Shown one piece after another: positions 1 through 64,000 of a DNA stretch of 64,000 bases. Position 1 is the first letter of the stretch; the number at the start of each line of letters is the position of its first letter. A model generated the notes under the pieces. That model searched no databases, was not told the origin of the DNA, and was given only the letters and a program-made list of their open reading frames with translations. The position numbers were made by a program, and so were the translations under genes. Source of the DNA: an uncultured Gemmatimonadales bacterium (GTDB lineage Bacteria; Gemmatimonadota; Gemmatimonadetes; Gemmatimonadales; GWC2-71-9); the NCBI GenBank assembly GCA_963739455.1, contig CAVUAK010000001.1, positions 128,001-192,000 on the forward strand, read 5' to 3'.

Positions 1-1
1 G

Positions 2-1582
2 CCGTGCCGCCAGGGCGAAGCTGATGTTCATCACCTGATTTCGCGTGCCATGGGCGGAGACGACGACGCCGCAAACCTTGTAACGCTTTGCGATGGCTGT
101 CACGCCGCACACCATCCAAATCTTCAGGGCACACTCGCCCGTCGAATGATTGAGCGCTGGGGATTGCGACTGGCCATGTGGCTGGATCGTCAACACCACC
201 TGGGCAATGTCGATGAGTCGCTCGGTGTCGCGCTTCGCCTGCTCGGGGTCAAGCGCTTTCGCACACCGCAGTTGGAGGTCGTCCTCGCCGCGCTTCGCCG
301 AGAGTCACTCCTCTTCGTCAGCGCTACCGGATCGGGCAAGTCGCTCTGCTTTCAGGTGCCGGTCCTGCTGAGTCGGGGGTGCGGGTTTGTGATTTCGCCC
401 CTGAAGGCGCTGATGAACCAGCAGGTTGCCGCGCTGAACGCGAAGAAGATCCCAGGCAGTTTCATAAACGGGGATTTGGGACCACGCGAGAAGCAGATCC
501 GCTATCAGTTGCTGCGAGACGGTGCGATCAAGTTCCTGTACTGTACCCCCGAGCGCTTTGACCCTGAAATGGTGCGTCCATCCGAGGTTCAGGAGATCCT
601 CCGGACACGACCCAGCTACCTGATAGTCGATGAAGCACACTGCATCGACCGCTGGGGCAACGATTTCAGGCCGAACTATGGCAGGTTGGGTGCGGTACGT
701 AGCGCCCTTGGCAACCCGCCGGTCCTCGCGTTCACCGCCACTGCCGGCGTAGCGAGTCAACGGCGCATCCTGGACTCGCTTGGAATACCGGACGCTCGGG
801 TAGTGGTAACTGGTGTCAACCGGCCGAACATTGCGCTAGCGCGACTTGATGACGTGAAGGACGACCTGCGCTACTCTGTCATCAAGAGCCTTCTGGGTCT
901 CATTCCTGACGATCGGGCAATGCTGTTCGTGCCTACCGTCAAAATCGGCAAGCAGCTTCAAGACGGCCTGAGGAAACTTGGCTTGGACCTGCCCTTCTAC
1001 TACTCAGGACTTGCCACGGCCAATGACCGCGAGCTGCTCCTCGCCCGTGTTACCGGTCGCGCTGAGCCACGGGCGCCAGCCGTGATCTGCACGAGCGCCT
1101 TCGGGATGGGACTCGATGTCCCCAATGTTCGACTTGTCGTTCATTGGCAGCATCCAGCGTCAGTAGAGGACTACCTGCAGGAGTTCGGTCGCGCGGGACG
1201 CGATGGCCTTCCCTCCATGGCGGTGCTGTTCACTGGCAAGAATGATGTGGACTTGCTTCGCTTCATGGCCGCGAAGACAATTGCGCAGGCCAACCTCGAC
1301 CCTTCAGCTGAGCAGGCGACGGCCAATGCCAGGGATTGCGCCATTGAGGACATGCACCGACTGGCCACTTCGCGCGGTGACTGTTTTCGCGGTGCGCTCA
1401 TTCAGTACTTTGAGGGGCCCGCGTCGCCGAACCGAAGGCCGCTTGCCGTCAGAATCGTTGACTGGCTCTTCTCGCGCACCGGCAAGACTGGGAAAACAGA
1501 GAAGTGCTGTGATACGTGTGACGGCGTCGGCGTTTACAACATTGTCGAGTGGGCCGCTGGTGCCCTGGGGCACACTCCATAG
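2..1582 (+). CDS. HNH endonuclease-RecQ family helicase fusion (5' truncated by window edge)
   Basis: Frame is open from base 2: DVHHLISRAMGGDDDAANLVTLCDGCH is an HNH motif. It is followed by RecQ motifs ATGSGKSLCFQ, VISPLKALM, YCTPER, VDEAHCI..WGNDFRP, AFTATA, AFGMGLD, YLQEFGRAGRDG and a C-terminal C...CCDTC Zn site. Confidence 0.9.
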   Translation, partial: PCRQGEADVHHLISRAMGGDDDAANLVTLCDGCHAAHHPNLQGTLARRMIERWGLRLAMWLDRQHHLGNVDESLGVALRLLGVKRFRTPQLEVVLAALRRESLLFVSATGSGKSLCFQVPVLLSRGCGFVISPLKALMNQQVAALNAKKIPGSFINGDLGPREKQIRYQLLRDGAIKFLYCTPERFDPEMVRPSEVQEILRTRPSYLIVDEAHCIDRWGNDFRPNYGRLGAVRSALGNPPVLAFTATAGVASQRRILDSLGIPDARVVVTGVNRPNIALARLDDVKDDLRYSVIKSLLGLIPDDRAMLFVPTVKIGKQLQDGLRKLGLDLPFYYSGLATANDRELLLARVTGRAEPRAPAVICTSAFGMGLDVPNVRLVVHWQHPASVEDYLQEFGRAGRDGLPSMAVLFTGKNDVDLLRFMAAKTIAQANLDPSAEQATANARDCAIEDMHRLATSRGDCFRGALIQYFEGPASPNRRPLAVRIVDWLFSRTGKTGKTEKCCDTCDGVGVYNIVEWAAGALGHTP

Positions 1583-1597
1583 CCCGCGCCAGCATCA

Positions 1598-1804
1598 TCA
1601 CTTCGCCACCATCACCTCGGTCGACTTCACGATCGCCGAGACTGTGTCACCCTCCTTCAGCCCCAACCCCTCCGCACTCGACCGCGTAATGATCGAGACG
1701 AGTTGCTGCCCCGCGCCGAGATCGATGACAACCTCCGCCATGAGCCCATCCACGCGAAGAGAGACGATCCGGCCCTTCAGCTGATTGCGAGCGCTGATCT
1801 GCAT
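1598..1804 (-). CDS. Molybdopterin-binding TOBE domain protein (Mop/molbindin)
   Basis: MQISARNQLKGRI...SIITRSSAEGLGLKEGDTVSAIVKSTEVMV is the Mop signature; lies downstream of a molybdoenzyme gene. Confidence 0.9.
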   Translation of the reverse strand: MQISARNQLKGRIVSLRVDGLMAEVVIDLGAGQQLVSIITRSSAEGLGLKEGDTVSAIVKSTEVMVAK

Positions 1805-1882
1805 TTGATTGATCTCCAGTCGAGTTGTGACGCCGAACGCCCGGTTGGCTCCGCGACGGCGCGCTGACGGGAATGAAGTGGC

Positions 1883-1992
1883 CGGGAGGGCGGGGCGCCC
1901 CTCGGAGGGGCTCGTGGAACGCACCCGTGAATGCAAGCGACGGGGAACTCCTGCGTGCGTTCCCCTTGCCCCGAGAGGGGCGCCCCTCCCGA
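1883..1992. repeat. ~110-nt structured intergenic repeat, copy 1
   Basis: Nested inverted repeats (gggcggggcgcccct/aggggcgcccctccc; ggaacgcac/gtgcgttcc). A close second copy is at 32335-32443. Confidence 0.85.
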
Positions 1993-2001
1993 CCTGGCCA
2001 G

Positions 2002-2676
2002 CTATCGAAACGTCCCTCCTCCCGCCCGATCATCCACGACGAACCGGTCATGCGCCGGCATCTTCACCTTCGGCAACGTCTCCGCATTCATGATCGCCGA
2101 GTCTGCGATTACCCCGTTCGCCGCCAGCAGGTAAGCCGTCACCGCATAGATCTCCTCCGGCTGCAGCGATCCAGGCGCCGTCAACGGCATCGCCCGGTTG
2201 ATGTAGTCGTACAGCGTCGTCGCATACGGCCAGTAGTTACCGATCGTGTGCGTAATCTTGAAGTCGGTGTCGAAGCTGAAGTCCGCCGGCTCGCGGTCCA
2301 CCAGTTTCGGGTAGGCCGGCGGCGCTCCCTGCCCCGCATCGCCATGACAGGCCGCGCACTTCGCCGCGAACACCACTTTCCCGTCAGCCACCGTTCCCTG
2401 CCCTGGCGGCAGGTTCCTCCCCGTCGGGTTCACGCTCTTGTCCCACGCCGATAGCTCTTCCGCCGTTGGCGCCCGCCCCAGACCCAACGACCCGGCCGGC
2501 ACAGCTGACAACTCACTGACGACTGCCGACTGACGACTGCCGACTCCCATCGCCGACTGCCGACTGCCGACTCCCATCGCCGACTGCCGACTGCCGACTC
2601 CCATCGCCGACTGCCGACTGCCGCCTCCCTCGCACCCCATGAGCAGTGCCACTAGCACCCACGTCACCCGCCTCAT
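2002..2676 (-). CDS. soxD: c-type cytochrome, SoxD-like lipoprotein
   Basis: GLGRAPTAEELSAWD, CAACHG, TIGNYWPYATTLYDYINRAMP; lipobox-like LMGC; overlaps the soxC stop. Confidence 0.75.
   Translation of the reverse strand: MRRVTWVLVALLMGCEGGGSRQSAMGVGSRQSAMGVGSRQSAMGVGSRQSAVVSELSAVPAGSLGLGRAPTAEELSAWDKSVNPTGRNLPPGQGTVADGKVVFAAKCAACHGDAGQGAPPAYPKLVDREPADFSFDTDFKITHTIGNYWPYATTLYDYINRAMPLTAPGSLQPEEIYAVTAYLLAANGVIADSAIMNAETLPKVKMPAHDRFVVDDRAGGGTFR
2511..2622. repeat. Intragenic tandem repeat (27-nt unit built from GACTGCC heptamers)
   Basis: About three copies of gccgactgccgactgccgactcccatc, encoding GSRQSAMGV repeats on the minus strand. Confidence 0.9.
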
Positions 2677-3971
2677 ATCTCCGCCTCGTACTTCACCGCG
2701 CCATCACTCCCGACGCTCCAGCCGCGGATGTAGCTGAAGTGGTAGTCCGTGCCCACACCCCGCACCCGCTTGAATTCCGCCCAGGTCGGCTGCACGCCAC
2801 CCGTCTCGTCCGTCGCTCGGCTCATCAGCACCGCAGGATTCCCGTCCCACTTCCACATCTGCTCGAATCGCACCGGCGCCAGCGGCAGGTTGTTCCCCTC
2901 GATGCGAGCCGGCTGCCAGCTCTTCCCGCCATCGGTGCTCACTTCCACCTTCGCGACGCGCCCGCGACCCGTCCACGCCAGTCCACGGATCGGCCACCAT
3001 CCCTTTTCCGTCAGTTGCTGCGGAAATGCCGGTGACGTGATCACCGACTTCACGTCCATCAGGAAGCTGAACTGCCGCGCCTTCCCTCCCGGAAGCGGAT
3101 CGGTGTACTTCGACGTCTCGTCCTTCGACATGTTCGGCTGGTCGCTCAGCTCGATGCGCCGCACCCACTTGATGCTCGTGTTCCCCTCGAACCCCGGCAG
3201 CAGCAGTCGCACCGGATACCCGTTCGACGGGCGCAGTGCCTCGCCATTCTGTCCCCACACCAGCAGCGCGTCGTCCAGCCCCTTCCCCACCGGGATGCTG
3301 CGTGACAGCCGCGCCGCGTCGCCTCCCTCCGCGACAAACCAGGTCGCACCCGGCTTGACGCCCGCCTCTCGCAGCAGCGTCGACAGCGGTACGCCCGTCC
3401 ACTCCGCGGTGCTGAGTAGCCCGTCCACCACCTGCGGCGTCATCTCCGGCTTCGGCGCGCGATACGCAGACCGCCCGTTCCCTGAGCACTCGATGAAGTA
3501 GGTGCGCGTCACCGACGGATAGCGCAGCAACTGCTCCAGGTCGATGATCAGCGGACGCTCCACCATGCCGTGGATCATCAGCTTCCATTGCTGCGGGTCC
3601 ACCAGTGCCACGCCATTGTGGATCCGCTCGAAGAACAGGTCCGACGGGGTGATCGTCCCCGACATGTTCTGCAGCGGCGCGAACGATGCCCCACTCAGCA
3701 CGCCCGCTGGTGCCCGCATCGGGTCCACGAACGGTGACCGGATCCCCCGCGCACTGGTGACGAGTCCCGGCACCGCGGTCGGGTCTGGAGGCACCACGAT
3801 CGTGGTCGTATCCGCGGCCGCTGCAGCCGGCGCGGCCGCCGGACCCTGCGCCAGGAGTCGGTGGCTGCCAAGCGCCGCCGCGCCAGCGATGCCCGCTGCA
3901 CTTGCCAGCAGCGCGCGCCTTGAGATGTCGCCTTCGCTTGGGGGGGCCTCTTCGGTGGTACGACGCTTCAT
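2673..3971 (-). CDS. soxC: Sulfite/sulfane dehydrogenase molybdopterin subunit SoxC
   Basis: Tat signal SRRALL, GTITPSDLFFERIHNG, FIECSGNG, NGYPVRLLLPGFEGNTSIKW, KDETSKYTD. Confidence 0.88.
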   Translation of the reverse strand: MKRRTTEEAPPSEGDISRRALLASAAGIAGAAALGSHRLLAQGPAAAPAAAAADTTTIVVPPDPTAVPGLVTSARGIRSPFVDPMRAPAGVLSGASFAPLQNMSGTITPSDLFFERIHNGVALVDPQQWKLMIHGMVERPLIIDLEQLLRYPSVTRTYFIECSGNGRSAYRAPKPEMTPQVVDGLLSTAEWTGVPLSTLLREAGVKPGATWFVAEGGDAARLSRSIPVGKGLDDALLVWGQNGEALRPSNGYPVRLLLPGFEGNTSIKWVRRIELSDQPNMSKDETSKYTDPLPGGKARQFSFLMDVKSVITSPAFPQQLTEKGWWPIRGLAWTGRGRVAKVEVSTDGGKSWQPARIEGNNLPLAPVRFEQMWKWDGNPAVLMSRATDETGGVQPTWAEFKRVRGVGTDYHFSYIRGWSVGSDGAVKYEAEI

Positions 3972-3981
3972 GACCTGCTCC

Positions 3982-5049
3982 TCAGTTGCTGCTGCGACTC
4001 ACCGGTGCCGGCGCCGGCACCAGCGAAAGCTGCGGGTTCTTGCGCGACACCAGCGACGCCGGCGGGTTGAAGGCTGACGTGCCCCTTGGTCGCGTACGGG
4101 CACGTCCGCCGGCGCACCACCCAGCGGCCAGTCCCCTTCCTTCCCCGGCGAATCGGGACGCGGGTGACTGTTGATGTACGCCGCCACGTCGAACGCCTCC
4201 TGCCACGACAGCGTCCCGCCCTGCCCCAGCGGCATGTTGTGCTGGATGAAGCTCGCCGCGCGCTCCACCCGTGCCATCGACGCCCCGATGCTGAAGCTCT
4301 TCGCTCCCCAGAGCGCCGGAATGCCCGGCATGCCCTGTCCCTCGGCGCCATGACAGGCGCTGCATGTGCCCTTGAACAGCGCTTCGCCCCGAGCCATGTC
4401 ACCCGCGAGCGTGTCCGGCGGGTCCAGCAACCCCTTCGTCCCGGCGATATGCGCCCCGACCGGCACGCCCGTCGACACATACGAGATGTACGCCAGGATG
4501 TCCTGCATCTCCCGGCTCTCCACCGGCAGCCGGTTCCCCGCCAGCGATCGCGTGAAGCAGTAGTTCACCCGGTCCGCCAGCGGAATCACTGCGCCCGCGC
4601 GATTCATGTACTTCGGGATACCGCGCGAACGCACCGGTGAGCGGTGCTGCCTCGACCCGCGTCCCGTCCTCGAGATGGCAGCTCGTGCAGTTGAGGCTGC
4701 TGGGAGCAAACCCCGGAAGGCTGTCACGCGTGTGCCGCAGCAGGTTGAGCCCGCGACTGATCGAGTTGCCCAGGCTGTCATTGGGAATACTGTCGCGCGA
4801 AGGCGGCGCCCAGCCCGCCAGCCCGTAGTCGGCGCGCGGCGCAGCAGGCGTGCTATCGACGGCGACACTGGCGACCGGCTTTGCGGCCGGGGTCTCCGAG
4901 CATGCGCTGGCAAGCACGCAGACCGCGAACACGTAGGAGACGCGCCCGAAGCCCGGTTGGTCCCGCGACGGCGCGAACGCGAGGGGCTGGGTGGGGCTGG
5001 GTGGAAGGGCGTCGAGAGCGCCGGAGGGGGACCAGCCGGGCGAGGGCAC
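3982..5049 (-). CDS. Diheme c-type cytochrome, TsdA (thiosulfate dehydrogenase)-like; frameshifted near 4620 and 4090
   Basis: Joined frames give SLNCTSCH, KYMNRAGAVIPLADRVNYCFTRSLAG, CSACHG, ALWGAKSFSIGASMAR, FIQHNMP. Start position uncertain. Confidence 0.75.
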
Positions 5050-5052
5050 GCG

Positions 5053-5959
5053 CTACCGGGGCACCGCAATGAGCCCCAGCGCCACCCGCCGCCACCCCGT
5101 CCACACCTCGGCGCCAGCCGGTGATCGGATCATCATCTGGCTCGAAATTCCCCCGTCCAGCAGCACCGCATTCGACGCCCCCAGGGCGCCCATCACCGCC
5201 GCCATCTCCGGCGTCGTCAGCCCCAGCGGAATGTTCGCCAGCACCCCACCGAGCGCCTCGAACCGCGTCATCGCAATGATCACTTTTCCGTCGCGCTGCA
5301 ACCCCAGCGCCAGCCGCGCATCCCGGTGCGATCGATCGACACCGAGTCCGTCCGCCTGCAGCGGCACCGGCACCTCCCCGTCACCCGACAACAACGTCGG
5401 ATACGACTGGAACGCCATTCGCGCCTCACCCCGCACCACCGACAGCGAATCCGGCGATACCAGCCGCACAGCTCCATTCGCATCCACCACGACGCCCGGC
5501 GCCAGCGGCCCCTTCCCGGGCACCTGCCGCTCTACTCCATCCTGCACCACCCAGCCCCATGGCTGGTCGGTGAACTGCCCCGCGTTCACCGCGAACACCG
5601 CATCGTCTGGAGCGTCGCCCACGCTCCAGCGCCCCGCAAACACCTTTCCATCCGCCGGCTTCACCAGCTCGAACCTGCAGCAGCGACGGATCCAGTCGCG
5701 CCACGATCACCCGTACCCGGAACGCCTCCCCGTCACCCGACAGCGAAAGCTCCCCCCGCTCCACGCCCGGTGACGCCTGCGTCCACACTACCCGGTCCGC
5801 CACAGCCGGCAGCGCCGCCGACCACTGCACCGGCGCCGCATCCCCTCGCCACCATGTCTCCCACCCCGTTGCCACGCGTACCGCCAGCGCCGGCTCCCGC
5901 ATCGCGGGAACCGGTACACCAGCCAGTGCAATCGCAACGACGGAAGCGGCGAACCTCAC
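5053..5959 (-). CDS. Phosphodiester glycosidase (NAGPA/DUF2233) family secreted protein; frameshift near 5670
   Basis: AVNAGQF, ARLALG, GLTTPEMAAVMGALGASNAVLLDGGISSQM; signal peptide is in the upstream frame. Confidence 0.75.
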
Positions 5960-6865
5960 ATCGGCGTCCCGGCCTTCCGCATCTCAGCCATCTTCTCTCG
6001 CGTGATTCCCAGCTCTGCGTTGATCGCGTCGGCCTCTTCCTGCGGAATCTTCCCCGCCTTCACCTGCGTGTTGCTCGATGCGTAACCCTCCGCCTTCTCG
6101 CGGATCACCTGCCAGGTGGCCAGCGGCATGCCCGCCGCCTGGGCTCCCGCCGTCTGGATTACCTCAGCCGCCGTGTTGGCCGCCGACTTCGGCGCGGTCG
6201 GGCTCACCGGCTTTACACCGCAGGTCTTCTCCACCTTCGCGACAACCGCCTGGTCCACCGATGACGCCTCGCCCGCGGCGCTCGCGGCACTCATCCCTCG
6301 CGCTGACACCCCCGCCATCGTCTTCTGGAAGTCGGCCAGCGTCTGCTGGTCTGCCGCAGTGCCCTTCCCCGCCTGGATTCGCTCTGCCGCCGCCTCCGCC
6401 GCGTGCGCCTGCTTCTCGAGTGCCGCCTGCTCCGATTCACCTACTTCGCGCCCTGTCCCGCCTTCTCGGCCTTGTCCTGGGCCGCGGTGCGCGACGGCTC
6501 TGCCTCCTTGATCACCTTCTCCTTGCACGCCTCGTACTTCTGCTGGCCTTGTCGTAGGCCTCGCTTTCCTTGCTGTACTTCTCCTGCGCCTTCTCGGCGT
6601 CCTTCTGCTGCGCTTCAGCCTGCTTCACCGCGCCCGGCGTCGCCGCGATCTCCGCCGCAAGCCCGGTGTTCACCTGCTTCAGCTGTGCCGACGTGACGTC
6701 GATATTGTCCACGTACCGGGGTGGCGTCGTGTTCACCCCGGCGGCGTTCGCGGCCGCATTGGTGGCCGACTTCTTCAGCTTGCTGAACTGCGCCTGGGAA
6801 ATGGTCGGGATGATGGCGCTGGCAACAACGCCGAGCGCCGCGAGGGCGAGGTAGCGACGGGACAT
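5956..6865 (-). CDS. Hypothetical secreted helical protein; frameshift near 6555
   Basis: Signal peptide (MSRRYLALAALGVVASAIIPTISQA/Q) then Ala/Lys/Gln-rich helical sequence over two frames; stop overlaps the next start. Confidence 0.6.
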
Positions 6866-6958
6866 GGCTGCGACTCCGTGAGGGATTGGCTTGGTCCGCT
6901 ATCATAGCCGAAAAAGGAGGCGCGCACAAAGGACACCCGCTGGCCCGGCCCGACGAAT

Positions 6959-6995
6959 GGTCATTGCGAGGCCGCGAAGCGGCCGCGGCAATCCC
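6959..6995. repeat. REP-like palindrome GTCATTGCGAGG...GGCAATCCC, copy 1
   Basis: ggtcattgcgaggccgcgaagcggccgcggcaatccc hairpin; second copy at 43214-43252. Confidence 0.75.
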
Positions 6996-7070
6996 GATGC
7001 CTTCGAGCGGGACTGCCGCCCCGGCTGCACCCCCCGTATCATCCACCGTCCCGCCACCCCGAGCCGACGA

Positions 7071-9750
7071 CTGACCGACCCCGCGCCAACATTTGCGTCC
7101 GCCCTCGCTGACCGCTATCGCATCGAACGCGAGCTCGGCCAGGGCGGCATGGCCACCGTCTATCTCGCCGAGGACCTGCGGCACCGGCGCCGAGTCGCCA
7201 TCAAGGTCGTTCATCCCGAGTTGTCGCGCCGTCATCGGCTCCGACCGCTTCCTCAAGGAGATCGAGCTCACGGCCAATCTCCAGCACCCGCACATCCTGC
7301 CCCTCTTCGACAGCGGCAGCGCCAACGGCCAGCTCTTCTACGTCATGCCCTTCGTCGAGGGCGAGTCTCTCCGCGATCGCATCAAGCGCGAGAAGCAGCT
7401 CCCCATCGAGGATTCCCTCAGCATCTCGAAGGAAGTCGCCAGCGCCCTCGACTACGCCCATCGACACGGCGTTATCCACCGCGACATCAAGCCCGAGAAT
7501 ATCCTCCTTCACGACGGTCGCGCCGTTGTCGCCGACTTCGGCATCGCCCTCGCCATGCAGCAGGCCAACGGCGGCCGCATGACCCAGACCGGCATGTCGC
7601 TCGGCACGCCGAGCTACATGTCGCCCGAACAGGCGATGGGTGACAGGGAGATTGGCCCAAGGAGCGATGTCTACGCCCTCGGCGCCGTCACGTATGAGAT
7701 GCTGACGGGCGAGGCGCCCTTCACCGGGCCCACCGCGCAATCGATCGTGGCGAAGGTGATGACCGAGGAACCGGCGTCGATCATCCTGCGCCGGAAGACG
7801 GTGCCATCCACCGTAGAGCAGGCCGTGCTCACTGCGCTGCAGAAGCTGCCCGGCCGATCGCTGGGGCAGCGCCAAGGAGTTCAGCGATGCGTTGGATGGG
7901 AAAGGGGTCCAGGCCACCCGCCTTACCCGCCCTACCCGCCTTACCCGCCCTGACGTCCTCCCCGCCTTCCCCGCCTTCCCCGCCCTCGCGGCCCTGCTGG
8001 CCGCGGCTTGGCGCTGGCATGCTGGGGCTGGCTCCGCAAGCCTGCCGCGCCGCACCGCAACCGCTCGCCCGCTACGAAGTGAAACTCCCCTACTTCGCCA
8101 GCACTCGCCTCTCATACACGGGCGGATCGCTCGCGATCTCCCCCGACGGCGTCGACCATCGCCTACATCGGGCGGAAGGAGCAGGGCGTGCGCTCCCTCT
8201 GGGTGCGCGATCGTGCCTCGCTCGAGGCGAAGGAACTCGCCGGCACTGAGCTCGCCGACGCTCCCTTCTTCTCTCCCGATGGCGAGTGGATCGCCTACTT
8301 CCTGAATGGGACGCTGTGGAAGGTGCGCGTGAGCGGCGGCGCGCCTACGCTCGTCACCGACTCCGCCAACGTCAACCTTCCCTCAGGTGCCTGGGCCGCA
8401 GACGGGACCATTTTCTTCACCGGGGCGGGATTTGACTTGCGAACGGTCGGCGGTCCGGGCAACGGGAAGGCCCTGCAGCTTGCCATGCCACCTGCGGCGA
8501 TCGCCTGGGGCTTTCCGAACGTGCTGCCTCGCACCGATGCCATCCTCGCCACGGCGTGCAGCAACAACTGCGCGACCATGACCGTCTTCGCGCTCGACCT
8601 GAAGGCGAAGGTGCAGCACGACCTGGTGAAGGGCGCCGCAAGGGGATGGTATGTGCCCGGATACCTTATCTACGCCCGCCAGGACGGCAACGTCTACGCC
8701 CAGCCGTTCGACCCGAAGTCGCTTTCGCTCAGTGGAGCACCGGTGCCCCTGGTGTCCAACGTGCGGACCCTGCTCGGCGTTACCCCTGAGCTCGCGTTCA
8801 GCCGCAATGGCACCATGGTGCACCTCGATGCCGGCGTGGTGCAGGATCTCCAGGTCGTGCGCGTCGACCGTGCCGGGGCGCACCACATGGTCGATCCCGA
8901 CTGGCAGGGCAACTTCAACTCGCTGGCCCTCTCGCCCGACGGCCGGCAGCTTGCCCTCAGTGTCGTCCAGACCATCCACACCGATCTCTGGATCAAGCAG
9001 CTCGACAAGGGGCCGCTCACCCGGCTCACCTTCGAGGGGAACATCAACTATCGACCCGCCTGGACGCCCGATGGACGGTCGATCGCCTTCATCTCCGACC
9101 GCACCGGTCGTTCCTTGCCGTATGTCGTGCGCGCCGACGGCAGCGGAGCGGCGACGCCCGTGGCAATCCCCGACACCAACCAGATGGACGAGATCACGTA
9201 CTCGGACGACGGCAAGTGGATCGTCTATCGCATTGGTGTCGTTGCAGGGTTGCGCCGGCTCCGCAAGTACCGCATCGGCGATTCCGTCACCACCGCCATT
9301 GATCCGGGGAAGTTTGACCAGTACATGCCTGCCATCTCGCCCAATGGAAGGTGGCTCGCGTACTCCACCGTCGAGTCGGGACGCGAGGAGGTCTACGTGC
9401 GCCCCTTCCCCAACACCAGCGACGCCCGCTGGCAGGTCTCCAACGCGGGTGGCTCCGCACCCGTCTGGGCCAGCGGCGGACGGGAATTGATCTTTGCCGA
9501 CAGTGCTAATCGCATCGTCTCGGTCGCCCTTGTCGCCGGCGATTCGATCAACTCGGCCGAACCCGTTCCCCTCTTCAGCCTCGAGAGCCTGGTGATGCCG
9601 CCCTTCCACCAGGGATTCTCGGTGACACCCGACGGAAAGAGCTTCATCTTCTTTGAGGACCGGGCGCGGGGAGATAAGACCGGTCGGTACGCCCAGGTCA
9701 CCCTCAACTGGCTCGATGGACTCGGGAAGGCTCCTGCCGGGGGCAAATAG
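7071..9750 (+). CDS. Receptor Ser/Thr kinase with TolB/PD40-like beta-propeller (kinase 1); several frameshifts
   Basis: ADRYRIERELGQGGMATVY, VAIK, HRDIKPEN, DFG, YMSPEQ, hydrophobic segment, then SPDG repeats and EVYVRPFP..RWQVS. Start codon uncertain. Confidence 0.85.
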
Positions 9751-9834
9751 CCCTGCGGACGCATTGGTGACGACTTGGGGACGTCAGTGACGTAACCTGA
9801 TCGCTCCCCTCTCTGTCCCCAAGGAGCGCTCCAC

Positions 9835-10731
9835 ATGACCCCAGCAAGGCTGGTACTCGTAGCGCTGGCCGCCGCCGCGATCGCCTGCAGTTCCGACAAT
9901 GACACAGTCGATGTTTCAGTGAGCCCCGGGCCTGATAACTCCGGCCGTGGAACCGTTTCGGCATCCGATGTCATGCTGTGCCAGCTCGATGGAACCGCGA
10001 CGACGGGAGTCTGCAACACGACGCTCGATCAGGGCGGCGAATCCCTCGAGCTCGTCGCCGTACCCGGCGACGGCTCCTCGTTCATGGGATGGCTGGGGGA
10101 CTGCACTGGCACTGGAACCTGCGTTCTCAGCCTCTTGCGCAATCGCGCCGTGCAGGCCGTCTTCGCCATCAATGAGCTGGTCACGATCAGCAACGACGCC
10201 GGCTCCACTGGAATCCTGCAAGTCACAAGTAACCCGGCCGGTATCGACTGCAGCCTGTCGACTGTCTTCACCAGCGGCAGCGGCTCGTGCCAGGCCGGAT
10301 TCCCTGAAGGCACTTCAGTAACGCTCACGGCCACCCCCGATGAGTACTCGAGCTTCGACCACTGGTCAGGAGGCTGCACTGGGGCCACATGCACGCTGAC
10401 AATCGCTGGCCCGGTCAACGTTATCACGAACAGTCACGGGAGCTTTCCGCTGACGGTTCGGGCCGGCAACGACAACGCGGGCTCGGGGACCATTACCAGT
10501 TCCCCGGCTGGCATCAATTGTACTGTTGCAACCGCAGGCACTTCCGGCACATGCGCCGCCACGTTCACCGGCGGGACCGTCGTAACCCTGTCCGCGGAAC
10601 CGGCCCCGGGGTTTGTGTTCACTTACTGGCACGGACCGGATCCTGACCTTCGTTGCGGTAGCGACCCGGTATGCCCCGTCGGCATGTATGGCCCGCAGGG
10701 CATGCCCGCCAACTTCTACCCCGACTTTTGA
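9835..10731 (+). CDS. Lipoprotein with three divergent InlB B-repeat-like domains
   Basis: Lipobox AIAC; repeats of GTITSSPAGINC...C.A.F..GT.VTL.A.P....F..W.G.C. Confidence 0.75.
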   Translation: MTPARLVLVALAAAAIACSSDNDTVDVSVSPGPDNSGRGTVSASDVMLCQLDGTATTGVCNTTLDQGGESLELVAVPGDGSSFMGWLGDCTGTGTCVLSLLRNRAVQAVFAINELVTISNDAGSTGILQVTSNPAGIDCSLSTVFTSGSGSCQAGFPEGTSVTLTATPDEYSSFDHWSGGCTGATCTLTIAGPVNVITNSHGSFPLTVRAGNDNAGSGTITSSPAGINCTVATAGTSGTCAATFTGGTVVTLSAEPAPGFVFTYWHGPDPDLRCGSDPVCPVGMYGPQGMPANFYPDF

Positions 10732-10787
10732 ATGTGAACAAGGTCGCCTGGCACTGGGGCGACCAATCAAGGTCTTGCATTGTTTTG

Positions 10788-10817
10788 GAATGCCCGGCAG
10801 GATACTGCCGGGCATTC
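10788..10817. promoter_or_regulatory. Perfect 13-bp inverted repeat (operator or hairpin)
   Basis: GAATGCCCGGCAG-gata-CTGCCGGGCATTC, about 50 nt upstream of the SDR remnant. Confidence 0.5.
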
Positions 10818-10864
10818 ACTGTTACAGGCTTCAGGCTGCGGCCTGGACACACGAGGCAAGCACG

Positions 10865-10993
10865 ATGGCCGTGGTCCTGGTTACTGGCTGCAGCGTCGGC
10901 ATCGGCTACGGAACCGCGCTCGACAGGTTCGCCGCGGTGCAGGCCGACTTCGGCATCTATGCCCGGCCCGCGGCCGCTCGACTCCGCGCGTGA
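10865..10993 (+). pseudogene. Internally deleted short-chain dehydrogenase remnant
   Basis: MAVVLVTGCSVGIGYGTAL is an SDR Rossmann start (TGxxxGxG), but the ORF ends after 42 aa. Its stop overlaps the next GTG. Confidence 0.6.
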
Positions 10994-11496
10994 GTGAGCC
11001 GATCCCGATGGCCCAGCGCAAGCTCGACTGGGCGTTCATCGCGTTTTTCATCTTCAACCTGTTCTTCATCACCTACTTCGTCGATGTCGAGCAGGTGCTG
11101 ATACCCGACACTTCGAACTTCACCTATCCCATCTGGCCCCCGAAGGCCGCCGTCGACCTCTTTCACTGGTACGGCCGCACCTACGACCCGCTCCTCGTGG
11201 CCCGTCCACCTTTCTGGCGCGCCACCATCTGGCTCGACGTGCTCCTCTTCGGGCCCTACTACATCGCCGCCATCTACGCCTTCTGGAAGGGGAAGGACTG
11301 GATTCGCCTCCCCACCATCATCTACGCCACCATGCTCTTCACCAACGTGGTGATCATCCTCTTCGAGGAAAAGCTCGGCGCGCACGCCGCGCGGAGCTTC
11401 GCCATGGTCTTCGGCTCCAACCTCGCCTGGCTCGTCTTCCCTGTCCTGCTCATCATCCGCATGTGGCCCAGCGAACACCCCTTTACCCGGTCATAG
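10990..11496 (+). CDS. EXPERA (EBP/TMEM97-like) membrane protein
   Basis: Four hydrophobic segments; WYGRTYDPLL..RPPFWRATIWLDVLLFGPYYIAAIYAF pattern. Confidence 0.75.
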   Translation: MSEPIPMAQRKLDWAFIAFFIFNLFFITYFVDVEQVLIPDTSNFTYPIWPPKAAVDLFHWYGRTYDPLLVARPPFWRATIWLDVLLFGPYYIAAIYAFWKGKDWIRLPTIIYATMLFTNVVIILFEEKLGAHAARSFAMVFGSNLAWLVFPVLLIIRMWPSEHPFTRS

Positions 11497-11554
11497 GCCC
11501 CTGCTTTCTCCTGGCGAGCGCCCGTGGTGGTTCCCTGTTCTGCCCTGCCTTCTC

Positions 11555-12514
11555 ATGGCTTCCGCATGCGCGTGGGTCCCGGTCGACAAACCAGGACTAC
11601 GAGGTTGCGGCGCCGATGGCTCCCCTGTCGGGGAGGGTACACTCGCATTGGCGCCGAGTCGGGTCCTCGGTGTGCGGATTGACTCGGCTACTTGGCGGAC
11701 CAACGCTCATACCGTCGACCTTGGGGCCGAGACAACCTTGGACCTCCGGATCCGGCTGCGGGTGACACAGCGGACCTGGCTCGATAGCATCGCCGCGCTG
11801 TATGAGTTTGAGGACCCTCGCACGGGGCAGGTCAGTTACCGGTTCGACGACAACATCCTGCCGTCGACTCATTTCCTGATGCATCAACTCATTGTCAACG
11901 AGGGAAGCGCATTCTGGGCCGATTGGCGCATGAGGTTGGAGGATGGGTTTGCAACCAGCCGGAAGCTCAACTCCCCATGCCCGCGCACCGTCCGCATCGT
12001 GCCCAGGAATGACCTGCTGCGCTATCTCATGCCAACCGTGCTCTCGCCTTCGAGCGTGGCCATCATGCTGCAGCAACCTGCCGCCCGGATTGATGCTGCC
12101 GGGTCACCGCTGGTTTTTGTCCTGGACACGTTCGTCGTTGCCGAGCCCTTCGGGAACGTCGTGCTTGGCGTGGCAGTCAACACGGCGGACACCGCTCTCG
12201 GGCCCATGGTCGCCGCCTTGGTCATCGATGAAGGTCGGCCAATCGTGCCAGACGGTACAGTTCTCCCTGAGAGCCTGAGAACACGGGACACGCTGGAGTA
12301 TCTCATCGGTCGTGTGGGAGCACGTGACACCGTGGTCTTTGCCGGCAATCGAATGTTGTTCGGGGAGCGGGTTGTCGATCGACTGACGTATCTGGCGTCT
12401 TCCATACGCGACAGGCGCATTGCAGGAGAAGGCGATCGTCATTGGGTGAGCTGGGCACGCTATCGAGCACCCGATCCCGATACGGAAGTGACGATTCCGC
12501 TGCAAGCGGAATAG
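11555..12514 (+). CDS. Hypothetical protein
   Basis: 319-aa ORF filling the gap; no recognised motif; start uncertain. Confidence 0.5.
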   Translation: MASACAWVPVDKPGLRGCGADGSPVGEGTLALAPSRVLGVRIDSATWRTNAHTVDLGAETTLDLRIRLRVTQRTWLDSIAALYEFEDPRTGQVSYRFDDNILPSTHFLMHQLIVNEGSAFWADWRMRLEDGFATSRKLNSPCPRTVRIVPRNDLLRYLMPTVLSPSSVAIMLQQPAARIDAAGSPLVFVLDTFVVAEPFGNVVLGVAVNTADTALGPMVAALVIDEGRPIVPDGTVLPESLRTRDTLEYLIGRVGARDTVVFAGNRMLFGERVVDRLTYLASSIRDRRIAGEGDRHWVSWARYRAPDPDTEVTIPLQAE

Positions 12515-12529
12515 CCCGTTGATGTTCGA

Positions 12530-13735
12530 TCATGATTCCGAAAGCGCGAACGTCTCATCCAGCCAGTCGAGAATGCGAAGGTTCGCCAGCGACCGGTTGC
12601 GCATCTCGCAGTGCTCCCCCGCGCCTTCCGCGCCGGTGAACCGCAAAAGCGTCTTGGGACACTTCAACTGTCCGAGCACCCTCTCCGCACCGTACGACAG
12701 TGGGTCATTCTCGGCGGTCGTCAGGAGCGTAGGACAGCGGATCTCGCCGTAGCGTCCCTCGAGCGTCATCGCCATGGTGGCCGCGATGAAGTCGGGCATG
12801 TTGTTGACCCCGTGCACCCAGAAACCGCGCTGTACAACGGTCCAGTGCATGCGGGCACTGCTGTTGATCGCCTTGTCCCAGAGCCCCGCGGGGACCGACG
12901 CAGGGTCGGCCGCCTGGGCCTCCGTCAGCCCGAACCGCATCAGCAGCTCGCGCGTCATGACGGCGCCAAGCCCCGGGTCGGCAATGCAGGCCGCGAGGCG
13001 CGGTTCCCCGCTCGCACCTCGAAGCGCCAGGTAGCCACCCAGGCTCAGGCCCATCAGCGCGATCCGCTTCGGGTCAACGTTCGAAAGGGTCAACGCAAAG
13101 TCCACCACCGGACGGACCACCGCCTCCCAGTCAGGACGCATCGGCAGGCCCTGCTCGATCAGCAATTCCCCCTGCCCAGGTCCGTCGAACCACAGGCAGT
13201 GATAGCCGCGCTCCGCGATGGCGGGGGCGGCGAAGAAATACAGCTCAGTTACCGTGGAGTCGTAGCCATCGTTGAGGATCACCAGCGGGCGACGCTCCGT
13301 CTCCCGTCCAGTCGCCGGGAGGAAGTACGCCGGCAACGTGGTGCCCTCGTACGGAATCCGCAGCGGCACAACCGGAACCGGCAGGAGCGCGAGCCCCTTG
13401 TTCGCGGTCGCGATCTGCGTGCGAAATGCCTGCACCAGGCGCGGATCCACAGGGAAACCGTACAGCGGATGGTACGAAGTCGCGTAGCAGGCGGCAGCTT
13501 GAAGGTAGAGACGGCTGGCGCTGTCGCGATGACCACGCGCCAGTACGTCGCCGGCTTCCGCCGCCAGGTTGTCACCCGCTGACATCCACGCATTGAAGTA
13601 GGCATTGCCATCGCCATCGCCCACCTGCTTCGCGACGGCGAGAATCACCCCGACATCCACCCCGCCATTCGCAGTGTAGGCGAGTGGCCAGGTGCCGAAC
13701 TCGTCCAGCAGGTCGTCCTTGAAGAACTGTCCCAT
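12530..13735 (-). CDS. Alpha/beta hydrolase (FrsA / 2,6-dihydropseudooxynicotine hydrolase-like)
   Basis: IPYEGTTLPAYF, GYDS, FDGPGQG, nucleophile GLSLGG, GAGEHCE. Confidence 0.85.
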   Translation of the reverse strand: MGQFFKDDLLDEFGTWPLAYTANGGVDVGVILAVAKQVGDGDGNAYFNAWMSAGDNLAAEAGDVLARGHRDSASRLYLQAAACYATSYHPLYGFPVDPRLVQAFRTQIATANKGLALLPVPVVPLRIPYEGTTLPAYFLPATGRETERRPLVILNDGYDSTVTELYFFAAPAIAERGYHCLWFDGPGQGELLIEQGLPMRPDWEAVVRPVVDFALTLSNVDPKRIALMGLSLGGYLALRGASGEPRLAACIADPGLGAVMTRELLMRFGLTEAQAADPASVPAGLWDKAINSSARMHWTVVQRGFWVHGVNNMPDFIAATMAMTLEGRYGEIRCPTLLTTAENDPLSYGAERVLGQLKCPKTLLRFTGAEGAGEHCEMRNRSLANLRILDWLDETFALSES

Positions 13736-13738
13736 GGT

Positions 13739-14890
13739 TTACCCTTCGCTTGAGGGTTTCCAGCCCAGTTGAAACTGCTCGAACCTGTGCAATGCCACTT
13801 CCACCTGCCCTCGAAGCGCGCGTGACTTGGCACCTCCGGCCCAGTTCCACCGCTGCACCAGCAGCTTCTGTCGCTGTCGGTCAGTCTTGAGGTCGAGCCC
13901 GGCAACGATCCGGTCCCCGACCAGCACCGGGCACACGAAATAGCCGAACACCCGCTTCTCCTTCGGGACATAGGCTTCGAACTGATAGTCGTAGTCGAAG
14001 AACAGCCGGAGTCGCTTCCGCTGGATGATCAGCGGGTCGAACGGCGACAGGATGTGAACCAGGTCCTGCGTCAGGTCGGGAAGACTCTCCAGCGTCTCCG
14101 GCCGCATCCAGTGCATCACCTTGCCCGCGCCCTCCCACTGCACCGGGATCAGCTCCTTCCGACGGGCTCGCGACGCAATCAGCCGCGTCATCGCCGGCTT
14201 CCGCGGGGCATCCAGGTGACACGCCGAATCCACGCTCACGATTCCCTGCGATCGGAGCGCACGGTCGAGAAGGTAATTCAGGGTGTCGCTGTCAGTCGCC
14301 GCCCGTGGCAGGCGCGCCAGGCCAAAATGTCGAGTCAGCAGTTCATACGTCTTGAGCATCCCCGACCGCTGGCTCACCGTCACCAGGCCCTTGTAGAACG
14401 CCACCTCCAGGATGCGCTTCGAGGGCTTGCGGCTCCCCCACGCATACTCCTTCTCTGCCACCACGTCCTTGTCGAGGTCGCGAATGGTGACCGCACCGTT
14501 CCTCCGGATCCGCGACACCACTCGGCGCAGGTCAGCGTCTGCCACCTTCTGGAACCACACACCGCGCTCCTCCCAGGCGCGGCGCATCGCACGCACGTAG
14601 AACGGCAGGCTCTTGATCGGCAGGTACGACAGGGCATGCGTCCAGTACTCGAAGACCGTCTTGTCGATGCTCTGTGCCTGGTGCAGGTGCTCGCGGTGAT
14701 ATGAGGGAATGCGCGTGTACAGGACGTGGTGATGGCTGCGCTCGATGACGTGGATGGTGTCGATCTGCAGGTAACCCAGGTGCACCACCGCAGCCGGTGT
14801 GGCCTGCGGGCCGGAGCCGAACGGCTCCACTGCGTCGAGGCGCTGCGCGTGCAGCCAGATCCTGCGCGCCTGGGCCGGGGTGAGTTCCAT
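13739..14890 (-). CDS. YcaQ/AlkZ-like (HTH_42) crosslink-repair DNA glycosylase
   Basis: LQIDTIHVIERSH, FEYWTH, ILSPFDPLI..RKR...FFDYDYQFEAYVPKEKRVFGY. Confidence 0.88.
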   Translation of the reverse strand: MELTPAQARRIWLHAQRLDAVEPFGSGPQATPAAVVHLGYLQIDTIHVIERSHHHVLYTRIPSYHREHLHQAQSIDKTVFEYWTHALSYLPIKSLPFYVRAMRRAWEERGVWFQKVADADLRRVVSRIRRNGAVTIRDLDKDVVAEKEYAWGSRKPSKRILEVAFYKGLVTVSQRSGMLKTYELLTRHFGLARLPRAATDSDTLNYLLDRALRSQGIVSVDSACHLDAPRKPAMTRLIASRARRKELIPVQWEGAGKVMHWMRPETLESLPDLTQDLVHILSPFDPLIIQRKRLRLFFDYDYQFEAYVPKEKRVFGYFVCPVLVGDRIVAGLDLKTDRQRQKLLVQRWNWAGGAKSRALRGQVEVALHRFEQFQLGWKPSSEG

Positions 14891-14909
14891 GGTGTAAGAT
14901 TACCACCTC

Positions 14910-15920
14910 ATGCCTGGCCATCGGAGACTCTTGACGCGATCTCGTGTCGCTGCACTGTTGACATGTGCTCTTCTGGCCGGTCGATCACTTCCCGCGCAGG
15001 TCCTGCAGGTTGGCGACCTGAACAGCCGGCAGATCCTCGCACTCGACCGTGCGCGCACCGTTGTCATTCTTCAGGGCGGCATGCTCGAGGAACACGGCCC
15101 GTACCTGCCGGCCTTCACCGACGGTATCCTCAGCGCTCGCCTCACCACCGAACTCGCCGAGGGCATCGCGAAGGGTCGCCCCGGCTGGACCGTGCTCGTC
15201 TTTCCGCCGGTATCAGTCGGCGCCAGCGGCTCCAATGAGATCGGGCGACAGTACTCCTTTCCCGGCACCTACGCCGTGCGCCCCTCGACGTTGCGCGCGA
15301 CCTATGTCGACCTCGCCAACGAACTTGGCGAACAGGGCTTCCGCTGGATATTCATCGTGAATGTTCACGGCTCGCCCCTCCACATCGGCGCCCTCGATGA
15401 TGCCGGCGATTTCTTCCACGACACATACGGCGGGACGATGGTCAACCTCTGGGGACTGCTGAAGGTGCTCGGCGGCTGGGGAGGTGCCATGAGCGTCATG
15501 ACCCCGGCGGAGAAAACCGCCGATGGACTCTCCCTGCACGCAGGCATGGATGAACACAGCCTCATGCTGTACCTGCGCCCTGACCTCGTCTCGCCCGACT
15601 ACAAGAGCGCACCATCGGTGGCCGGCGCGAACTACGCCGAAGCCTTTGCCGTCGCTCAGCAGCCGGGATGGCCTGGCTATCTCGGCGCACCGAGCCTGGC
15701 GACGGCGGCTTTCGGTGAACGCATCTGGAAGGCGTTTGCCGCCGCAACGGTGCAGACCGCGGTCGAGATCCTGGACGGCAAGGACCCCGGCAGCTATCCC
15801 CGGTACCTCACCTATCTCAAGAAGCTGCCGCAATACCGCGCGTGGATCGACTCCAGCACGGCGCGGGACTCGGTCGCCGGGGCTCGCCTGGCCGAATCGC
15901 TCGCCCGCCGGGCACAGTGA
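14910..15920 (+). CDS. Creatininase family amidohydrolase, probably exported
   Basis: GMLEEHGPYLPAFTD, VNVHGS, HAGMDE; N-terminal signal-like sequence. Confidence 0.85.
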   Translation: MPGHRRLLTRSRVAALLTCALLAGRSLPAQVLQVGDLNSRQILALDRARTVVILQGGMLEEHGPYLPAFTDGILSARLTTELAEGIAKGRPGWTVLVFPPVSVGASGSNEIGRQYSFPGTYAVRPSTLRATYVDLANELGEQGFRWIFIVNVHGSPLHIGALDDAGDFFHDTYGGTMVNLWGLLKVLGGWGGAMSVMTPAEKTADGLSLHAGMDEHSLMLYLRPDLVSPDYKSAPSVAGANYAEAFAVAQQPGWPGYLGAPSLATAAFGERIWKAFAAATVQTAVEILDGKDPGSYPRYLTYLKKLPQYRAWIDSSTARDSVAGARLAESLARRAQ

Positions 15921-16714
15921 CCTTCTCGCGCAGGTACGGTTCGTGGGCCATCGTGGCCGGTGCCTCCGAGGGCATCGGCGCTGCCTTCGCCCACGCACTC
16001 GCGGCGAGGGGCCTCAACCTCGTCATCGTCGCGCGACGCGCACCGCCACTCGTCGCCCTCGCCGACGACCTCGAGACCCGCTACAAGGTCTCCGTCCAGC
16101 CTCTCGCGCTCGACCTCGCCGAGCCGGAGAGCATCGCGGAACTCCTCAGCGTCACCAGCGATCGGGAAATCGGACTCCTCGTCTGGAACGCCGCCCTCTC
16201 CGTCATGGGACCCTTCCTCGAACAGTCCCTCGAAGCCCATCTCATGGAGCTCGAGGTCAACGTCCGCTCCCCAATGACGGTCGTGCACGCGCTCGCGGGC
16301 AAGATGGTCGCGCGCAAGCGCGGCGGCGTCATCCTGCTCTCCTCGCTGAGTGGCATGCAGGGCACCGCCCTCGTTGCCAACTATGCGGCAACCAAGGCCT
16401 GGAATCGTGTGCTGGCGGAGGGACTCTGGTGGGAACTGGGAAAGAGCGGCGTGGACGTGCTCGCCTGCGTGGCCGGCGCCACCGACACCCCGGGCTATCG
16501 TGGCAGCGCGCCCCGGCCGGGATCAGATGGCAACGTGCCGGTGCAGTCACCCGATGCGGTGGCCGCTGAAGCCCTCGCCGCGCTGGGAAAGCGACCGAGC
16601 ATCATCACCGGCCGGAAGAATCGGCTTGCGGCGGCATTCCTGTCGCGCCTGCTGCCCCGGCGCGCCGCCGTGAAGCTCATGGGCCGCACCATGGATCGCA
16701 TGTACGGTGACTAG
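15917..16714 (+). CDS. Short-chain dehydrogenase/reductase
   Basis: AGASEGIG, NAA, YAATK; GTG overlaps the upstream TGA. Confidence 0.9.
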   Translation: MTFSRRYGSWAIVAGASEGIGAAFAHALAARGLNLVIVARRAPPLVALADDLETRYKVSVQPLALDLAEPESIAELLSVTSDREIGLLVWNAALSVMGPFLEQSLEAHLMELEVNVRSPMTVVHALAGKMVARKRGGVILLSSLSGMQGTALVANYAATKAWNRVLAEGLWWELGKSGVDVLACVAGATDTPGYRGSAPRPGSDGNVPVQSPDAVAAEALAALGKRPSIITGRKNRLAAAFLSRLLPRRAAVKLMGRTMDRMYGD

Positions 16715-16745
16715 GAAGCGCTAACCTCTACCGGGGAACTCAGTC

Positions 16746-17156
16746 ATGACCCACGGACATTGGCCCGTGATTCTGGGAGCGGCACTCGCCGCCTGGCTCA
16801 TCGGCGCCCTATGGTACTCGCCACTCCTCTTCGCCAGGGCCTGGGTCAAGGCACACGGTCACACCCCGGAAAAGCTGGCTGCGATGCGGGCGAACGCGGG
16901 TAAGGCCTACGCTGGATCCCTCCTCGCCTTCGTGCTGATCGCCTATGTGCTCCATCTCTTCCTGCATCGTCTGGGCGTGACCACCGCCGGTGGCGGCGTC
17001 GTATGGGGCTTCCATGCCTGGCTCGGCTTCGCGCTCCCCATCGGCTTCACCGCGAACCTCTACTCCGACAAGCCCGTCGCCACCTTCATCATCGACGCCG
17101 GATACCAGCTCGTCTATCTCGTCGTCATGGGTGCGATCCTGGGCCGCTGGGCATAG
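16746..17156 (+). CDS. DUF1761 family membrane protein
   Basis: GALWYSPLLFARAW...AWLGF...IDAGYQLV pattern. Confidence 0.85.
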   Translation: MTHGHWPVILGAALAAWLIGALWYSPLLFARAWVKAHGHTPEKLAAMRANAGKAYAGSLLAFVLIAYVLHLFLHRLGVTTAGGGVVWGFHAWLGFALPIGFTANLYSDKPVATFIIDAGYQLVYLVVMGAILGRWA

Positions 17157-17802
17157 CGGCGACCGGGATCTCCTGCTCGCGCTTCCACGCGATGAAGGAG
17201 TACACCACCGAACCTAGCGCCGCGACCATCGCCGCCCCGAACGCAACGTAGAACGTCCACGCCGAGTTCAGGACGGCCGCGACCAGGAAGCACAGCCCGG
17301 CGAGCACGAACGCCACCCCGCCGAACCGGTGCGTCTTCCGCCACACCGTGTCACTGCTCAGCGTCCATGGTGTCCGGATTCCCATGAACCAGTTCGGTCG
17401 GACACGGCTCATCAGGTTCCCGATCACCAGGAACAGTCCGCCGATCCCGATGGACACCACCCGGCTCATGTTGATGTTCCATCCCAGTGCCTTGCCCAGC
17501 ACCAGAACGTGGACGCCGAGCAGCAAGAGCAGCGCCGAGTTCGCGACTGTCCAGTAGGTCGCGTTGAACAGGCTGTAGTTGGCCCGCCGCGGGTCGACCT
17601 TCGGCAGCAGCAGGAAGCTGCCGATCAGCAGCAGCGCGATTGCGGGCATGAGCAGCACCGCCACGAGGCGCGATGACCAGCCGTTCGGTTCACCCTGGAT
17701 ATCGAAATGCGTGGCCACCTCGGCCGGCAGGTGCGGATACGCCCAGAGTGAGAACGCCGTGGCCGCGGTGAGCACCAGCAGCGCAGGAATCAGCTTACGC
17801 AT
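17125..17802 (-). CDS. sdpI: SdpI family immunity protein (DUF1648 + SdpI)
   Basis: LPAEVATHFDIQGEPNGW, PNWFMGIRTPWTLSSDTVWRKTHRFGG. Confidence 0.85.
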   Translation of the reverse strand: MRKLIPALLVLTAATAFSLWAYPHLPAEVATHFDIQGEPNGWSSRLVAVLLMPAIALLLIGSFLLLPKVDPRRANYSLFNATYWTVANSALLLLLGVHVLVLGKALGWNINMSRVVSIGIGGLFLVIGNLMSRVRPNWFMGIRTPWTLSSDTVWRKTHRFGGVAFVLAGLCFLVAAVLNSAWTFYVAFGAAMVAALGSVVYSFIAWKREQEIPVAAMPSGPGSHP

Positions 17803-18088
17803 TCTTTCCCTCCTTTTTCGACCGTCCACTCTTCCGCTGCCCCAGGTCCATCAGCTGCTGCACCACCTCCTGGAACACTGTCGTATTCAGCGAGTACCGG
17901 ATGAACTGCCCCTCCCGGATTGCCAGAACCAGCCCCGCTTCCTTCAGCGCCGCGAGATGGTGCGAAACCGACGCCCACGCAATCGGGAACTCCGCCGCAA
18001 TCTCGCCGGCCATGAGGTCCTGGTCCCGCAGCAGGGCCAGGATCTTTCGCCTGGTGGGGTCGGCGAGCGCCTTGTAGGTCTTGTCCAT
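17795..18088 (-). CDS. sdpR: ArsR family repressor, SdpR-like
   Basis: YKALADPTRRKILALL..DLMAGEIA..SVSHHL..REGQFIRYSLNTTVFQE; directly upstream of sdpI. Confidence 0.85.
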   Translation of the reverse strand: MDKTYKALADPTRRKILALLRDQDLMAGEIAAEFPIAWASVSHHLAALKEAGLVLAIREGQFIRYSLNTTVFQEVVQQLMDLGQRKSGRSKKEGKNA

Positions 18089-18092
18089 GCCC

Positions 18093-18116
18093 TAAGATAC
18101 TAAGACAAGTATCTAA
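18093..18116. promoter_or_regulatory. Probable autoregulatory operator of the sdpR-like gene
   Basis: AT-rich inverted repeat AGATACT-n6-AGTATCT immediately before the start codon. Confidence 0.6.
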
Positions 18117-18181
18117 ATACCATCCTGCCAGCGGCCGCCCACCCCACCTCCCGGCAGGCCCATTCGAGGCTAGGCTTAGGC

Positions 18182-18706
18182 ATGAGACCGATCGCGAAAG
18201 TGGGCCTCGTCACCGGCGGCTACATCGTCGCCTTTCTCCTCGCATCGGCAGCTGTTGCCGCCAGGATCGCGACCACCAGCGGCCCCGTCGCCCAGGCATC
18301 GAGCGGCATGTACGCCTTCGGCGACGCCGTCCTCTTCGTCGCCATCTTCGGTGCCTGCGCCCTCGTGCCCACCGGCGCCGCCCTCATTTTCCTCCGCCCC
18401 TACCCTCGCTTCTGGACCGTGCTTGCGACGCTGGGCCTCGTCGTGGCGCTCACCGGTGTCGCCGCAGCGGTGCTCTTCGCCGCCGGCCACGACGCCGCGC
18501 CGTCGCGCCTCGCCACTTCGGCCCAGTTCTCGGTATTGAGGATCCTCGTTGCGCCGGTCCTCGCATTCACTTTTCTCGTCTGCACCGTCCTCTCGCCCTA
18601 TCGTCCCCAGCGGCTCGCCCTGTTCGCGGCGACGCTCATGGAGGCCGCGATAAGCGCGTACGGCATGTGGACCTGGTTCGTTCCCATGCTGCTCCACAGG
18701 TCCTAG
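18182..18706 (+). CDS. Hypothetical membrane protein
   Basis: 174 aa with about five hydrophobic helices. Confidence 0.65.
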   Translation: MRPIAKVGLVTGGYIVAFLLASAAVAARIATTSGPVAQASSGMYAFGDAVLFVAIFGACALVPTGAALIFLRPYPRFWTVLATLGLVVALTGVAAAVLFAAGHDAAPSRLATSAQFSVLRILVAPVLAFTFLVCTVLSPYRPQRLALFAATLMEAAISAYGMWTWFVPMLLHRS

Positions 18707-18709
18707 ACG

Positions 18710-19276
18710 GTGCCCATCGCCTCCCGTACCCAGTACTACACGGCTGCCACGCTCGACGGCTTCATCGCCGACGAGCACCATTCGCTCGACTGGCTCTTTC
18801 AGGTCGCCGAGCCCGGCAACGCAGATTATCCCGCGTTCATCAGCAAGGTGGGCGCGCTGGCGATGGGCGCGTCGACCTATGAATGGGTGCTCGCACACCT
18901 GAAGCAGTCGGGCGAACCGTGGCCCTATGAGCAGCCCTCGTGGGTCTTCAGCCATCACCCTCACCCGCCCGTGCCCGGTGCCGACGTCCGCTTCGTGCAG
19001 GGAGACGTCGCACCGGTGCACCGCGACATGCTGGCCACGGCCGGCGACCGGAATATCTGGGTCGTGGGTGGTGGAGACCTGGTGGGACAGTTCTTCGACG
19101 CAGGATTGCTCGACGAGATCATCGTCACCATCGCGTCGGTCACACTCGGTGCCGGCAAGCCCCTGCTGCCGCGCAGGATCCTCAGCTCATCACTCAGCCT
19201 GGCGTCCGCTGAGCGGCTCAACAGCGGCTTTGCGCAGCTCCGCTACAACGTCTCACCCGCAACGGCCAGAGCATGA
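18710..19276 (+). CDS. Dihydrofolate reductase-like (RibD C-terminal) protein
   Basis: [37 protein letters not shown]. Confidence 0.9.
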
Positions 19277-20269
19277 CGCCACTCTCGATTCTCGAACTCA
19301 CCCGCGTTGCTGAGGGCCGCTCCACGAGGGAGGCCCTTGATCACGCCCGCGATCTCGCGGCCCACGCCGAGGCCCTGGGCTATCGCCGCATCTGGATCGC
19401 CGAGCACCACAACTTCCCTGGTATCGCGAGCGCCGCGACGTTCCTCGTCATCGCGCACATTGCCGCCGGCACCCAGCGCATCCGCGTCGGCGCGGGCGGC
19501 ATCATGCTTCCCAATCACTCTCCCTACGTCATCGCCGAGCAGTTCGGGACCCTCGCACACCTCTTTCCCGGTCGCATCGACCTCGGACTCGGCCGAGCAC
19601 CCGGCACCGACGGTGTCACCCTCGGCGCACTGCGCCGCGCGCCCGCAGCGGCAGACACCTTTCCTGACGACGTCCGCGAGCTTCAGGGGTACCTGGCACC
19701 AGTGCAGCCCGGGCAACGCGTGCAGGCCGTGCCCGCCGCGGGGACCATGGTGCCCCTCTGGATTCTCGGGTCCAGCCTGTTCGGTGCCGCACTCGCCGCC
19801 GACCTTGGCCTTCCCTATGCCTTCGCATCGCACTTCGCCCCCGACCAGCTCTTGCCGGCGCTCGATCTCTATCGCCAGCGCTTCAAGCCATCAGCTGCAG
19901 CTCGAGCGGCCCTGCGCCATGGTCGGCGTGAACGTCATTGCCGCCGATACTGACGACGAGGCCAGGCGCCTGCACACATCGCAACAGGTGTCCTTCGTGC
20001 AGATCGTCCGGAATCGCAGGGGCCTGTTCCAGCCACCCATCGATGACATCGAGCAGTTCTGGTCACCCATGGAGAAGCTGCAGGCCACGCACATGCTGGC
20101 CCGTTCGGTTGTGGGCACACCGGACACCGTCCGCGCTGGCCTCGATGCGCTGGTAGCCGAGACTGGCGCAGATGAACTTATGATCGTATCTGACGTGTAC
20201 GACCACGCGGCGCGCCTGCGCTCCCTCGAGCACATCGCCGCGACCATGAGCGCGCCGGTGACCACATGA
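19273..20269 (+). CDS. Luciferase-like (LLM class) flavin oxidoreductase; frameshift near 19895
   Basis: [31 protein letters not shown]-terminal half continues in the next frame (TGADELM). Confidence 0.88.
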
Positions 20270-20338
20270 TGCCGAACAGGCGGGGGAAGGGTATTCATTC
20301 GTCAGGCAGGCCGACCACACTCAGTGCAAGAGGGAAAC

Positions 20339-20818
20339 ATGCCGACCGCAGCCCCGATCACCCGCAAGGACCTCATCGCCGCCCTCAACCAGGACCTCGA
20401 GCGTGAGTACCAGGCCGTCATCGCGTACGTCGTCTACTCCCAGGTCCTCAAGGGCGCGCAATACATGAACATCGCGGGAGAACTCGAGAAGCACGCCCAC
20501 GAGGAACTCCAGCACGCCATTACCCTCGCCTACCAGATCGACTATCTCGGCGGCATGCCCGCTACGGTGCCGAAGCCGGTGCGCACGTCGAACAAGGCTA
20601 CGGACATGCTCAAGTTCGACCTCCAGGCCGAGGTCGACACCATTCGCAACTATCGTGAGCGGGTTCGTCAGTGTGAGGCACTGGGTGAGTACGCCATGGC
20701 CGAGCAGATTCGTGAAATCCTGGTCCAGGAGCAGGATCACTTGATCGCGCTGGCGACGGCGCTCGGTATCGACGCACCCGATCCCGGCAAGCCGGTGAAG
20801 GCGTCAAAGAGGAAGTAG
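20339..20818 (+). CDS. Ferritin-like / bacterioferritin family protein
   Basis: LNQDLEREYQA..Y, EELQHA, EQDH di-iron motifs. Confidence 0.85.
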   Translation: MPTAAPITRKDLIAALNQDLEREYQAVIAYVVYSQVLKGAQYMNIAGELEKHAHEELQHAITLAYQIDYLGGMPATVPKPVRTSNKATDMLKFDLQAEVDTIRNYRERVRQCEALGEYAMAEQIREILVQEQDHLIALATALGIDAPDPGKPVKASKRK

Positions 20819-20827
20819 GCTGGTGAA

Positions 20828-20856
20828 TGAAAACCGGGAGGCAGCGGGCCTCCCGG
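20828..20856 (-). terminator. Intrinsic terminator between convergent genes
   Basis: 9-bp stem ccgggaggc/gcctcccgg followed by TTTT on the minus strand. Confidence 0.6.
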
Positions 20857-20882
20857 AACGGATCGTAGGCTGTGGCTCCTCA

Positions 20883-20907
20883 CCCCTAACCCCTAACCCC
20901 TAACCCT
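20883..20907. repeat. CCCTAAC heptamer tandem repeat
   Basis: cccctaacccctaacccctaaccct, overlapping the stop of the GAF regulator. Confidence 0.8.
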
Positions 20908-22032
20908 CAACTCTTTCCCCGGCCGCAACCCCGCCGCCGCCATCCGCCGGTACAGCGTACTCCGCGTTACCCCCAGCCGCTTCGCCGCCTCGTCCATCGT
21001 GCGACACTCCCGCACCGCCGCCACCAGCGCGCTCGCCCCACGCTCCACGGACCGCGCCCGCGGAATGATCACCCCCGCACCGATCGTCACACCGTTCACC
21101 ACGACCGGATGCACGATCGCGCCCAGCCCCTGTTCCAGCGGCACCATCAGTTCCCCTGCACCGGCATGCGACGTGAACTGAGTGGCCCGGAACACCTGCC
21201 GCGCCGTCGCCGCCGCGGACACCCCGTGCTCCGTGAGCATCTCTTCATGCACGGCACCGATCACCGTGCCCGCCCGGTCCACCGCGAGCGCCGTGTCGCC
21301 CGGCCACCGCCCGGTCAATTCGGCCAGCCGCCGCATCACCAGCGTGCGTCGCTCCGCTTCCCGCGCCCGCAGCATCTGCTCGATCGCCACCACCAGCGCC
21401 GCCGTGAGGCTCAGCGTGTGCGGGTGCGCCGAGTCGCGGAAACCGGAGATGTCCACCACGCCGCAGATCTCGCCGGTAAGCGGGTCCCGCACCGGCATCG
21501 CCGCGCAGTGCCATGCCTCCCAGCGCTCGCAGAAGTGCTCGGCGCCGACGATGTGCACCGGTCCGCCGGTTGCCAGGGCCGTCCCCGGGCCATTTGTTCC
21601 GACCGCCTCTTCGGCCCACAGCGCGCCGGGACGGAAATTGATCTCCGCCAGCCCGTCGAGGGCCCGCGGATCACCGTCACTCCAGAGCATCCGGCCCCGC
21701 GCATCGAAGAGGCTCAGGATGTGGCCGCCGTCGGCATAGGGTGCCGATGACGAGGCGACAGCGTGCCGGGCGTATGGCAGCCAATCGGAATGCTCGCGCG
21801 CCAGGCCGACATGATCGGCATCCCACACGATCGGCGCCTCCGGCATCGTGGGCGCCACCTGCTGCCGGATCGCCCGGTCCCAGGAGTCCCGCACCACCGG
21901 CCTCACCCCCGACGGCGACGTCCCCCGATGAAGCGCGAGGCCGCGCTGTTGTTCCACAGCCCGCTGCGCTGCTTTTCCGATTGGAAGTAGCTCTGGCTTC
22001 ACAAGCGTCGACCGTTGAGAGTCCGCATTCAT
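20893..22032 (-). CDS. GAF + Fis-HTH transcriptional regulator (AcoR-like, no AAA+ domain)
   Basis: VRDSWDR, WAEEAVGTNGPGTALA, GAEHF..WHCAAMPVRDP, C-terminal AAKRLGVTRSTLYRRM; no GAFTGA or Walker A. Confidence 0.85.
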   Translation of the reverse strand: MNADSQRSTLVKPELLPIGKAAQRAVEQQRGLALHRGTSPSGVRPVVRDSWDRAIRQQVAPTMPEAPIVWDADHVGLAREHSDWLPYARHAVASSSAPYADGGHILSLFDARGRMLWSDGDPRALDGLAEINFRPGALWAEEAVGTNGPGTALATGGPVHIVGAEHFCERWEAWHCAAMPVRDPLTGEICGVVDISGFRDSAHPHTLSLTAALVVAIEQMLRAREAERRTLVMRRLAELTGRWPGDTALAVDRAGTVIGAVHEEMLTEHGVSAAATARQVFRATQFTSHAGAGELMVPLEQGLGAIVHPVVVNGVTIGAGVIIPRARSVERGASALVAAVRECRTMDEAAKRLGVTRSTLYRRMAAAGLRPGKELRVRG

Positions 22033-22088
22033 CCCCGCCCTCCCCGCCCTCCCCGCCCTCCCCGCCTTCCCCGCCTTCCCCGCCTTCC
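22033..22088. repeat. 9-mer tandem repeat CCCCGCC(C/T)T x6
   Basis: Directly visible in the divergent promoter region. Confidence 0.9.
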
Positions 22089-22199
22089 GCAACCTACCCC
22101 GATTCCCCCAGCCTGCGATACAAATGTCCCGGGCACCTCTAGCGCGCTTCCCCGGCACCTCCCATTATCGACCCATTCCACACAGCCTGGAGTCGTTAT

Positions 22200-23750
22200 A
22201 TGACATCGACTGCCTCTCCCCTGACCGCGACCATTCCGGCCTCGACCCCCCTCGACAAACTGCACATCCCGATTCGGCCACGCTACGACAACTGGATCGG
22301 CGGTGAGTACTCGCCTCCGGCGCGCGGACAGTACTTCGTCAATCCATCACCGATTACCGGACTGCCGCTCTGTGAAGTGGCGCGGTCCACCCACGAAGAC
22401 GTGGACAAGGCGCTCGACTCGGCCCACGCCGCGGCCCTCAGCTGGAACGCCACCTCACCCGCCTACCGCGCCAACATCCTCAATCGCATCGCCGACCGGC
22501 TGGAAGAGAATCTCGAGGCCATCGCTCTCATCGAGACCATCGACAACGGCAAGCCGATCCGCGAGACCGTCGGCGCCGACGTCCCCCTCGCCATCGACCA
22601 CTTCCGCTACTTCGCAGGCTGTATTCGCGCGCAGGAGGGCGGCATCTCCCAGCTCGACAGCGAGACCGTCGCCTATCACTTCCACGAGCCGCTCGGCGTC
22701 GTAGCGCAGATCATCCCCTGGAACTTCCCGCTCCTCATGGCCACCTGGAAGCTTGCCCCCGCGCTCGCTGCCGGGAACTGTGTCGTGCTCAAGCCCGCCG
22801 AGCAGACACCGGTGTCCATCATGGCATTCATGGAGTTGATCGCCGACATCCTGCCGAGTGGCGTGGTGAACGTGGTGCAGGGCTTCGGGGTCGAGGCCGG
22901 CAAGCCGCTCGCCTCGAGCAACCGCATCAGCAAGGTGGCCTTCACCGGCGAGACCACCACCGGTCGCCTCATCATGCAGTACGCCTCCGAGAACCTCATC
23001 CCGGTGACCCTCGAACTCGGCGGCAAGTCGCCCAACATCTTCTTCGCCGACGTCATGCGCGAGGATGACGACTACTTCGACAAGGCGCTCGAGGGATTTG
23101 TCATGTTCGCCTTCAACCAGGGCGAGGTGTGTACCTGTCCCTCGCGCGCGCTGGTGCAGGAGTCGATCTACGATCGCTTCATGGAACGCGCCATCAAGCG
23201 CACGCAGGCCGTCATCGAGGGCAACCCGCTCGACGCGTCCACCATGATTGGCGCACAGGCCTCCAACGACCAGCTCGAGAAGATCCTGAGCTACATCGAC
23301 ATCGGGAAGAAGGAAGGTGCGAAGGTTCTCACCGGTGGCGCGCGCCGCGTCCACAAGGGCGAGCTCAAGGACGGCTACTACGTCCAGCCCACCATCCTCG
23401 AGGGCAACAACCGCATGCGGGTGTTCCAGGAGGAGATCTTCGGCCCCGTCGTCTCCGTCACCACCTTCAAGAATGCGGACGACGCCCTCGCCATCGCAAA
23501 CGACACCCTCTACGGGCTCGGCGCCGGCCTCTGGAGTCGCGATGCCAACACCTGCTACAACATGGGACGCGCCATCAAGGCCGGTCGCGTGTGGACCAAC
23601 TGCTATCACCTCTATCCTGCGCATGCGGCATTCGGCGGGTACAAGCAGTCGGGCATTGGCCGCGAGAATCACCGCATGATGCTGGATCACTATCAGCAGA
23701 CCAAGAACATGCTGGTGAGTTACAGCCCCAAGCGGGCCGGGTTCTTCTAG
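22200..23750 (+). CDS. aldB: Aldehyde dehydrogenase (AldB/ExaC/AcoD type)
   Basis: [49 protein letters not shown]. Confidence 0.93.
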
Positions 23751-23753
23751 CCC

Positions 23754-24140
23754 GTGGACATTGCGCGGGTCGACATCACGCCCGAAGCGACAACCGTGCT
23801 CCGCCAGCTTGTGGCGGAGCACGGTCCGTTGCTCTTCCATCAGTCGGGCGGCTGCTGCGACGGCAGCTCGCCCATGTGCTATCCAGCCAATGAATTCCGC
23901 GTCGGCCAGCGCGACGTGCACCTGGGAGACGTGGACGGCGTGCCGGTCTACATCGGCGGCCTCCAGTTCGAGCTCTGGCGCCACACCCAGCTGCTCATCG
24001 ATGTCGTGCCCGGTCGCGGGGGTGGCTTCTCGCTGGAGACGCCGCTCGGCGTCCGCTTCCTCACACGCTCACGCGTCTTCGATGCAGCGGAGCAGGCATG
24101 GCTTGATGCCTGCCCCGTGCATCTCGGCCCGGTCGGGTAG
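23754..24140 (+). CDS. DUF779 family protein
   Basis: FHQSGGCCDGSSPMCYP; usual neighbour of this ALDH type. Confidence 0.92.
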   Translation: MDIARVDITPEATTVLRQLVAEHGPLLFHQSGGCCDGSSPMCYPANEFRVGQRDVHLGDVDGVPVYIGGLQFELWRHTQLLIDVVPGRGGGFSLETPLGVRFLTRSRVFDAAEQAWLDACPVHLGPVG

Positions 24141-24208
24141 GGATTCCCATGCCACGCCTCCTTATCGAGGAGGCCCAGGCCTGATCCCATTATCATCCGG
24201 GCACGGCC

Positions 24209-25402
24209 ATGTCCGGCTTCCTGACGACCCACTCCATTGCCCTCCTCACCCTCGCCATTTTCGAGGCGGTGGTGATCGTCGCGTTGCTCCTGCGCAACCG
24301 GGACCGGGAACGGATCGCCCAGGCCAGGCTGGACGCCGAGATGCGGGTCCGGCTCATCGTCGATCGCGTACCCGTCATGGTCTGGACCGCCCGGCCCGAC
24401 ACCAGCCTCGACTACCTCAACAACACCTGCGTCGAGTTCACCGGGCTCCCGCTTGCTCGGCTGCTGGAGCGCGGCTGGCTCGACACCGTCCACCCCGACG
24501 ATCTGGACCGCATTGTCGGCATCTTCACACCCGCCGTCGAGCAGCGCGAGCCGTTCTGGATGGAGTACCGGATACGTCGGCCGGATGGCTCGTACAGCTG
24601 GGTACTGGACACGGGCGTTCCCCATTACGGTCCGGATGGCGCGTACACCGGCTACATGGGTTGCACAGTCGACGTCACCGGGCGCCGGAAGGCCGAGGAC
24701 CTCTCCCGTGAGCGCCAGGAGGCACTCGAGGCGAGCCGCGACGAGATCCGGCGGCTCGCGGGCCGGCTCATCGAGGCCCGCGACGCCGAGCGCACCCGCA
24801 TCGCGCGTGACCTGCACGACGACGTCAGCCAGCAGCTGGCTGGCATCTCGATCGCGCTCAGTCGCGTGCGACACCGGATGGAGGTACTGGGCACGACGGA
24901 CGACCTGAAGGAGGAACTGCGCGGCTTGCATGAACGCGCCAGCGCCGTCGCACAGAATATTCGCCACATCTCCCACGACCTGCATCCCACCGTGCTGCAG
25001 CACGCCGGCCTGGCCGCAGCACTCGGAGCCAGCTGCGCCGACATCGAGCGCCTGCACGGTACCGTCGCGAGCTGCGTCGTGGAGGGCGACATCACCTCCC
25101 TGGCCCCCGAGGCGGCGCTGTCACTCTATCGCATCGCCCAGGAAGCACTCCGCAACGTCATCGTTCACGCCGGGGCACAGCGCGTCGAGGTGCGGCTCGA
25201 GCAGGTAGACGGCCACGCCGAGCTCTCCGTGACCGATGACGGACGGGGCTTCGACGCCGAGAGCCGCGCCAGCCGTGGATCGGGGCTCGGGTTGGTCAGC
25301 ATCGCCGAGCGCGCGAGGCTCGCCCGCGGCACTCTGAGGGTCTCCTCGCGCACCGGGCACGGCACTACCGTGCGTGTGCGCATTCCCGTGACCATCGCGT
25401 AG
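24209..25402 (+). CDS. PAS sensor histidine kinase (HisKA_3/NarX type)
   Basis: N-terminal TM, PAS (WLDTVHPDD), ERTRIARDLHDDVSQ, QEALRNV..H, DDGRGF, GLGL. Confidence 0.92.
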   Translation: MSGFLTTHSIALLTLAIFEAVVIVALLLRNRDRERIAQARLDAEMRVRLIVDRVPVMVWTARPDTSLDYLNNTCVEFTGLPLARLLERGWLDTVHPDDLDRIVGIFTPAVEQREPFWMEYRIRRPDGSYSWVLDTGVPHYGPDGAYTGYMGCTVDVTGRRKAEDLSRERQEALEASRDEIRRLAGRLIEARDAERTRIARDLHDDVSQQLAGISIALSRVRHRMEVLGTTDDLKEELRGLHERASAVAQNIRHISHDLHPTVLQHAGLAAALGASCADIERLHGTVASCVVEGDITSLAPEAALSLYRIAQEALRNVIVHAGAQRVEVRLEQVDGHAELSVTDDGRGFDAESRASRGSGLGLVSIAERARLARGTLRVSSRTGHGTTVRVRIPVTIA

Positions 25403-25404
25403 GC

Positions 25405-26046
25405 GTGGTCCACCACCAGCCCCGCCGTACGGCCGTGCTCCTGGCCGACGATCACGCGATCGTCCTCGAGGGACTGTCACGGCTCCTTGCCGATCACGAC
25501 TTCGATATAGTGGGCACGGTCGCCAACGGCGACCTGCTGCTCGATGCCGCCCGCCGCCTTCGCCCCGACATCATCGTCACCGACCTCTCGATGCCGGGCA
25601 TGAGTGTCCTCGAGGTCCTCACCCGGCTCAAGGCCGCGCATATCGACAGCAAGGTCATCGTGCTCACCATGCACAGCGACGCGAACCTCGCCGCCTCGGC
25701 TTTGCGCGCCGGGGCCGCCGGCTTTCTGCTCAAGGAGTCGGCCGGTGAGGAACTCCTGGGGGCGATCAGGCAGGTGCTGCAGGGGCGGGTCTATCTCGCC
25801 CCGGCACTCACGCGGGGCGTCATGGAGCGCATGGCCGCCGGGGACGCGCCGGAGCCGTCACTCACCCCCAGGCAGCGCGATGTCCTCCGGCTCATCGTGA
25901 GGGGCATGCGCATGAAGGAGGTTGCCGCCGAGCTGGGCCTCTCGACCCGCACCGTTGAGGCCCACAAGTACGAGATGATGCAGGTGCTCGGCCTGCACTC
26001 GACCGCCGAGCTCGTCCGCTATGCCATCGATCGGCAGCTCGGCTGA
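25405..26046 (+). CDS. NarL/LuxR family response regulator
   Basis: LADDH, DLSMP, LTMH, LTPRQRDVL..TVEAHK HTH. Confidence 0.92.
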   Translation: MVHHQPRRTAVLLADDHAIVLEGLSRLLADHDFDIVGTVANGDLLLDAARRLRPDIIVTDLSMPGMSVLEVLTRLKAAHIDSKVIVLTMHSDANLAASALRAGAAGFLLKESAGEELLGAIRQVLQGRVYLAPALTRGVMERMAAGDAPEPSLTPRQRDVLRLIVRGMRMKEVAAELGLSTRTVEAHKYEMMQVLGLHSTAELVRYAIDRQLG

Positions 26047-26051
26047 ATGCC

Positions 26052-26606
26052 TCAGCGAGCCTGGTGAAGCTGCGCTGAAGCCCTCCGGATGCCGGCCACG
26101 GCATACCAGGCGCCGGTAACATAGACCAGCACGCACAGACCCTGCGCCGCGAGCCAGAGGTTTTTCCCCGGCTGTACCGGCTCGAAATAGAAGTTCGGCC
26201 AGATCCGGTTGCCCACCACGTAGAGCACTGCCGCACTCACCAGCATGCCGATGAGCCCGTATGCACAGAGCGTCGGCGCGATGCTCTCCTGACGCGACAG
26301 CGCTGGCGGGGCGCCCTGGCGCATCAGCGCGAGGTAGCAGAGGCCGATCGCGATCATCCCCAGGCCGCCCGCCTTGAGGGTCAGCTCGGCGAGCACCGCC
26401 GGGCATCCCCACCACAGCGTCATGTTCTTCAGGAAACCCGGTCCGACGTCACCCGCGATGGCGCCATGCATGTAGTGAAGAATCGGGACAAATCCGGTGA
26501 CGAACCCGGTGAAGAAGAGAGTGAGGCCCCAGCGGATGTGCTTCCAGCCGATCGACGTGGCGGTGGCGACAGCTTCTCCGCCAATGGGCATCGCGGCGCT
26601 GCTCAT
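26052..26606 (-). CDS. Hypothetical 4-TM membrane protein
   Basis: Four hydrophobic segments; ATG at 26606 preceded by AAGG. Confidence 0.65.
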   Translation of the reverse strand: MSSAAMPIGGEAVATATSIGWKHIRWGLTLFFTGFVTGFVPILHYMHGAIAGDVGPGFLKNMTLWWGCPAVLAELTLKAGGLGMIAIGLCYLALMRQGAPPALSRQESIAPTLCAYGLIGMLVSAAVLYVVGNRIWPNFYFEPVQPGKNLWLAAQGLCVLVYVTGAWYAVAGIRRASAQLHQAR

Positions 26607-26763
26607 ATTGCTTACCTTGTTGGAAGGGAACAGGTTCGAGAGGCTGCTCCCGCAACACTGCGTTTCGCCAACAACGAAGTCAACGCCACTAGGTAGTTTT
26701 TCGGACCCCGCCCCACCGCACTTCTTCTCTCCCTGACCATCAGTGCCGTTGCGACAATTGACC

Positions 26764-27192
26764 ATGCTCGAAAACAGCCAGGGTCTGGCCCGGCCGCGCG
26801 TACTGCTGGCCGACGATCATGTGGAGACCGCCATGCAGCTCGGCCAGTTGCTCGGCACACGCTTCGATGTCGTCGTAGCGGTGGAGGACGGCCTGGCACT
26901 CCTGAGCGCCGCCGCGATCTTCGCGCCCGACGTCATCGTGACCGACATCGCCATGCCCGGCCTCGATGGGATCGAGGCCACCCGCCTCATCCGGCGCGAC
27001 AACCCCGCCGCCCGCGTGGTCTTCGTCACCGTGCACTCCGAGTCGGCGCTGGTGGATCGCTGTCTCGCCGCCGGGGGAATGGGCTACGTGCTGAAGGATG
27101 CCGCTGGCGAGGACCTGGTGACGGCCGTCGAGGCAGCGCTCCGGGGTGAACGCTTCGTTAGCAAGGACATTCAGTGGAGAACTCGAGGATGA
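26764..27192 (+). CDS. Stand-alone response regulator receiver
   Basis: VLLADDH, DIAMPGLDG, YVLK; no output domain. Confidence 0.88.
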   Translation: MLENSQGLARPRVLLADDHVETAMQLGQLLGTRFDVVVAVEDGLALLSAAAIFAPDVIVTDIAMPGLDGIEATRLIRRDNPAARVVFVTVHSESALVDRCLAAGGMGYVLKDAAGEDLVTAVEAALRGERFVSKDIQWRTRG

Positions 27193-28130
27193 GACGGATC
27201 GTCGCGGTAATGCTGCTGGCACTGTCCTTTCCAGTCACTGGGAGCGCACAGCTGGCCGGGGAGCACGCCATGGTCTCCTTCGGCCTCAAGTCAGCCAGCC
27301 AGCCGCCACCGGGAATGTTCCTGGCCCCGCTCTGGTTCAACTGGAACGTCAATGACATCGTCGGCCGTGACGGCACCAAGGTGCCGATTGACCTCACCGT
27401 GAACTCGGTGGCCCTCTTTGGCTGGCTCGTCACCCCGAAGAAGCTGCTCGGCGGTACCTACGGCGCCCAGTTTACCGTGCCGTTTGTCTCCAATGCCCTC
27501 GAGTTGCCAAGGCTCGGTTATGAGAGCAGCGTCGGGCTCGGGTTGGGCGACATCTACCTCATGCCGGTCAACCTCGGGTGGCACCTGCCGCGCGCTGATT
27601 TTCTCGCCGGCCTCGCCGTCTATCTTCCGACCGGCACCTACACGCCCAACGCCAATGACAACCACGGCATGGGCATGTGGTCCTTCGAGATCTCCGGAGG
27701 GTCCACCCTCTACTTCGATAAGGCGCAGCAGTGGCACTTCTCCGCGCTCGGCTACTACGAGATGCACAGCGGCAAGGAAGACCAGGACCTGAGCGTCGGG
27801 AGCATCCTGACCGTCGAGGGTGGGCTGGGCGGCACCTTTCTCAAGGGCGCGCTGTCAGCCGGCGTAGCCTATGGCGCCTCGTGGAAAATGACTGATGACA
27901 GTGGTGCCGATTTCCCCTCCGTTATCCTGCCCGGCAGCAATCATCTCTACACGCTTGGACCCGAAGTCTCTCTCGTTGGCTTCTACAAGCCGCCGTGGAT
28001 GATCTCGCTCACCGCCCGCTACCTCTGGGACGTCGGTGCGAAGTCGAGCTTTGAAGGCAACCGCTTCGTCATGTACGCCACCGTCGGACGGTTGCACCTC
28101 TCCCCCGGGACAGGCGGAGCAGCTAAATAG
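27189..28130 (+). CDS. SphA / phenol-MetA family outer-membrane channel
   Basis: Signal peptide, PPPG, GLGDIYLMPVNLGWH, YLPTGTY...N.G...W. Confidence 0.8.
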   Translation: MRRIVAVMLLALSFPVTGSAQLAGEHAMVSFGLKSASQPPPGMFLAPLWFNWNVNDIVGRDGTKVPIDLTVNSVALFGWLVTPKKLLGGTYGAQFTVPFVSNALELPRLGYESSVGLGLGDIYLMPVNLGWHLPRADFLAGLAVYLPTGTYTPNANDNHGMGMWSFEISGGSTLYFDKAQQWHFSALGYYEMHSGKEDQDLSVGSILTVEGGLGGTFLKGALSAGVAYGASWKMTDDSGADFPSVILPGSNHLYTLGPEVSLVGFYKPPWMISLTARYLWDVGAKSSFEGNRFVMYATVGRLHLSPGTGGAAK

Positions 28131-28163
28131 CAGCACCTGAACACACGACTGAAAGGAAATCGT

Positions 28164-29777
28164 ATGCGCCCGCTTCTGTTTGGCTCGCTCGCACTGCTCG
28201 GAGTCGTCACGGCCACAGGCCCAATTTCAGCACAGGTATCCCAGAAGACGATCGACTCCATCGGCGTTCCCGCAAAGACGGTGACGCGAATCGGTACGCT
28301 CGAGTACAGGGACGGCGTACCCCTGCCGGCCACGGCCGAGAGGGCGTACGACTACCTCGACTTCACCCACGCGGTGGATGTGTACCTCAACACCTTCCAG
28401 GGTGTGTCCACCCAGGCAGTGGCCGAGGGCTTCAAGGCGTCAGGCGTGCAGGACAATCAGATCCTGATCTTCCGCAAATTCATGGATGCGAAGTCGCTCT
28501 ACCTCACCGCCAATGCCGACGTGGTCTACTACATCGGGATCCTCGACCTCACCAAGGGGCCGATGGTGCTCGAGACACCGCCCGGTGCACTCGGCACACT
28601 CGATGACATGTGGTTCAACTGGGTCATCGATTTCGGCAATCCCGGACCGGACCGCGGGGCTGGTGGCCGTTTCCTGGTGCTCCCGCCGGGCTATGACGGT
28701 CCCGTGCCTGAGGGCGGGTTCTACGTCTCACGCTCTGCGACCAGCCGTGTGCTGATCCTGGGCCGCTCGTTCATTGCGAACGACGATCCCAAGCCGACCT
28801 CGGACGAGATCGAGCGCACGCTCAAGATTTACCCCTACGTGCCAGGCACCCTGGGCACGAGCATCGCCCAGATCCTGTCGGGCTCCGTCAGGCCGGGCCG
28901 CCAGGGGGAGATCGCGAAGACGGTGTTTGTCGAGGGCACCGACAAGTCTATGAACACGATCCCGCCAAGCGACTTCGGCTTCTATGAGATGCTCGATCGC
29001 CTGGTACAGGCGGAACCAGTGGGAGCCATCGACGCCGAACGCATGGGGGCGCTCGCCGCCATCGGCATCGTCAAGGGCAAGCCGTTTGCTCCCGACGTAC
29101 GGATGAAGAAGATCCTCACGGAAGCAGCCGCCTCGGCCGCAGCGATGTCGCGCACGCTCTCCTATTTGCCGCGCGAGTCCGAGGGCTGTGGCCTCTATCC
29201 CGGGTCCAGCTGGAACAACTGCCTCTGGGTCGGTGGCTATACCATGGAAACGCCGCCGCCGATGATCACGAAGGAAGGGGTCAAGCCCTTCCCCCCAACC
29301 GGCGCGAAGACGCTCAACGCTCGCACCGCCTTCTTCTACTACGCCACCGGCATCACCCCGGCCATGATCATGCGGCTGCCGGACATCGGCTCGCAGTATC
29401 TCATGGCTTTCCTCGACGCTAACAAGCAGCCGTTCGACGGGGCGAAGACTTACAAGGTCACGCTCCCGCCCAATATCCCGGCCGCCAAGTTCTGGTCGTT
29501 TACGCTCTATGACAACCAGACCCGCTCCATGCTCGACACGCCGCAGAAATATCCCCGCGCCGGCAGCCAGGGCTATCCATCACCGGCAGCGGAGAAGAAC
29601 GCCGACGGCTCCACCACCGTGTACTTCGGCCCGACGCAACCCTCCGGTGTGGCACGCGGGAACTGGATCCAGACCGTCCCAGGCAAGGGCTGGAACACGA
29701 TCCTCCGCCTCTACAGCCCGCTGGAGCCCTTCTTCTCCAAGGAGTGGAGGCCGAGCGAAATCGAGCTGGTGAAGTAG
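28164..29777 (+). CDS. DUF1254/DUF1214 exported protein
   Basis: LTANADVVY, GPDRGAGGRFL, FWSFTLYDNQTRS, NADGS..VYFGP, LRLYSP. Confidence 0.9.
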   Translation: MRPLLFGSLALLGVVTATGPISAQVSQKTIDSIGVPAKTVTRIGTLEYRDGVPLPATAERAYDYLDFTHAVDVYLNTFQGVSTQAVAEGFKASGVQDNQILIFRKFMDAKSLYLTANADVVYYIGILDLTKGPMVLETPPGALGTLDDMWFNWVIDFGNPGPDRGAGGRFLVLPPGYDGPVPEGGFYVSRSATSRVLILGRSFIANDDPKPTSDEIERTLKIYPYVPGTLGTSIAQILSGSVRPGRQGEIAKTVFVEGTDKSMNTIPPSDFGFYEMLDRLVQAEPVGAIDAERMGALAAIGIVKGKPFAPDVRMKKILTEAAASAAAMSRTLSYLPRESEGCGLYPGSSWNNCLWVGGYTMETPPPMITKEGVKPFPPTGAKTLNARTAFFYYATGITPAMIMRLPDIGSQYLMAFLDANKQPFDGAKTYKVTLPPNIPAAKFWSFTLYDNQTRSMLDTPQKYPRAGSQGYPSPAAEKNADGSTTVYFGPTQPSGVARGNWIQTVPGKGWNTILRLYSPLEPFFSKEWRPSEIELVK

Positions 29778-29798
29778 TAGTGGAATGATGAGATCGTC

Positions 29799-30515
29799 GT
29801 GGAAACGTGCTCGTCGCCAAGGCCGAACCGGGCATCGTTTGGCGCGGTGCTGCTCGCCGTCGCGCTGCTGTGCGCGGCGCGCGAGGGCACCGCGCAAACC
29901 ACGTCGAAGCAATTCTGGCCGGAACTCGAGGTGTTCTACCGGTTGGGCACGCGCGCGCGCCTGTATGCCCTGGCCAACCACACGTTCTCCTCTGACAATC
30001 TCCAGGATGACCAGCAGTACGGGATCAACCTGGATCTCTTCATCAAGCGCGTACTCTCCCCTGTTCTCGACACCCGTGAGCTCGACCGCGGCCAGCCGAT
30101 CATGCTGCGGGTGGGCTACCGCTACGACCTGGACTTCAACCTGCCGGAATCTCCTGTTACAGACAGGATTCTGGTCGAACTCACGGTTCGCTGGACCTTC
30201 AAGGGAGTGACACTCGCCAGCCGGAACAGCATCGATTTCAGGTGGACCGACGGCAGGTACTCGTCTCGCTATCGGACCCGCGCTCGGCTGGAGGTGCCCG
30301 TTTCACTGAAGGGCTACAAACCGGCGCCGTACGCCAGCGCCGAATGGTACTACTCGATCCAGGCCGGGGAGTGGACCAAGGCGAAGTATGAAGTGGGCGC
30401 ACACCTGCCCATTTCCCGGCACATCGCCACTGAGCCTTACGCCGGGTGGGAAACCGACTGGGACCGGACGCCCAGCGTGCGGGCACTGGGCCTGAGGCTC
30501 ATCCTCTCCTGGTGA
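29799..30515 (+). CDS. DUF2490-like outer-membrane beta-barrel
   Basis: Signal peptide, amphipathic strands, SRYRTRARLE, terminal Trp. Confidence 0.65.
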   Translation: METCSSPRPNRASFGAVLLAVALLCAAREGTAQTTSKQFWPELEVFYRLGTRARLYALANHTFSSDNLQDDQQYGINLDLFIKRVLSPVLDTRELDRGQPIMLRVGYRYDLDFNLPESPVTDRILVELTVRWTFKGVTLASRNSIDFRWTDGRYSSRYRTRARLEVPVSLKGYKPAPYASAEWYYSIQAGEWTKAKYEVGAHLPISRHIATEPYAGWETDWDRTPSVRALGLRLILSW

Positions 30516-30542
30516 AGCACGCAGGGCGTCTCGCGCACCACT

Positions 30543-32300
30543 TCACTCGCCGGCCAGCACCGGGATCAGCAGCCTCGATGATGACGCAATCGTCCGCAGG
30601 CTGCTCGTTCCCACGCTCGCATGCCGGAAGCTCATGATCGCCGGCGTCGCCGGGTCCTGGTCATCGCCCGTCAGGTAGAGCCGCAGCTTGTAGCCCGCCT
30701 TGAGCCGCCGCGCATTCGCCACCAGGGGAATGCGGTATCGCACCACCTCACCGATCGGAACCGCGGTCGCGGTGGTGCAGGGCAGCACCGGGGCGCCGAT
30801 GCGACTCGCCGCTTCATCCACCGCTCGAAGGCTCGCCCTCAGGTAGCCGCCGGTTATCTCGCTCACCTCTCCGCGGTCGTTCACTTCCTGCAGCAGCGCG
30901 ATCCAGCCGGCATCCGCCGCCGTGATGCTGGCGTCGAGTTGCAGCTCGATGTCGCCCACCATGTCCACATCCTTCACGAACGCTTCGGTGGTCCACTCCA
31001 GGTGCGACTGGCGGGTTCGTCTCATGTGCCTGCGGCGGCGGGTTCTGCCCGGCGCTGATTGTCATCATCGACCGCTCGCCCGCGGCACCTTCGCCCTCGG
31101 AGAGCAACCCGTCCGGCCGGAGCGCTAGTTCACGATAACGCGTTCCCGGGATCGGCCACGACTCAGCCGCGTGCCATCCCTCGGCGCCGGGGAGCACATA
31201 GCGGAACTTCGGACCCTCGAGAATCCCGGTGTCCCGTCCCTTGAGCCAGTGATCGAACCAGGCCAGCGCCTCGACATGCAGGCTCTCCCACGGCCAGCTC
31301 AAGCCGTGCTCACCCAGCATCGCCACCTGCACATGCGGACTGTTCGTCAGCTCGGCGAGCGCCGTGAACGTGGACGGCAGGTGCAGCGGCACGTTGTCCC
31401 AGTCGCAGCCGAGATAGACCGGCACCTTCACCTTGTGCAGCAGCGGGCGGAGGTCGCGCTCGTTCCACCACGCGTCGCGCAGTCGGGTGCTCGACGGCGA
31501 TCGAGCGCCACAGGTCGTCCCACGGGTGCGGCGGGTGATGCAGCTTCAGCAGAAGCTTGAGCCCGGTCATCGCGGCTTCACCGTTCATCCGTGTCGAACT
31601 TCTTGTGGATCGCCGGCGTGAGCAGGACCTCGCGGACGGCGCCCAGCAGCTTGCTCCGCCAGAGCTTGTTGGTGTGCGCGGCGTTCATGCCCACCATGGA
31701 GAGGAACGGCGTGACGAAACCCTGCGCTTAGCAGGCCATGGTGCGTGGCCGCCTCGTACAGGTCGGTGGTCACCGCCACCGGCATGATCGCCTTCAGGTG
31801 CGGTGGCTGTTCCACCGCCGCCTCGAGCTGCGTCATCGCGAAATAGCTGATGCCGATCATCCCGACGTTGCCGTCGGACCACGGCTGCTCCGCCGCCCAC
31901 TCGACCAGGTCGTACATGTCCCGGCGTTCCTGCCCGTCGAAGAAGCCGAAGGTCCCGCCCGATCCGCCGGTGCCACGCAGGTTGGCGATGACGTGGACGT
32001 AGCCGCGCGGAACGAAGAAGTCGCTGGCACCCGCCTCGATGAAGCCCATCGGGGCGCCGATGTTCTGGATCTGCCGCGGGTACGGTGACGCCGCGATCAG
32101 CACCGGATACCGGCCCGGCTCCAGCGGGCCGGTGCACATCCACCAGCAGCTCGGTGCCGTCGCGCGTCCGGAACGGCAACGTCCTCGTCGCACGTTGCGG
32201 TGAACTGCGGCGTCGAGAGGTTGCGGTAGGTGCGACCAGTGGTCTGGGGACCATTCAACTGGCGCTGACCGGGCTCGGTGCCGGAAACGAGTGGTCTCAT
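30543..32300 (-). CDS. CocE/NonD family hydrolase; multiple frameshifts
   Basis: Fragments RDGTELLVDV, SPYPRQ, RGTGGSGG, WSDGNVGMIGISYFA, WFDHWLKG and PepX_C-like tail. Confidence 0.85.
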
Positions 32301-32334
32301 GACGAGGCAGACTGCATCAATTAGTTGTACAGGG

Positions 32335-32443
32335 CGGGAGGGCGGGGCGCCCCTCGAGGGGATCGTGGAACGCACCCATACATCCGATCGAAGGGGAACC
32401 CCGGCGTGCGTTCCCCTTTCCCCGAAGGGGGCGCCCCGCCCGA
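32335..32443. repeat. ~110-nt structured intergenic repeat, copy 2
   Basis: Same stems as 1883-1992 with a divergent central loop. Confidence 0.85.
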
Positions 32444-32499
32444 TCCGCCACCGCGCAAGAGCGTGTGCCAGGAGGTCCGCAGGGTCCCCCGCGCCGCGC

Positions 32500-34615
32500 T
32501 CACTCCACTCGTCCTGGGCCGACCAGCTTCTGGCTGAAGTACGTCATCTCCAGCGCCTTGATCCTCGCCCCCTGCGCAATGTCCGCATCCCCCGAATGCC
32601 CCCCCGCCGTGTCCTCATAGAACAGGTACGGCAGCCCGTAGCTCGTTCATCCGCGCCGCGAACTTCCGCGCATGCTGCGGACCCACCCGGTCATCCTTTG
32701 TCGTCGTCCAGATGAACGGCTCCGGGTACTTCACCCCCGGCTTCAGGTTCTGGTACGGCGAGATCGTCTGCAGGAATGCCGCTTCCTCCGGCACCGACGC
32801 TGATCCATACTCGTCCACCCACGACGCCCCCGCCTGGATCAGCTCGTATCGCATCATGTCGAGCAGCGGCACCTGGATTACCACCGCGTTCCACAGGTCG
32901 GGGTGCTGCTCCATCTCCACGCCCATCAGCAGTCCGCCGTTCGACCCGCCATAGATGCCGAACTTCGCCGGGCTCGACAGCTTCCGCGCGAAGATGTCCT
33001 GCGCCACCGCCGCAAAGTCGTCGTAGATGATCTGCCGCTTCGTCTTCCGCCCCGCCTCGTGCCATGCCGGCCCGAACTCCCCGCCGCCCCGGATGTTCGC
33101 CACCGCGAAGCTCCCACCCTGCTCGATCCACAGCTTCCCCATCGTGCCGGAATAGAACGGCGTATACGACACCTCGAACCCGCCGTACGCCGTCATGATC
33201 GTCGGCGTCGACCCGTCGAGCGGAATGTCCTTCCGGTGCACGATGAAGTACGGGATCTTCGTTCCGTCCGTCGATGTCGCCTCGAACTGCTGCACCACAG
33301 CGTTCGACGCGTCGAACCTCGCCGGCATCGCCTTGACCTGCGCCACGTTCCCTGTCGCCGCATTCACCGACCAGAGTGTGGTCGGCGTAATGAACCCGGT
33401 GACGTTCACGAACGCATCGTCGCTCCGCAGGGTGGTCGACACCAGGCCGATCGAGGCATTGTCCGGTAGCGCCAGCGGCTTCGACGTCCATCCTTTCGGT
33501 CCCGGCGTGAGCACCTCAACCCGGTTGCGCACGTTGTCCAGCACCACCGCGATCAGCCGGCTCTTTGTCGCAGCCGCCGCCTCGATTGATTGCTTCGCAG
33601 TCGGCTGGATCAGCACCGTCGGTGTCACCGGGCCGCCATTCAATTGGGCCAGCTCCACCGACAGCAGCGCGCCTGCCGGGATCTGCTTGCCGCCCGCCGT
33701 CCAGTCCTCGCTCGTCTTGATGATGACGTGTCCGTCCACCATGCCCCGGATGTCTGCGCGTTCCGGCAGCGGCAGCCGCACCGGCCCCTGCGGCAGCAGC
33801 GCGAACGTCTCGTGCCCGAAGAACGTCGTGCCACGCAGCATCATCGCCTGCCGGTTCCCCTGCGCATCGATCAGCATGAACGACCCCACGCCCACCTGGT
33901 CAGACTCCGCGCCGCGGAATACCTCGACCGCCTGGTCCACCGCCTGCCCTCGCTTGAGCCGCTTGAGCACGAACGGATATCCCGACGTCGTCATCGTTCC
34001 CGGGCCCCAGTCGCGCGACACCAGCAAGGTGTTGGCATCGATCCACGTCGCATCCTGCTTCGAGAGCGGCAGCACGAAGCCATCGGTGACGAACTTGCCT
34101 GTGCTCAGGTCGAATTCGCGGATCGTGATCGCATCTTCACCGCCGTCGGACAGGTTCACCAGACAGAGGCGCTCCTCCGGCTGCAGGCAGTTGGCACCAC
34201 TCCACACCCAGTTCTTGCCCTCCGCCTTTCCCAGCGAATCGATGTCGAGCATCGTCGTCCACTTCGGCTGCGCCGTGCCGTAGCTCGCCTCCGTGGTCCA
34301 GCGCCAGATGCCATGCGGATGCGCCCCGTCCCGCCAGAAGTTGAACACCCGCCCGAATGTCTGGTTGGGGTAGGCAATCCGGTCCTCCGCCGAGGCGATC
34401 GCGTACGCGTCCTTGTAGAAGCCGGCGTACCGCGGATCACTCTCCAGCCGCGGAATCGTCTTGGCGTTCTCGGTGGCCACCCACTCCATCGCCGCCTTGC
34501 TGTCCTTCTCTTCCAGCCAGATGTACGGATCGGTCACTGTGGCGGGCGACAGCGTCTGCGCCGCCAATGGGCGGGCGGCCGCGAGGGCAACGAGAGACAG
34601 CACGATTAGGCGCAT
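32500..34615 (-). CDS. Prolyl oligopeptidase (S9A), exported; frameshift near 32640
   Basis: DPYIWLE, AYGGF, NIRGGGEFG, GGSNGG, DDRV; the catalytic-His GGH tail is in another frame. Confidence 0.92.
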
Positions 34616-34833
34616 TGAACTGCCAATAGGATGAGGAAAGCCAAATGTCGCGGCGAGGAGGTCCGCAGGGCCTCCTCGCTGCGGTCCCAATATGACGAAC
34701 CTTGGTAGCATTGACGCCACCTCAGGCTGCCCGCAAACTCCCAGCCTCGGCAATGGTATCAACGAGTGCCCCGCATTGGCACCGTACGGTCCCGTACTCC
34801 GTTTGGCTTCGAACCCGCAAGGAATCCAGACCA

Positions 34834-37174
34834 ATGGCGACGAAAAAGTTCAAGGGTGTCATCAAGCTCGACGTCCGCGACTCCACTCCGGATTGGGACC
34901 CTACACCCCGACGAAGGCGCCCGAGGGCGCGCCGAACGTCCTGTTCGTTCTGTACGACGACACCGGCCTGGCCGCCTGGTCGCCGTTCGGCGGCGGGATC
35001 AACATGCCGACGCTGCAGAGGCTGGCCGACAACGGCCTGATGTACTCGCAGTGGCACACGACGGCGCTCTGCTCGCCGACCCGCTCGACGCTCCTGACCG
35101 GCCGCAACCATCACCTCAACGGCATGGCGGCGATCACCGAGGCCGCCACCGGATTCCCCGGCGCCCACGGCCGCATTCCCGACGAGTGCGCCACGGTCGG
35201 GCAGATCCTCCAGGACGGCGGCTGGAGCACCTTCTGGCTCGGCAAGAACCACAACGTCCCCGAGACAGGACGTCTGCTCCGGCGGCAGCAAGAAGCAGTG
35301 GCCGCTCCAGAAGGGCTTCGATCGCTTCTACGGCTTCATCGGCGGCGAGACCAACCAGTGGTATCCCGACCTGGTCGAGGACAACCAGTTCATCGAGCAG
35401 CCGTACAGTCCCGGAGGAGGGCTATCACCTCTCCAAGGACCTCGCCGACAAGGCCATCGCGGATGATCCGCGACCAGAAGGCCAGCAACCCGTCGCAAGC
35501 CGTGGTACATGTGGTTCTGCCCGGGCGCCAACCATGCGCCGCACCACGCCCCGCAGGAATACATCGACAAGTACAAGGGCAAGTTCGACGACGGCTACGA
35601 GGCCTATCGCGAGTGGGTCCTGCCGCGCATGATCGCCAAGGGCATCCTGCCGAAGGGCACCCAGCTCACGCCGCTCAACCCGATGCCCGAGGACGTCGCG
35701 AACGCCGGCGACTTCGTGCGCCCGTGGGACTCGCTCAACGCCGACGAGAAGAAGCTGTTCTCGCGCCTGATGGAGGTCTACGCCGGATTCTCCGAGTACA
35801 CCGACGCGCAGGTCGGCCGCATCATCGACTACCTCGAGAAGAGCGGCCAGCTCGAGAACACGCTCGTCTTCTACGCCGCCGACAACGGCGCGTCGGGCGA
35901 GGGCAGCCCCAACGGCTCGGTCAACGAGAACAAGTTCTTCAACGGCTATCCCGGACGAGCTCTCCGAGAACATGAAGCTCATCGACGAGCTCGGCGGCCC
36001 GGACACCTACGAGCACTATCCGACCGGCTGGGCCGCGGCCATCTCGACGCCGTTCAAGATGTTCAAGCGCTACTCGGAGTACTCCGGCGGCACCTGCGAC
36101 CCGCTGGTCATCTCCTGGCCCAAGGGCATCAAGGCGCGCGGCGAGGTGCGCCACCAGTATCACCACTCCACCGACATCGTCCCGACGATCCTGGAGGTCT
36201 GCGGGCTGGAGATGCCCAAGGTCTACAAGGGCGTGGAGCAGTACCCGCTCTCCGGCGTCTCGATGCGCTACAGCTTCGACGCCAAGCCGGACGCACCGAC
36301 GCAGAAGAAGCGCCAGTACTACGCGATGCTCGGCACCCGCGGCATCTGGGAGGACGGCTGGAAGGCCGTCGCCATCCACGCGCCGATCAGCGGCAAGGGC
36401 CACTTCGACAAGGACGAGTGGGAGCTCTACCACGTCGACGAGGACCGCGCCGAGTCGAAGGACCTCGGCGAAGGAGCATCCCGAGAAGCTCCAGGACGCT
36501 GATCAAGGCCTGGTTCGAGGAGGCGGAGAAGAACCTCGTGCTGCCGCTCGACGACCGCAGCGCGCTCGAGATTCTCAGCACGCCGCGTCCCGCCGAAGAG
36601 ACGCCGCGCGAGCGGTACATCTACTATCCGGGTACCTCTCCGGTGCCGGAAAGCGTGGCCGTCAACGTGCGTGGCCGTTCGTACAAGATCCTCGCCGATG
36701 TCGAGATCACGGATCCGGACTGCGTCCGGCGTGATCTTCGCCCACGGTTCACGCTTCGGCGGCCACTCGCTGTTCATCAAGGACAAGAAGCTGTACTACG
36801 TCTACAACTTCCTCGGCATCAAGCCGGAGCAGCAGTTCGTCTCCGCCGAGCTCAAGCCCGGCAAGTACACGCTCGGCATGGAGTTCACCCGGGAGAAGGG
36901 CGGGCAAGTACGACGAGTCCATCGGCAAGACGAAGCTCTACGTCAACGACAAGGTCGTCGCCGAAGGCCCGATGCGCGACGCAGGTGGGCAAGTTCACGC
37001 TGTCGCGGCGACGGCCTCTGCGTCGGTATCGACAGCGGCGACGCCGTGAGCCAGGAGTACAAGACGCCCGGGAAGTTCACGAACGGCACGATCTTCGGCG
37101 TCGGCGTCACCGTCGAGAAGGCCCAGTACCTCGACCTCGAGAAGCTGGCCGCGGCCGCGTTCGCGATCGACTGA
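34834..37174 (+). CDS. Arylsulfatase (Cys-type); many frameshifts
   Basis: PNVLFVLYDDTG, CSPTRSTLLTGRNHH, GKNH, HAPHH, DNGAS, WELY across successive frames. Confidence 0.9.
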
Positions 37175-37177
37175 TTG

Positions 37178-37552
37178 ATGGACGAACTCCTTCGCCCGGC
37201 AGCCGACATCGTTTCACTCGGCCTCAACGCGCTGGCCCTCCTGGTCATCGCCGTTGGGGCCATCAACGCCTTGATCGGCCTGCTCAAGGTCATGTGGCCC
37301 GGGCGGCACGCCACCGGAACCGAGAAGCGCGGCGTCTGGCTCGAATTCTCCCGATGGCTCATTGCCGGTCTTACCTTCCAGCTCGCCGCCGATATCGTGC
37401 AGACGATGGTCGTCCCGGGCTGGCAGGATGTCGGCCGCGTCGCCGCCGTTGCGGTGATCCGCGCATTCCTCACCTACACCATCGATCGCGACATCGACAG
37501 TCTGCGCGAGCGCGATGCGGAACGGAGGGAACGGGATGCAGGCCACCCCTGA
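37178..37552 (+). CDS. DUF1622 family membrane protein
   Basis: GLTFQLAADIVQT..P...IRAFLTY motif. Confidence 0.85.
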   Translation: MDELLRPAADIVSLGLNALALLVIAVGAINALIGLLKVMWPGRHATGTEKRGVWLEFSRWLIAGLTFQLAADIVQTMVVPGWQDVGRVAAVAVIRAFLTYTIDRDIDSLRERDAERRERDAGHP

Positions 37553-38177
37553 TGCAGGAGCCATTCTCGGCTTGGGCGCAGTCGTGACGCTCTTCGTCAT
37601 CACGCTCGGCCCCATCAAGATCCTCGGACCGTTCGTCCAGATGACCCAGGAGGCCGACGCCAAGGTCCTCCGCCAGATCGCCATCCGCGCCTTCCTGATG
37701 TCCGTCGTCACCGTCGTGGCCGGCGGCTATGTCGGCGTCAGCCTCCTCCGGAAATGGCACGTCTCCATCCCGGCGCTCGAACTGTCCGGCGGGCTCATCT
37801 TCCTCATCGTCGGCCTGCGCATCGTCCTGGAGCAGTATCAGGCGGTCCACGCTCCTGTACCACAGCTGCCCCAGGCACCGACGGCTGCAGCGCTCAAGCT
37901 CACCTTCCCGACCATCGTTACGCCCTATGGCATCGCGGCGGTCATGACGCTCATCGCCAACAGCACGAGCCCCGAACGGACCACCACCGTCCTGCTCATC
38001 CTGGCCGGCGTCATGGTCCTCAACCTCCTCGCCATGCTCGCTGCCCGCGCCATCATGGGCAGCGTCATGATGATGGTGCTCCGGATCATTGGAGCGGTGC
38101 TGGGCGTGTTGCAGGTGGCCTTGGCGGTGGAACTCATGCTGCGGAGCCTGGTGAAGATGGGCGTGCTCCATGTCTGA
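37536..38177 (+). CDS. MarC family membrane protein
   Basis: LFVITLGP, LSGGLIF, FPTIVTPYGIA, LQVALAVE. Confidence 0.85.
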   Translation: MQATPDAGAILGLGAVVTLFVITLGPIKILGPFVQMTQEADAKVLRQIAIRAFLMSVVTVVAGGYVGVSLLRKWHVSIPALELSGGLIFLIVGLRIVLEQYQAVHAPVPQLPQAPTAAALKLTFPTIVTPYGIAAVMTLIANSTSPERTTTVLLILAGVMVLNLLAMLAARAIMGSVMMMVLRIIGAVLGVLQVALAVELMLRSLVKMGVLHV

Positions 38178-38625
38178 CGCGGCACCGGATCCCCTGGCCA
38201 AGCCCGCCGACGAGCTCGCCGCCCGCCGCACCGGCATGGCGTTCCAGCGCACTCGCATGGCCGCCGATCGCACCCTCATGGCCGTCATGCGCACCTCGCT
38301 GTCGCTCATCGGCTTCGGCTTCACCATCTTCCAGTTCTTCCAGCGGCTCACGCAAGCGGGCACCATCAGCCACGATCGGGCCCCGCGCCGCTTCGGCACC
38401 GCCCTCGTCGTCCTCGGCGTCGCCCTTCTCATTGCCGGCATTGGCTACCATGTGAGCTACATGGGCGAGCTGCGCCGCCTCCGCGCTGACCTCAAGGCCG
38501 AGGGCATGCTGCGCGCCGAAACCCAGTTCCCGGTGTCGCTCAGCCTCATTGTCGCCATCCTGCTGCTCATTACCGGTCTCTTCGCCGTCGCCAGCATGGC
38601 GTTCAACGTCGGCCCGCTCGAGTAG
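38170..38625 (+). CDS. DUF202 (YidH) membrane protein
   Basis: RTRMAADRTLMAVMRTSLSLIGFGF. Confidence 0.9.
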   Translation: MSDAAPDPLAKPADELAARRTGMAFQRTRMAADRTLMAVMRTSLSLIGFGFTIFQFFQRLTQAGTISHDRAPRRFGTALVVLGVALLIAGIGYHVSYMGELRRLRADLKAEGMLRAETQFPVSLSLIVAILLLITGLFAVASMAFNVGPLE

Positions 38626-38636
38626 CTGGCCCTCCC

Positions 38637-39861
38637 GTGCCCTACCATCTGCTGGCCAAGCCCGCCGGCGCCGCGTGCAACCTTGGCTGCGAATACTGCT
38701 TCTTCCTCTCCAAGGAGAACCTGTATCCGCGCGAGACGCCCATGATGGACGACGAAACGCTGGAGACGTACATCCAGCAGCTCATGGAGTCGTCTACCGG
38801 CGGTGAGATCCACATCGCCTGGCAGGGCGGCGAGCCGATGCTCCGCGGCCTCGACTTCTACAAGCGCTCCGTGAAGCTGGCTGAGAAGTACCGGCCCCAG
38901 GGACGGCAGCGCATCGTCCACACCATGCAGACCAACGGCACCCTCATCGACGACGAGTGGGCCGCGTTCTTCAAGCAGAACAACTACCTCGTGGGACTGA
39001 GCATCGACGGCCCGCGGGAAATGCACGACGCCTTCCGCATCACCAAGCAGGGCACCGGCAGCTTCGACGAAGTCGTGCGTGGCTGGAACATCCTCCGCAA
39101 GCACAAGGTGGACGTCAACGTCCTCTGTACCATCCATGCCGGCAACCAGGACCACCCGCTCGAGGTCTATCACTTCTTCCGCGACGAGCTCGGCGCCGAG
39201 TACATCCAGCTCATCCCCATTGTCGAGCGCGCCACTCCCGAGACCATCGACATCGCCAACGAGGGATGGGGCGGGCAGCGCGGTCGCGATCGCCCGCTCT
39301 ACAAGCAGGAGGGGAACCTCGTCACGAAGCGCACCGTGAACTCGGAGAAGTTCGGCACCTTCCTGAATCACCATCTTCGACGAATGGGTCACGCGCGATG
39401 TCGGCAAGGTGTACGTCACCACCTTCGACGTGGCGCTCGGCAGCTTCATGGGACAGCACAACCTCTGCATCGTTGCCCCCACCTGCGGCGATGCCCTGGT
39501 CATGGAGCACAACGGCGACGTCTACTCCTGCGACCACTTCGTCGAGCCCGACTACAAGCTCGGCAACATCAACGACACGCCGCTCGGAACCCTCGTGGCG
39601 TCCGAGCGCCAGCGCAGGTTCGGGTCGCACAAGTACGAGTCACTTCCGAAGTACTGCAAGGAATGCCCGGTGCTCTTTGCCTGCTACGGCGAGTGCCCCC
39701 GCAATCGCTTCATCAAGACCCCCGACGGCGAGGAAGGGCTCAACTACCTTTGCGCCGGCTACAAGTCGTTTTTCACCCACATCAACCCGTCGATGCGCAC
39801 CATGGCCGGCCTGCTCCGGCAGGGCCGCTACGCCGACGAGATCATGACGGCGCCGGCATAA
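38637..39861 (+). CDS. Anaerobic sulfatase maturase (radical SAM/SPASM); frameshift near 39370
   Basis: CNLGCEYC, WQGGEP, QTNG; SPASM part GDVYSCDHFV, CKECPVLFACYGECP, YLCAG is in the next frame. Confidence 0.92.
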
Positions 39862-39866
39862 CGCCT

Positions 39867-40418
39867 ATGCCTGACGTGGCCCGCTGGACCCGCGCTGAGG
39901 TGCTGGCGCTCCCCGATGACGGGATGCGACACGAGCTCATCGACGGCGAGTTGATCGTGACGCCAACTCCCCGGGTGCGACACCAGGAGGGCGTCATGGC
40001 CTTGCAAGAATTGTTGTCGGCCTATGCCCGCGAACACGGCGTTGGCCGATGTTACAACCTGCCTGGTGACCTTGAGGTGCTGCCGGGCCAGGTGAACCAG
40101 CCCGACCTCTTCGTCGTCCCACCCGGCCCGCGCTTCAGCCGCTGGGAAGACGCCCCCACCCCCATCCTCGTCATCGAGGTCGCCTCACCCTCCACCGCGC
40201 GATACGACCGCGGCACCAAGCGCCGGTTCTACCAGCGCGCTGGCGTGCCCGAATACTGGATCGTAGACCTCGACGCGCGCCTGGTGGAGCGCTGGCGCCC
40301 GGACGACCTTCGCCCCGAAGTGCTCGACCACGATATCGCTTGGCAGCCAGCTCCTGACGCCCCGGCGCTCCGCATCGATCTTGACCGCTTTTTCGGCGAG
40401 GTCATGGACGCAACCTAG
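39867..40418 (+). CDS. Uma2 family (PD-(D/E)XK fold) putative endonuclease, copy 1
   Basis: HELIDGELIVTPTP..RHQ, QPDL, LVIEVASPST..YDR..KR..Y..AGVPEYWIVD. Confidence 0.92.
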   Translation: MPDVARWTRAEVLALPDDGMRHELIDGELIVTPTPRVRHQEGVMALQELLSAYAREHGVGRCYNLPGDLEVLPGQVNQPDLFVVPPGPRFSRWEDAPTPILVIEVASPSTARYDRGTKRRFYQRAGVPEYWIVDLDARLVERWRPDDLRPEVLDHDIAWQPAPDAPALRIDLDRFFGEVMDAT

Positions 40419-40479
40419 GAAGGCACCGCCAGCCGCAATCCCCTAGCCGCCCGCTGCCGCACCGTGCAAGTTTCGCCCT

Positions 40480-43210
40480 GTGAATCCCACCCTGGACCGT
40501 CTCTCAGCCGCCCTCTCTGACCGCTACCGCCTCGAGCACGAGCTCGGCCAGGGCGGCATGGCCACCGTCTACCTCGCCGAGGACCTGAAGCACAGCCGCA
40601 AGGTCGCCATCAAGGTCCTGCACCCCGAGCTGAGTGCCTTGATTGGTGGCGACCGCTTCCTTACAGAAATCAAGACCACGGCCGGCCTGCAGCATCCCCA
40701 CATTCTCGGCCTCATCGATTCCGGCGCGGTTCCTCTCACGACTCACGCCTCACGCCTCACTGACGACAGTCGACTGTCGACTGATCTCTTGTATTACGTC
40801 ATGCCTTTTGTCTCGGGCGAGTCCCTCCGCAACCGGCTGACCCGCGACAAGCAGCTCCCCATCGACGACGCGCTCCGGCTCGCGAAAGAAGTCGCCAGCG
40901 CCCTCGACTACGCCCACCGCCAGGGCGTCGTCCACCGCGACATCAAGCCGGAGAACATTCTCCTGCAGGACGGCTCCGCCCTCGTAGCCGACTTCGGCAT
41001 CGCCCTCGCCGTGCAGCAGGCCGGCGGCAGCAGGATGACGCAGACCGGCATGTCACTCGGCACCCCCGCCTACATGTCGCCCGAACAGGCCATGGGCGAG
41101 CGCGACATCGGTGCCCGCAGCGATGTGTATGCCTTGGGTGCGATGACGTACGAGATGCTCACCGGCGAGCCTCCCTTCACCGGCCTCAACTCCCAGGCCA
41201 TCGTCGCGAAGGTGCTGACCGAGACTCCACCTCCGCTCCGCCCCAAGCGTCCGACGGTGAGCCCTGCAGTCGAGCACGCGATCCTCACCGCGCTGCAGAA
41301 GCTCCCCGCCGATCGCTATGGAAGCGCGAAGGACTTCGCCGAGGCCCTCGACGGCAAGGGTGGGAACTATGCAGCCACGGTAGTTACCTCACGTCCTCAC
41401 GTCCTCACGTCTTCACGTCAGCGCCTTCCCGTCCTTGCCGCCTTGGTGCTTACGGCCATCCTCGCGGCACTCGCGGGAAGGGCGTCCCGTGCGGAGCCCC
41501 AGCCTCCAGTCGCACGCTACACCACCCTCCTCCCCGCCGACCAGGCCCTCGCCGACACGCGCGGCCATCGCATCGCCATTTCTCCTGACGGGTCCCGCCT
41601 GGTCTACTCCGGGAGCGGGTCCGACGGGTCACAACTCTGGCTCCGGAACCGGAACCAGCTCCGCGCTACGCCGATTCCCGGCGCCAGTCACCCGACCGTG
41701 CCGTTCTTCTCGCCCGATGGCCAGCGCGTCGGGTACACCGTCGAGGGAAACACCGAGATCAAGGTCGTGAGCCTCACTGGTGCGCCGCCCATTACCGTCG
41801 CCGACTCCGGTATTGGCGCCGACGGTGCCACCTGGAGCGAGGACGGCTTCATCTACTTCGACGGGCTCACGGGCGGTGGCACCACCGGCCTCATGCGCGT
41901 GGCACCAAACGGTGCGAAGGTCCTGGAACAGGTCACCACCGTCGACACCGCGCGCCGCGAGCAGGATCACTTCTGGCCCAACGCCTTGCCGAAGGGGCGC
42001 GGGGTGCTCTTCACCATCCAGGAGCGCGGGAACAATGAGGAGCGGAGCCAACTGGCCGTCCTCGACACGAAGACCATGAAGGTGCACACCCTGGTCCAGG
42101 CGCTCACCGGTCGCTACGCACCAGGCGGATACCTCCTGTACGTCACGGCGGCAGGCGAACTGCTCGCGGTGAAGTTCGACCTCGACCGTCTCGCCGTGGT
42201 GGGGGAGCCGTTCGCCATTGCCAGCGGTATTGCGCGACGGTCCTTCGGCGCCATCGACCTCGCCATCTCGATGTCGGGGACCCTCGTGTACCAGGCCGGC
42301 GGGGCCGCGATGGAGCCGAGTCAGGTCGTCTACGTGAGCCGCGACGGCTCGGCCGTCCCGATCGACACGAGTTTCGTGGGTGACTTCCAGACCCTGGCGC
42401 TCTCCCCCGACGGCCGCCGGCTCGCCATCAGCAAGATCGACGGCACCGAGCAGCAGGTCTGGATCAAGCAGCCCCAATGGTCCGCTCAGCAAGCTCAGCT
42501 TCGAGGGAAATCGCAGCATCCGACCCACCTGGTCGCCCGATGGCCAGTACGTGGGATTCATCGGCAACCAGGGCGCCGGTCCCCAGTTCTATCGCAAGCG
42601 CGCCGACGGAATCGGCGCGACGGAACCGGTGCTCACCATGCCGGGCCGCGTCGTCAATGCGGCGACCTGGAGCCGCGACGGGAAGTGGCTCGCGTTCCTC
42701 ACCAACCCTGCCGACCTCTTTGCCCGCCGTACCAGTGGTGACACCTCCCTGGTTTCCCTCGCGAACTCCCGGTTCGAGGAGATCACCCCGTCGATCTCCC
42801 CCGATGGGCGCTGGCTGGCGTACTCGTCCAACGAGTCGGGCGAGTTCGAGATCTACGTGCGTCCCTTTCCCGACGCCGGATCAGCCCGGTGGCAGGTCTC
42901 GACCGGTGGTGGCTTCGAGCCGTTGTGGTCTCCCGACGGCCACGAGTTGCTCTACTGGAGCGGCGGCGAGAACACCACCGGCCAGCTCAACACAGTGGCC
43001 GTGCTCCCGGGGCCAACGTTCATCGCCGGCCAGCGCCACATCCTCCCCATCCAGGGCTCGCCCTACGTCGGCACGCCCGGCTCCTGGGACATCACCCGCG
43101 ACGGCAAGCGCTTTGTCATGATTCGCCAGGGCGCCGGCAAGGGTGATGACCGGGAACTCGTAGTGGTCGAGAACCTTTCCGCCGAACTCACCGCGGAGCA
43201 TGCGCGGTAA
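40480..43210 (+). CDS. Receptor Ser/Thr kinase + TM + TolB/PD40 beta-propeller (kinase 2); frameshift near 42470
   Basis: Full Hanks motifs, TM LPVLAALVLTAILAALA, SPDG repeats. Confidence 0.9.
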
Positions 43211-43213
43211 CCA

Positions 43214-43252
43214 GGTCATTGCGAGGCCTGCGTAGCAGGCCGCGGCAATCCC
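43214..43252. repeat. REP-like palindrome, copy 2
   Basis: ggtcattgcgaggcctgcgtagcaggccgcggcaatccc directly after the kinase 2 stop. Confidence 0.75.
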
Positions 43253-43361
43253 GTTGCATGGCACGGAGCCTTCCTGCGCATTTTCGATGACGTCGTCATT
43301 GCCGGTTCGGGCAACCTTGGGCAATGCCGACTTGCCCACCTTCACCCGCCGAGCGTACGCT

Positions 43362-43919
43362 ATGGCTATGCCTGACGTGGCCCGCTGGACCCGCGCTGAA
43401 GTACTGGCGCTTCCCGACGATGGGATGCGCCACGAGCTCATCGACGGCGAACTGATCGTGACCCCCACCCCACGCGTCAGGCACCAGGAAGGGGTCACAG
43501 CGCTGACGGCGCTCCTCCTGCCATACGTGCACGAGCATCGACTCGGCCGCTTCTTTGCCTTGCCAGCCGATCTCGAGGTGCTTCCCGACCAGCTCACCCA
43601 GCCCGACCTGTTCGTGGTGCCGCCCGGCCCACGGTTCGATCGCTGGGAGGACGCCCCAACACCCACCCTCGTCATCGAAGTCGCCTCGCCATCCACGGCC
43701 CGGTACGACCGCGGCACCAAGCGCCGGTTTTACCAGCGCGGTGGCGTGCCCGAGTACTGGATCGTCGACCTCGACGCCCGGCTTGTGGAACGCTGGCGCC
43801 CCAGCGACGCCAGGCCGGAAGTGCTCGACCACGACATCACCTGGCAGCCCAACCCGGACGTCCCACCGCTCCGCATCGACCTGGATCAATTCTTCGCGCA
43901 GGTCATGGACGCAAGGTAG
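43362..43919 (+). CDS. Uma2 family putative endonuclease, copy 2
   Basis: Same motifs; close paralogue of 39867-40418. Confidence 0.92.
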   Translation: MAMPDVARWTRAEVLALPDDGMRHELIDGELIVTPTPRVRHQEGVTALTALLLPYVHEHRLGRFFALPADLEVLPDQLTQPDLFVVPPGPRFDRWEDAPTPTLVIEVASPSTARYDRGTKRRFYQRGGVPEYWIVDLDARLVERWRPSDARPEVLDHDITWQPNPDVPPLRIDLDQFFAQVMDAR

Positions 43920-43942
43920 GAGATCTCCTGCCAACATAAATC

Positions 43943-43979
43943 TTGCCGCTGTGTTACAGGTGCGCTACATTGTAACACA
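43943..43979 (+). promoter_or_regulatory. Sigma70-type promoter with overlapping operator for the TA pair (probably leaderless)
   Basis: TTGCCG-17nt-TACATT ends 7 nt before the ATG; perfect 9-bp inverted repeat TGTGTTACA-n12-TGTAACACA (43950-43979). Confidence 0.7.
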
Positions 43980-44281
43980 TGAAAGACGAGCACCTCACCC
44001 TGCGCCTCCCCCGCGACCTCGCCCGGGCCCTGACCCGCTGGGCCCGTGAGCACGGCGTGCCGAAGTCGCAGGTAGTACGCGAGGCAGTGACGCGCTATTG
44101 TCTTCCCGCCACTCGCGAGCCGGCCACTCTGGAGACCGCATCCCCCACCGTCACCGCGGCAGCGTTCGCGGTACGGTGGGCAGCGCTGCCTCGGCTCACC
44201 CCGGATGAGACGACTGCCTTCGAGGCCGATATCGACGCGGCCCGGCGCGCGCTGCCCGGCGCGCCCGACACATGGGAGTGA
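43979..44281 (+). CDS. Ribbon-helix-helix (CopG-like) antitoxin
   Basis: LTLRLPRDLARALTRWAREHGVPKSQVVREAV; ends DTWE and overlaps the PIN gene. Confidence 0.85.
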   Translation: MKDEHLTLRLPRDLARALTRWAREHGVPKSQVVREAVTRYCLPATREPATLETASPTVTAAAFAVRWAALPRLTPDETTAFEADIDAARRALPGAPDTWE

Positions 44282-44688
44282 TGCTCGACACCACCGTGCT
44301 GATCGCCGCCGAGCGACGTGCGCTGCGCTTCGATGACCTGCTTGGCGCCATCTCGACTGAGCCGATCGCCCTGAGCGCCGTCACCGCGTCGGAGTTGCTC
44401 CACGGCTGCCATCGAGCCCGCGACCGCGGTACCCGCTCGCGTCGATTGGCGTTCGTTGAGGGATTGCTGGGCGCGCTCCCGATCCTGCCCTTTGGCCTGG
44501 TCGAGGCGCGCCGGCACTCCGAGCTCTGGGCAGATCTCGCCGGCAGTGGTACCCTCATCGGTGCACACGACATGCTGATCGGCGCCACGGCGCTTGCGCA
44601 TGGCTATGCCCTGGCCACCTTGAATCAGAAGGACTTCGCCCGCATCGACGGCTTGCAGCTCGTCCCCGTTGAGCGCTTCACCACATGA
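44278..44688 (+). CDS. vapC: PIN-domain VapC toxin
   Basis: LDTTVLI, SELLHG, DMLIGATA, TLNQKDF acidic tetrad. Confidence 0.9.
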   Translation: MMLDTTVLIAAERRALRFDDLLGAISTEPIALSAVTASELLHGCHRARDRGTRSRRLAFVEGLLGALPILPFGLVEARRHSELWADLAGSGTLIGAHDMLIGATALAHGYALATLNQKDFARIDGLQLVPVERFTT

Positions 44689-47457
44689 CCACCGCCGACC
44701 GTCTCACCGCAGCTCTCTCCGACCGCTATCGCCTCGAGCGCGAGCTGGGCCAGGGTGGCATGGCCACCGTCTATCTCGCCGAAGACCTGAAGCACGGTCG
44801 CAAGGTCGCCATCAAGGTCCTGCATCCGGAACTCTCCGCCGTCATCGGCGGCGATCGGTTTCTGGCCGAGATCAAGCTCACCGCAAGCCTTCAACACCCC
44901 CACATCCTCGGCCTGATCGACTCGGGAGCCGTTTCACTAACGCCTCACGCCTCACGACTCACTGACGACAGTCGACTGTCGACTGATCTTCTGTACTACG
45001 TCATGCCCTTCATCGAGGGGGAGACCCTGCGCGGTCGCCTCACCCGCGAGAAGCAGCTCCCCGTCGATGACTCCATCCGCCTCACGAAGGAAGTCGCCGC
45101 CGCCCTCGAGTTCGCCCACAAGCGCGGCATCATCCATCGCGACATCAAGCCCGAGAACATCCTGCTGCAGGACGGTCAGGCCCTCGTCGCCGACTTCGGC
45201 ATCGCCCTCGCCGTGCAGCAGGCCGGCGGCTCCCGCATGACGCAGACCGGCATGTCGCTCGGCACTCCCGCCTACATGTCGCCCGAACAGGCCATGGGCG
45301 AACGCGACATCGGCGCTCGGAGCGACGTGTACGCGCTGGGCGCCATGACCTATGAGATGCTCACCGGCGAGCCGCCCTTCACCGGCCCCAACTCCCAGGC
45401 CATCGTCGCGAAGGTGCTGACGGAAACTCCGCCACCGCTCCGCCCCAAGCGCCCCACCGTGCCACCCGCGGTCGAGCACGCCGTCCTCACGGCCTTGCAG
45501 AAACTCCCCGCCGATCGGTTGGCAGCCGGCGAAGGAGTACGCAGAGGCGCTCGAAGGGAGAGGCAGCAACTATGCATCGACGGTAGTTACTTCACGTCCT
45601 CACGTCCTCACGTCTTCACGTCTCCATCACGTCCTCACGTCCTCACGTCCAGGGCGCGCCCTCGCCTGGAGCGCCGTCGCCGCCCTGATCGCAGCCACCG
45701 CCATGTGGGGCTTCATGCGGCGCGGAACGACGGGGGCGCCCGTAAGGCGCTACGCCCTCGCCCTCCCCGCAAACCAGCCGATGGAATGGAGCCGCATCGG
45801 GACCAACATTGACCTGTCTCCCGATGGCTCACGCTTTGTCTACGTCGGGCCCGGCGAGCAGGGCGGCAGCCTCTGGCTCCGCGATCGTGATCGGCTTGAG
45901 GCGACACCGATTCTCGGCACCTCCAATGCCATCAATCCCCGTTTCTCGCCCGACGGACGACAGATCGTCTTTTCCTCCGGAAGCCTGCTCGAGCTGAAGC
46001 TGGTCGGCGTCGACGGTGGCTCCCCCGTCACGATCGCCCGGGGAGGGTCGGGCGCGAGCGGCGGTGTCGCCTGGAGCGATGATGGCTGGATCTACTTCGA
46101 CGCCGTTCCCGGCCTGAGCCGCGTGCGCCCCAACGGCGATAGCGCACAACTCGTGGTACCGATCGATGCCTCGCGCGGCGAGGCGGGGCAGGCGTGGCCC
46201 GAGGCCGTCCCGGGCGGACGCTGGCTGGTGTATCGCACCCGGAGCAGTAACGCACTCGAGGAGTTTGATATCGGCGTCAGCGACCTGAAGACCGGTGCGC
46301 GCCACGTTCTCACCAGGGGCATCTTCGCCCGACGCATCGGGGCGGGGCTCTTCATCATCGTGCGCGCCGACGGTGTGCTCACTCTCGCCCGCGTCGATGA
46401 GCGCACCATGACGCTGCGCGGATCGCCGGTGCCGGTGCTCGACGGCCTCAAGACCAAGCTGCTGGGCTCGGTCGACCTCACTGTCAGCGGTGGCACCCTG
46501 ATGTATGTGCGGGGCGGATCGAATTCCTACCGGGTGTCTGCCGTCTGGGTCACCCGCGAAGGTGCCGCGAAGCCGATCGAGCCCGCCGTGGTCGTGACAC
46601 CGCCGAACAATCGCGGGCTCGCCCTTTCGCCCGATGGTCGCCGCCTCGTCGTGGACATGGTGGGGCCCAAGTCCACCGACGTCTGGGTGAAGGAGCTGCC
46701 GGCAGGCCCATTCTCCCGGCTCACCTTCGATGGCCTTGCGAACTTTGCGCCTTTCTGGAGCAGCGACGGCAAGTACATCATGTACCTCCTCAACCCCGGG
46801 CAGGGTTCCAATATTGTGCAGGTGTGGCGCAGGAAGGCCGACGGCAGTGCGCCCGCCGAGTCGGTGTTCGCCACCTCCCGTTCGACTATCGAAGCGTCCA
46901 TGTCGAAAGACGGTGAGTGGCTCTTCTATCGGATCAACAACGATTCCACCGGCCCTGACGTCTACGGAATCCGCCTGGGGGGCGACACGACGCCCGTACC
47001 TCTCCTCACCGGTCCAGCCGCCGAGACGAACCCTTCGCTCTCTCCCGACGGTCACTGGCTGGCATATGTGTCGAACGAGTCCGGAACCCTCGAGGTCTAT
47101 GTCCGGCCCTTCCCCCACGTGAACGCGGGACGGTGGCAAGTGTCGATCGGCGGCGGCACCGCGCCCCGCTGGGCACACAGTGGCCGCGAGCTCTTCTTCG
47201 TCTCCGGCACCGAGATGATGATGGCCCCCATCACCACGTCGGGGGGCGCATTCTCTCCCGGCACGCCCCAGAGGCTCTTCACCGGGTTCGGCACCCAGTT
47301 TCTCCAGGGGTTCATCCCCTACTACGACCTGAGCCCCGATGACAGGAACTTCCTCATGATGGGTATTCCTGTCGGCGACAGTACGCGTTCGCAGCTCATC
47401 ACCGTCGAGAACTGGCTTCAGGACGTGAACGCGAAGCTCGCGGCGGCACAACAGTGA
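44685..47457 (+). CDS. Receptor Ser/Thr kinase + TM + beta-propeller (kinase 3); frameshift near 45525
   Basis: Hanks motifs; TM and SPDG repeats in the next frame; ATG overlaps the vapC stop. Confidence 0.9.
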
Positions 47458-50203
47458 CCAGCACCGAAGCCCGCCTCACCGCGTCTCTTGCCGATCGCTA
47501 CCGCGTCGAGCGCGAGCTCGGCCAGGGCGGCATGGCCACCGTCTACCTCGCGGAGGACCTCAAGCACAGCCGCAAGGTCGCGATCAAGGTCCTGCATCCC
47601 GAGTTGAGCGCCGTCATCGGCGGCGACCGCTTCCTCACCGAAATCAAGGTCACCGCCAACCTCCAGCACCCGCACATTCTCGGCCTGATCGACTCGGGAG
47701 CTGTTTCACTCACGCCTCACGCCTCACGCCTCACTGACGACAGTCGACTGTCGACTGATCTCTTGTATTACGTCATGCCGTACGTCGTCGGGTGAGTCCC
47801 TCCGCAACCGTCTCGCGCGCGACAAGCAGCTCCCCATCGACGACGCACTCCGGCTTGCGAAGGAAGTCGCCAGCGCGCTCGACTATGCCCATCGCCAGGG
47901 CGTCGTCCACCGCGACATTAAGCCCGAGAACATCCTGTTGCAGGACGGTTCGGCCCTCGTCGCCGACTTCGGCATCGCGCTGGCCGTCCAGCAGGCCGGC
48001 GGCTCTCGCATGACCCAGACCGGCATGTCGCTCGGCACGCCCGCCTACATGTCGCCCGAACAGGCCATGGGCGAACGAGACATCGGTGCGCGCAGCGATG
48101 TGTACGCGCTCGGCGCGATGACCTACGAGATGCTCACCGGGGAACCGCCGTTCACTGGCCTCAACTCCCAGGCCATCGTCGCGAAGGTGCTGACGGAATC
48201 TCCGCGCGCTATGCGCCCTGCGCGCCCTAGCGTCCCCCCGGCAGTGGAACATGCCGTGCTTACGGCGTTGCAAAAGCTCCCCGCCGATCGCTACGGCACA
48301 GCGAAGGGAGTTTGCGGAGGCGCTCGACGGTAAGGGCGGTAACTACGCATCCACCGAGGTTACTTCACGTCCTAACGTCCTCACGTCTTCACGTCTACCT
48401 CACGTCCTCACGTCCTCACGTCCAGGGCGCGCCCTTGCATGGAGCGCTATCGCGGCCGCGATTGCAGCCACGGCTATGTGGGCCTTCGTGTGGCAGGGAA
48501 GGACGGGCGCGCCCGTAAGCCGCCAACGCGTCGTCCTCTGGCAGCATCCCCGCGGCCAGTTCCTCTCGGCCGGCCAGAGCCTGATCGCATCACAGGCCGC
48601 AATCGCCCCGGACGGATCGAGCATCGTCTATACCGATTCCATCGATGGCGTCATCCACCTGATGCGCAAGCTTCGGAGCGAGCGCGAGCCCGTACCGATC
48701 GCTGGCACCGAGGGAGCGGTGTCGCCCTTCTTCTCGCCCGACGGGAAGTGGATCGGATACCTCACGACCGATGGAAGGCTCCGCAAGGTCAGTGTCGACG
48801 GGGGCGGCTCGATCACCCTCGCCGAAGACGCGCAGCGGACCCAGGTCTCGGCCGCATGGCTGGACAATGGGACCATCGTCTACGCCGGCGCGGTGGCGGA
48901 CATGAAGAGGGTCTCCGCCGACGGAGGTCCGAGTTCGCCCATACGGGCCGACAGTAGCCTGCGTCGTCACGCGCTGCTCACGCTCTCTCCCCTTCCGGGC
49001 AGTCGGGGATTCCTTCACACGAGTTGCCCCGGCAACTGCGCCATCGAGTCCGCCGTGTATGTCTTCGATTTCGCGGCCGATAGCTCGCGGTTGCTCGTGC
49101 CGAATGCCGCCGGCGCCTGGTACTCACCCACCGGCTACCTGCTCTACACCGACCGCGCGGGCGGCCTGTATGCTGCGGGGTTCGACCCGAACCGGCTTGT
49201 GATGACGACCCCGGCCGTACCTGTCCTCGAGGACATCGTGCCGACCACCCTGGCGCTGTCAGCATCGGGGAGTGCGCTCTACTCCATCACCGCCGGCAAG
49301 CAGAAGCCATCCGAGCTCATGTGGGTCTCGCGCGATGGCAGCGCAGAGCCGGTCGACTCGGGCTGGCGGGGCGAGTTCGATTACCCCGCCGTCTCCCCCG
49401 ACGGCAAGGCGCTCGCCGTGAGCGTCCGTGATGGCCCAACCCACATCTGGATCTGGCGCGCCGACGGCACCCGGCAGAAGCTGACCCAGGAAGGGACCGT
49501 CAACTGGCGTCCGTCCTGGTCACCGGATGGAAAGTCCATCGCATTTATTTCCAACAAGCGCGGTGGCGGAAACCAGGACGCCTATGACGCCTACCGCATG
49601 CCCGTCGACGGCAGTGCGCCGCCCGACCTGCTCCAGCGGCACACCTTCGGCCTCTGGGAAATCGAGCTCTCGCGCGACGGTCAGTGGCTCATCGTCCGCG
49701 CTGACGAGGCGGTCGGCAGCTCCAACATTCGTGGCCGGCGCCTGGTGGGCGACACGACGCTGCTTCCACTCGTGGTGGACCCGAGCGTCAGCATGCAGGC
49801 GGCCCTGTCACCCGACGAGCATTGGCTCGCATACTCCGCCAACCCGACCGGCCTGATGGAGATCTACGTCGCCCCCTTCCCCTCGATGAAGTCCACCCGG
49901 CTCGTCTCCACCGGCGGCGGCACCGAGCCGCGCTGGGCCCACAGCGGCAAGGAACTGTTCTTCAAGAGCGGTGGCAAGCTGATGGCCGTCGACGTGTTGC
50001 CGGGCGAGGCCTTCACCTTCGGCACGCCCCACGCCCTGTTCCCGCTCACCGGCTATCTCGCAGCCAGGAACCGGCCCGAGTACGACGTGGCGCCCGATGA
50101 TCGCCGCTTCCTGATGATCCGGGTGCCGAAGGAATCGAACGAGGAAGTGGTGTACGTCGAGAACTGGTTTACGGAACTCAGGGCGAAGATGGAGAAGAAG
50201 TAG
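47454..50203 (+). CDS. Receptor Ser/Thr kinase + TM + beta-propeller (kinase 4); frameshifts near 47790 and 48305
   Basis: Three frames join into the same architecture as kinases 2 and 3. Confidence 0.88.
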
Positions 50204-52474
50204 GTGCCGCTGAACCTCACATCCATCTCTCCCGGCACCTCCCTCGGCCGTTATAAGCTCCTCGAGAGCATCGGCGCCGGCGGCATGGGCGAGGTCTGGC
50301 GCGCCCGCGATGCCAACCTCGACCGCGACGTCGCCATCAAGTTCCTGCGCACCGGCCAGAGCGTCGGCACCGAGACCCGCGAGCGCTTCCGGCGCGAGGC
50401 GCTCGTCCTATCCCGGCTCTCCCATCCCGGCGTCGCCACCATATTCGACTTCGACACCCAGGATGGCACCGACTTCCTGGTCATGGAGTACGTCCCCGGC
50501 GGCTCACTCGAGACGCGACTGGAAACCGGCCCGCTATCACTGAAGGACCTGACCCGCTTTGGCGCCATCATCGCGGACGCGCTCCACAGCGCGCACGAGC
50601 GCGGCATCCTCCATCGCGATCTCAAGCCAGGCAACATCGTCCTCACCGAGAGCGGCCAGCCCAAGATTCTCGACTTCGGCATCGCGCTCCTCATGGACTC
50701 CGACCCGAACGCCGTGAAGCTCACTCAGGCCGGGATGATCCTCGGCTCGCTGCCCTACATGGCTCCGGAACAGCTTTCGGACGACCCGTCCGATGCCCGC
50801 ACCGACATCTACGCACTGGGTGTGCTGCTCTTCGAGATGGCCACCGGCCGGCGGCCGTTCATCAAGGAGCGCCGAGAGGCGCTGATGTTCGAGATCTTCA
50901 GCAACTCGCCACCCACCGTGCGCTCGCTTCGCCCCGAGGTGCCCGCGGCAGTGGATCAGCTCGTTGATGCCTGCCTGCGGAAGGAACCGGCAGAGCGCCC
51001 CTCATCAGCGGCCATGGTAGCCGAGACACTTCGTGCCGTGGCCGGCGGCACCAGCTCGGGCGCCATGGCAGCCCGCGAAACCGTCCGCGGAATCGTCGTG
51101 CTTCCGCTGCGCAACGTCTCTGGTGATCCGTCCCAGGAGTACTTCGCCGATGGCATGACCGACGCCATCATCTCCGATCTCTCCCGCATCAAGGCGCTGC
51201 GCGTCATCTCCCGCACTTCGGCTATGCGCTACAAGGGATCCACGCTCTCCCTCCCGGAGATCGCGCGCGAACTCAACGTCGACGCCGTCCTCGAGGGCTC
51301 GGCCCTGCTCGTGGGCAACCGCGTCCGCGTCAGCGTGCAGCTCGTCAGCGCCCGCACCGACCAGACCATCTGGGCGGCCCGCTGGGACCGCGACCTCGTC
51401 GACGTCTTGAGCCTTCAGGGCGACCTCGCCGCCACCATGGCCCACGAGATCGCCGTCCAGCTCACGCCCGCCGAGGAAGGCCATCTCGCTCATCGCGCTA
51501 CGGTGAATCCCGAGGCGCACCTCGAGATGCTCAAGAGCCGGCACAATCTCATCGCTGGTACCAGGGAGGCCCTTGAGCTCGGGCTGCTCCACGCCCGCCG
51601 GGCACTCGAGCTCGATCCGACCTACGCGTTCGCCTGGTCGGCACTCGCCGACTGCCAGAGTTTCCGCGCCGCCCGCGGCATGGCCAACCCCGCCGAAGTC
51701 GGTGGCGAGGCCACGGCGGCGGCCCGGCGCGCCATCGAGCTCGATCCCTCGCTCGGCGACGCATGGACCTCGCTCGGCCTCATCGCCGCCCATTCGGGCG
51801 ACGTGGTGGGCGGCATGCGGGCCCTGCAGAAGGCGATCGTGCTCAACCCCGGGCTCACGCTGGCGCACAACGTCCTCTCCCGCACGCTCTACGCCTTCGA
51901 GCGCCACGAAGAGGCGCTCGCGTCCGCCACCCGCGCGGTGCAGCTCGACCCGCTCTCGACCTTCATCCACACCGGGCTCGGCGACGCGAGCTACTTCGCC
52001 CGGGAGTACGACAAGTCGGTGTTCCACTATCGCATGTCGATCGAGCTCGATGCCCGCTTCGATGGCGCCCACACCGACATGGCTCGCTCGCTCGAGGCAC
52101 TCGGCCGCTTCGATGAGGCCCATGCGGCGTACGAGGAGGGCCGTCGCCTTGGCGGCGGTATCGCCGGGCCGTCCTTCGGGCTCGCGCATCTCGCCGCCGC
52201 ACGCGGCAATGAAGCGGAGGCCCGCCGCATCCTCGCCGAGCTCACCGCCGCCCGCGGTACGCGGGTCGTCTCGGCATGGGGCATCGGCGCGCTCCACGCC
52301 AGCCTCGGCGACGTGGACGAGGCCTTCAAGTGGTTGGAGATTGCAATCACAGAGAAGGCCTCGGGACTGATCCTGCTTCGCGTGCACCCGCGGCTCGATC
52401 CGATCCGGAAGGACCCGCGCTACTGGCCCATGGTCGAGCGGATGGGCCTGACCGACGCGGCACTCACTACGTGA
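50204..52474 (+). CDS. Ser/Thr kinase + TolB_N-like domain + TPR repeats, no TM (kinase 5)
   Basis: GAGGMGEVW, HRDLKPGN, DFG; VVLPLRNVSGDPSQEYFADGMT; A..LDP TPR repeats. Confidence 0.92.
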   Translation: MPLNLTSISPGTSLGRYKLLESIGAGGMGEVWRARDANLDRDVAIKFLRTGQSVGTETRERFRREALVLSRLSHPGVATIFDFDTQDGTDFLVMEYVPGGSLETRLETGPLSLKDLTRFGAIIADALHSAHERGILHRDLKPGNIVLTESGQPKILDFGIALLMDSDPNAVKLTQAGMILGSLPYMAPEQLSDDPSDARTDIYALGVLLFEMATGRRPFIKERREALMFEIFSNSPPTVRSLRPEVPAAVDQLVDACLRKEPAERPSSAAMVAETLRAVAGGTSSGAMAARETVRGIVVLPLRNVSGDPSQEYFADGMTDAIISDLSRIKALRVISRTSAMRYKGSTLSLPEIARELNVDAVLEGSALLVGNRVRVSVQLVSARTDQTIWAARWDRDLVDVLSLQGDLAATMAHEIAVQLTPAEEGHLAHRATVNPEAHLEMLKSRHNLIAGTREALELGLLHARRALELDPTYAFAWSALADCQSFRAARGMANPAEVGGEATAAARRAIELDPSLGDAWTSLGLIAAHSGDVVGGMRALQKAIVLNPGLTLAHNVLSRTLYAFERHEEALASATRAVQLDPLSTFIHTGLGDASYFAREYDKSVFHYRMSIELDARFDGAHTDMARSLEALGRFDEAHAAYEEGRRLGGGIAGPSFGLAHLAAARGNEAEARRILAELTAARGTRVVSAWGIGALHASLGDVDEAFKWLEIAITEKASGLILLRVHPRLDPIRKDPRYWPMVERMGLTDAALTT

Positions 52475-55400
52475 CCACGCCGGAGCGCCTCACTGCTGCC
52501 CTGGCCGACCGTTACCGCATCGAGCGCGAACTCGGCGCCGGCGGCATGGCCACCGTCTATCTCGCCCACGACCTCAAGCACAACCGCCAGGTCGCCATCA
52601 AGGTGTTGCGCCCCGAGCTCGCCGCCGCACTCGGCGCCGATCGCTTCCTCCGCGAAATCGAAACCACCGCCAACCTCCAGCACCCCCACATTCTCCCCCT
52701 CTTCGACAGCGGGGCTGTTTCACTCACTGACGACTCACGACTGCCGACTGCTGGAAGCCAGCTCCTCTTCTATGTAATGCCGTTTGTAAACGGCGAAACC
52801 CTCCGCGCCCGTCTCGCGCGCACCGGTCCATTGCCGCTCGATGAAGCAGTCCGCTACACCACCGAGATCGCCGACGCCCTCGCCAAGGCCCACAAGGCCG
52901 GCGTCGTCCACCGCGACATCAAGCCCGAGAACATCTTCATCGCCGACGGCCACGCACTCGTGCTCGATTTCGGCATCGCGAAGGCGGTGGCTTCCAGCCA
53001 CCGTCCTGAGGGCCCTCCGGGCCCGAAGGACCCCGCGAACCCGAGCGGGCCCTCTATCCTGACCACCCTCGGCGTTTCCATCGGCACCCCCGCCTACATG
53101 GCCCCGGAACAGGTGGCCGGCGACCCCAACATCGACCATCGCGCCGATCTCTACGCCCTGGGACTGGTCGCGTATGAGATGCTTGCCGGTGGGTCGCCCT
53201 ACACCGCTACCACGCCAGCCCAGCAGATGGCGGCGCATATCGCCCAGGCGCCTGCGCCGGTCGAGCTGAAGCGGAAGGATTGCCCACCGGCACTCGCCGC
53301 CCTCGTCATGCGCTGCCTCGCCAAGAATCCCGATGAACGCTGGCAGTCGGCCGACGACATCGTCAATCAGCTGCGCGCGCTCGACACTGCTCCGCTGCAG
53401 CGGTCCGCGGCCCGGGGCGGTCAGCGCATCGCGATCATTGCCGGCGCGCTTCTCTTGGGCCTTGCCGCCGTCTTCATGTTCCGCCGCAACGCGCACCCCG
53501 CACCCAGTGCCGCGTCAGCCAATGTCATCGCCGTCCTCCCCTTCACCGTGCGCGGTGGACCGCAGTTCGCCTATCTCGGCGAAGGGATCGTCGACTTGCT
53601 CAGCACGAGCCTCGACGGCGCCGCCGGTCTCCGCAGCGTCAACGCCCACGCCCTGCTCGGGTACGCTGGACAGGATGCGTCGGCCATGAGCGTCGAGCGG
53701 GCCGGCGCAGTGGCCGATCACTTCAAGGCCGGGCTATTCGTGATGGGAGACGTACTCGAGGTCGGCGGCAAGCTTCGGCTCAGTGCGTCGCTGTTCGATC
53801 GCGCCAACGAGGCGAAGCCACTCGCCGAGGCCACGGTGGACGGCGATCCAGGTGACGTGACCTCCCTCGTAGACCTGCTCGCCACTCGCCTCGCCGCCGA
53901 TCGCTCCGCCGAGGGCGGCGCGCGCCTCACGCGCACCGCTGCGGTCACGACTTCGTCCATTCCCGCCCTCAAGGCTTACATGGAGGGCGAGCAAGCCTAT
54001 CGCGCCGGGCAATACGTCGCCGCCACCAAGGCATTTCAGGAGGCCGTCACCGCCGACACCGGCTTCGCCCTCGCCTTCCATCGACTCGGCATGGCGCAGG
54101 AGCGCATGGCCTGGGCTGACGATTCGCGTCGCTCGGCAGAGCTCGCCTTTCTCCACAGCGACCGGCTCTCGGCGCACGACCGCCGCTTCCTCGAGGCGCT
54201 CCTCACAATGCGCCGCGGCCACGCGGGAGAAGCGGAACAGCAGTTCCGCGCCATCGCGCAATCATGGCCCGATGACGCGGAGGCCTGGTATCAGCTGGGA
54301 GAGCTCTCCTTCCATGGCAACCCACTGCGTGGCCAGTCGTTCACTGATTCGAGGACTGCCTTCTCCCAGGCGCTCTTCCTCGACCCCGGCGATCTCGGCG
54401 CCCTCTACCACCTCATGCGCATCGCCGCGCGCGATGGCAACCAGCCACTGCTCGATTCGCTCTCGGCTCGCTTCTACAAGCTGAGCCCCGAGGGCGATCG
54501 CACCCTCGAGCTGCGCGCGCTTCAGGCCCTCGCCACCGGCGATTCGGTTGCCGTGGACTCCGTCATGGCTGCTTTCGGCCGTGCGCCCGATGGTACCCTC
54601 GCGATCGGCATGTGGTCACTGGCGGTCTTCGCCCAGAGCCTGCCTTCCGCCAGCCGCCTGGCTCTGCTCATGACTGAGCCGGCACGCCCGCGGGGCGTGC
54701 GCGCCCAGGGGCATGTGTACCTCGCCTATCTCGCGCTGGCGCAGGGACGGCTCGCTCTGGCGCGCACCGAACTCGCAGCGGCCTCCGCGCTCGGAGGAAG
54801 CGAGGCGCCCCTGGTGGACGCCTGGTTCAACACCCTCCCCTTCGTTCCCGCGACCCGGGGAGAACTCGATGCCTCGCGCGCGCGCCTGGCCCGGTGGGAC
54901 GCGACCGATACCACGCTGCTGAGTACCCAGCCGAGCGCGTTCTTCAGTGGGCACAACGGCGTGCGCCCCATCCTCAAGCTGTATGTGCTGGGCCTCCTCG
55001 ACATCAGGCGTGGTGCCACCGCCGAGGCGATGAAAGGCGTGGAGCAGTTGCAGGGGATGGGAGCCGCGACCGAGGGGCCTCCGCTCGCGCTGGAGTTGGC
55101 CGAGGGACTCCGCGCCCAGATGGCACTCGCGAAGGCCCAGCCCGACAGCGCGCTCGCATCCCTCGAGGCGCTGCACCTCGAGGGATGGTACGAGCTCACC
55201 TTCATGTCCCCGTTCTATGGCGGGGCACTGGAGCGTTTCACCCGTGCCAAGTTGCTGGCGACACAGGGCCGCAACAACGACGCCCTCGCCTGGTACCGTG
55301 GCCTCGGTGAGAACTCGACGCCTGAACTGGTGTTTCTCGGGCCGGCAATGCTGGCCCAGGCGCGTATTCAGGAGAAGCTCGGCCACCCGAAGGAAGCGGC

Positions 55401-55494
55401 ATTATTCTACGATGGGTTTCTCAAGCTCTGGCAGGACAGTGACCCCGTCTTCAAGCCCATGCTCGACTCGGCCCGAACAGAGCGATCGCCTTGA
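52471..55494 (+). CDS. Ser/Thr kinase + TM + TolB_N-like + TPR (kinase 6)
   Basis: Hanks motifs, TM IAIIAGALLLGLAAVFMF, IAVLPF, helical repeats; GTG overlaps the upstream TGA. Confidence 0.9.
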   Translation: MTTPERLTAALADRYRIERELGAGGMATVYLAHDLKHNRQVAIKVLRPELAAALGADRFLREIETTANLQHPHILPLFDSGAVSLTDDSRLPTAGSQLLFYVMPFVNGETLRARLARTGPLPLDEAVRYTTEIADALAKAHKAGVVHRDIKPENIFIADGHALVLDFGIAKAVASSHRPEGPPGPKDPANPSGPSILTTLGVSIGTPAYMAPEQVAGDPNIDHRADLYALGLVAYEMLAGGSPYTATTPAQQMAAHIAQAPAPVELKRKDCPPALAALVMRCLAKNPDERWQSADDIVNQLRALDTAPLQRSAARGGQRIAIIAGALLLGLAAVFMFRRNAHPAPSAASANVIAVLPFTVRGGPQFAYLGEGIVDLLSTSLDGAAGLRSVNAHALLGYAGQDASAMSVERAGAVADHFKAGLFVMGDVLEVGGKLRLSASLFDRANEAKPLAEATVDGDPGDVTSLVDLLATRLAADRSAEGGARLTRTAAVTTSSIPALKAYMEGEQAYRAGQYVAATKAFQEAVTADTGFALAFHRLGMAQERMAWADDSRRSAELAFLHSDRLSAHDRRFLEALLTMRRGHAGEAEQQFRAIAQSWPDDAEAWYQLGELSFHGNPLRGQSFTDSRTAFSQALFLDPGDLGALYHLMRIAARDGNQPLLDSLSARFYKLSPEGDRTLELRALQALATGDSVAVDSVMAAFGRAPDGTLAIGMWSLAVFAQSLPSASRLALLMTEPARPRGVRAQGHVYLAYLALAQGRLALARTELAAASALGGSEAPLVDAWFNTLPFVPATRGELDASRARLARWDATDTTLLSTQPSAFFSGHNGVRPILKLYVLGLLDIRRGATAEAMKGVEQLQGMGAATEGPPLALELAEGLRAQMALAKAQPDSALASLEALHLEGWYELTFMSPFYGGALERFTRAKLLATQGRNNDALAWYRGLGENSTPELVFLGPAMLAQARIQEKLGHPKEAALFYDGFLKLWQDSDPVFKPMLDSARTERSP

Positions 55495-58247
55495 CTAGCA
55501 CAGAAGCCCGCCTTTCATCCGCCCTGAGCGACCGATACCGCCTCGAGCGCGAGCTCGGCCAGGGCGGCATGGCCACCGTCTACCTGGCGGAAGACCTCAA
55601 GCACGGCCGCAAGGTCGCGATCAAGGTCCTCCATCCGGAGTTGAGCGCTGTTATCGGTGGCGATCGGTTCCTCGCCGAGATCAAGGTCACCGCCAGCCTG
55701 CAGCACCCCCACATCCTCGGCCTCATCGACTCCGGGGCAGTTCCTCTGAACCCTGAACTCTCAACCCCTAACCCTTCTGACGACTCACGACTGCCGACTG
55801 CCGGCTTGCTCTACTACGTCATGCCCTTTGTCGCGGGCGAATCCCTCCGCGCCCGCCTGACTCGCGAGAAGCAGCTCCCCGTTGACGATGCGATCCGTCT
55901 CGCGAAGGAAGTCGCCAACGCGCTCGACTACGCCCACCGCCACGGCGTCGTCCACCGCGACATCAAGCCGGAGAACATCCTGCTCCAGGAAGGCGCCGCC
56001 CTGGTCGCCGACTTCGGCATCGCGTTGGCGGTCCAGCAGGCCGGTGGCAGCCGCATGACCCAGACCGGCATGTCACTCGGTACGCCGGCGTACATGTCGC
56101 CCGAACAGGCAATGGGCGAACGCGAGATCGGCCCCCGCAGCGATGTGTATGCCCTGGGCGCCATGACGTACGAGATGCTCGCCGGCGAGCCCCCCTTCAT
56201 GGGCCCCAACTCCCAGGCCATCGTCGCGAAGGTGCTGACGGAGCAGCCACCGCTGTTGCGCCCCAAGCGTCCGCTGGTTTCTTCCGCCGTCGAAAACGCG
56301 ATCCTGACTGCCTTGCAGAAGTTGCCGGCCGATCGCTACGGCTCGGCGAAGGACTTCGCCGACGCCCTCGACGGAAAGGGCGGCACTTACGCCGCCACGG
56401 TGGCACTCGGTTCCACCCGCCCTACCCGCCCTACCCGCCTTACCCGCCCCGTCATGCTGGCCGCGCTCGCCCTGATCGCCACCGCCGCGGGCGTCGCCGG
56501 CTGGTTCATGCGAGGAGGCCCGCGCGCCTCGCCCGTAAGCCGCTTTTTTCTCTCCTTCCCCCCCGGCCAGGCTCCACGGGGCGAGATGCTCATCACCCAG
56601 GACGGATCGCGCCTCGTCTACGCCGGACCCGGCGACAGTGGCGTGCAGCTCTGGGTGAAGGAGCGCGCCAACAGCATCGCCACGCCGCTCGCCGGCACCA
56701 ACGGCGCGCAGGGACTCGGCCTCTCGCCCGATGGCAGCAAGGTCGCGTTCGTGCAGCACGAGCAGCTCATGTCGATACCGCTGGCAGGGGGACAGGTGTT
56801 CAAGGTCGCCGACAGCGCCTTCGCCACCGGCGCGGCCTGGCTCGACGACGGTACCATCGTGTACACCTCGCTCTCGTTCAACCTGATGCGCGTGAAGGAC
56901 ACGGGAGAGCGGCCGACGGTACTCTGGCACTCGAAGAATTCCAACAAGGCATCGGTGCTTCCGAGGCCGCTGCCGCAGGCGCGCGGCGTCATCTTCACCG
57001 ATTGCAGCTTCAACTGTGATCCCCAAGCCGACCTCTGGGTGTACGACGCGACGTCGGGTGCGACACGACTCCTGGTGCCGGGCGCGATAGGCGGATGGTA
57101 TCTCTCCTCGGGCCACCTCGCCTACGTGAAGCTGGATGGCGAACTGGTTGCTGCTCCCTTCGACGTGGCCAAGTTGGAGTTCAGGGGACCTCCCGTTCAA
57201 CTCATGGACGGGATCGGGCTCCAATTCGTGGTGCCGGTGCTGTCGTTCTCCGACGCTGGCACACTGGTGGCGCAAGTCGGGGCCGCGCGCCGCACCGATA
57301 TCCGGGGCCAGTACGAAATGGTGTGGATCGACCGCGCTGGAACACAGGAACCGGTCGACACCAGCTGGAAGTTCAAGCTCAGCATCTCCAACCTCAACCA
57401 AGGCTGGGCGCTTTCTCCCGACGGCACCCAGCTCGCCATCGGCCTCAATACCAAGTCAGGCGATGACATCTGGATCAAGCGATTGCCGACGGGCCCGCTC
57501 TCGCGCCTCACCTTTGACTCATTGCCCGAACAACGCCCCCACTGGACACCCGATGGCAGGTCCGTCACCTACATCGTCGATGGAACCGGCGGCCTGAAGG
57601 AACGCCGAGCCGATGGGACCGGCAGTGAGAAGGCACTCGTGTCGCCTCGCGTGGAGCAGGTGAACGATGCCGCCTGGTCACACGACGGCAAGTGGCTCGT
57701 GGCCCGGATCGGCGGCCTGAGTGGACTGCGCGGACCTCGCAACATCTACGCATGGCGGCCCGGCGTGGACAGTGGCCCCCTCCCGCTGCTCGCCAATCCG
57801 GCGTACGACGAAGCCGCCATGTCGCTCTCGCCCGATGACCGCTGGATCGCATACGAGTCCGACGAAACCGGGAAGAACGAGGTCTACATTCGACCTTTCC
57901 CCAACGTTGACGACGGCAAGTGGCAGGTCTCGAGCAACGGCGGACAGGCACCCCTCTGGGCGCATGGCGGGAAGGAATTGTTCTACGTCGACGGGAACCG
58001 GAGCATGGTCGCCGTCCCCGTGACCGGGGGCGCCTCCATCACGCTCGGGAGCGCCAAGACGCTCTTTCCGCTCCCGGGGAACATCCTCCTCGCTCCCGAT
58101 GAGCATTACACCCCGTTCGACGTCTCGCCCGACGACCGGCGCTTTATCATGGTGCGCGAGGTCGGTGGAAAGTCCCGCGACGACGTGGCGGTGCTGCTGG
58201 TCGAAAACTGGTTTGCTGATGTGAAGTCGAAGCTCGGTGCGAAATGA
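55491..58247 (+). CDS. Receptor Ser/Thr kinase + TM + beta-propeller (kinase 7)
   Basis: Intact 918-aa ORF with Hanks motifs, TM and SPDG repeats. Confidence 0.93.
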   Translation: MTSTEARLSSALSDRYRLERELGQGGMATVYLAEDLKHGRKVAIKVLHPELSAVIGGDRFLAEIKVTASLQHPHILGLIDSGAVPLNPELSTPNPSDDSRLPTAGLLYYVMPFVAGESLRARLTREKQLPVDDAIRLAKEVANALDYAHRHGVVHRDIKPENILLQEGAALVADFGIALAVQQAGGSRMTQTGMSLGTPAYMSPEQAMGEREIGPRSDVYALGAMTYEMLAGEPPFMGPNSQAIVAKVLTEQPPLLRPKRPLVSSAVENAILTALQKLPADRYGSAKDFADALDGKGGTYAATVALGSTRPTRPTRLTRPVMLAALALIATAAGVAGWFMRGGPRASPVSRFFLSFPPGQAPRGEMLITQDGSRLVYAGPGDSGVQLWVKERANSIATPLAGTNGAQGLGLSPDGSKVAFVQHEQLMSIPLAGGQVFKVADSAFATGAAWLDDGTIVYTSLSFNLMRVKDTGERPTVLWHSKNSNKASVLPRPLPQARGVIFTDCSFNCDPQADLWVYDATSGATRLLVPGAIGGWYLSSGHLAYVKLDGELVAAPFDVAKLEFRGPPVQLMDGIGLQFVVPVLSFSDAGTLVAQVGAARRTDIRGQYEMVWIDRAGTQEPVDTSWKFKLSISNLNQGWALSPDGTQLAIGLNTKSGDDIWIKRLPTGPLSRLTFDSLPEQRPHWTPDGRSVTYIVDGTGGLKERRADGTGSEKALVSPRVEQVNDAAWSHDGKWLVARIGGLSGLRGPRNIYAWRPGVDSGPLPLLANPAYDEAAMSLSPDDRWIAYESDETGKNEVYIRPFPNVDDGKWQVSSNGGQAPLWAHGGKELFYVDGNRSMVAVPVTGGASITLGSAKTLFPLPGNILLAPDEHYTPFDVSPDDRRFIMVREVGGKSRDDVAVLLVENWFADVKSKLGAK

Positions 58248-60913
58248 CCCCCGACCGCCTCGCCAAAGCCCTCGCTGACCGCTATCGTATCATTCGCGAG
58301 CTCGGCCAGGGCGGCATGGCCACCGTCTATCTCGCCGAGGACCTCAAGCACCACCGCCAGGTCGCCATCAAGGTTCTCCGTCCCGAACTCGCCGCTGCAC
58401 TCGGCGCTGATCGCTTCCTCCGCGAAATCGAGACGACGGCCAACCTTCGCCACCCCCACATCCTCCCGTTGTTTGACAGTGGCGCGCTGCCGACTGACGC
58501 ACGACTGCCGACTGCCGACTCACGACTCCTGTTCTACGTCATGCCCTTCGTCGATGGCGAAAGCCTCCGCTCCCGCCTCGACCGCGAAAAGCAGCTCCCC
58601 ATCGATGACGCACTCCAGATCGCTCGCGAAGTCGCCGATGCCCTGAGCTACGCCCACGCTCACGGCGTCATTCATCGCGACATCAAGCCGGAGAACATCC
58701 TCCTCGAGAGCGGGCACGCCGTCGTCGCCGACTTCGGCATCGCCAGGGCCATCAACGCTGCTTCTGGTGACAAGCTGACCGAGACCGGCATGGCCATCGG
58801 CACCGTGACGTACATGAGTCCCGAACAGGCCGCCGGTCAGCAGGACCTCGACGGCCGGAGTGATCTCTACGCCCTCGGTTGCGTGCTTTACGAAATGCTC
58901 GCGGGACAGGCCCCGTTCACCGGGCCCACCGTCGAGAGCATCGTGCACCAGCACCTGGTCGCGAACGCGCCGCCGATCACGCAGCTGCGCCCCGCCGTGC
59001 CGGCCGACGTCGCTGCGGCCCTGCAGCGTGCGCTTGCCAAGACCCCCGCCGATCGTTTCAACCCGGTGGCGCAGTTTGCCAGCGCCCTGCAGCCGCGCAC
59101 CATCGCGGCGACCGCACCGATCACGACGAGTGCTCCCCGCAATCGCGCGCTGCTGATCGGTGCATCGCTCACGGCGCTGGCAGCCCTGGGCTTCCTCGTT
59201 CTTCGCGCGCGGAACGCAGCAGCCAATGCGCTCCCGGTCATCGGCAAGACCATTCAGGTGACGCGCGCCCCCGGGCTCGAGGTTGACCCCGCCCTGTCGC
59301 CCGATGGCGAGAACATCGCCTATGCCGCCGGTCCCCCCACTGCCATGCAGGTCTACGTTCGCCAGGTCACTGGTGGTCGTGAGGTGGCACTCACCAGTGA
59401 CACGACCGGGAATTTCCGCTCGCCTCGCTGGTCGCCCGACGGATCCCAGATCGCGTATCAGTCCAATGACGGCATTTATCTCGTGCCGGCGCTCGGCGGG
59501 GTTCCACGCCGGGTGGCCCGCGCCGACAAGTCCATGCTTTTCCACGGCCAGGAATCAGTGACGCCACTGTCCGGGCTCGACTGGTCGCCCGATGGGTCAC
59601 GGTTGGCCTGGACCGCTGGCTACAACAGCGACGTAGTCACGGTGCTGACGCTCGCGAGCGGCGGGACGGTGACACTCCCCGCGCCCGCCGCAGCCTTCTC
59701 ACCGGCGTGGTCCCCTGATGGTCGCAGCATCGCCGTTTCGTCTGGTGACCCTGCATTCGTCTTCGGTACCGGCTATTTCGGGAACGTCGCCACGTCCTCT
59801 CTCTGGATGGTGCATCTCGACGGAACAGCGCCGACACCGGTAACGGCTGACAGTTCCCTGAATGTGGGGCCCCAGTGGTCACCCGACGGGCGCGCGCTGT
59901 TCTGGGTCTCGGATCGCGAGGGCAGCCGCGACATCTATCGCCAGCGCATCGGTGCGAATGGCGCCGCGCAGGGCACGCCCCAGCGCCTCACCACCGGAAC
60001 CGACGCGCACGGGATCAGTCTGAGCCGGAAGGGCGGACGCATGGCGTATTCCAGGCTCACGACCTACTCCAGCATCTGGTCCATTCCCGTGCCGGCCCGG
60101 GGCCCAGTCTCCATTCGGGGCGCGACGCGCATCACGACCGGGAACGAGACCATCGAGGACGTGGACGTCTCCCCTGATGGCCGCTGGCTGGCTTTTGACT
60201 CCGACCGGGGCGGAAACCCCGACCTGTACATCATGCCCGCGGCTGGTGGCGACGCACGCCAGATCACCACCGATCCAGCCGGCGACTTCAGCCCCACGTG
60301 GTCACCTGACGGACGCAGGATCCTTTTTCACTCACTCCGCAATGGCAGCCGCGACATCTACACCGTAGACACCGACGGCACGGGGCTCACCCGCTGGACC
60401 TCGTCCCCGGACGAGGAACTCGATTCCGGATGGTTCCCGGATGGCGAGACGATCCTGTTCACCGTGTTCGAACCTGGAAGGGCGGGATTCGGCATCCTGC
60501 ACCTGGTGCCCGATGCGAAGGTCAGCTTCCTGCCAGTGACTCAGGGCGACTACGGCATCTCCACGCCTGACGGCAGGGGCATCGTGTATCACGGCGCTGA
60601 CGGGTTGCATCTGTTGAAGGTGGCTGGCGGGGCCGATGCCCTCCTCGTCTCCAACGCCACCGAAAATGCCGAAGTGGTCTACGCAGACTGGTCACCAGAT
60701 GGGTCGACGCTCTACTTCCTGGCCCGGGCTCGGCAGGGCTGGTCGATCAGGTCCATGCCGGCGGCGGGTGGCGCGAGTACCGTACTGGTAGACTTCGACG
60801 ACCCCGCCCGCCAGCATACCAAGTACGGCTTCACCACCGATGGGAAGATCTTCTACTTCACGGTCGGCACACCCGAGAGCGACATCTGGGTCGCCAACCT
60901 GACGAAGCCTTGA
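58244..60913 (+). CDS. Receptor Ser/Thr kinase + TM + PD40 repeats (kinase 8)
   Basis: Intact 889-aa ORF with many PxWSPDG repeats. Confidence 0.93.
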   Translation: MTPDRLAKALADRYRIIRELGQGGMATVYLAEDLKHHRQVAIKVLRPELAAALGADRFLREIETTANLRHPHILPLFDSGALPTDARLPTADSRLLFYVMPFVDGESLRSRLDREKQLPIDDALQIAREVADALSYAHAHGVIHRDIKPENILLESGHAVVADFGIARAINAASGDKLTETGMAIGTVTYMSPEQAAGQQDLDGRSDLYALGCVLYEMLAGQAPFTGPTVESIVHQHLVANAPPITQLRPAVPADVAAALQRALAKTPADRFNPVAQFASALQPRTIAATAPITTSAPRNRALLIGASLTALAALGFLVLRARNAAANALPVIGKTIQVTRAPGLEVDPALSPDGENIAYAAGPPTAMQVYVRQVTGGREVALTSDTTGNFRSPRWSPDGSQIAYQSNDGIYLVPALGGVPRRVARADKSMLFHGQESVTPLSGLDWSPDGSRLAWTAGYNSDVVTVLTLASGGTVTLPAPAAAFSPAWSPDGRSIAVSSGDPAFVFGTGYFGNVATSSLWMVHLDGTAPTPVTADSSLNVGPQWSPDGRALFWVSDREGSRDIYRQRIGANGAAQGTPQRLTTGTDAHGISLSRKGGRMAYSRLTTYSSIWSIPVPARGPVSIRGATRITTGNETIEDVDVSPDGRWLAFDSDRGGNPDLYIMPAAGGDARQITTDPAGDFSPTWSPDGRRILFHSLRNGSRDIYTVDTDGTGLTRWTSSPDEELDSGWFPDGETILFTVFEPGRAGFGILHLVPDAKVSFLPVTQGDYGISTPDGRGIVYHGADGLHLLKVAGGADALLVSNATENAEVVYADWSPDGSTLYFLARARQGWSIRSMPAAGGASTVLVDFDDPARQHTKYGFTTDGKIFYFTVGTPESDIWVANLTKP

Positions 60914-63525
60914 GCAATATCGAAGCGCGCCTCGCCGCATCCCTGTCCGACCGCTACCGCATCGAGCGCGAACTCGGTGCCGGCGGCATGGCCACGGTCT
61001 ACCTCGCCGAGGATCTCAAGCACGGCCGCAAGGTCGCGATCAAGGTGCTCCGCCCTGAACTCTCCGCCGTGATCGGCAGTGAGCGCTTCCTCTCCGAGAT
61101 CAAGACCACGGCCGGCCTCCAGCACCCCCACATTCTGGGACTCATCGATTCCGGGTCAGTTCCTCTGAACTCTGGACCCTCAACTCCTAACCCTTCTGAC
61201 GACTCACGACTGCCGACTGCCGACTTGCTCTACTACGTCATGCCCTTCATCGAGGGCGAGACCCTTCGGGCTCGCCTCGAGCGCGAGAAGCAACTCCCAA
61301 TCGACGACGCCATTCGCCTCACCCGGGAAGTCGCCTCCGCCCTCGAGTTCGCCCACAAGCGCGGCATCGTCCATCGCGACATCAAGCCCGAGAACATCCT
61401 CCTGCAGGACGGCCAGGCCCTCGTCGCCGACTTCGGCATCGCACTCGCCACCAGTCAAGCCGGCTCTCGCATGACCCAGACCGGCATGTCGATCGGCACG
61501 CCCGCCTACATGTCGCCCGAACAGGCCATGGGCGATCGCGACATCGGTCCCCGCAGCGATGTCTACGCACTCGGTGCCCTGGCATACGAGATGCTGACTG
61601 GTGAACCGCCCTTCACCGGCCTCAACTCCCAGTCCATCGTCGCCAAGGTGCTGACAGAGCAACCACCGCAGTTGCGCCTGCGGCGTCCGATGGTTTCCCC
61701 CGCCGTTGAAGCCGCGGTGCTTACCGCTCTTCAAAAGCTCCCCGCCGATCGCTTCGCCAGCGCGAAGGATTTCGCCGACGCCCTTTCAAGTCCTCACGTC
61801 CTCACGCCCTCACGTCATCCTGAGCGCAGCGAAGGACCTCCCCGCCCTCCCCGCCATCCCCGCCTCGGACTCATCGCGGCCATCGCACTCATCTCCACCG
61901 CCGCGGGGTTCGCAGGTTGGTTCATGCTCAGAAGCACGCGCGCAGCGCCCGCCGCGCAAAGCGACCCCCACTCCCGCACCATCGCCGTCCTCCCCTTTCG
62001 CAACATCTCCCAGGACACCGCGCAGCAGTACTTCAGCGCCGGCATGACCGAGGAGATCGCCTCGCAACTCTCGCGCGTCGGTGCACTGCATGTGCTCGGC
62101 AGCTCTGCCACCGCGCAGTATGAGGGAAAGCCCGATCGCCTGCAGCGCATGGGCAGCGAACTGGGTGTTGGAAGCGTCGTGGAAGGGAGCGTGCGCCTGG
62201 CCGGTGACCAGGTGCGCATCGGGGTGGAGCTGACGGACGTGAAGACCGGCCAAAGGCTCTGGTCGGAACAGTATGATCGCAAGATCGACGATGTCTTCGC
62301 CGTGCAGGGCGACGTCGCACGAAACGTCTCGTCCGCCCTTCAGGCCACGCTCACCCCCATGGAAATGGGCCGCGTTGGTCATGTCGCCACCAGCAACACG
62401 GAGGCATACCAGCTCTATCTCCGCGCCCTCTCCGAGAAGCCGTTCCTGCGCGCCGGCAACGTCGCCCAGGCGGCGTTGCTGCGGCAGGCGATCCAGCTTG
62501 ATACCACCTTCGCCTCGGCGTGGGCCATGCTGGCCCGCAACAGGATGTTTCGCGGAGTCGCCGGCGAGCCTTCGTACATCGATTCGGGGTTCGTCGCGGC
62601 ACGAAAGGCCATCGCGCTCGATCCCGATGAGGCCCTCGGATACTTCGCCCTGGGAGATCTCCTGTCCAGCCGGCAGCAGCTCTCCGAGGCGCGTCGCTCG
62701 TACCTCAAGGCACTGGAACTGAATCCTGGCCACTTCGGCGCCATGGCCGATCTCGCCAATGTCTACTGGGCACTGGGTCGTTTCGACGAGGCACTCGACT
62801 GGGCCCTTCGCTCCCAGCAGCTCGACCCCAACCACCCGCACGGGCCGTATCACACCGGGCTGCCGTTGCTGGGCCTGGGCGATGACTCGGCCACGGCCCG
62901 GTATCTCCTCGCCGCGGAGCAGAAGTTCCCGGATCAACCACGGATTCAGGGCCTGCTGGTCTGGTTGGATATGCGACGCGGGCGGAATGCCCCTGCCACC
63001 GAGCGCGCGAAGCAACTCGTGCTGAACGAGCCCGACAACACCGAGGTTCCGCCCATCCGGGCCGAGCTGGCGGTGTTCACCAATGATCCCGACGCGGAAG
63101 GACTCATCGATCCCCTCGCCCGGAAGGACCCCGAGGCCGCCGGCCAGATGTTTCCCGAGTCCCTGCGATCGATGTACGCTCTCACCTTGAAGCGCCAGGG
63201 CAAGCAAGGTGAAGCGTCTGCGCTGTGGGAAGAATCCTCGAAGGCTGCACAGCGGAGGGTCGCCGATGGCCAGGAAGGCTCCAACGCGCCGATGGAGCTC
63301 GCGGCCATCAGCGCCATCGAGGGCCGCACCACCGAAGCACTCGACTGGCTGGAAAAGGGCTACCGCGCCGGCTGGAGGGACGCCGTGCTCCTCGAAATGG
63401 ATCCCTTCTTCGCATCGGTGCGACAGGAACCGCGCTACAAGGCCGTCGTTGCCTCGATCCAGCAGGACTTGAAGGAGATGCACGCTCGCGCCGCGGCGGC
63501 CCATCCCGATATTTTCACTCCATGA
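60910..63525 (+). CDS. Ser/Thr kinase + TM + TolB_N-like + TPR (kinase 9)
   Basis: Intact 871-aa ORF; IAVLPFRNIS..QYFSAGMTEEI; TPR repeats. Confidence 0.93.
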   Translation: MSNIEARLAASLSDRYRIERELGAGGMATVYLAEDLKHGRKVAIKVLRPELSAVIGSERFLSEIKTTAGLQHPHILGLIDSGSVPLNSGPSTPNPSDDSRLPTADLLYYVMPFIEGETLRARLEREKQLPIDDAIRLTREVASALEFAHKRGIVHRDIKPENILLQDGQALVADFGIALATSQAGSRMTQTGMSIGTPAYMSPEQAMGDRDIGPRSDVYALGALAYEMLTGEPPFTGLNSQSIVAKVLTEQPPQLRLRRPMVSPAVEAAVLTALQKLPADRFASAKDFADALSSPHVLTPSRHPERSEGPPRPPRHPRLGLIAAIALISTAAGFAGWFMLRSTRAAPAAQSDPHSRTIAVLPFRNISQDTAQQYFSAGMTEEIASQLSRVGALHVLGSSATAQYEGKPDRLQRMGSELGVGSVVEGSVRLAGDQVRIGVELTDVKTGQRLWSEQYDRKIDDVFAVQGDVARNVSSALQATLTPMEMGRVGHVATSNTEAYQLYLRALSEKPFLRAGNVAQAALLRQAIQLDTTFASAWAMLARNRMFRGVAGEPSYIDSGFVAARKAIALDPDEALGYFALGDLLSSRQQLSEARRSYLKALELNPGHFGAMADLANVYWALGRFDEALDWALRSQQLDPNHPHGPYHTGLPLLGLGDDSATARYLLAAEQKFPDQPRIQGLLVWLDMRRGRNAPATERAKQLVLNEPDNTEVPPIRAELAVFTNDPDAEGLIDPLARKDPEAAGQMFPESLRSMYALTLKRQGKQGEASALWEESSKAAQRRVADGQEGSNAPMELAAISAIEGRTTEALDWLEKGYRAGWRDAVLLEMDPFFASVRQEPRYKAVVASIQQDLKEMHARAAAAHPDIFTP

Positions 63526-64000
63526 ACTTCACTCTCGCCGGTTCCACTGACGTCCTCCGCCGAACCCCATCGGCCCTGACCGCGCTGCTCCACGGCATCG
63601 ACGACGCTTGGGCCCGCGCCAACGAGGGCCCCGACACCTTCAGCCCATTCGACGTGGTTGGTCACTTGATTGATGGGGAAGAAACCGACTGGATCCCCCG
63701 CGCCCTGCTCATCCGCGCACGCGATGACGCCCCCTTTGCGCCTTACGATCGCTTCCGCCATCGCGAACGCAATGTCGGACGCACTCTCGATTCACTGCTG
63801 GAGGAGTTCGCTCGCCTCCGCGCCACGAATCTCGAGCTGCTCCACTCGTGGAATCTCTCCGACGCGGAGCTCGACCTGCGCGGTCTGCACCCCACCTTCG
63901 GCGCCGTCACCCTGCGCCAGCTGCTCGCCACCTGGACCGCCCATGACCTCGGCCACATCGCCCAGGTCGCGCGGGTCATGGCAAAGCACTATCGAGACGA
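63522..64000 (+). CDS. DinB family protein (3' truncated; frameshift near 63570)
   Basis: MNFTLAGSTDVLRRTP, then NEGPDTFSPFDVVGHLIDGEETDWIPR...HPTFGAVTLRQLLATWTAHDLGHIAQ. Confidence 0.85.
   Translation, partial: MNFTLAGSTDVLRRTPSALTALLHGIDDAWARANEGPDTFSPFDVVGHLIDGEETDWIPRALLIRARDDAPFAPYDRFRHRERNVGRTLDSLLEEFARLRATNLELLHSWNLSDAELDLRGLHPTFGAVTLRQLLATWTAHDLGHIAQVARVMAKHYRD

What the first reader, a model, noticed from the sequence alone, without database searches (positions are those of the whole stretch)
39867..63525. Tandem array of eight Hanks-type kinases with conserved heads and swappable sensor tails
Seen: eight co-oriented kinase genes in about 23 kb, plus a ninth at 7071. Kinases 2, 3, 4, 7 and 9 have very similar catalytic domains, with long identical DNA stretches. 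The C-termini diverge strongly: five beta-propellers (four of one subtype, one PD40-rich) and three TolB_N+TPR tails. Seven of the eight have a TM segment, and all keep VAIK/HRD/DFG. Two Uma2 genes and a TA pair are interleaved. Known: kinase+TolB/TPR proteins are common in Gemmatimonadota and Acidobacteriota but functionally uncharacterised. Inference: a variable receptor repertoire feeding a shared phospho-output, comparable to plant receptor-like kinase clusters, possibly for threat or ligand surveillance.
Basis: partly seen in the sequence, partly recalled or inferred. Interest (0 to 1): 0.85.

Follow-up and report, generated by a model that had tools for sequence, protein, structure and literature searches.

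The report
Reshuffling array of bacterial receptor kinases
Eight signalling-kinase genes sit head to tail in a Gemmatimonadales bacterium; related genomes carry different sets and orders of the same old sensor parts, and the shared kinase-coding DNA likely serves as the recombination handle that swaps, adds and removes sensors, which are predicted to sense signals outside the cell membrane.

Summary
The array is real: eight co-oriented Hanks kinases (40480-63525), seven with one TM helix. The tails are five propeller types and three TolB_N+TPR. K1-K3 are frameshifted at the genome's background rate (0.31 vs 0.32 per kb), so these are likely assembly errors. 'Long identical DNA stretches' is overstated: the longest is 64 nt and synonymous sites are saturated. 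Each tail has orthologues in 2-5 congeners and is under purifying selection, so tails are an old library, not hypervariable. Heads are decoupled from tails for K1, K2, K3 and K6 (AU p ≤ 2e-4), and K8 carries the same head type on an unrelated tail. K4, K5 and K7 keep their own heads. The syntenic locus holds 8, 11, 8+, 3 or 0 array kinases in five genomes. Two haplotypes in one relative differ by five genes, with the junction inside a kinase head. Models match TolB and PknD propellers and the CadC sensor domain. Ligands, substrates and any defence role are untested. This scan found such arrays in other Gemmatimonadota before. Verdict: a new variant of a known kind.

The parts
39867..40418 (+). 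Uma2-family putative nuclease, copy a
   Evidence: PF05685 E 1e-30; start and stop checked
40480..43210 (+). K1: kinase, TM, double beta-propeller (type A); one frameshift near 42472
43368..43919 (+). Uma2-family putative nuclease, copy b
   Evidence: PF05685 E 4e-34; 78% DNA identity to copy a
43950..43979 (+). 9-bp inverted repeat ending at the antitoxin ATG; likely autoregulated TA operator/promoter, which would also read into K2-K8
   Evidence: sequence; same element in G006 and G008; the sigma-70 consensus scan found no promoter; function inferred
43979..44281 (+). RHH antitoxin
   Evidence: PF01402
44272..44688 (+). VapC-type PIN toxin; its stop overlaps the K2 start by 4 nt
   Evidence: PF01850 E 7e-16; NF047863 below cut-off
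44685..47457 (+). K2: kinase, TM, type A double propeller; frameshift near 45516
47454..50203 (+). K3: kinase, TM, type A double propeller; frameshifts near 47790 and 48307
50204..52474 (+). K4: divergent kinase, no TM, TolB_N-like+TPR tail (likely cytoplasmic)
52471..55494 (+). K5: kinase, TM, long TolB_N-like+TPR tail
55491..58247 (+). K6: kinase, TM, type A tail, modelled as two six-bladed propellers (residues after 56523)
   Evidence: model pLDDT 93.4; TolB Z 24.0, PknD sensor Z 20.9
58244..60913 (+). K7: kinase, TM, PD40-rich propeller tail (type B)
   Evidence: PF07676 E 1e-52
60910..63525 (+). K8: array-type kinase head, TM, TolB_N+TPR tail with CadC-sensor-like fold
   Evidence: model pLDDT 93.5; CadC periplasmic domain TMt 0.68, rmsd 4.4-4.8; head position
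63522..64000 (+). DinB-family gene coupled to the K8 stop; marks the downstream flank of the locus in relatives (runs past the window end)
   Evidence: PF12867
7071..9750 (+). K0: lone type A kinase, four frameshifts; start approximate
40726..40788 (+). in-frame heptamer-repeat insert in the K1 N-lobe loop; matching inserts start at 44928, 47700, 52714, 55737, 58484 and 61156; absent from K4

Best explanation
This is a receptor Ser/Thr kinase repertoire locus whose sensor tails are rearranged between genomes, likely by homologous recombination inside the shared kinase-coding DNA, and whose proteins are predicted to signal by ligand-driven dimerisation of the tail. Step 1 (shown): the tails are old, separately conserved lineages. 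Step 2 (shown in relatives, inferred for this genome): crossovers in or just behind the kinase head delete, insert or reorder whole genes and put a tail on another head. The 4-nt stop/start overlap travels inside the exchanged piece, so the operon stays coupled. Step 3 (inferred from fold and topology): the propeller and CadC-like tails face the periplasm, bind a ligand and pair up, and the kinase heads activate each other as in PknB/PknD. Step 4 (inferred): K1, K2, K3, K6 and K8 have near-identical activation segments and likely share substrates, while K4, K5 and K7 are separate channels. My best guess for the ligand class is peptides, amino compounds or envelope fragments (about 0.35), and for substrates the membrane SARP/BTAD regulators or STAS/FHA proteins of this genome (about 0.25).
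For: Tail groups: each of K1-K8 has tail orthologues in 2-5 other genomes, 52-92% identical; type A paralogues share about 28%. Incongruence: heads of the K1, K2, K3 and K6 tail groups are rejected as clades (p-AU 2e-4, 4e-50, 1e-29, 2e-5; 29-row subset). K8 heads nest inside the type A head clade (SH-aLRT 96). In database homologues, K8 relatives with 60-69% tail identity have 64% head identity (n=55 of 82), but K6, with an unrelated tail, has 82%. Recent events: two neighbours in G003 have 0 mismatches over 800 bp of head and 28% tail identity. G003 alleles of K3 differ 2-8% in the first 400 bp and under 1% after; G009 alleles of K1 differ 7-19% per 100 bp for 1.3 kb, then 0-3%. G003 C3 and C10 share 98-99% flanks and differ by five kinases. 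The syntenic locus varies in content. Overlap of 4 nt at 36 of 65 tandem junctions scored. Folds. An invariant Cys pair in the 112-row K6 tail alignment fits a periplasmic disulfide. Kinase-type tails are also fused to wHTH-BTAD heads in this genome (30-42% identity, 6 of 8 proteins with a BLAST hit) and to cyclase domains elsewhere, all outputs that work as dimers (recalled; for CadC, PMC5430869 passages).
Against: No recent full-length head conversion is visible within this genome's array: four-fold sites are saturated. The same-genome excess in synonymous identity is small (0.625 vs 0.592; 0 of 2000 permutations; none in non-core heads). K4, K5, K7 and K0 are congruent with their tails. The two G003 contigs could be co-binned strains or an assembly bubble; G009 C1/C6 are only 79-92% alike over most of their length. 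Some gene order is conserved (K1..K2-K3..K4..K8 in G009). Ligand, dimerisation, topology and substrates were not measured. Peptide or amino-acid genes are 13 of 68 interleaved genes scanned, with no background comparison.
Confidence: 0.6

Rival explanations
1. An ordinary old paralogue cluster. Each kinase serves its own pathway, heads look alike through purifying selection and occasional neutral conversion, and gains and losses are a by-product of repeated DNA with no shared output.
For: Synonymous sites among window heads are saturated. Three of eight genes keep private heads. Tails are under purifying selection. Lineage-specific STK expansion by duplication or recombination is reported as common (PMC11032199 passages). 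Non-kinase genes around the locus are also rearranged between congeners.
Against: Heads on unrelated tails are as close as orthologous heads (85% vs 89% protein; tails 28% vs 74%). Junctions fall in or just behind heads. Chimeras are kept intact in fragmented assemblies (2 of 50 kinases flagged broken). An unrelated TPR tail acquired the array head.
Confidence: 0.22
2. An immune-like surveillance locus. The tails detect phage, predator or competitor proteins and the kinases trigger a defence or dormancy response, helped by the TA and Uma2 genes.
For: Presence/absence variation between strains. TA or Uma2 genes are 21 of 68 interleaved genes scanned. 3 of 4 PIN toxins detected in G000 touch a kinase gene. 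Uma2 hits candidate defence model PDC-S03. K3-tail pieces occur at 98-100% identity in five other runs, while in X2 neighbouring genes are about 88% (low depth, runs chosen with this stretch).
Against: Whole-tail dN/dS is well below 1. The K8 tail is 60-69% identical in 55 of 82 database homologues. No PIN toxin was found in the G001, G003 or G009 arrays. PADLOC and NCBIfam defence hits cover the kinase domain only, and the NCBIfam ones are below cut-off. Flanks are metabolic and transport genes. Most Uma2 and PIN genes of G006 and G008 lie outside the fetched arrays.
Confidence: 0.15
3. A mis-assembly of dispersed paralogues, or a decaying pseudogene cluster.
For: The assembly is error-rich and 3 of 8 genes are frameshifted. 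Raw reads of this sample were not found.
Against: Heads share no identical run above 64 nt, too short to confuse long reads. Frameshift density is the same in kinases and other genes (24 in 77.5 kb vs 34 in 105 kb). K2-K3 adjacency recurs in G009. A contig from another run spans the K6/K7 junction at 89% identity (X2 record 16). Tandem arrays occur in fragmented assemblies too.
Confidence: 0.03

Closest known systems
Mycobacterium tuberculosis PknD (receptor STK with a six-bladed propeller sensor)
   Same: Kinase, TM, propeller order; the K6 model matches the PknD sensor (1rwi, Z 20.9, rmsd 3.0, 235 aligned); activation of bacterial STKs by dimerisation (PMC6213207 passages).
   Different: Two propellers of TolB/PD40 type, 12% identity to PknD; dozens of paralogues in variable arrays rather than a single gene.
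E. coli CadC (ToxR-like one-component receptor)
   Same: The K8 tail model matches the CadC periplasmic domain (3ly7-3lya, TMt 0.67-0.68, 315-318 columns); CadC signals by dimerising through this domain (PMC5430869 passages).
   Different: The output is a kinase, not a winged helix; identity is 15%; the tail is about 200 residues longer; K4 has no TM; ligand unknown.
Expanded membrane STKs with WD40/TPR domains in Planctomycetota and myxobacteria
   Same: Cytoplasmic kinase with predicted periplasmic propeller or TPR; lineage expansion by duplication or recombination; some tandem copies (PMC11032199 passages).
   Different: The passages seen describe species-specific kinase clades. They do not describe a locus with a shared tail library reshuffled between strains, and the main text has no 'Gemmatimonad' match.
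Plant tandem RLK clusters (Arabidopsis OAK locus)
   Same: Variable tandem array with gene conversion, duplication and deletion; conserved kinase (PMC3136440 passages).
   Different: Reverse topology (kinase N-terminal), operon-like coupling, unrelated origin. OAK shows positively selected ectodomain sites; site-level selection was not tested here.
Sedentary chromosomal integrons
   Same: Variable ordered arrays with promoter-bearing TA cassettes (PMC13108822 abstract).
   Different: No tyrosine recombinase within 300 kb of the array, no room for attC at overlapping junctions; the units are kinase genes and recombination looks homologous.

Membership tests
Hanks-type Ser/Thr kinase | PF00069 above cut-off with VAIK, HRD, DFG and APE-type motifs | tested here: met
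   (K3 in two pieces, each above cut-off)
Hanks-type Ser/Thr kinase | autophosphorylation and substrate phosphorylation | not testable with these tools
   needs assay
PknD-like propeller receptor kinase | kinase, single TM, six-bladed propeller | tested here: met
   hydropathy; model and VIA match for K6; K1-K3 by homology
PknD-like propeller receptor kinase | a single propeller homologous in sequence to PknD | tested here: not met
   two propellers; sequence hits are TolB, none to PknD; 12% identity
PknB/PrkC PASTA kinases | PASTA repeats; NF033483 above cut-off | tested here: not met
   263-305 bits vs cut-off 450 in 6 of 6 kinases scanned, kinase part only; no PASTA hit
CadC/ToxR-like receptors | CadC-type periplasmic sensor fold | tested here: met
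   K8 model, TMt 0.68; K4 and K5 not modelled
CadC/ToxR-like receptors | N-terminal OmpR-type winged helix output | tested here: not met
   kinase instead; wHTH-BTAD versions exist elsewhere in the genome
CadC/ToxR-like receptors | signal-dependent dimerisation of the sensor | not testable with these tools
   needs assay
Integron cassette array | adjacent IntI tyrosine recombinase | tested here: not met
   5 PF00589 matches in G000, nearest at C1:493 kb; genome is 84% complete
Integron cassette array | attC sites between cassettes | tested here: not met
   K2-K8 junctions overlap by 4 nt or abut; no attC model was run
Plant RLK cluster (analogy) | copy-number change and gene conversion among tandem copies | tested here: met
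Plant RLK cluster (analogy) | positively selected ectodomain sites | tested here: inconclusive
   whole-tail dN/dS 0.06-0.42; site models not run
Anti-phage kinase systems (PD-T4-6, MADS, BREX PglW) | full-length match and partner genes | tested here: not met
   kinase-domain-only matches, NCBIfam scores below cut-off; none of the 5 non-kinase genes scanned matched a partner
STK-associated ECF sigma systems | ECF gene next to the kinase | tested here: not met
   none inside the array; a separate ECF-kinase pair lies on the other strand about 1.2 kb past K8

The most novel reading that the evidence does not exclude
An integrase-free cassette system for signalling. The kinase-coding DNA is both the output module and the recombination site, so a population-wide library of at least 38 propeller sensors is dealt out, reordered and passed between strains, plugged into one phospho-output, with TA cassettes acting as internal stress promoters and guards against deletion.
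Probability: 0.25. Interest if true: 0.8.

Novelty: new variant of a known kind. Interest (0 to 1): 0.5.

Why it matters
Gemmatimonadota are common soil bacteria with almost no known signalling biology (recalled). The type A tail was found in 61 of 121 genomes sampled from the phylum. If the reading holds, a bacterium varies what it senses by recombining whole sensor modules onto a standard kinase, a parallel to plant receptor clusters that needs no dedicated recombinase. It also gives a testable panel: 38 type A tail groups among 174 kinases, a CadC-like fold that suits existing dimerisation reporters, and strain pairs that differ by defined genes.

Tried and rejected
Raw reads: no run holds half of the stretch and no RNA holder is listed, so assembly and expression stayed untested. 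Complex prediction of a K8-tail homodimer gave no answer (score 0.00), which is not evidence either way. An AU test on the 95-row tree did not finish; it was run on 29 rows (tail groups K1, K2, K3, K6, K8, A8; LG+G4). The sigma-70 scan found 0 promoters in 39500-48000; the 7 terminator-like hits are near chance and include the repeat loops. Recent full-length conversion inside this window: rejected. Array-specific pseudogenisation: rejected. Global positive selection on tails: rejected. A hypervariable propeller: not seen; both propellers vary alike (within groups 0.66/0.66, between 0.29/0.32), and faces could not be mapped without coordinates. TA pairs as an obligatory array part: rejected. 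Transfer of the Uma2-TA piece between G000 and G006: not shown (3-34 mismatches per 100). Sequence search of the PDB missed the CadC link; only the fold search found it. Foldseek's top rows for K6 (LRP6) are poor superpositions (TM 0.3, rmsd about 20). Literature: no paper describing Gemmatimonadota kinase arrays came up; the library lacks most subscription papers, and bioRxiv supplements of the bSTK atlas were not seen. Scripts 67, 87 and 90 ended in errors; only the printed part of 67 is used.
Full report
SETTING. The window is G000:C1:128001-192000, a 3.6 Mb, 4-contig, 84% complete genome. The best relatives of the K6 head in named genomes are almost all Gemmatimonadota, led by Gemmatimonadales, so I place it there by inference.

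OBSERVATION. Eight co-oriented kinases lie between 40480 and 63525, and a ninth (K0) near 7071. All keep the catalytic motifs; seven of the eight have one hydrophobic segment after the kinase. K2 to K8 and the following dinB overlap by 4 nt at each junction, except K3/K4 which abut, and vapC overlaps K2 in the same way. Two of the four breaks are an extra G in a G run. Frameshift density is 0.31 per kb in 41 kinase stretches and 0.32 per kb in 83 other genes. In relatives with many contigs (short-read type, inferred from contig count) 2 of 50 kinases are flagged broken, against 16 of 27 in G000 and 48 of 89 in five long-contig congeners; G021 (4 contigs, 1 of 8) is an exception. I read the breaks as assembly errors. 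The claim of long identical DNA is weak: the longest run among the eight is 64 nt in the repeat-derived loop, and four-fold sites are 50-67% identical.

THE FAMILY. G000 has 60-61 kinase loci; 27 lie in C1:90-306 kb, including 12 of 13 type A propeller kinases. The K6 head matches in 31 of 31 genomes searched, with 29-59 matches per congener. The type A tail was found in 61 of 121 phylum genomes, with 11 candidates scored per genome. Tail-like clusters without a kinase in the ESM Atlas are mostly Acidobacteriota for the propeller and mixed for the TPR tail.

TAILS ARE AN OLD LIBRARY. I fetched about 0.8 Mb of kinase-rich regions from 13 relatives, chosen from the best hits and not whole genomes. 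With G000's region they gave 174 kinases in 79 tail groups at 55% identity, 38 of type A. Every window tail has orthologues in 2-5 other genomes. Orthologous tails are 52-92% identical, somewhat below ordinary orthologues (medians 74-88% in congeners); paralogous type A tails average 28%. Whole-tail dN/dS is 0.06-0.42 in all 18 allele or orthologue pairs; three paralogue pairs were saturated. This is presence/absence variation of stable sensors, not visible arms-race divergence. Site-level selection was not tested.

HEADS ARE EXCHANGED. Among 46 array-type heads, those on different tails are 85% identical and those on orthologous tails 89%. In a 95-row head tree, groups K0, K4, K5, K7, C4 and T10 are each one clade, while K1, K2, K3 and K6 need 3, 4, 6 and 6 changes; K8 heads sit inside the type A clade. 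AU tests on a 29-row subset reject monophyly for all four groups tested (p 2e-4 to 4e-50). Recent cases exist in relatives: 800 bp of identical head on tails that are 28% identical in G003, and heads with dS 0.07-0.10 on saturated tails in G021 and G007. In G000 itself there is no recent full-length conversion. The repeat-derived loop insert is a marker of shorter exchange: it is in 7 of 8 array kinases with heads as far apart as 55%, in none of the kinases outside C1:90-306 kb where the loop could be parsed (one 13-residue stretch with a break aside), and orthologues elsewhere have a 5-residue turn or another repeat. Earlier notes of this scan cover that loop.

THE LOCUS IS VARIABLE. Between the homologues of G000 C1:148k/160k and dinB or the RND genes (191k-201k), G009 has 11 kinases, G001 at least 8 (contig ends), G003 C10 three after the 160k gene, and G006 none of the array kinases, only two unrelated lone ones; its K3, K5, K8, K6 set lies elsewhere. 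No two arrays agree in content and order. G003 holds a second contig, C3, with 98-99% identical flanks and five more kinases between A7 and K3. The two K3 alleles differ only in the first 400 bp, which places the junction in the N-lobe; G009's two K1 alleles switch from about 10% to about 1.5% divergence at 1.3 kb, just behind the TM. These contigs may be co-binned strains; I could not see reads. In public runs, K3-tail pieces are 98-100% identical in X1-X5, while in X2 the K4, K5 and vapC pieces are about 88%. This hints at single tails moving between populations, but depth is low and the runs were found with this stretch.

PASSENGERS. I scanned 68 of the 82 interleaved ORFs listed: 21 are Uma2 or TA genes and 13 are peptidases, amino-acid or peptide transporters or amino-acid enzymes; no background rate was computed. 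The Uma2-RHH-PIN piece follows K1 here and A8 in G006; in G008 the RHH-PIN part follows A8 directly. The 9-bp inverted repeat at the antitoxin start is kept in all three. Since vapC is coupled to K2, that promoter would also drive K2-K8 (inferred). No PIN toxin was found in the arrays of G001, G003 and G009, and no integrase lies near the array.

STRUCTURE AND MECHANISM. The K6 tail models as two six-bladed propellers (pLDDT 93.4). The second is TolB-like (Z 23-25). The first is closed by the conserved C-terminal strand and matches the PknD sensor (Z 20.9) among many propellers of similar score. The K8 tail (pLDDT 93.5) matches the CadC periplasmic domain over its whole length (TMt 0.68, rmsd 4.4-4.8), the lowest rmsd among the listed hits. 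CadC and mycobacterial receptor kinases are activated by dimerisation (PMC5430869 and PMC6213207, passages). Kinase-type tails sit on wHTH-BTAD regulators with a TM in this genome and on cyclases elsewhere, so the tails behave as portable input modules. I therefore infer ligand binding, pairing, trans-autophosphorylation and a shared output for the five array-type heads. K4 lacks a TM and has a weak HilA-family hit, so it is likely a cytoplasmic version. EmbR, an OmpR-like regulator, is a substrate of several mycobacterial STKs; that it is a SARP-type protein is recalled, and this is the only basis for naming the BTAD proteins as candidate substrates.

COMPARISON AND VERDICT. The proteins are Hanks kinases that work like PknD- and CadC-type receptors, without being members of either family. 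The locus behaves like a plant RLK cluster (PMC3136440 passages) and resembles an integron array in its TA passengers (PMC13108822 abstract), but fails the integron tests. Expanded kinase-TM-propeller/TPR repertoires are described for Planctomycetota (PMC11032199 passages). The bSTK atlas text does not mention Gemmatimonadota or propellers (10.1101/2025.01.12.632604, term search), and the Solibacter paper found no positive selection in its STK paralogues (PMC3174227 passages). My searches found no paper on these arrays. This scan has noted similar arrays in at least five other genomes. Novelty: new variant of a known kind. Interest 0.5.

Noticed in passing
window 40726-61227 and genome-wide: Resident 7- and 8-mer repeat families (366 tracts counted) sit in frame in proteins: 44 tracts in 152 kb of kinase genes and 26 inside other called genes, including a long polymerase-like ORF at C1:1074 kb. 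Distant homologues fill the same kinase loop with other repeats, some REP-like.
   Followed up: partly
window 61813-61836 and 52999-53050: A REP-like element in the K8 juxtamembrane linker (3 copies in the genome) and a palindrome-rich 16-codon insert in the K5 activation loop.
   Followed up: no
L013:715-2951 (just past the window end): ECF sigma factor (PF07638) coupled to its own kinase on the minus strand, a typical STK-ECF pair and a possible cross-talk target.
   Followed up: no
L142-L148: Eight wHTH(-BTAD) regulators, seven with a clear TM, carrying kinase-type sensor tails; one lacks most of the BTAD domain.
   Followed up: partly
L016:8787-9683 and L048:6276-7556: A PP2C phosphatase between kinases at C1:303 kb, and a STAS-domain protein next to the T10 kinases in G006, with a homologue at C1:291 kb in G000.
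   Followed up: no
window 34692-39861: Sulfatase and radical-SAM maturase genes upstream of the array, both in pieces like many genes here.
   Followed up: no
L044:11963-17273, L136:4689-6059: Amino-acid permease and POT peptide transporter genes inside kinase arrays of G021 and G011.
   Followed up: no
L017:451-1647: A long ORF of about 1.2 kb with a Walker-A-like motif sits between array genes in G003 C3 and is absent from the C10 form; not annotated.
   Followed up: no
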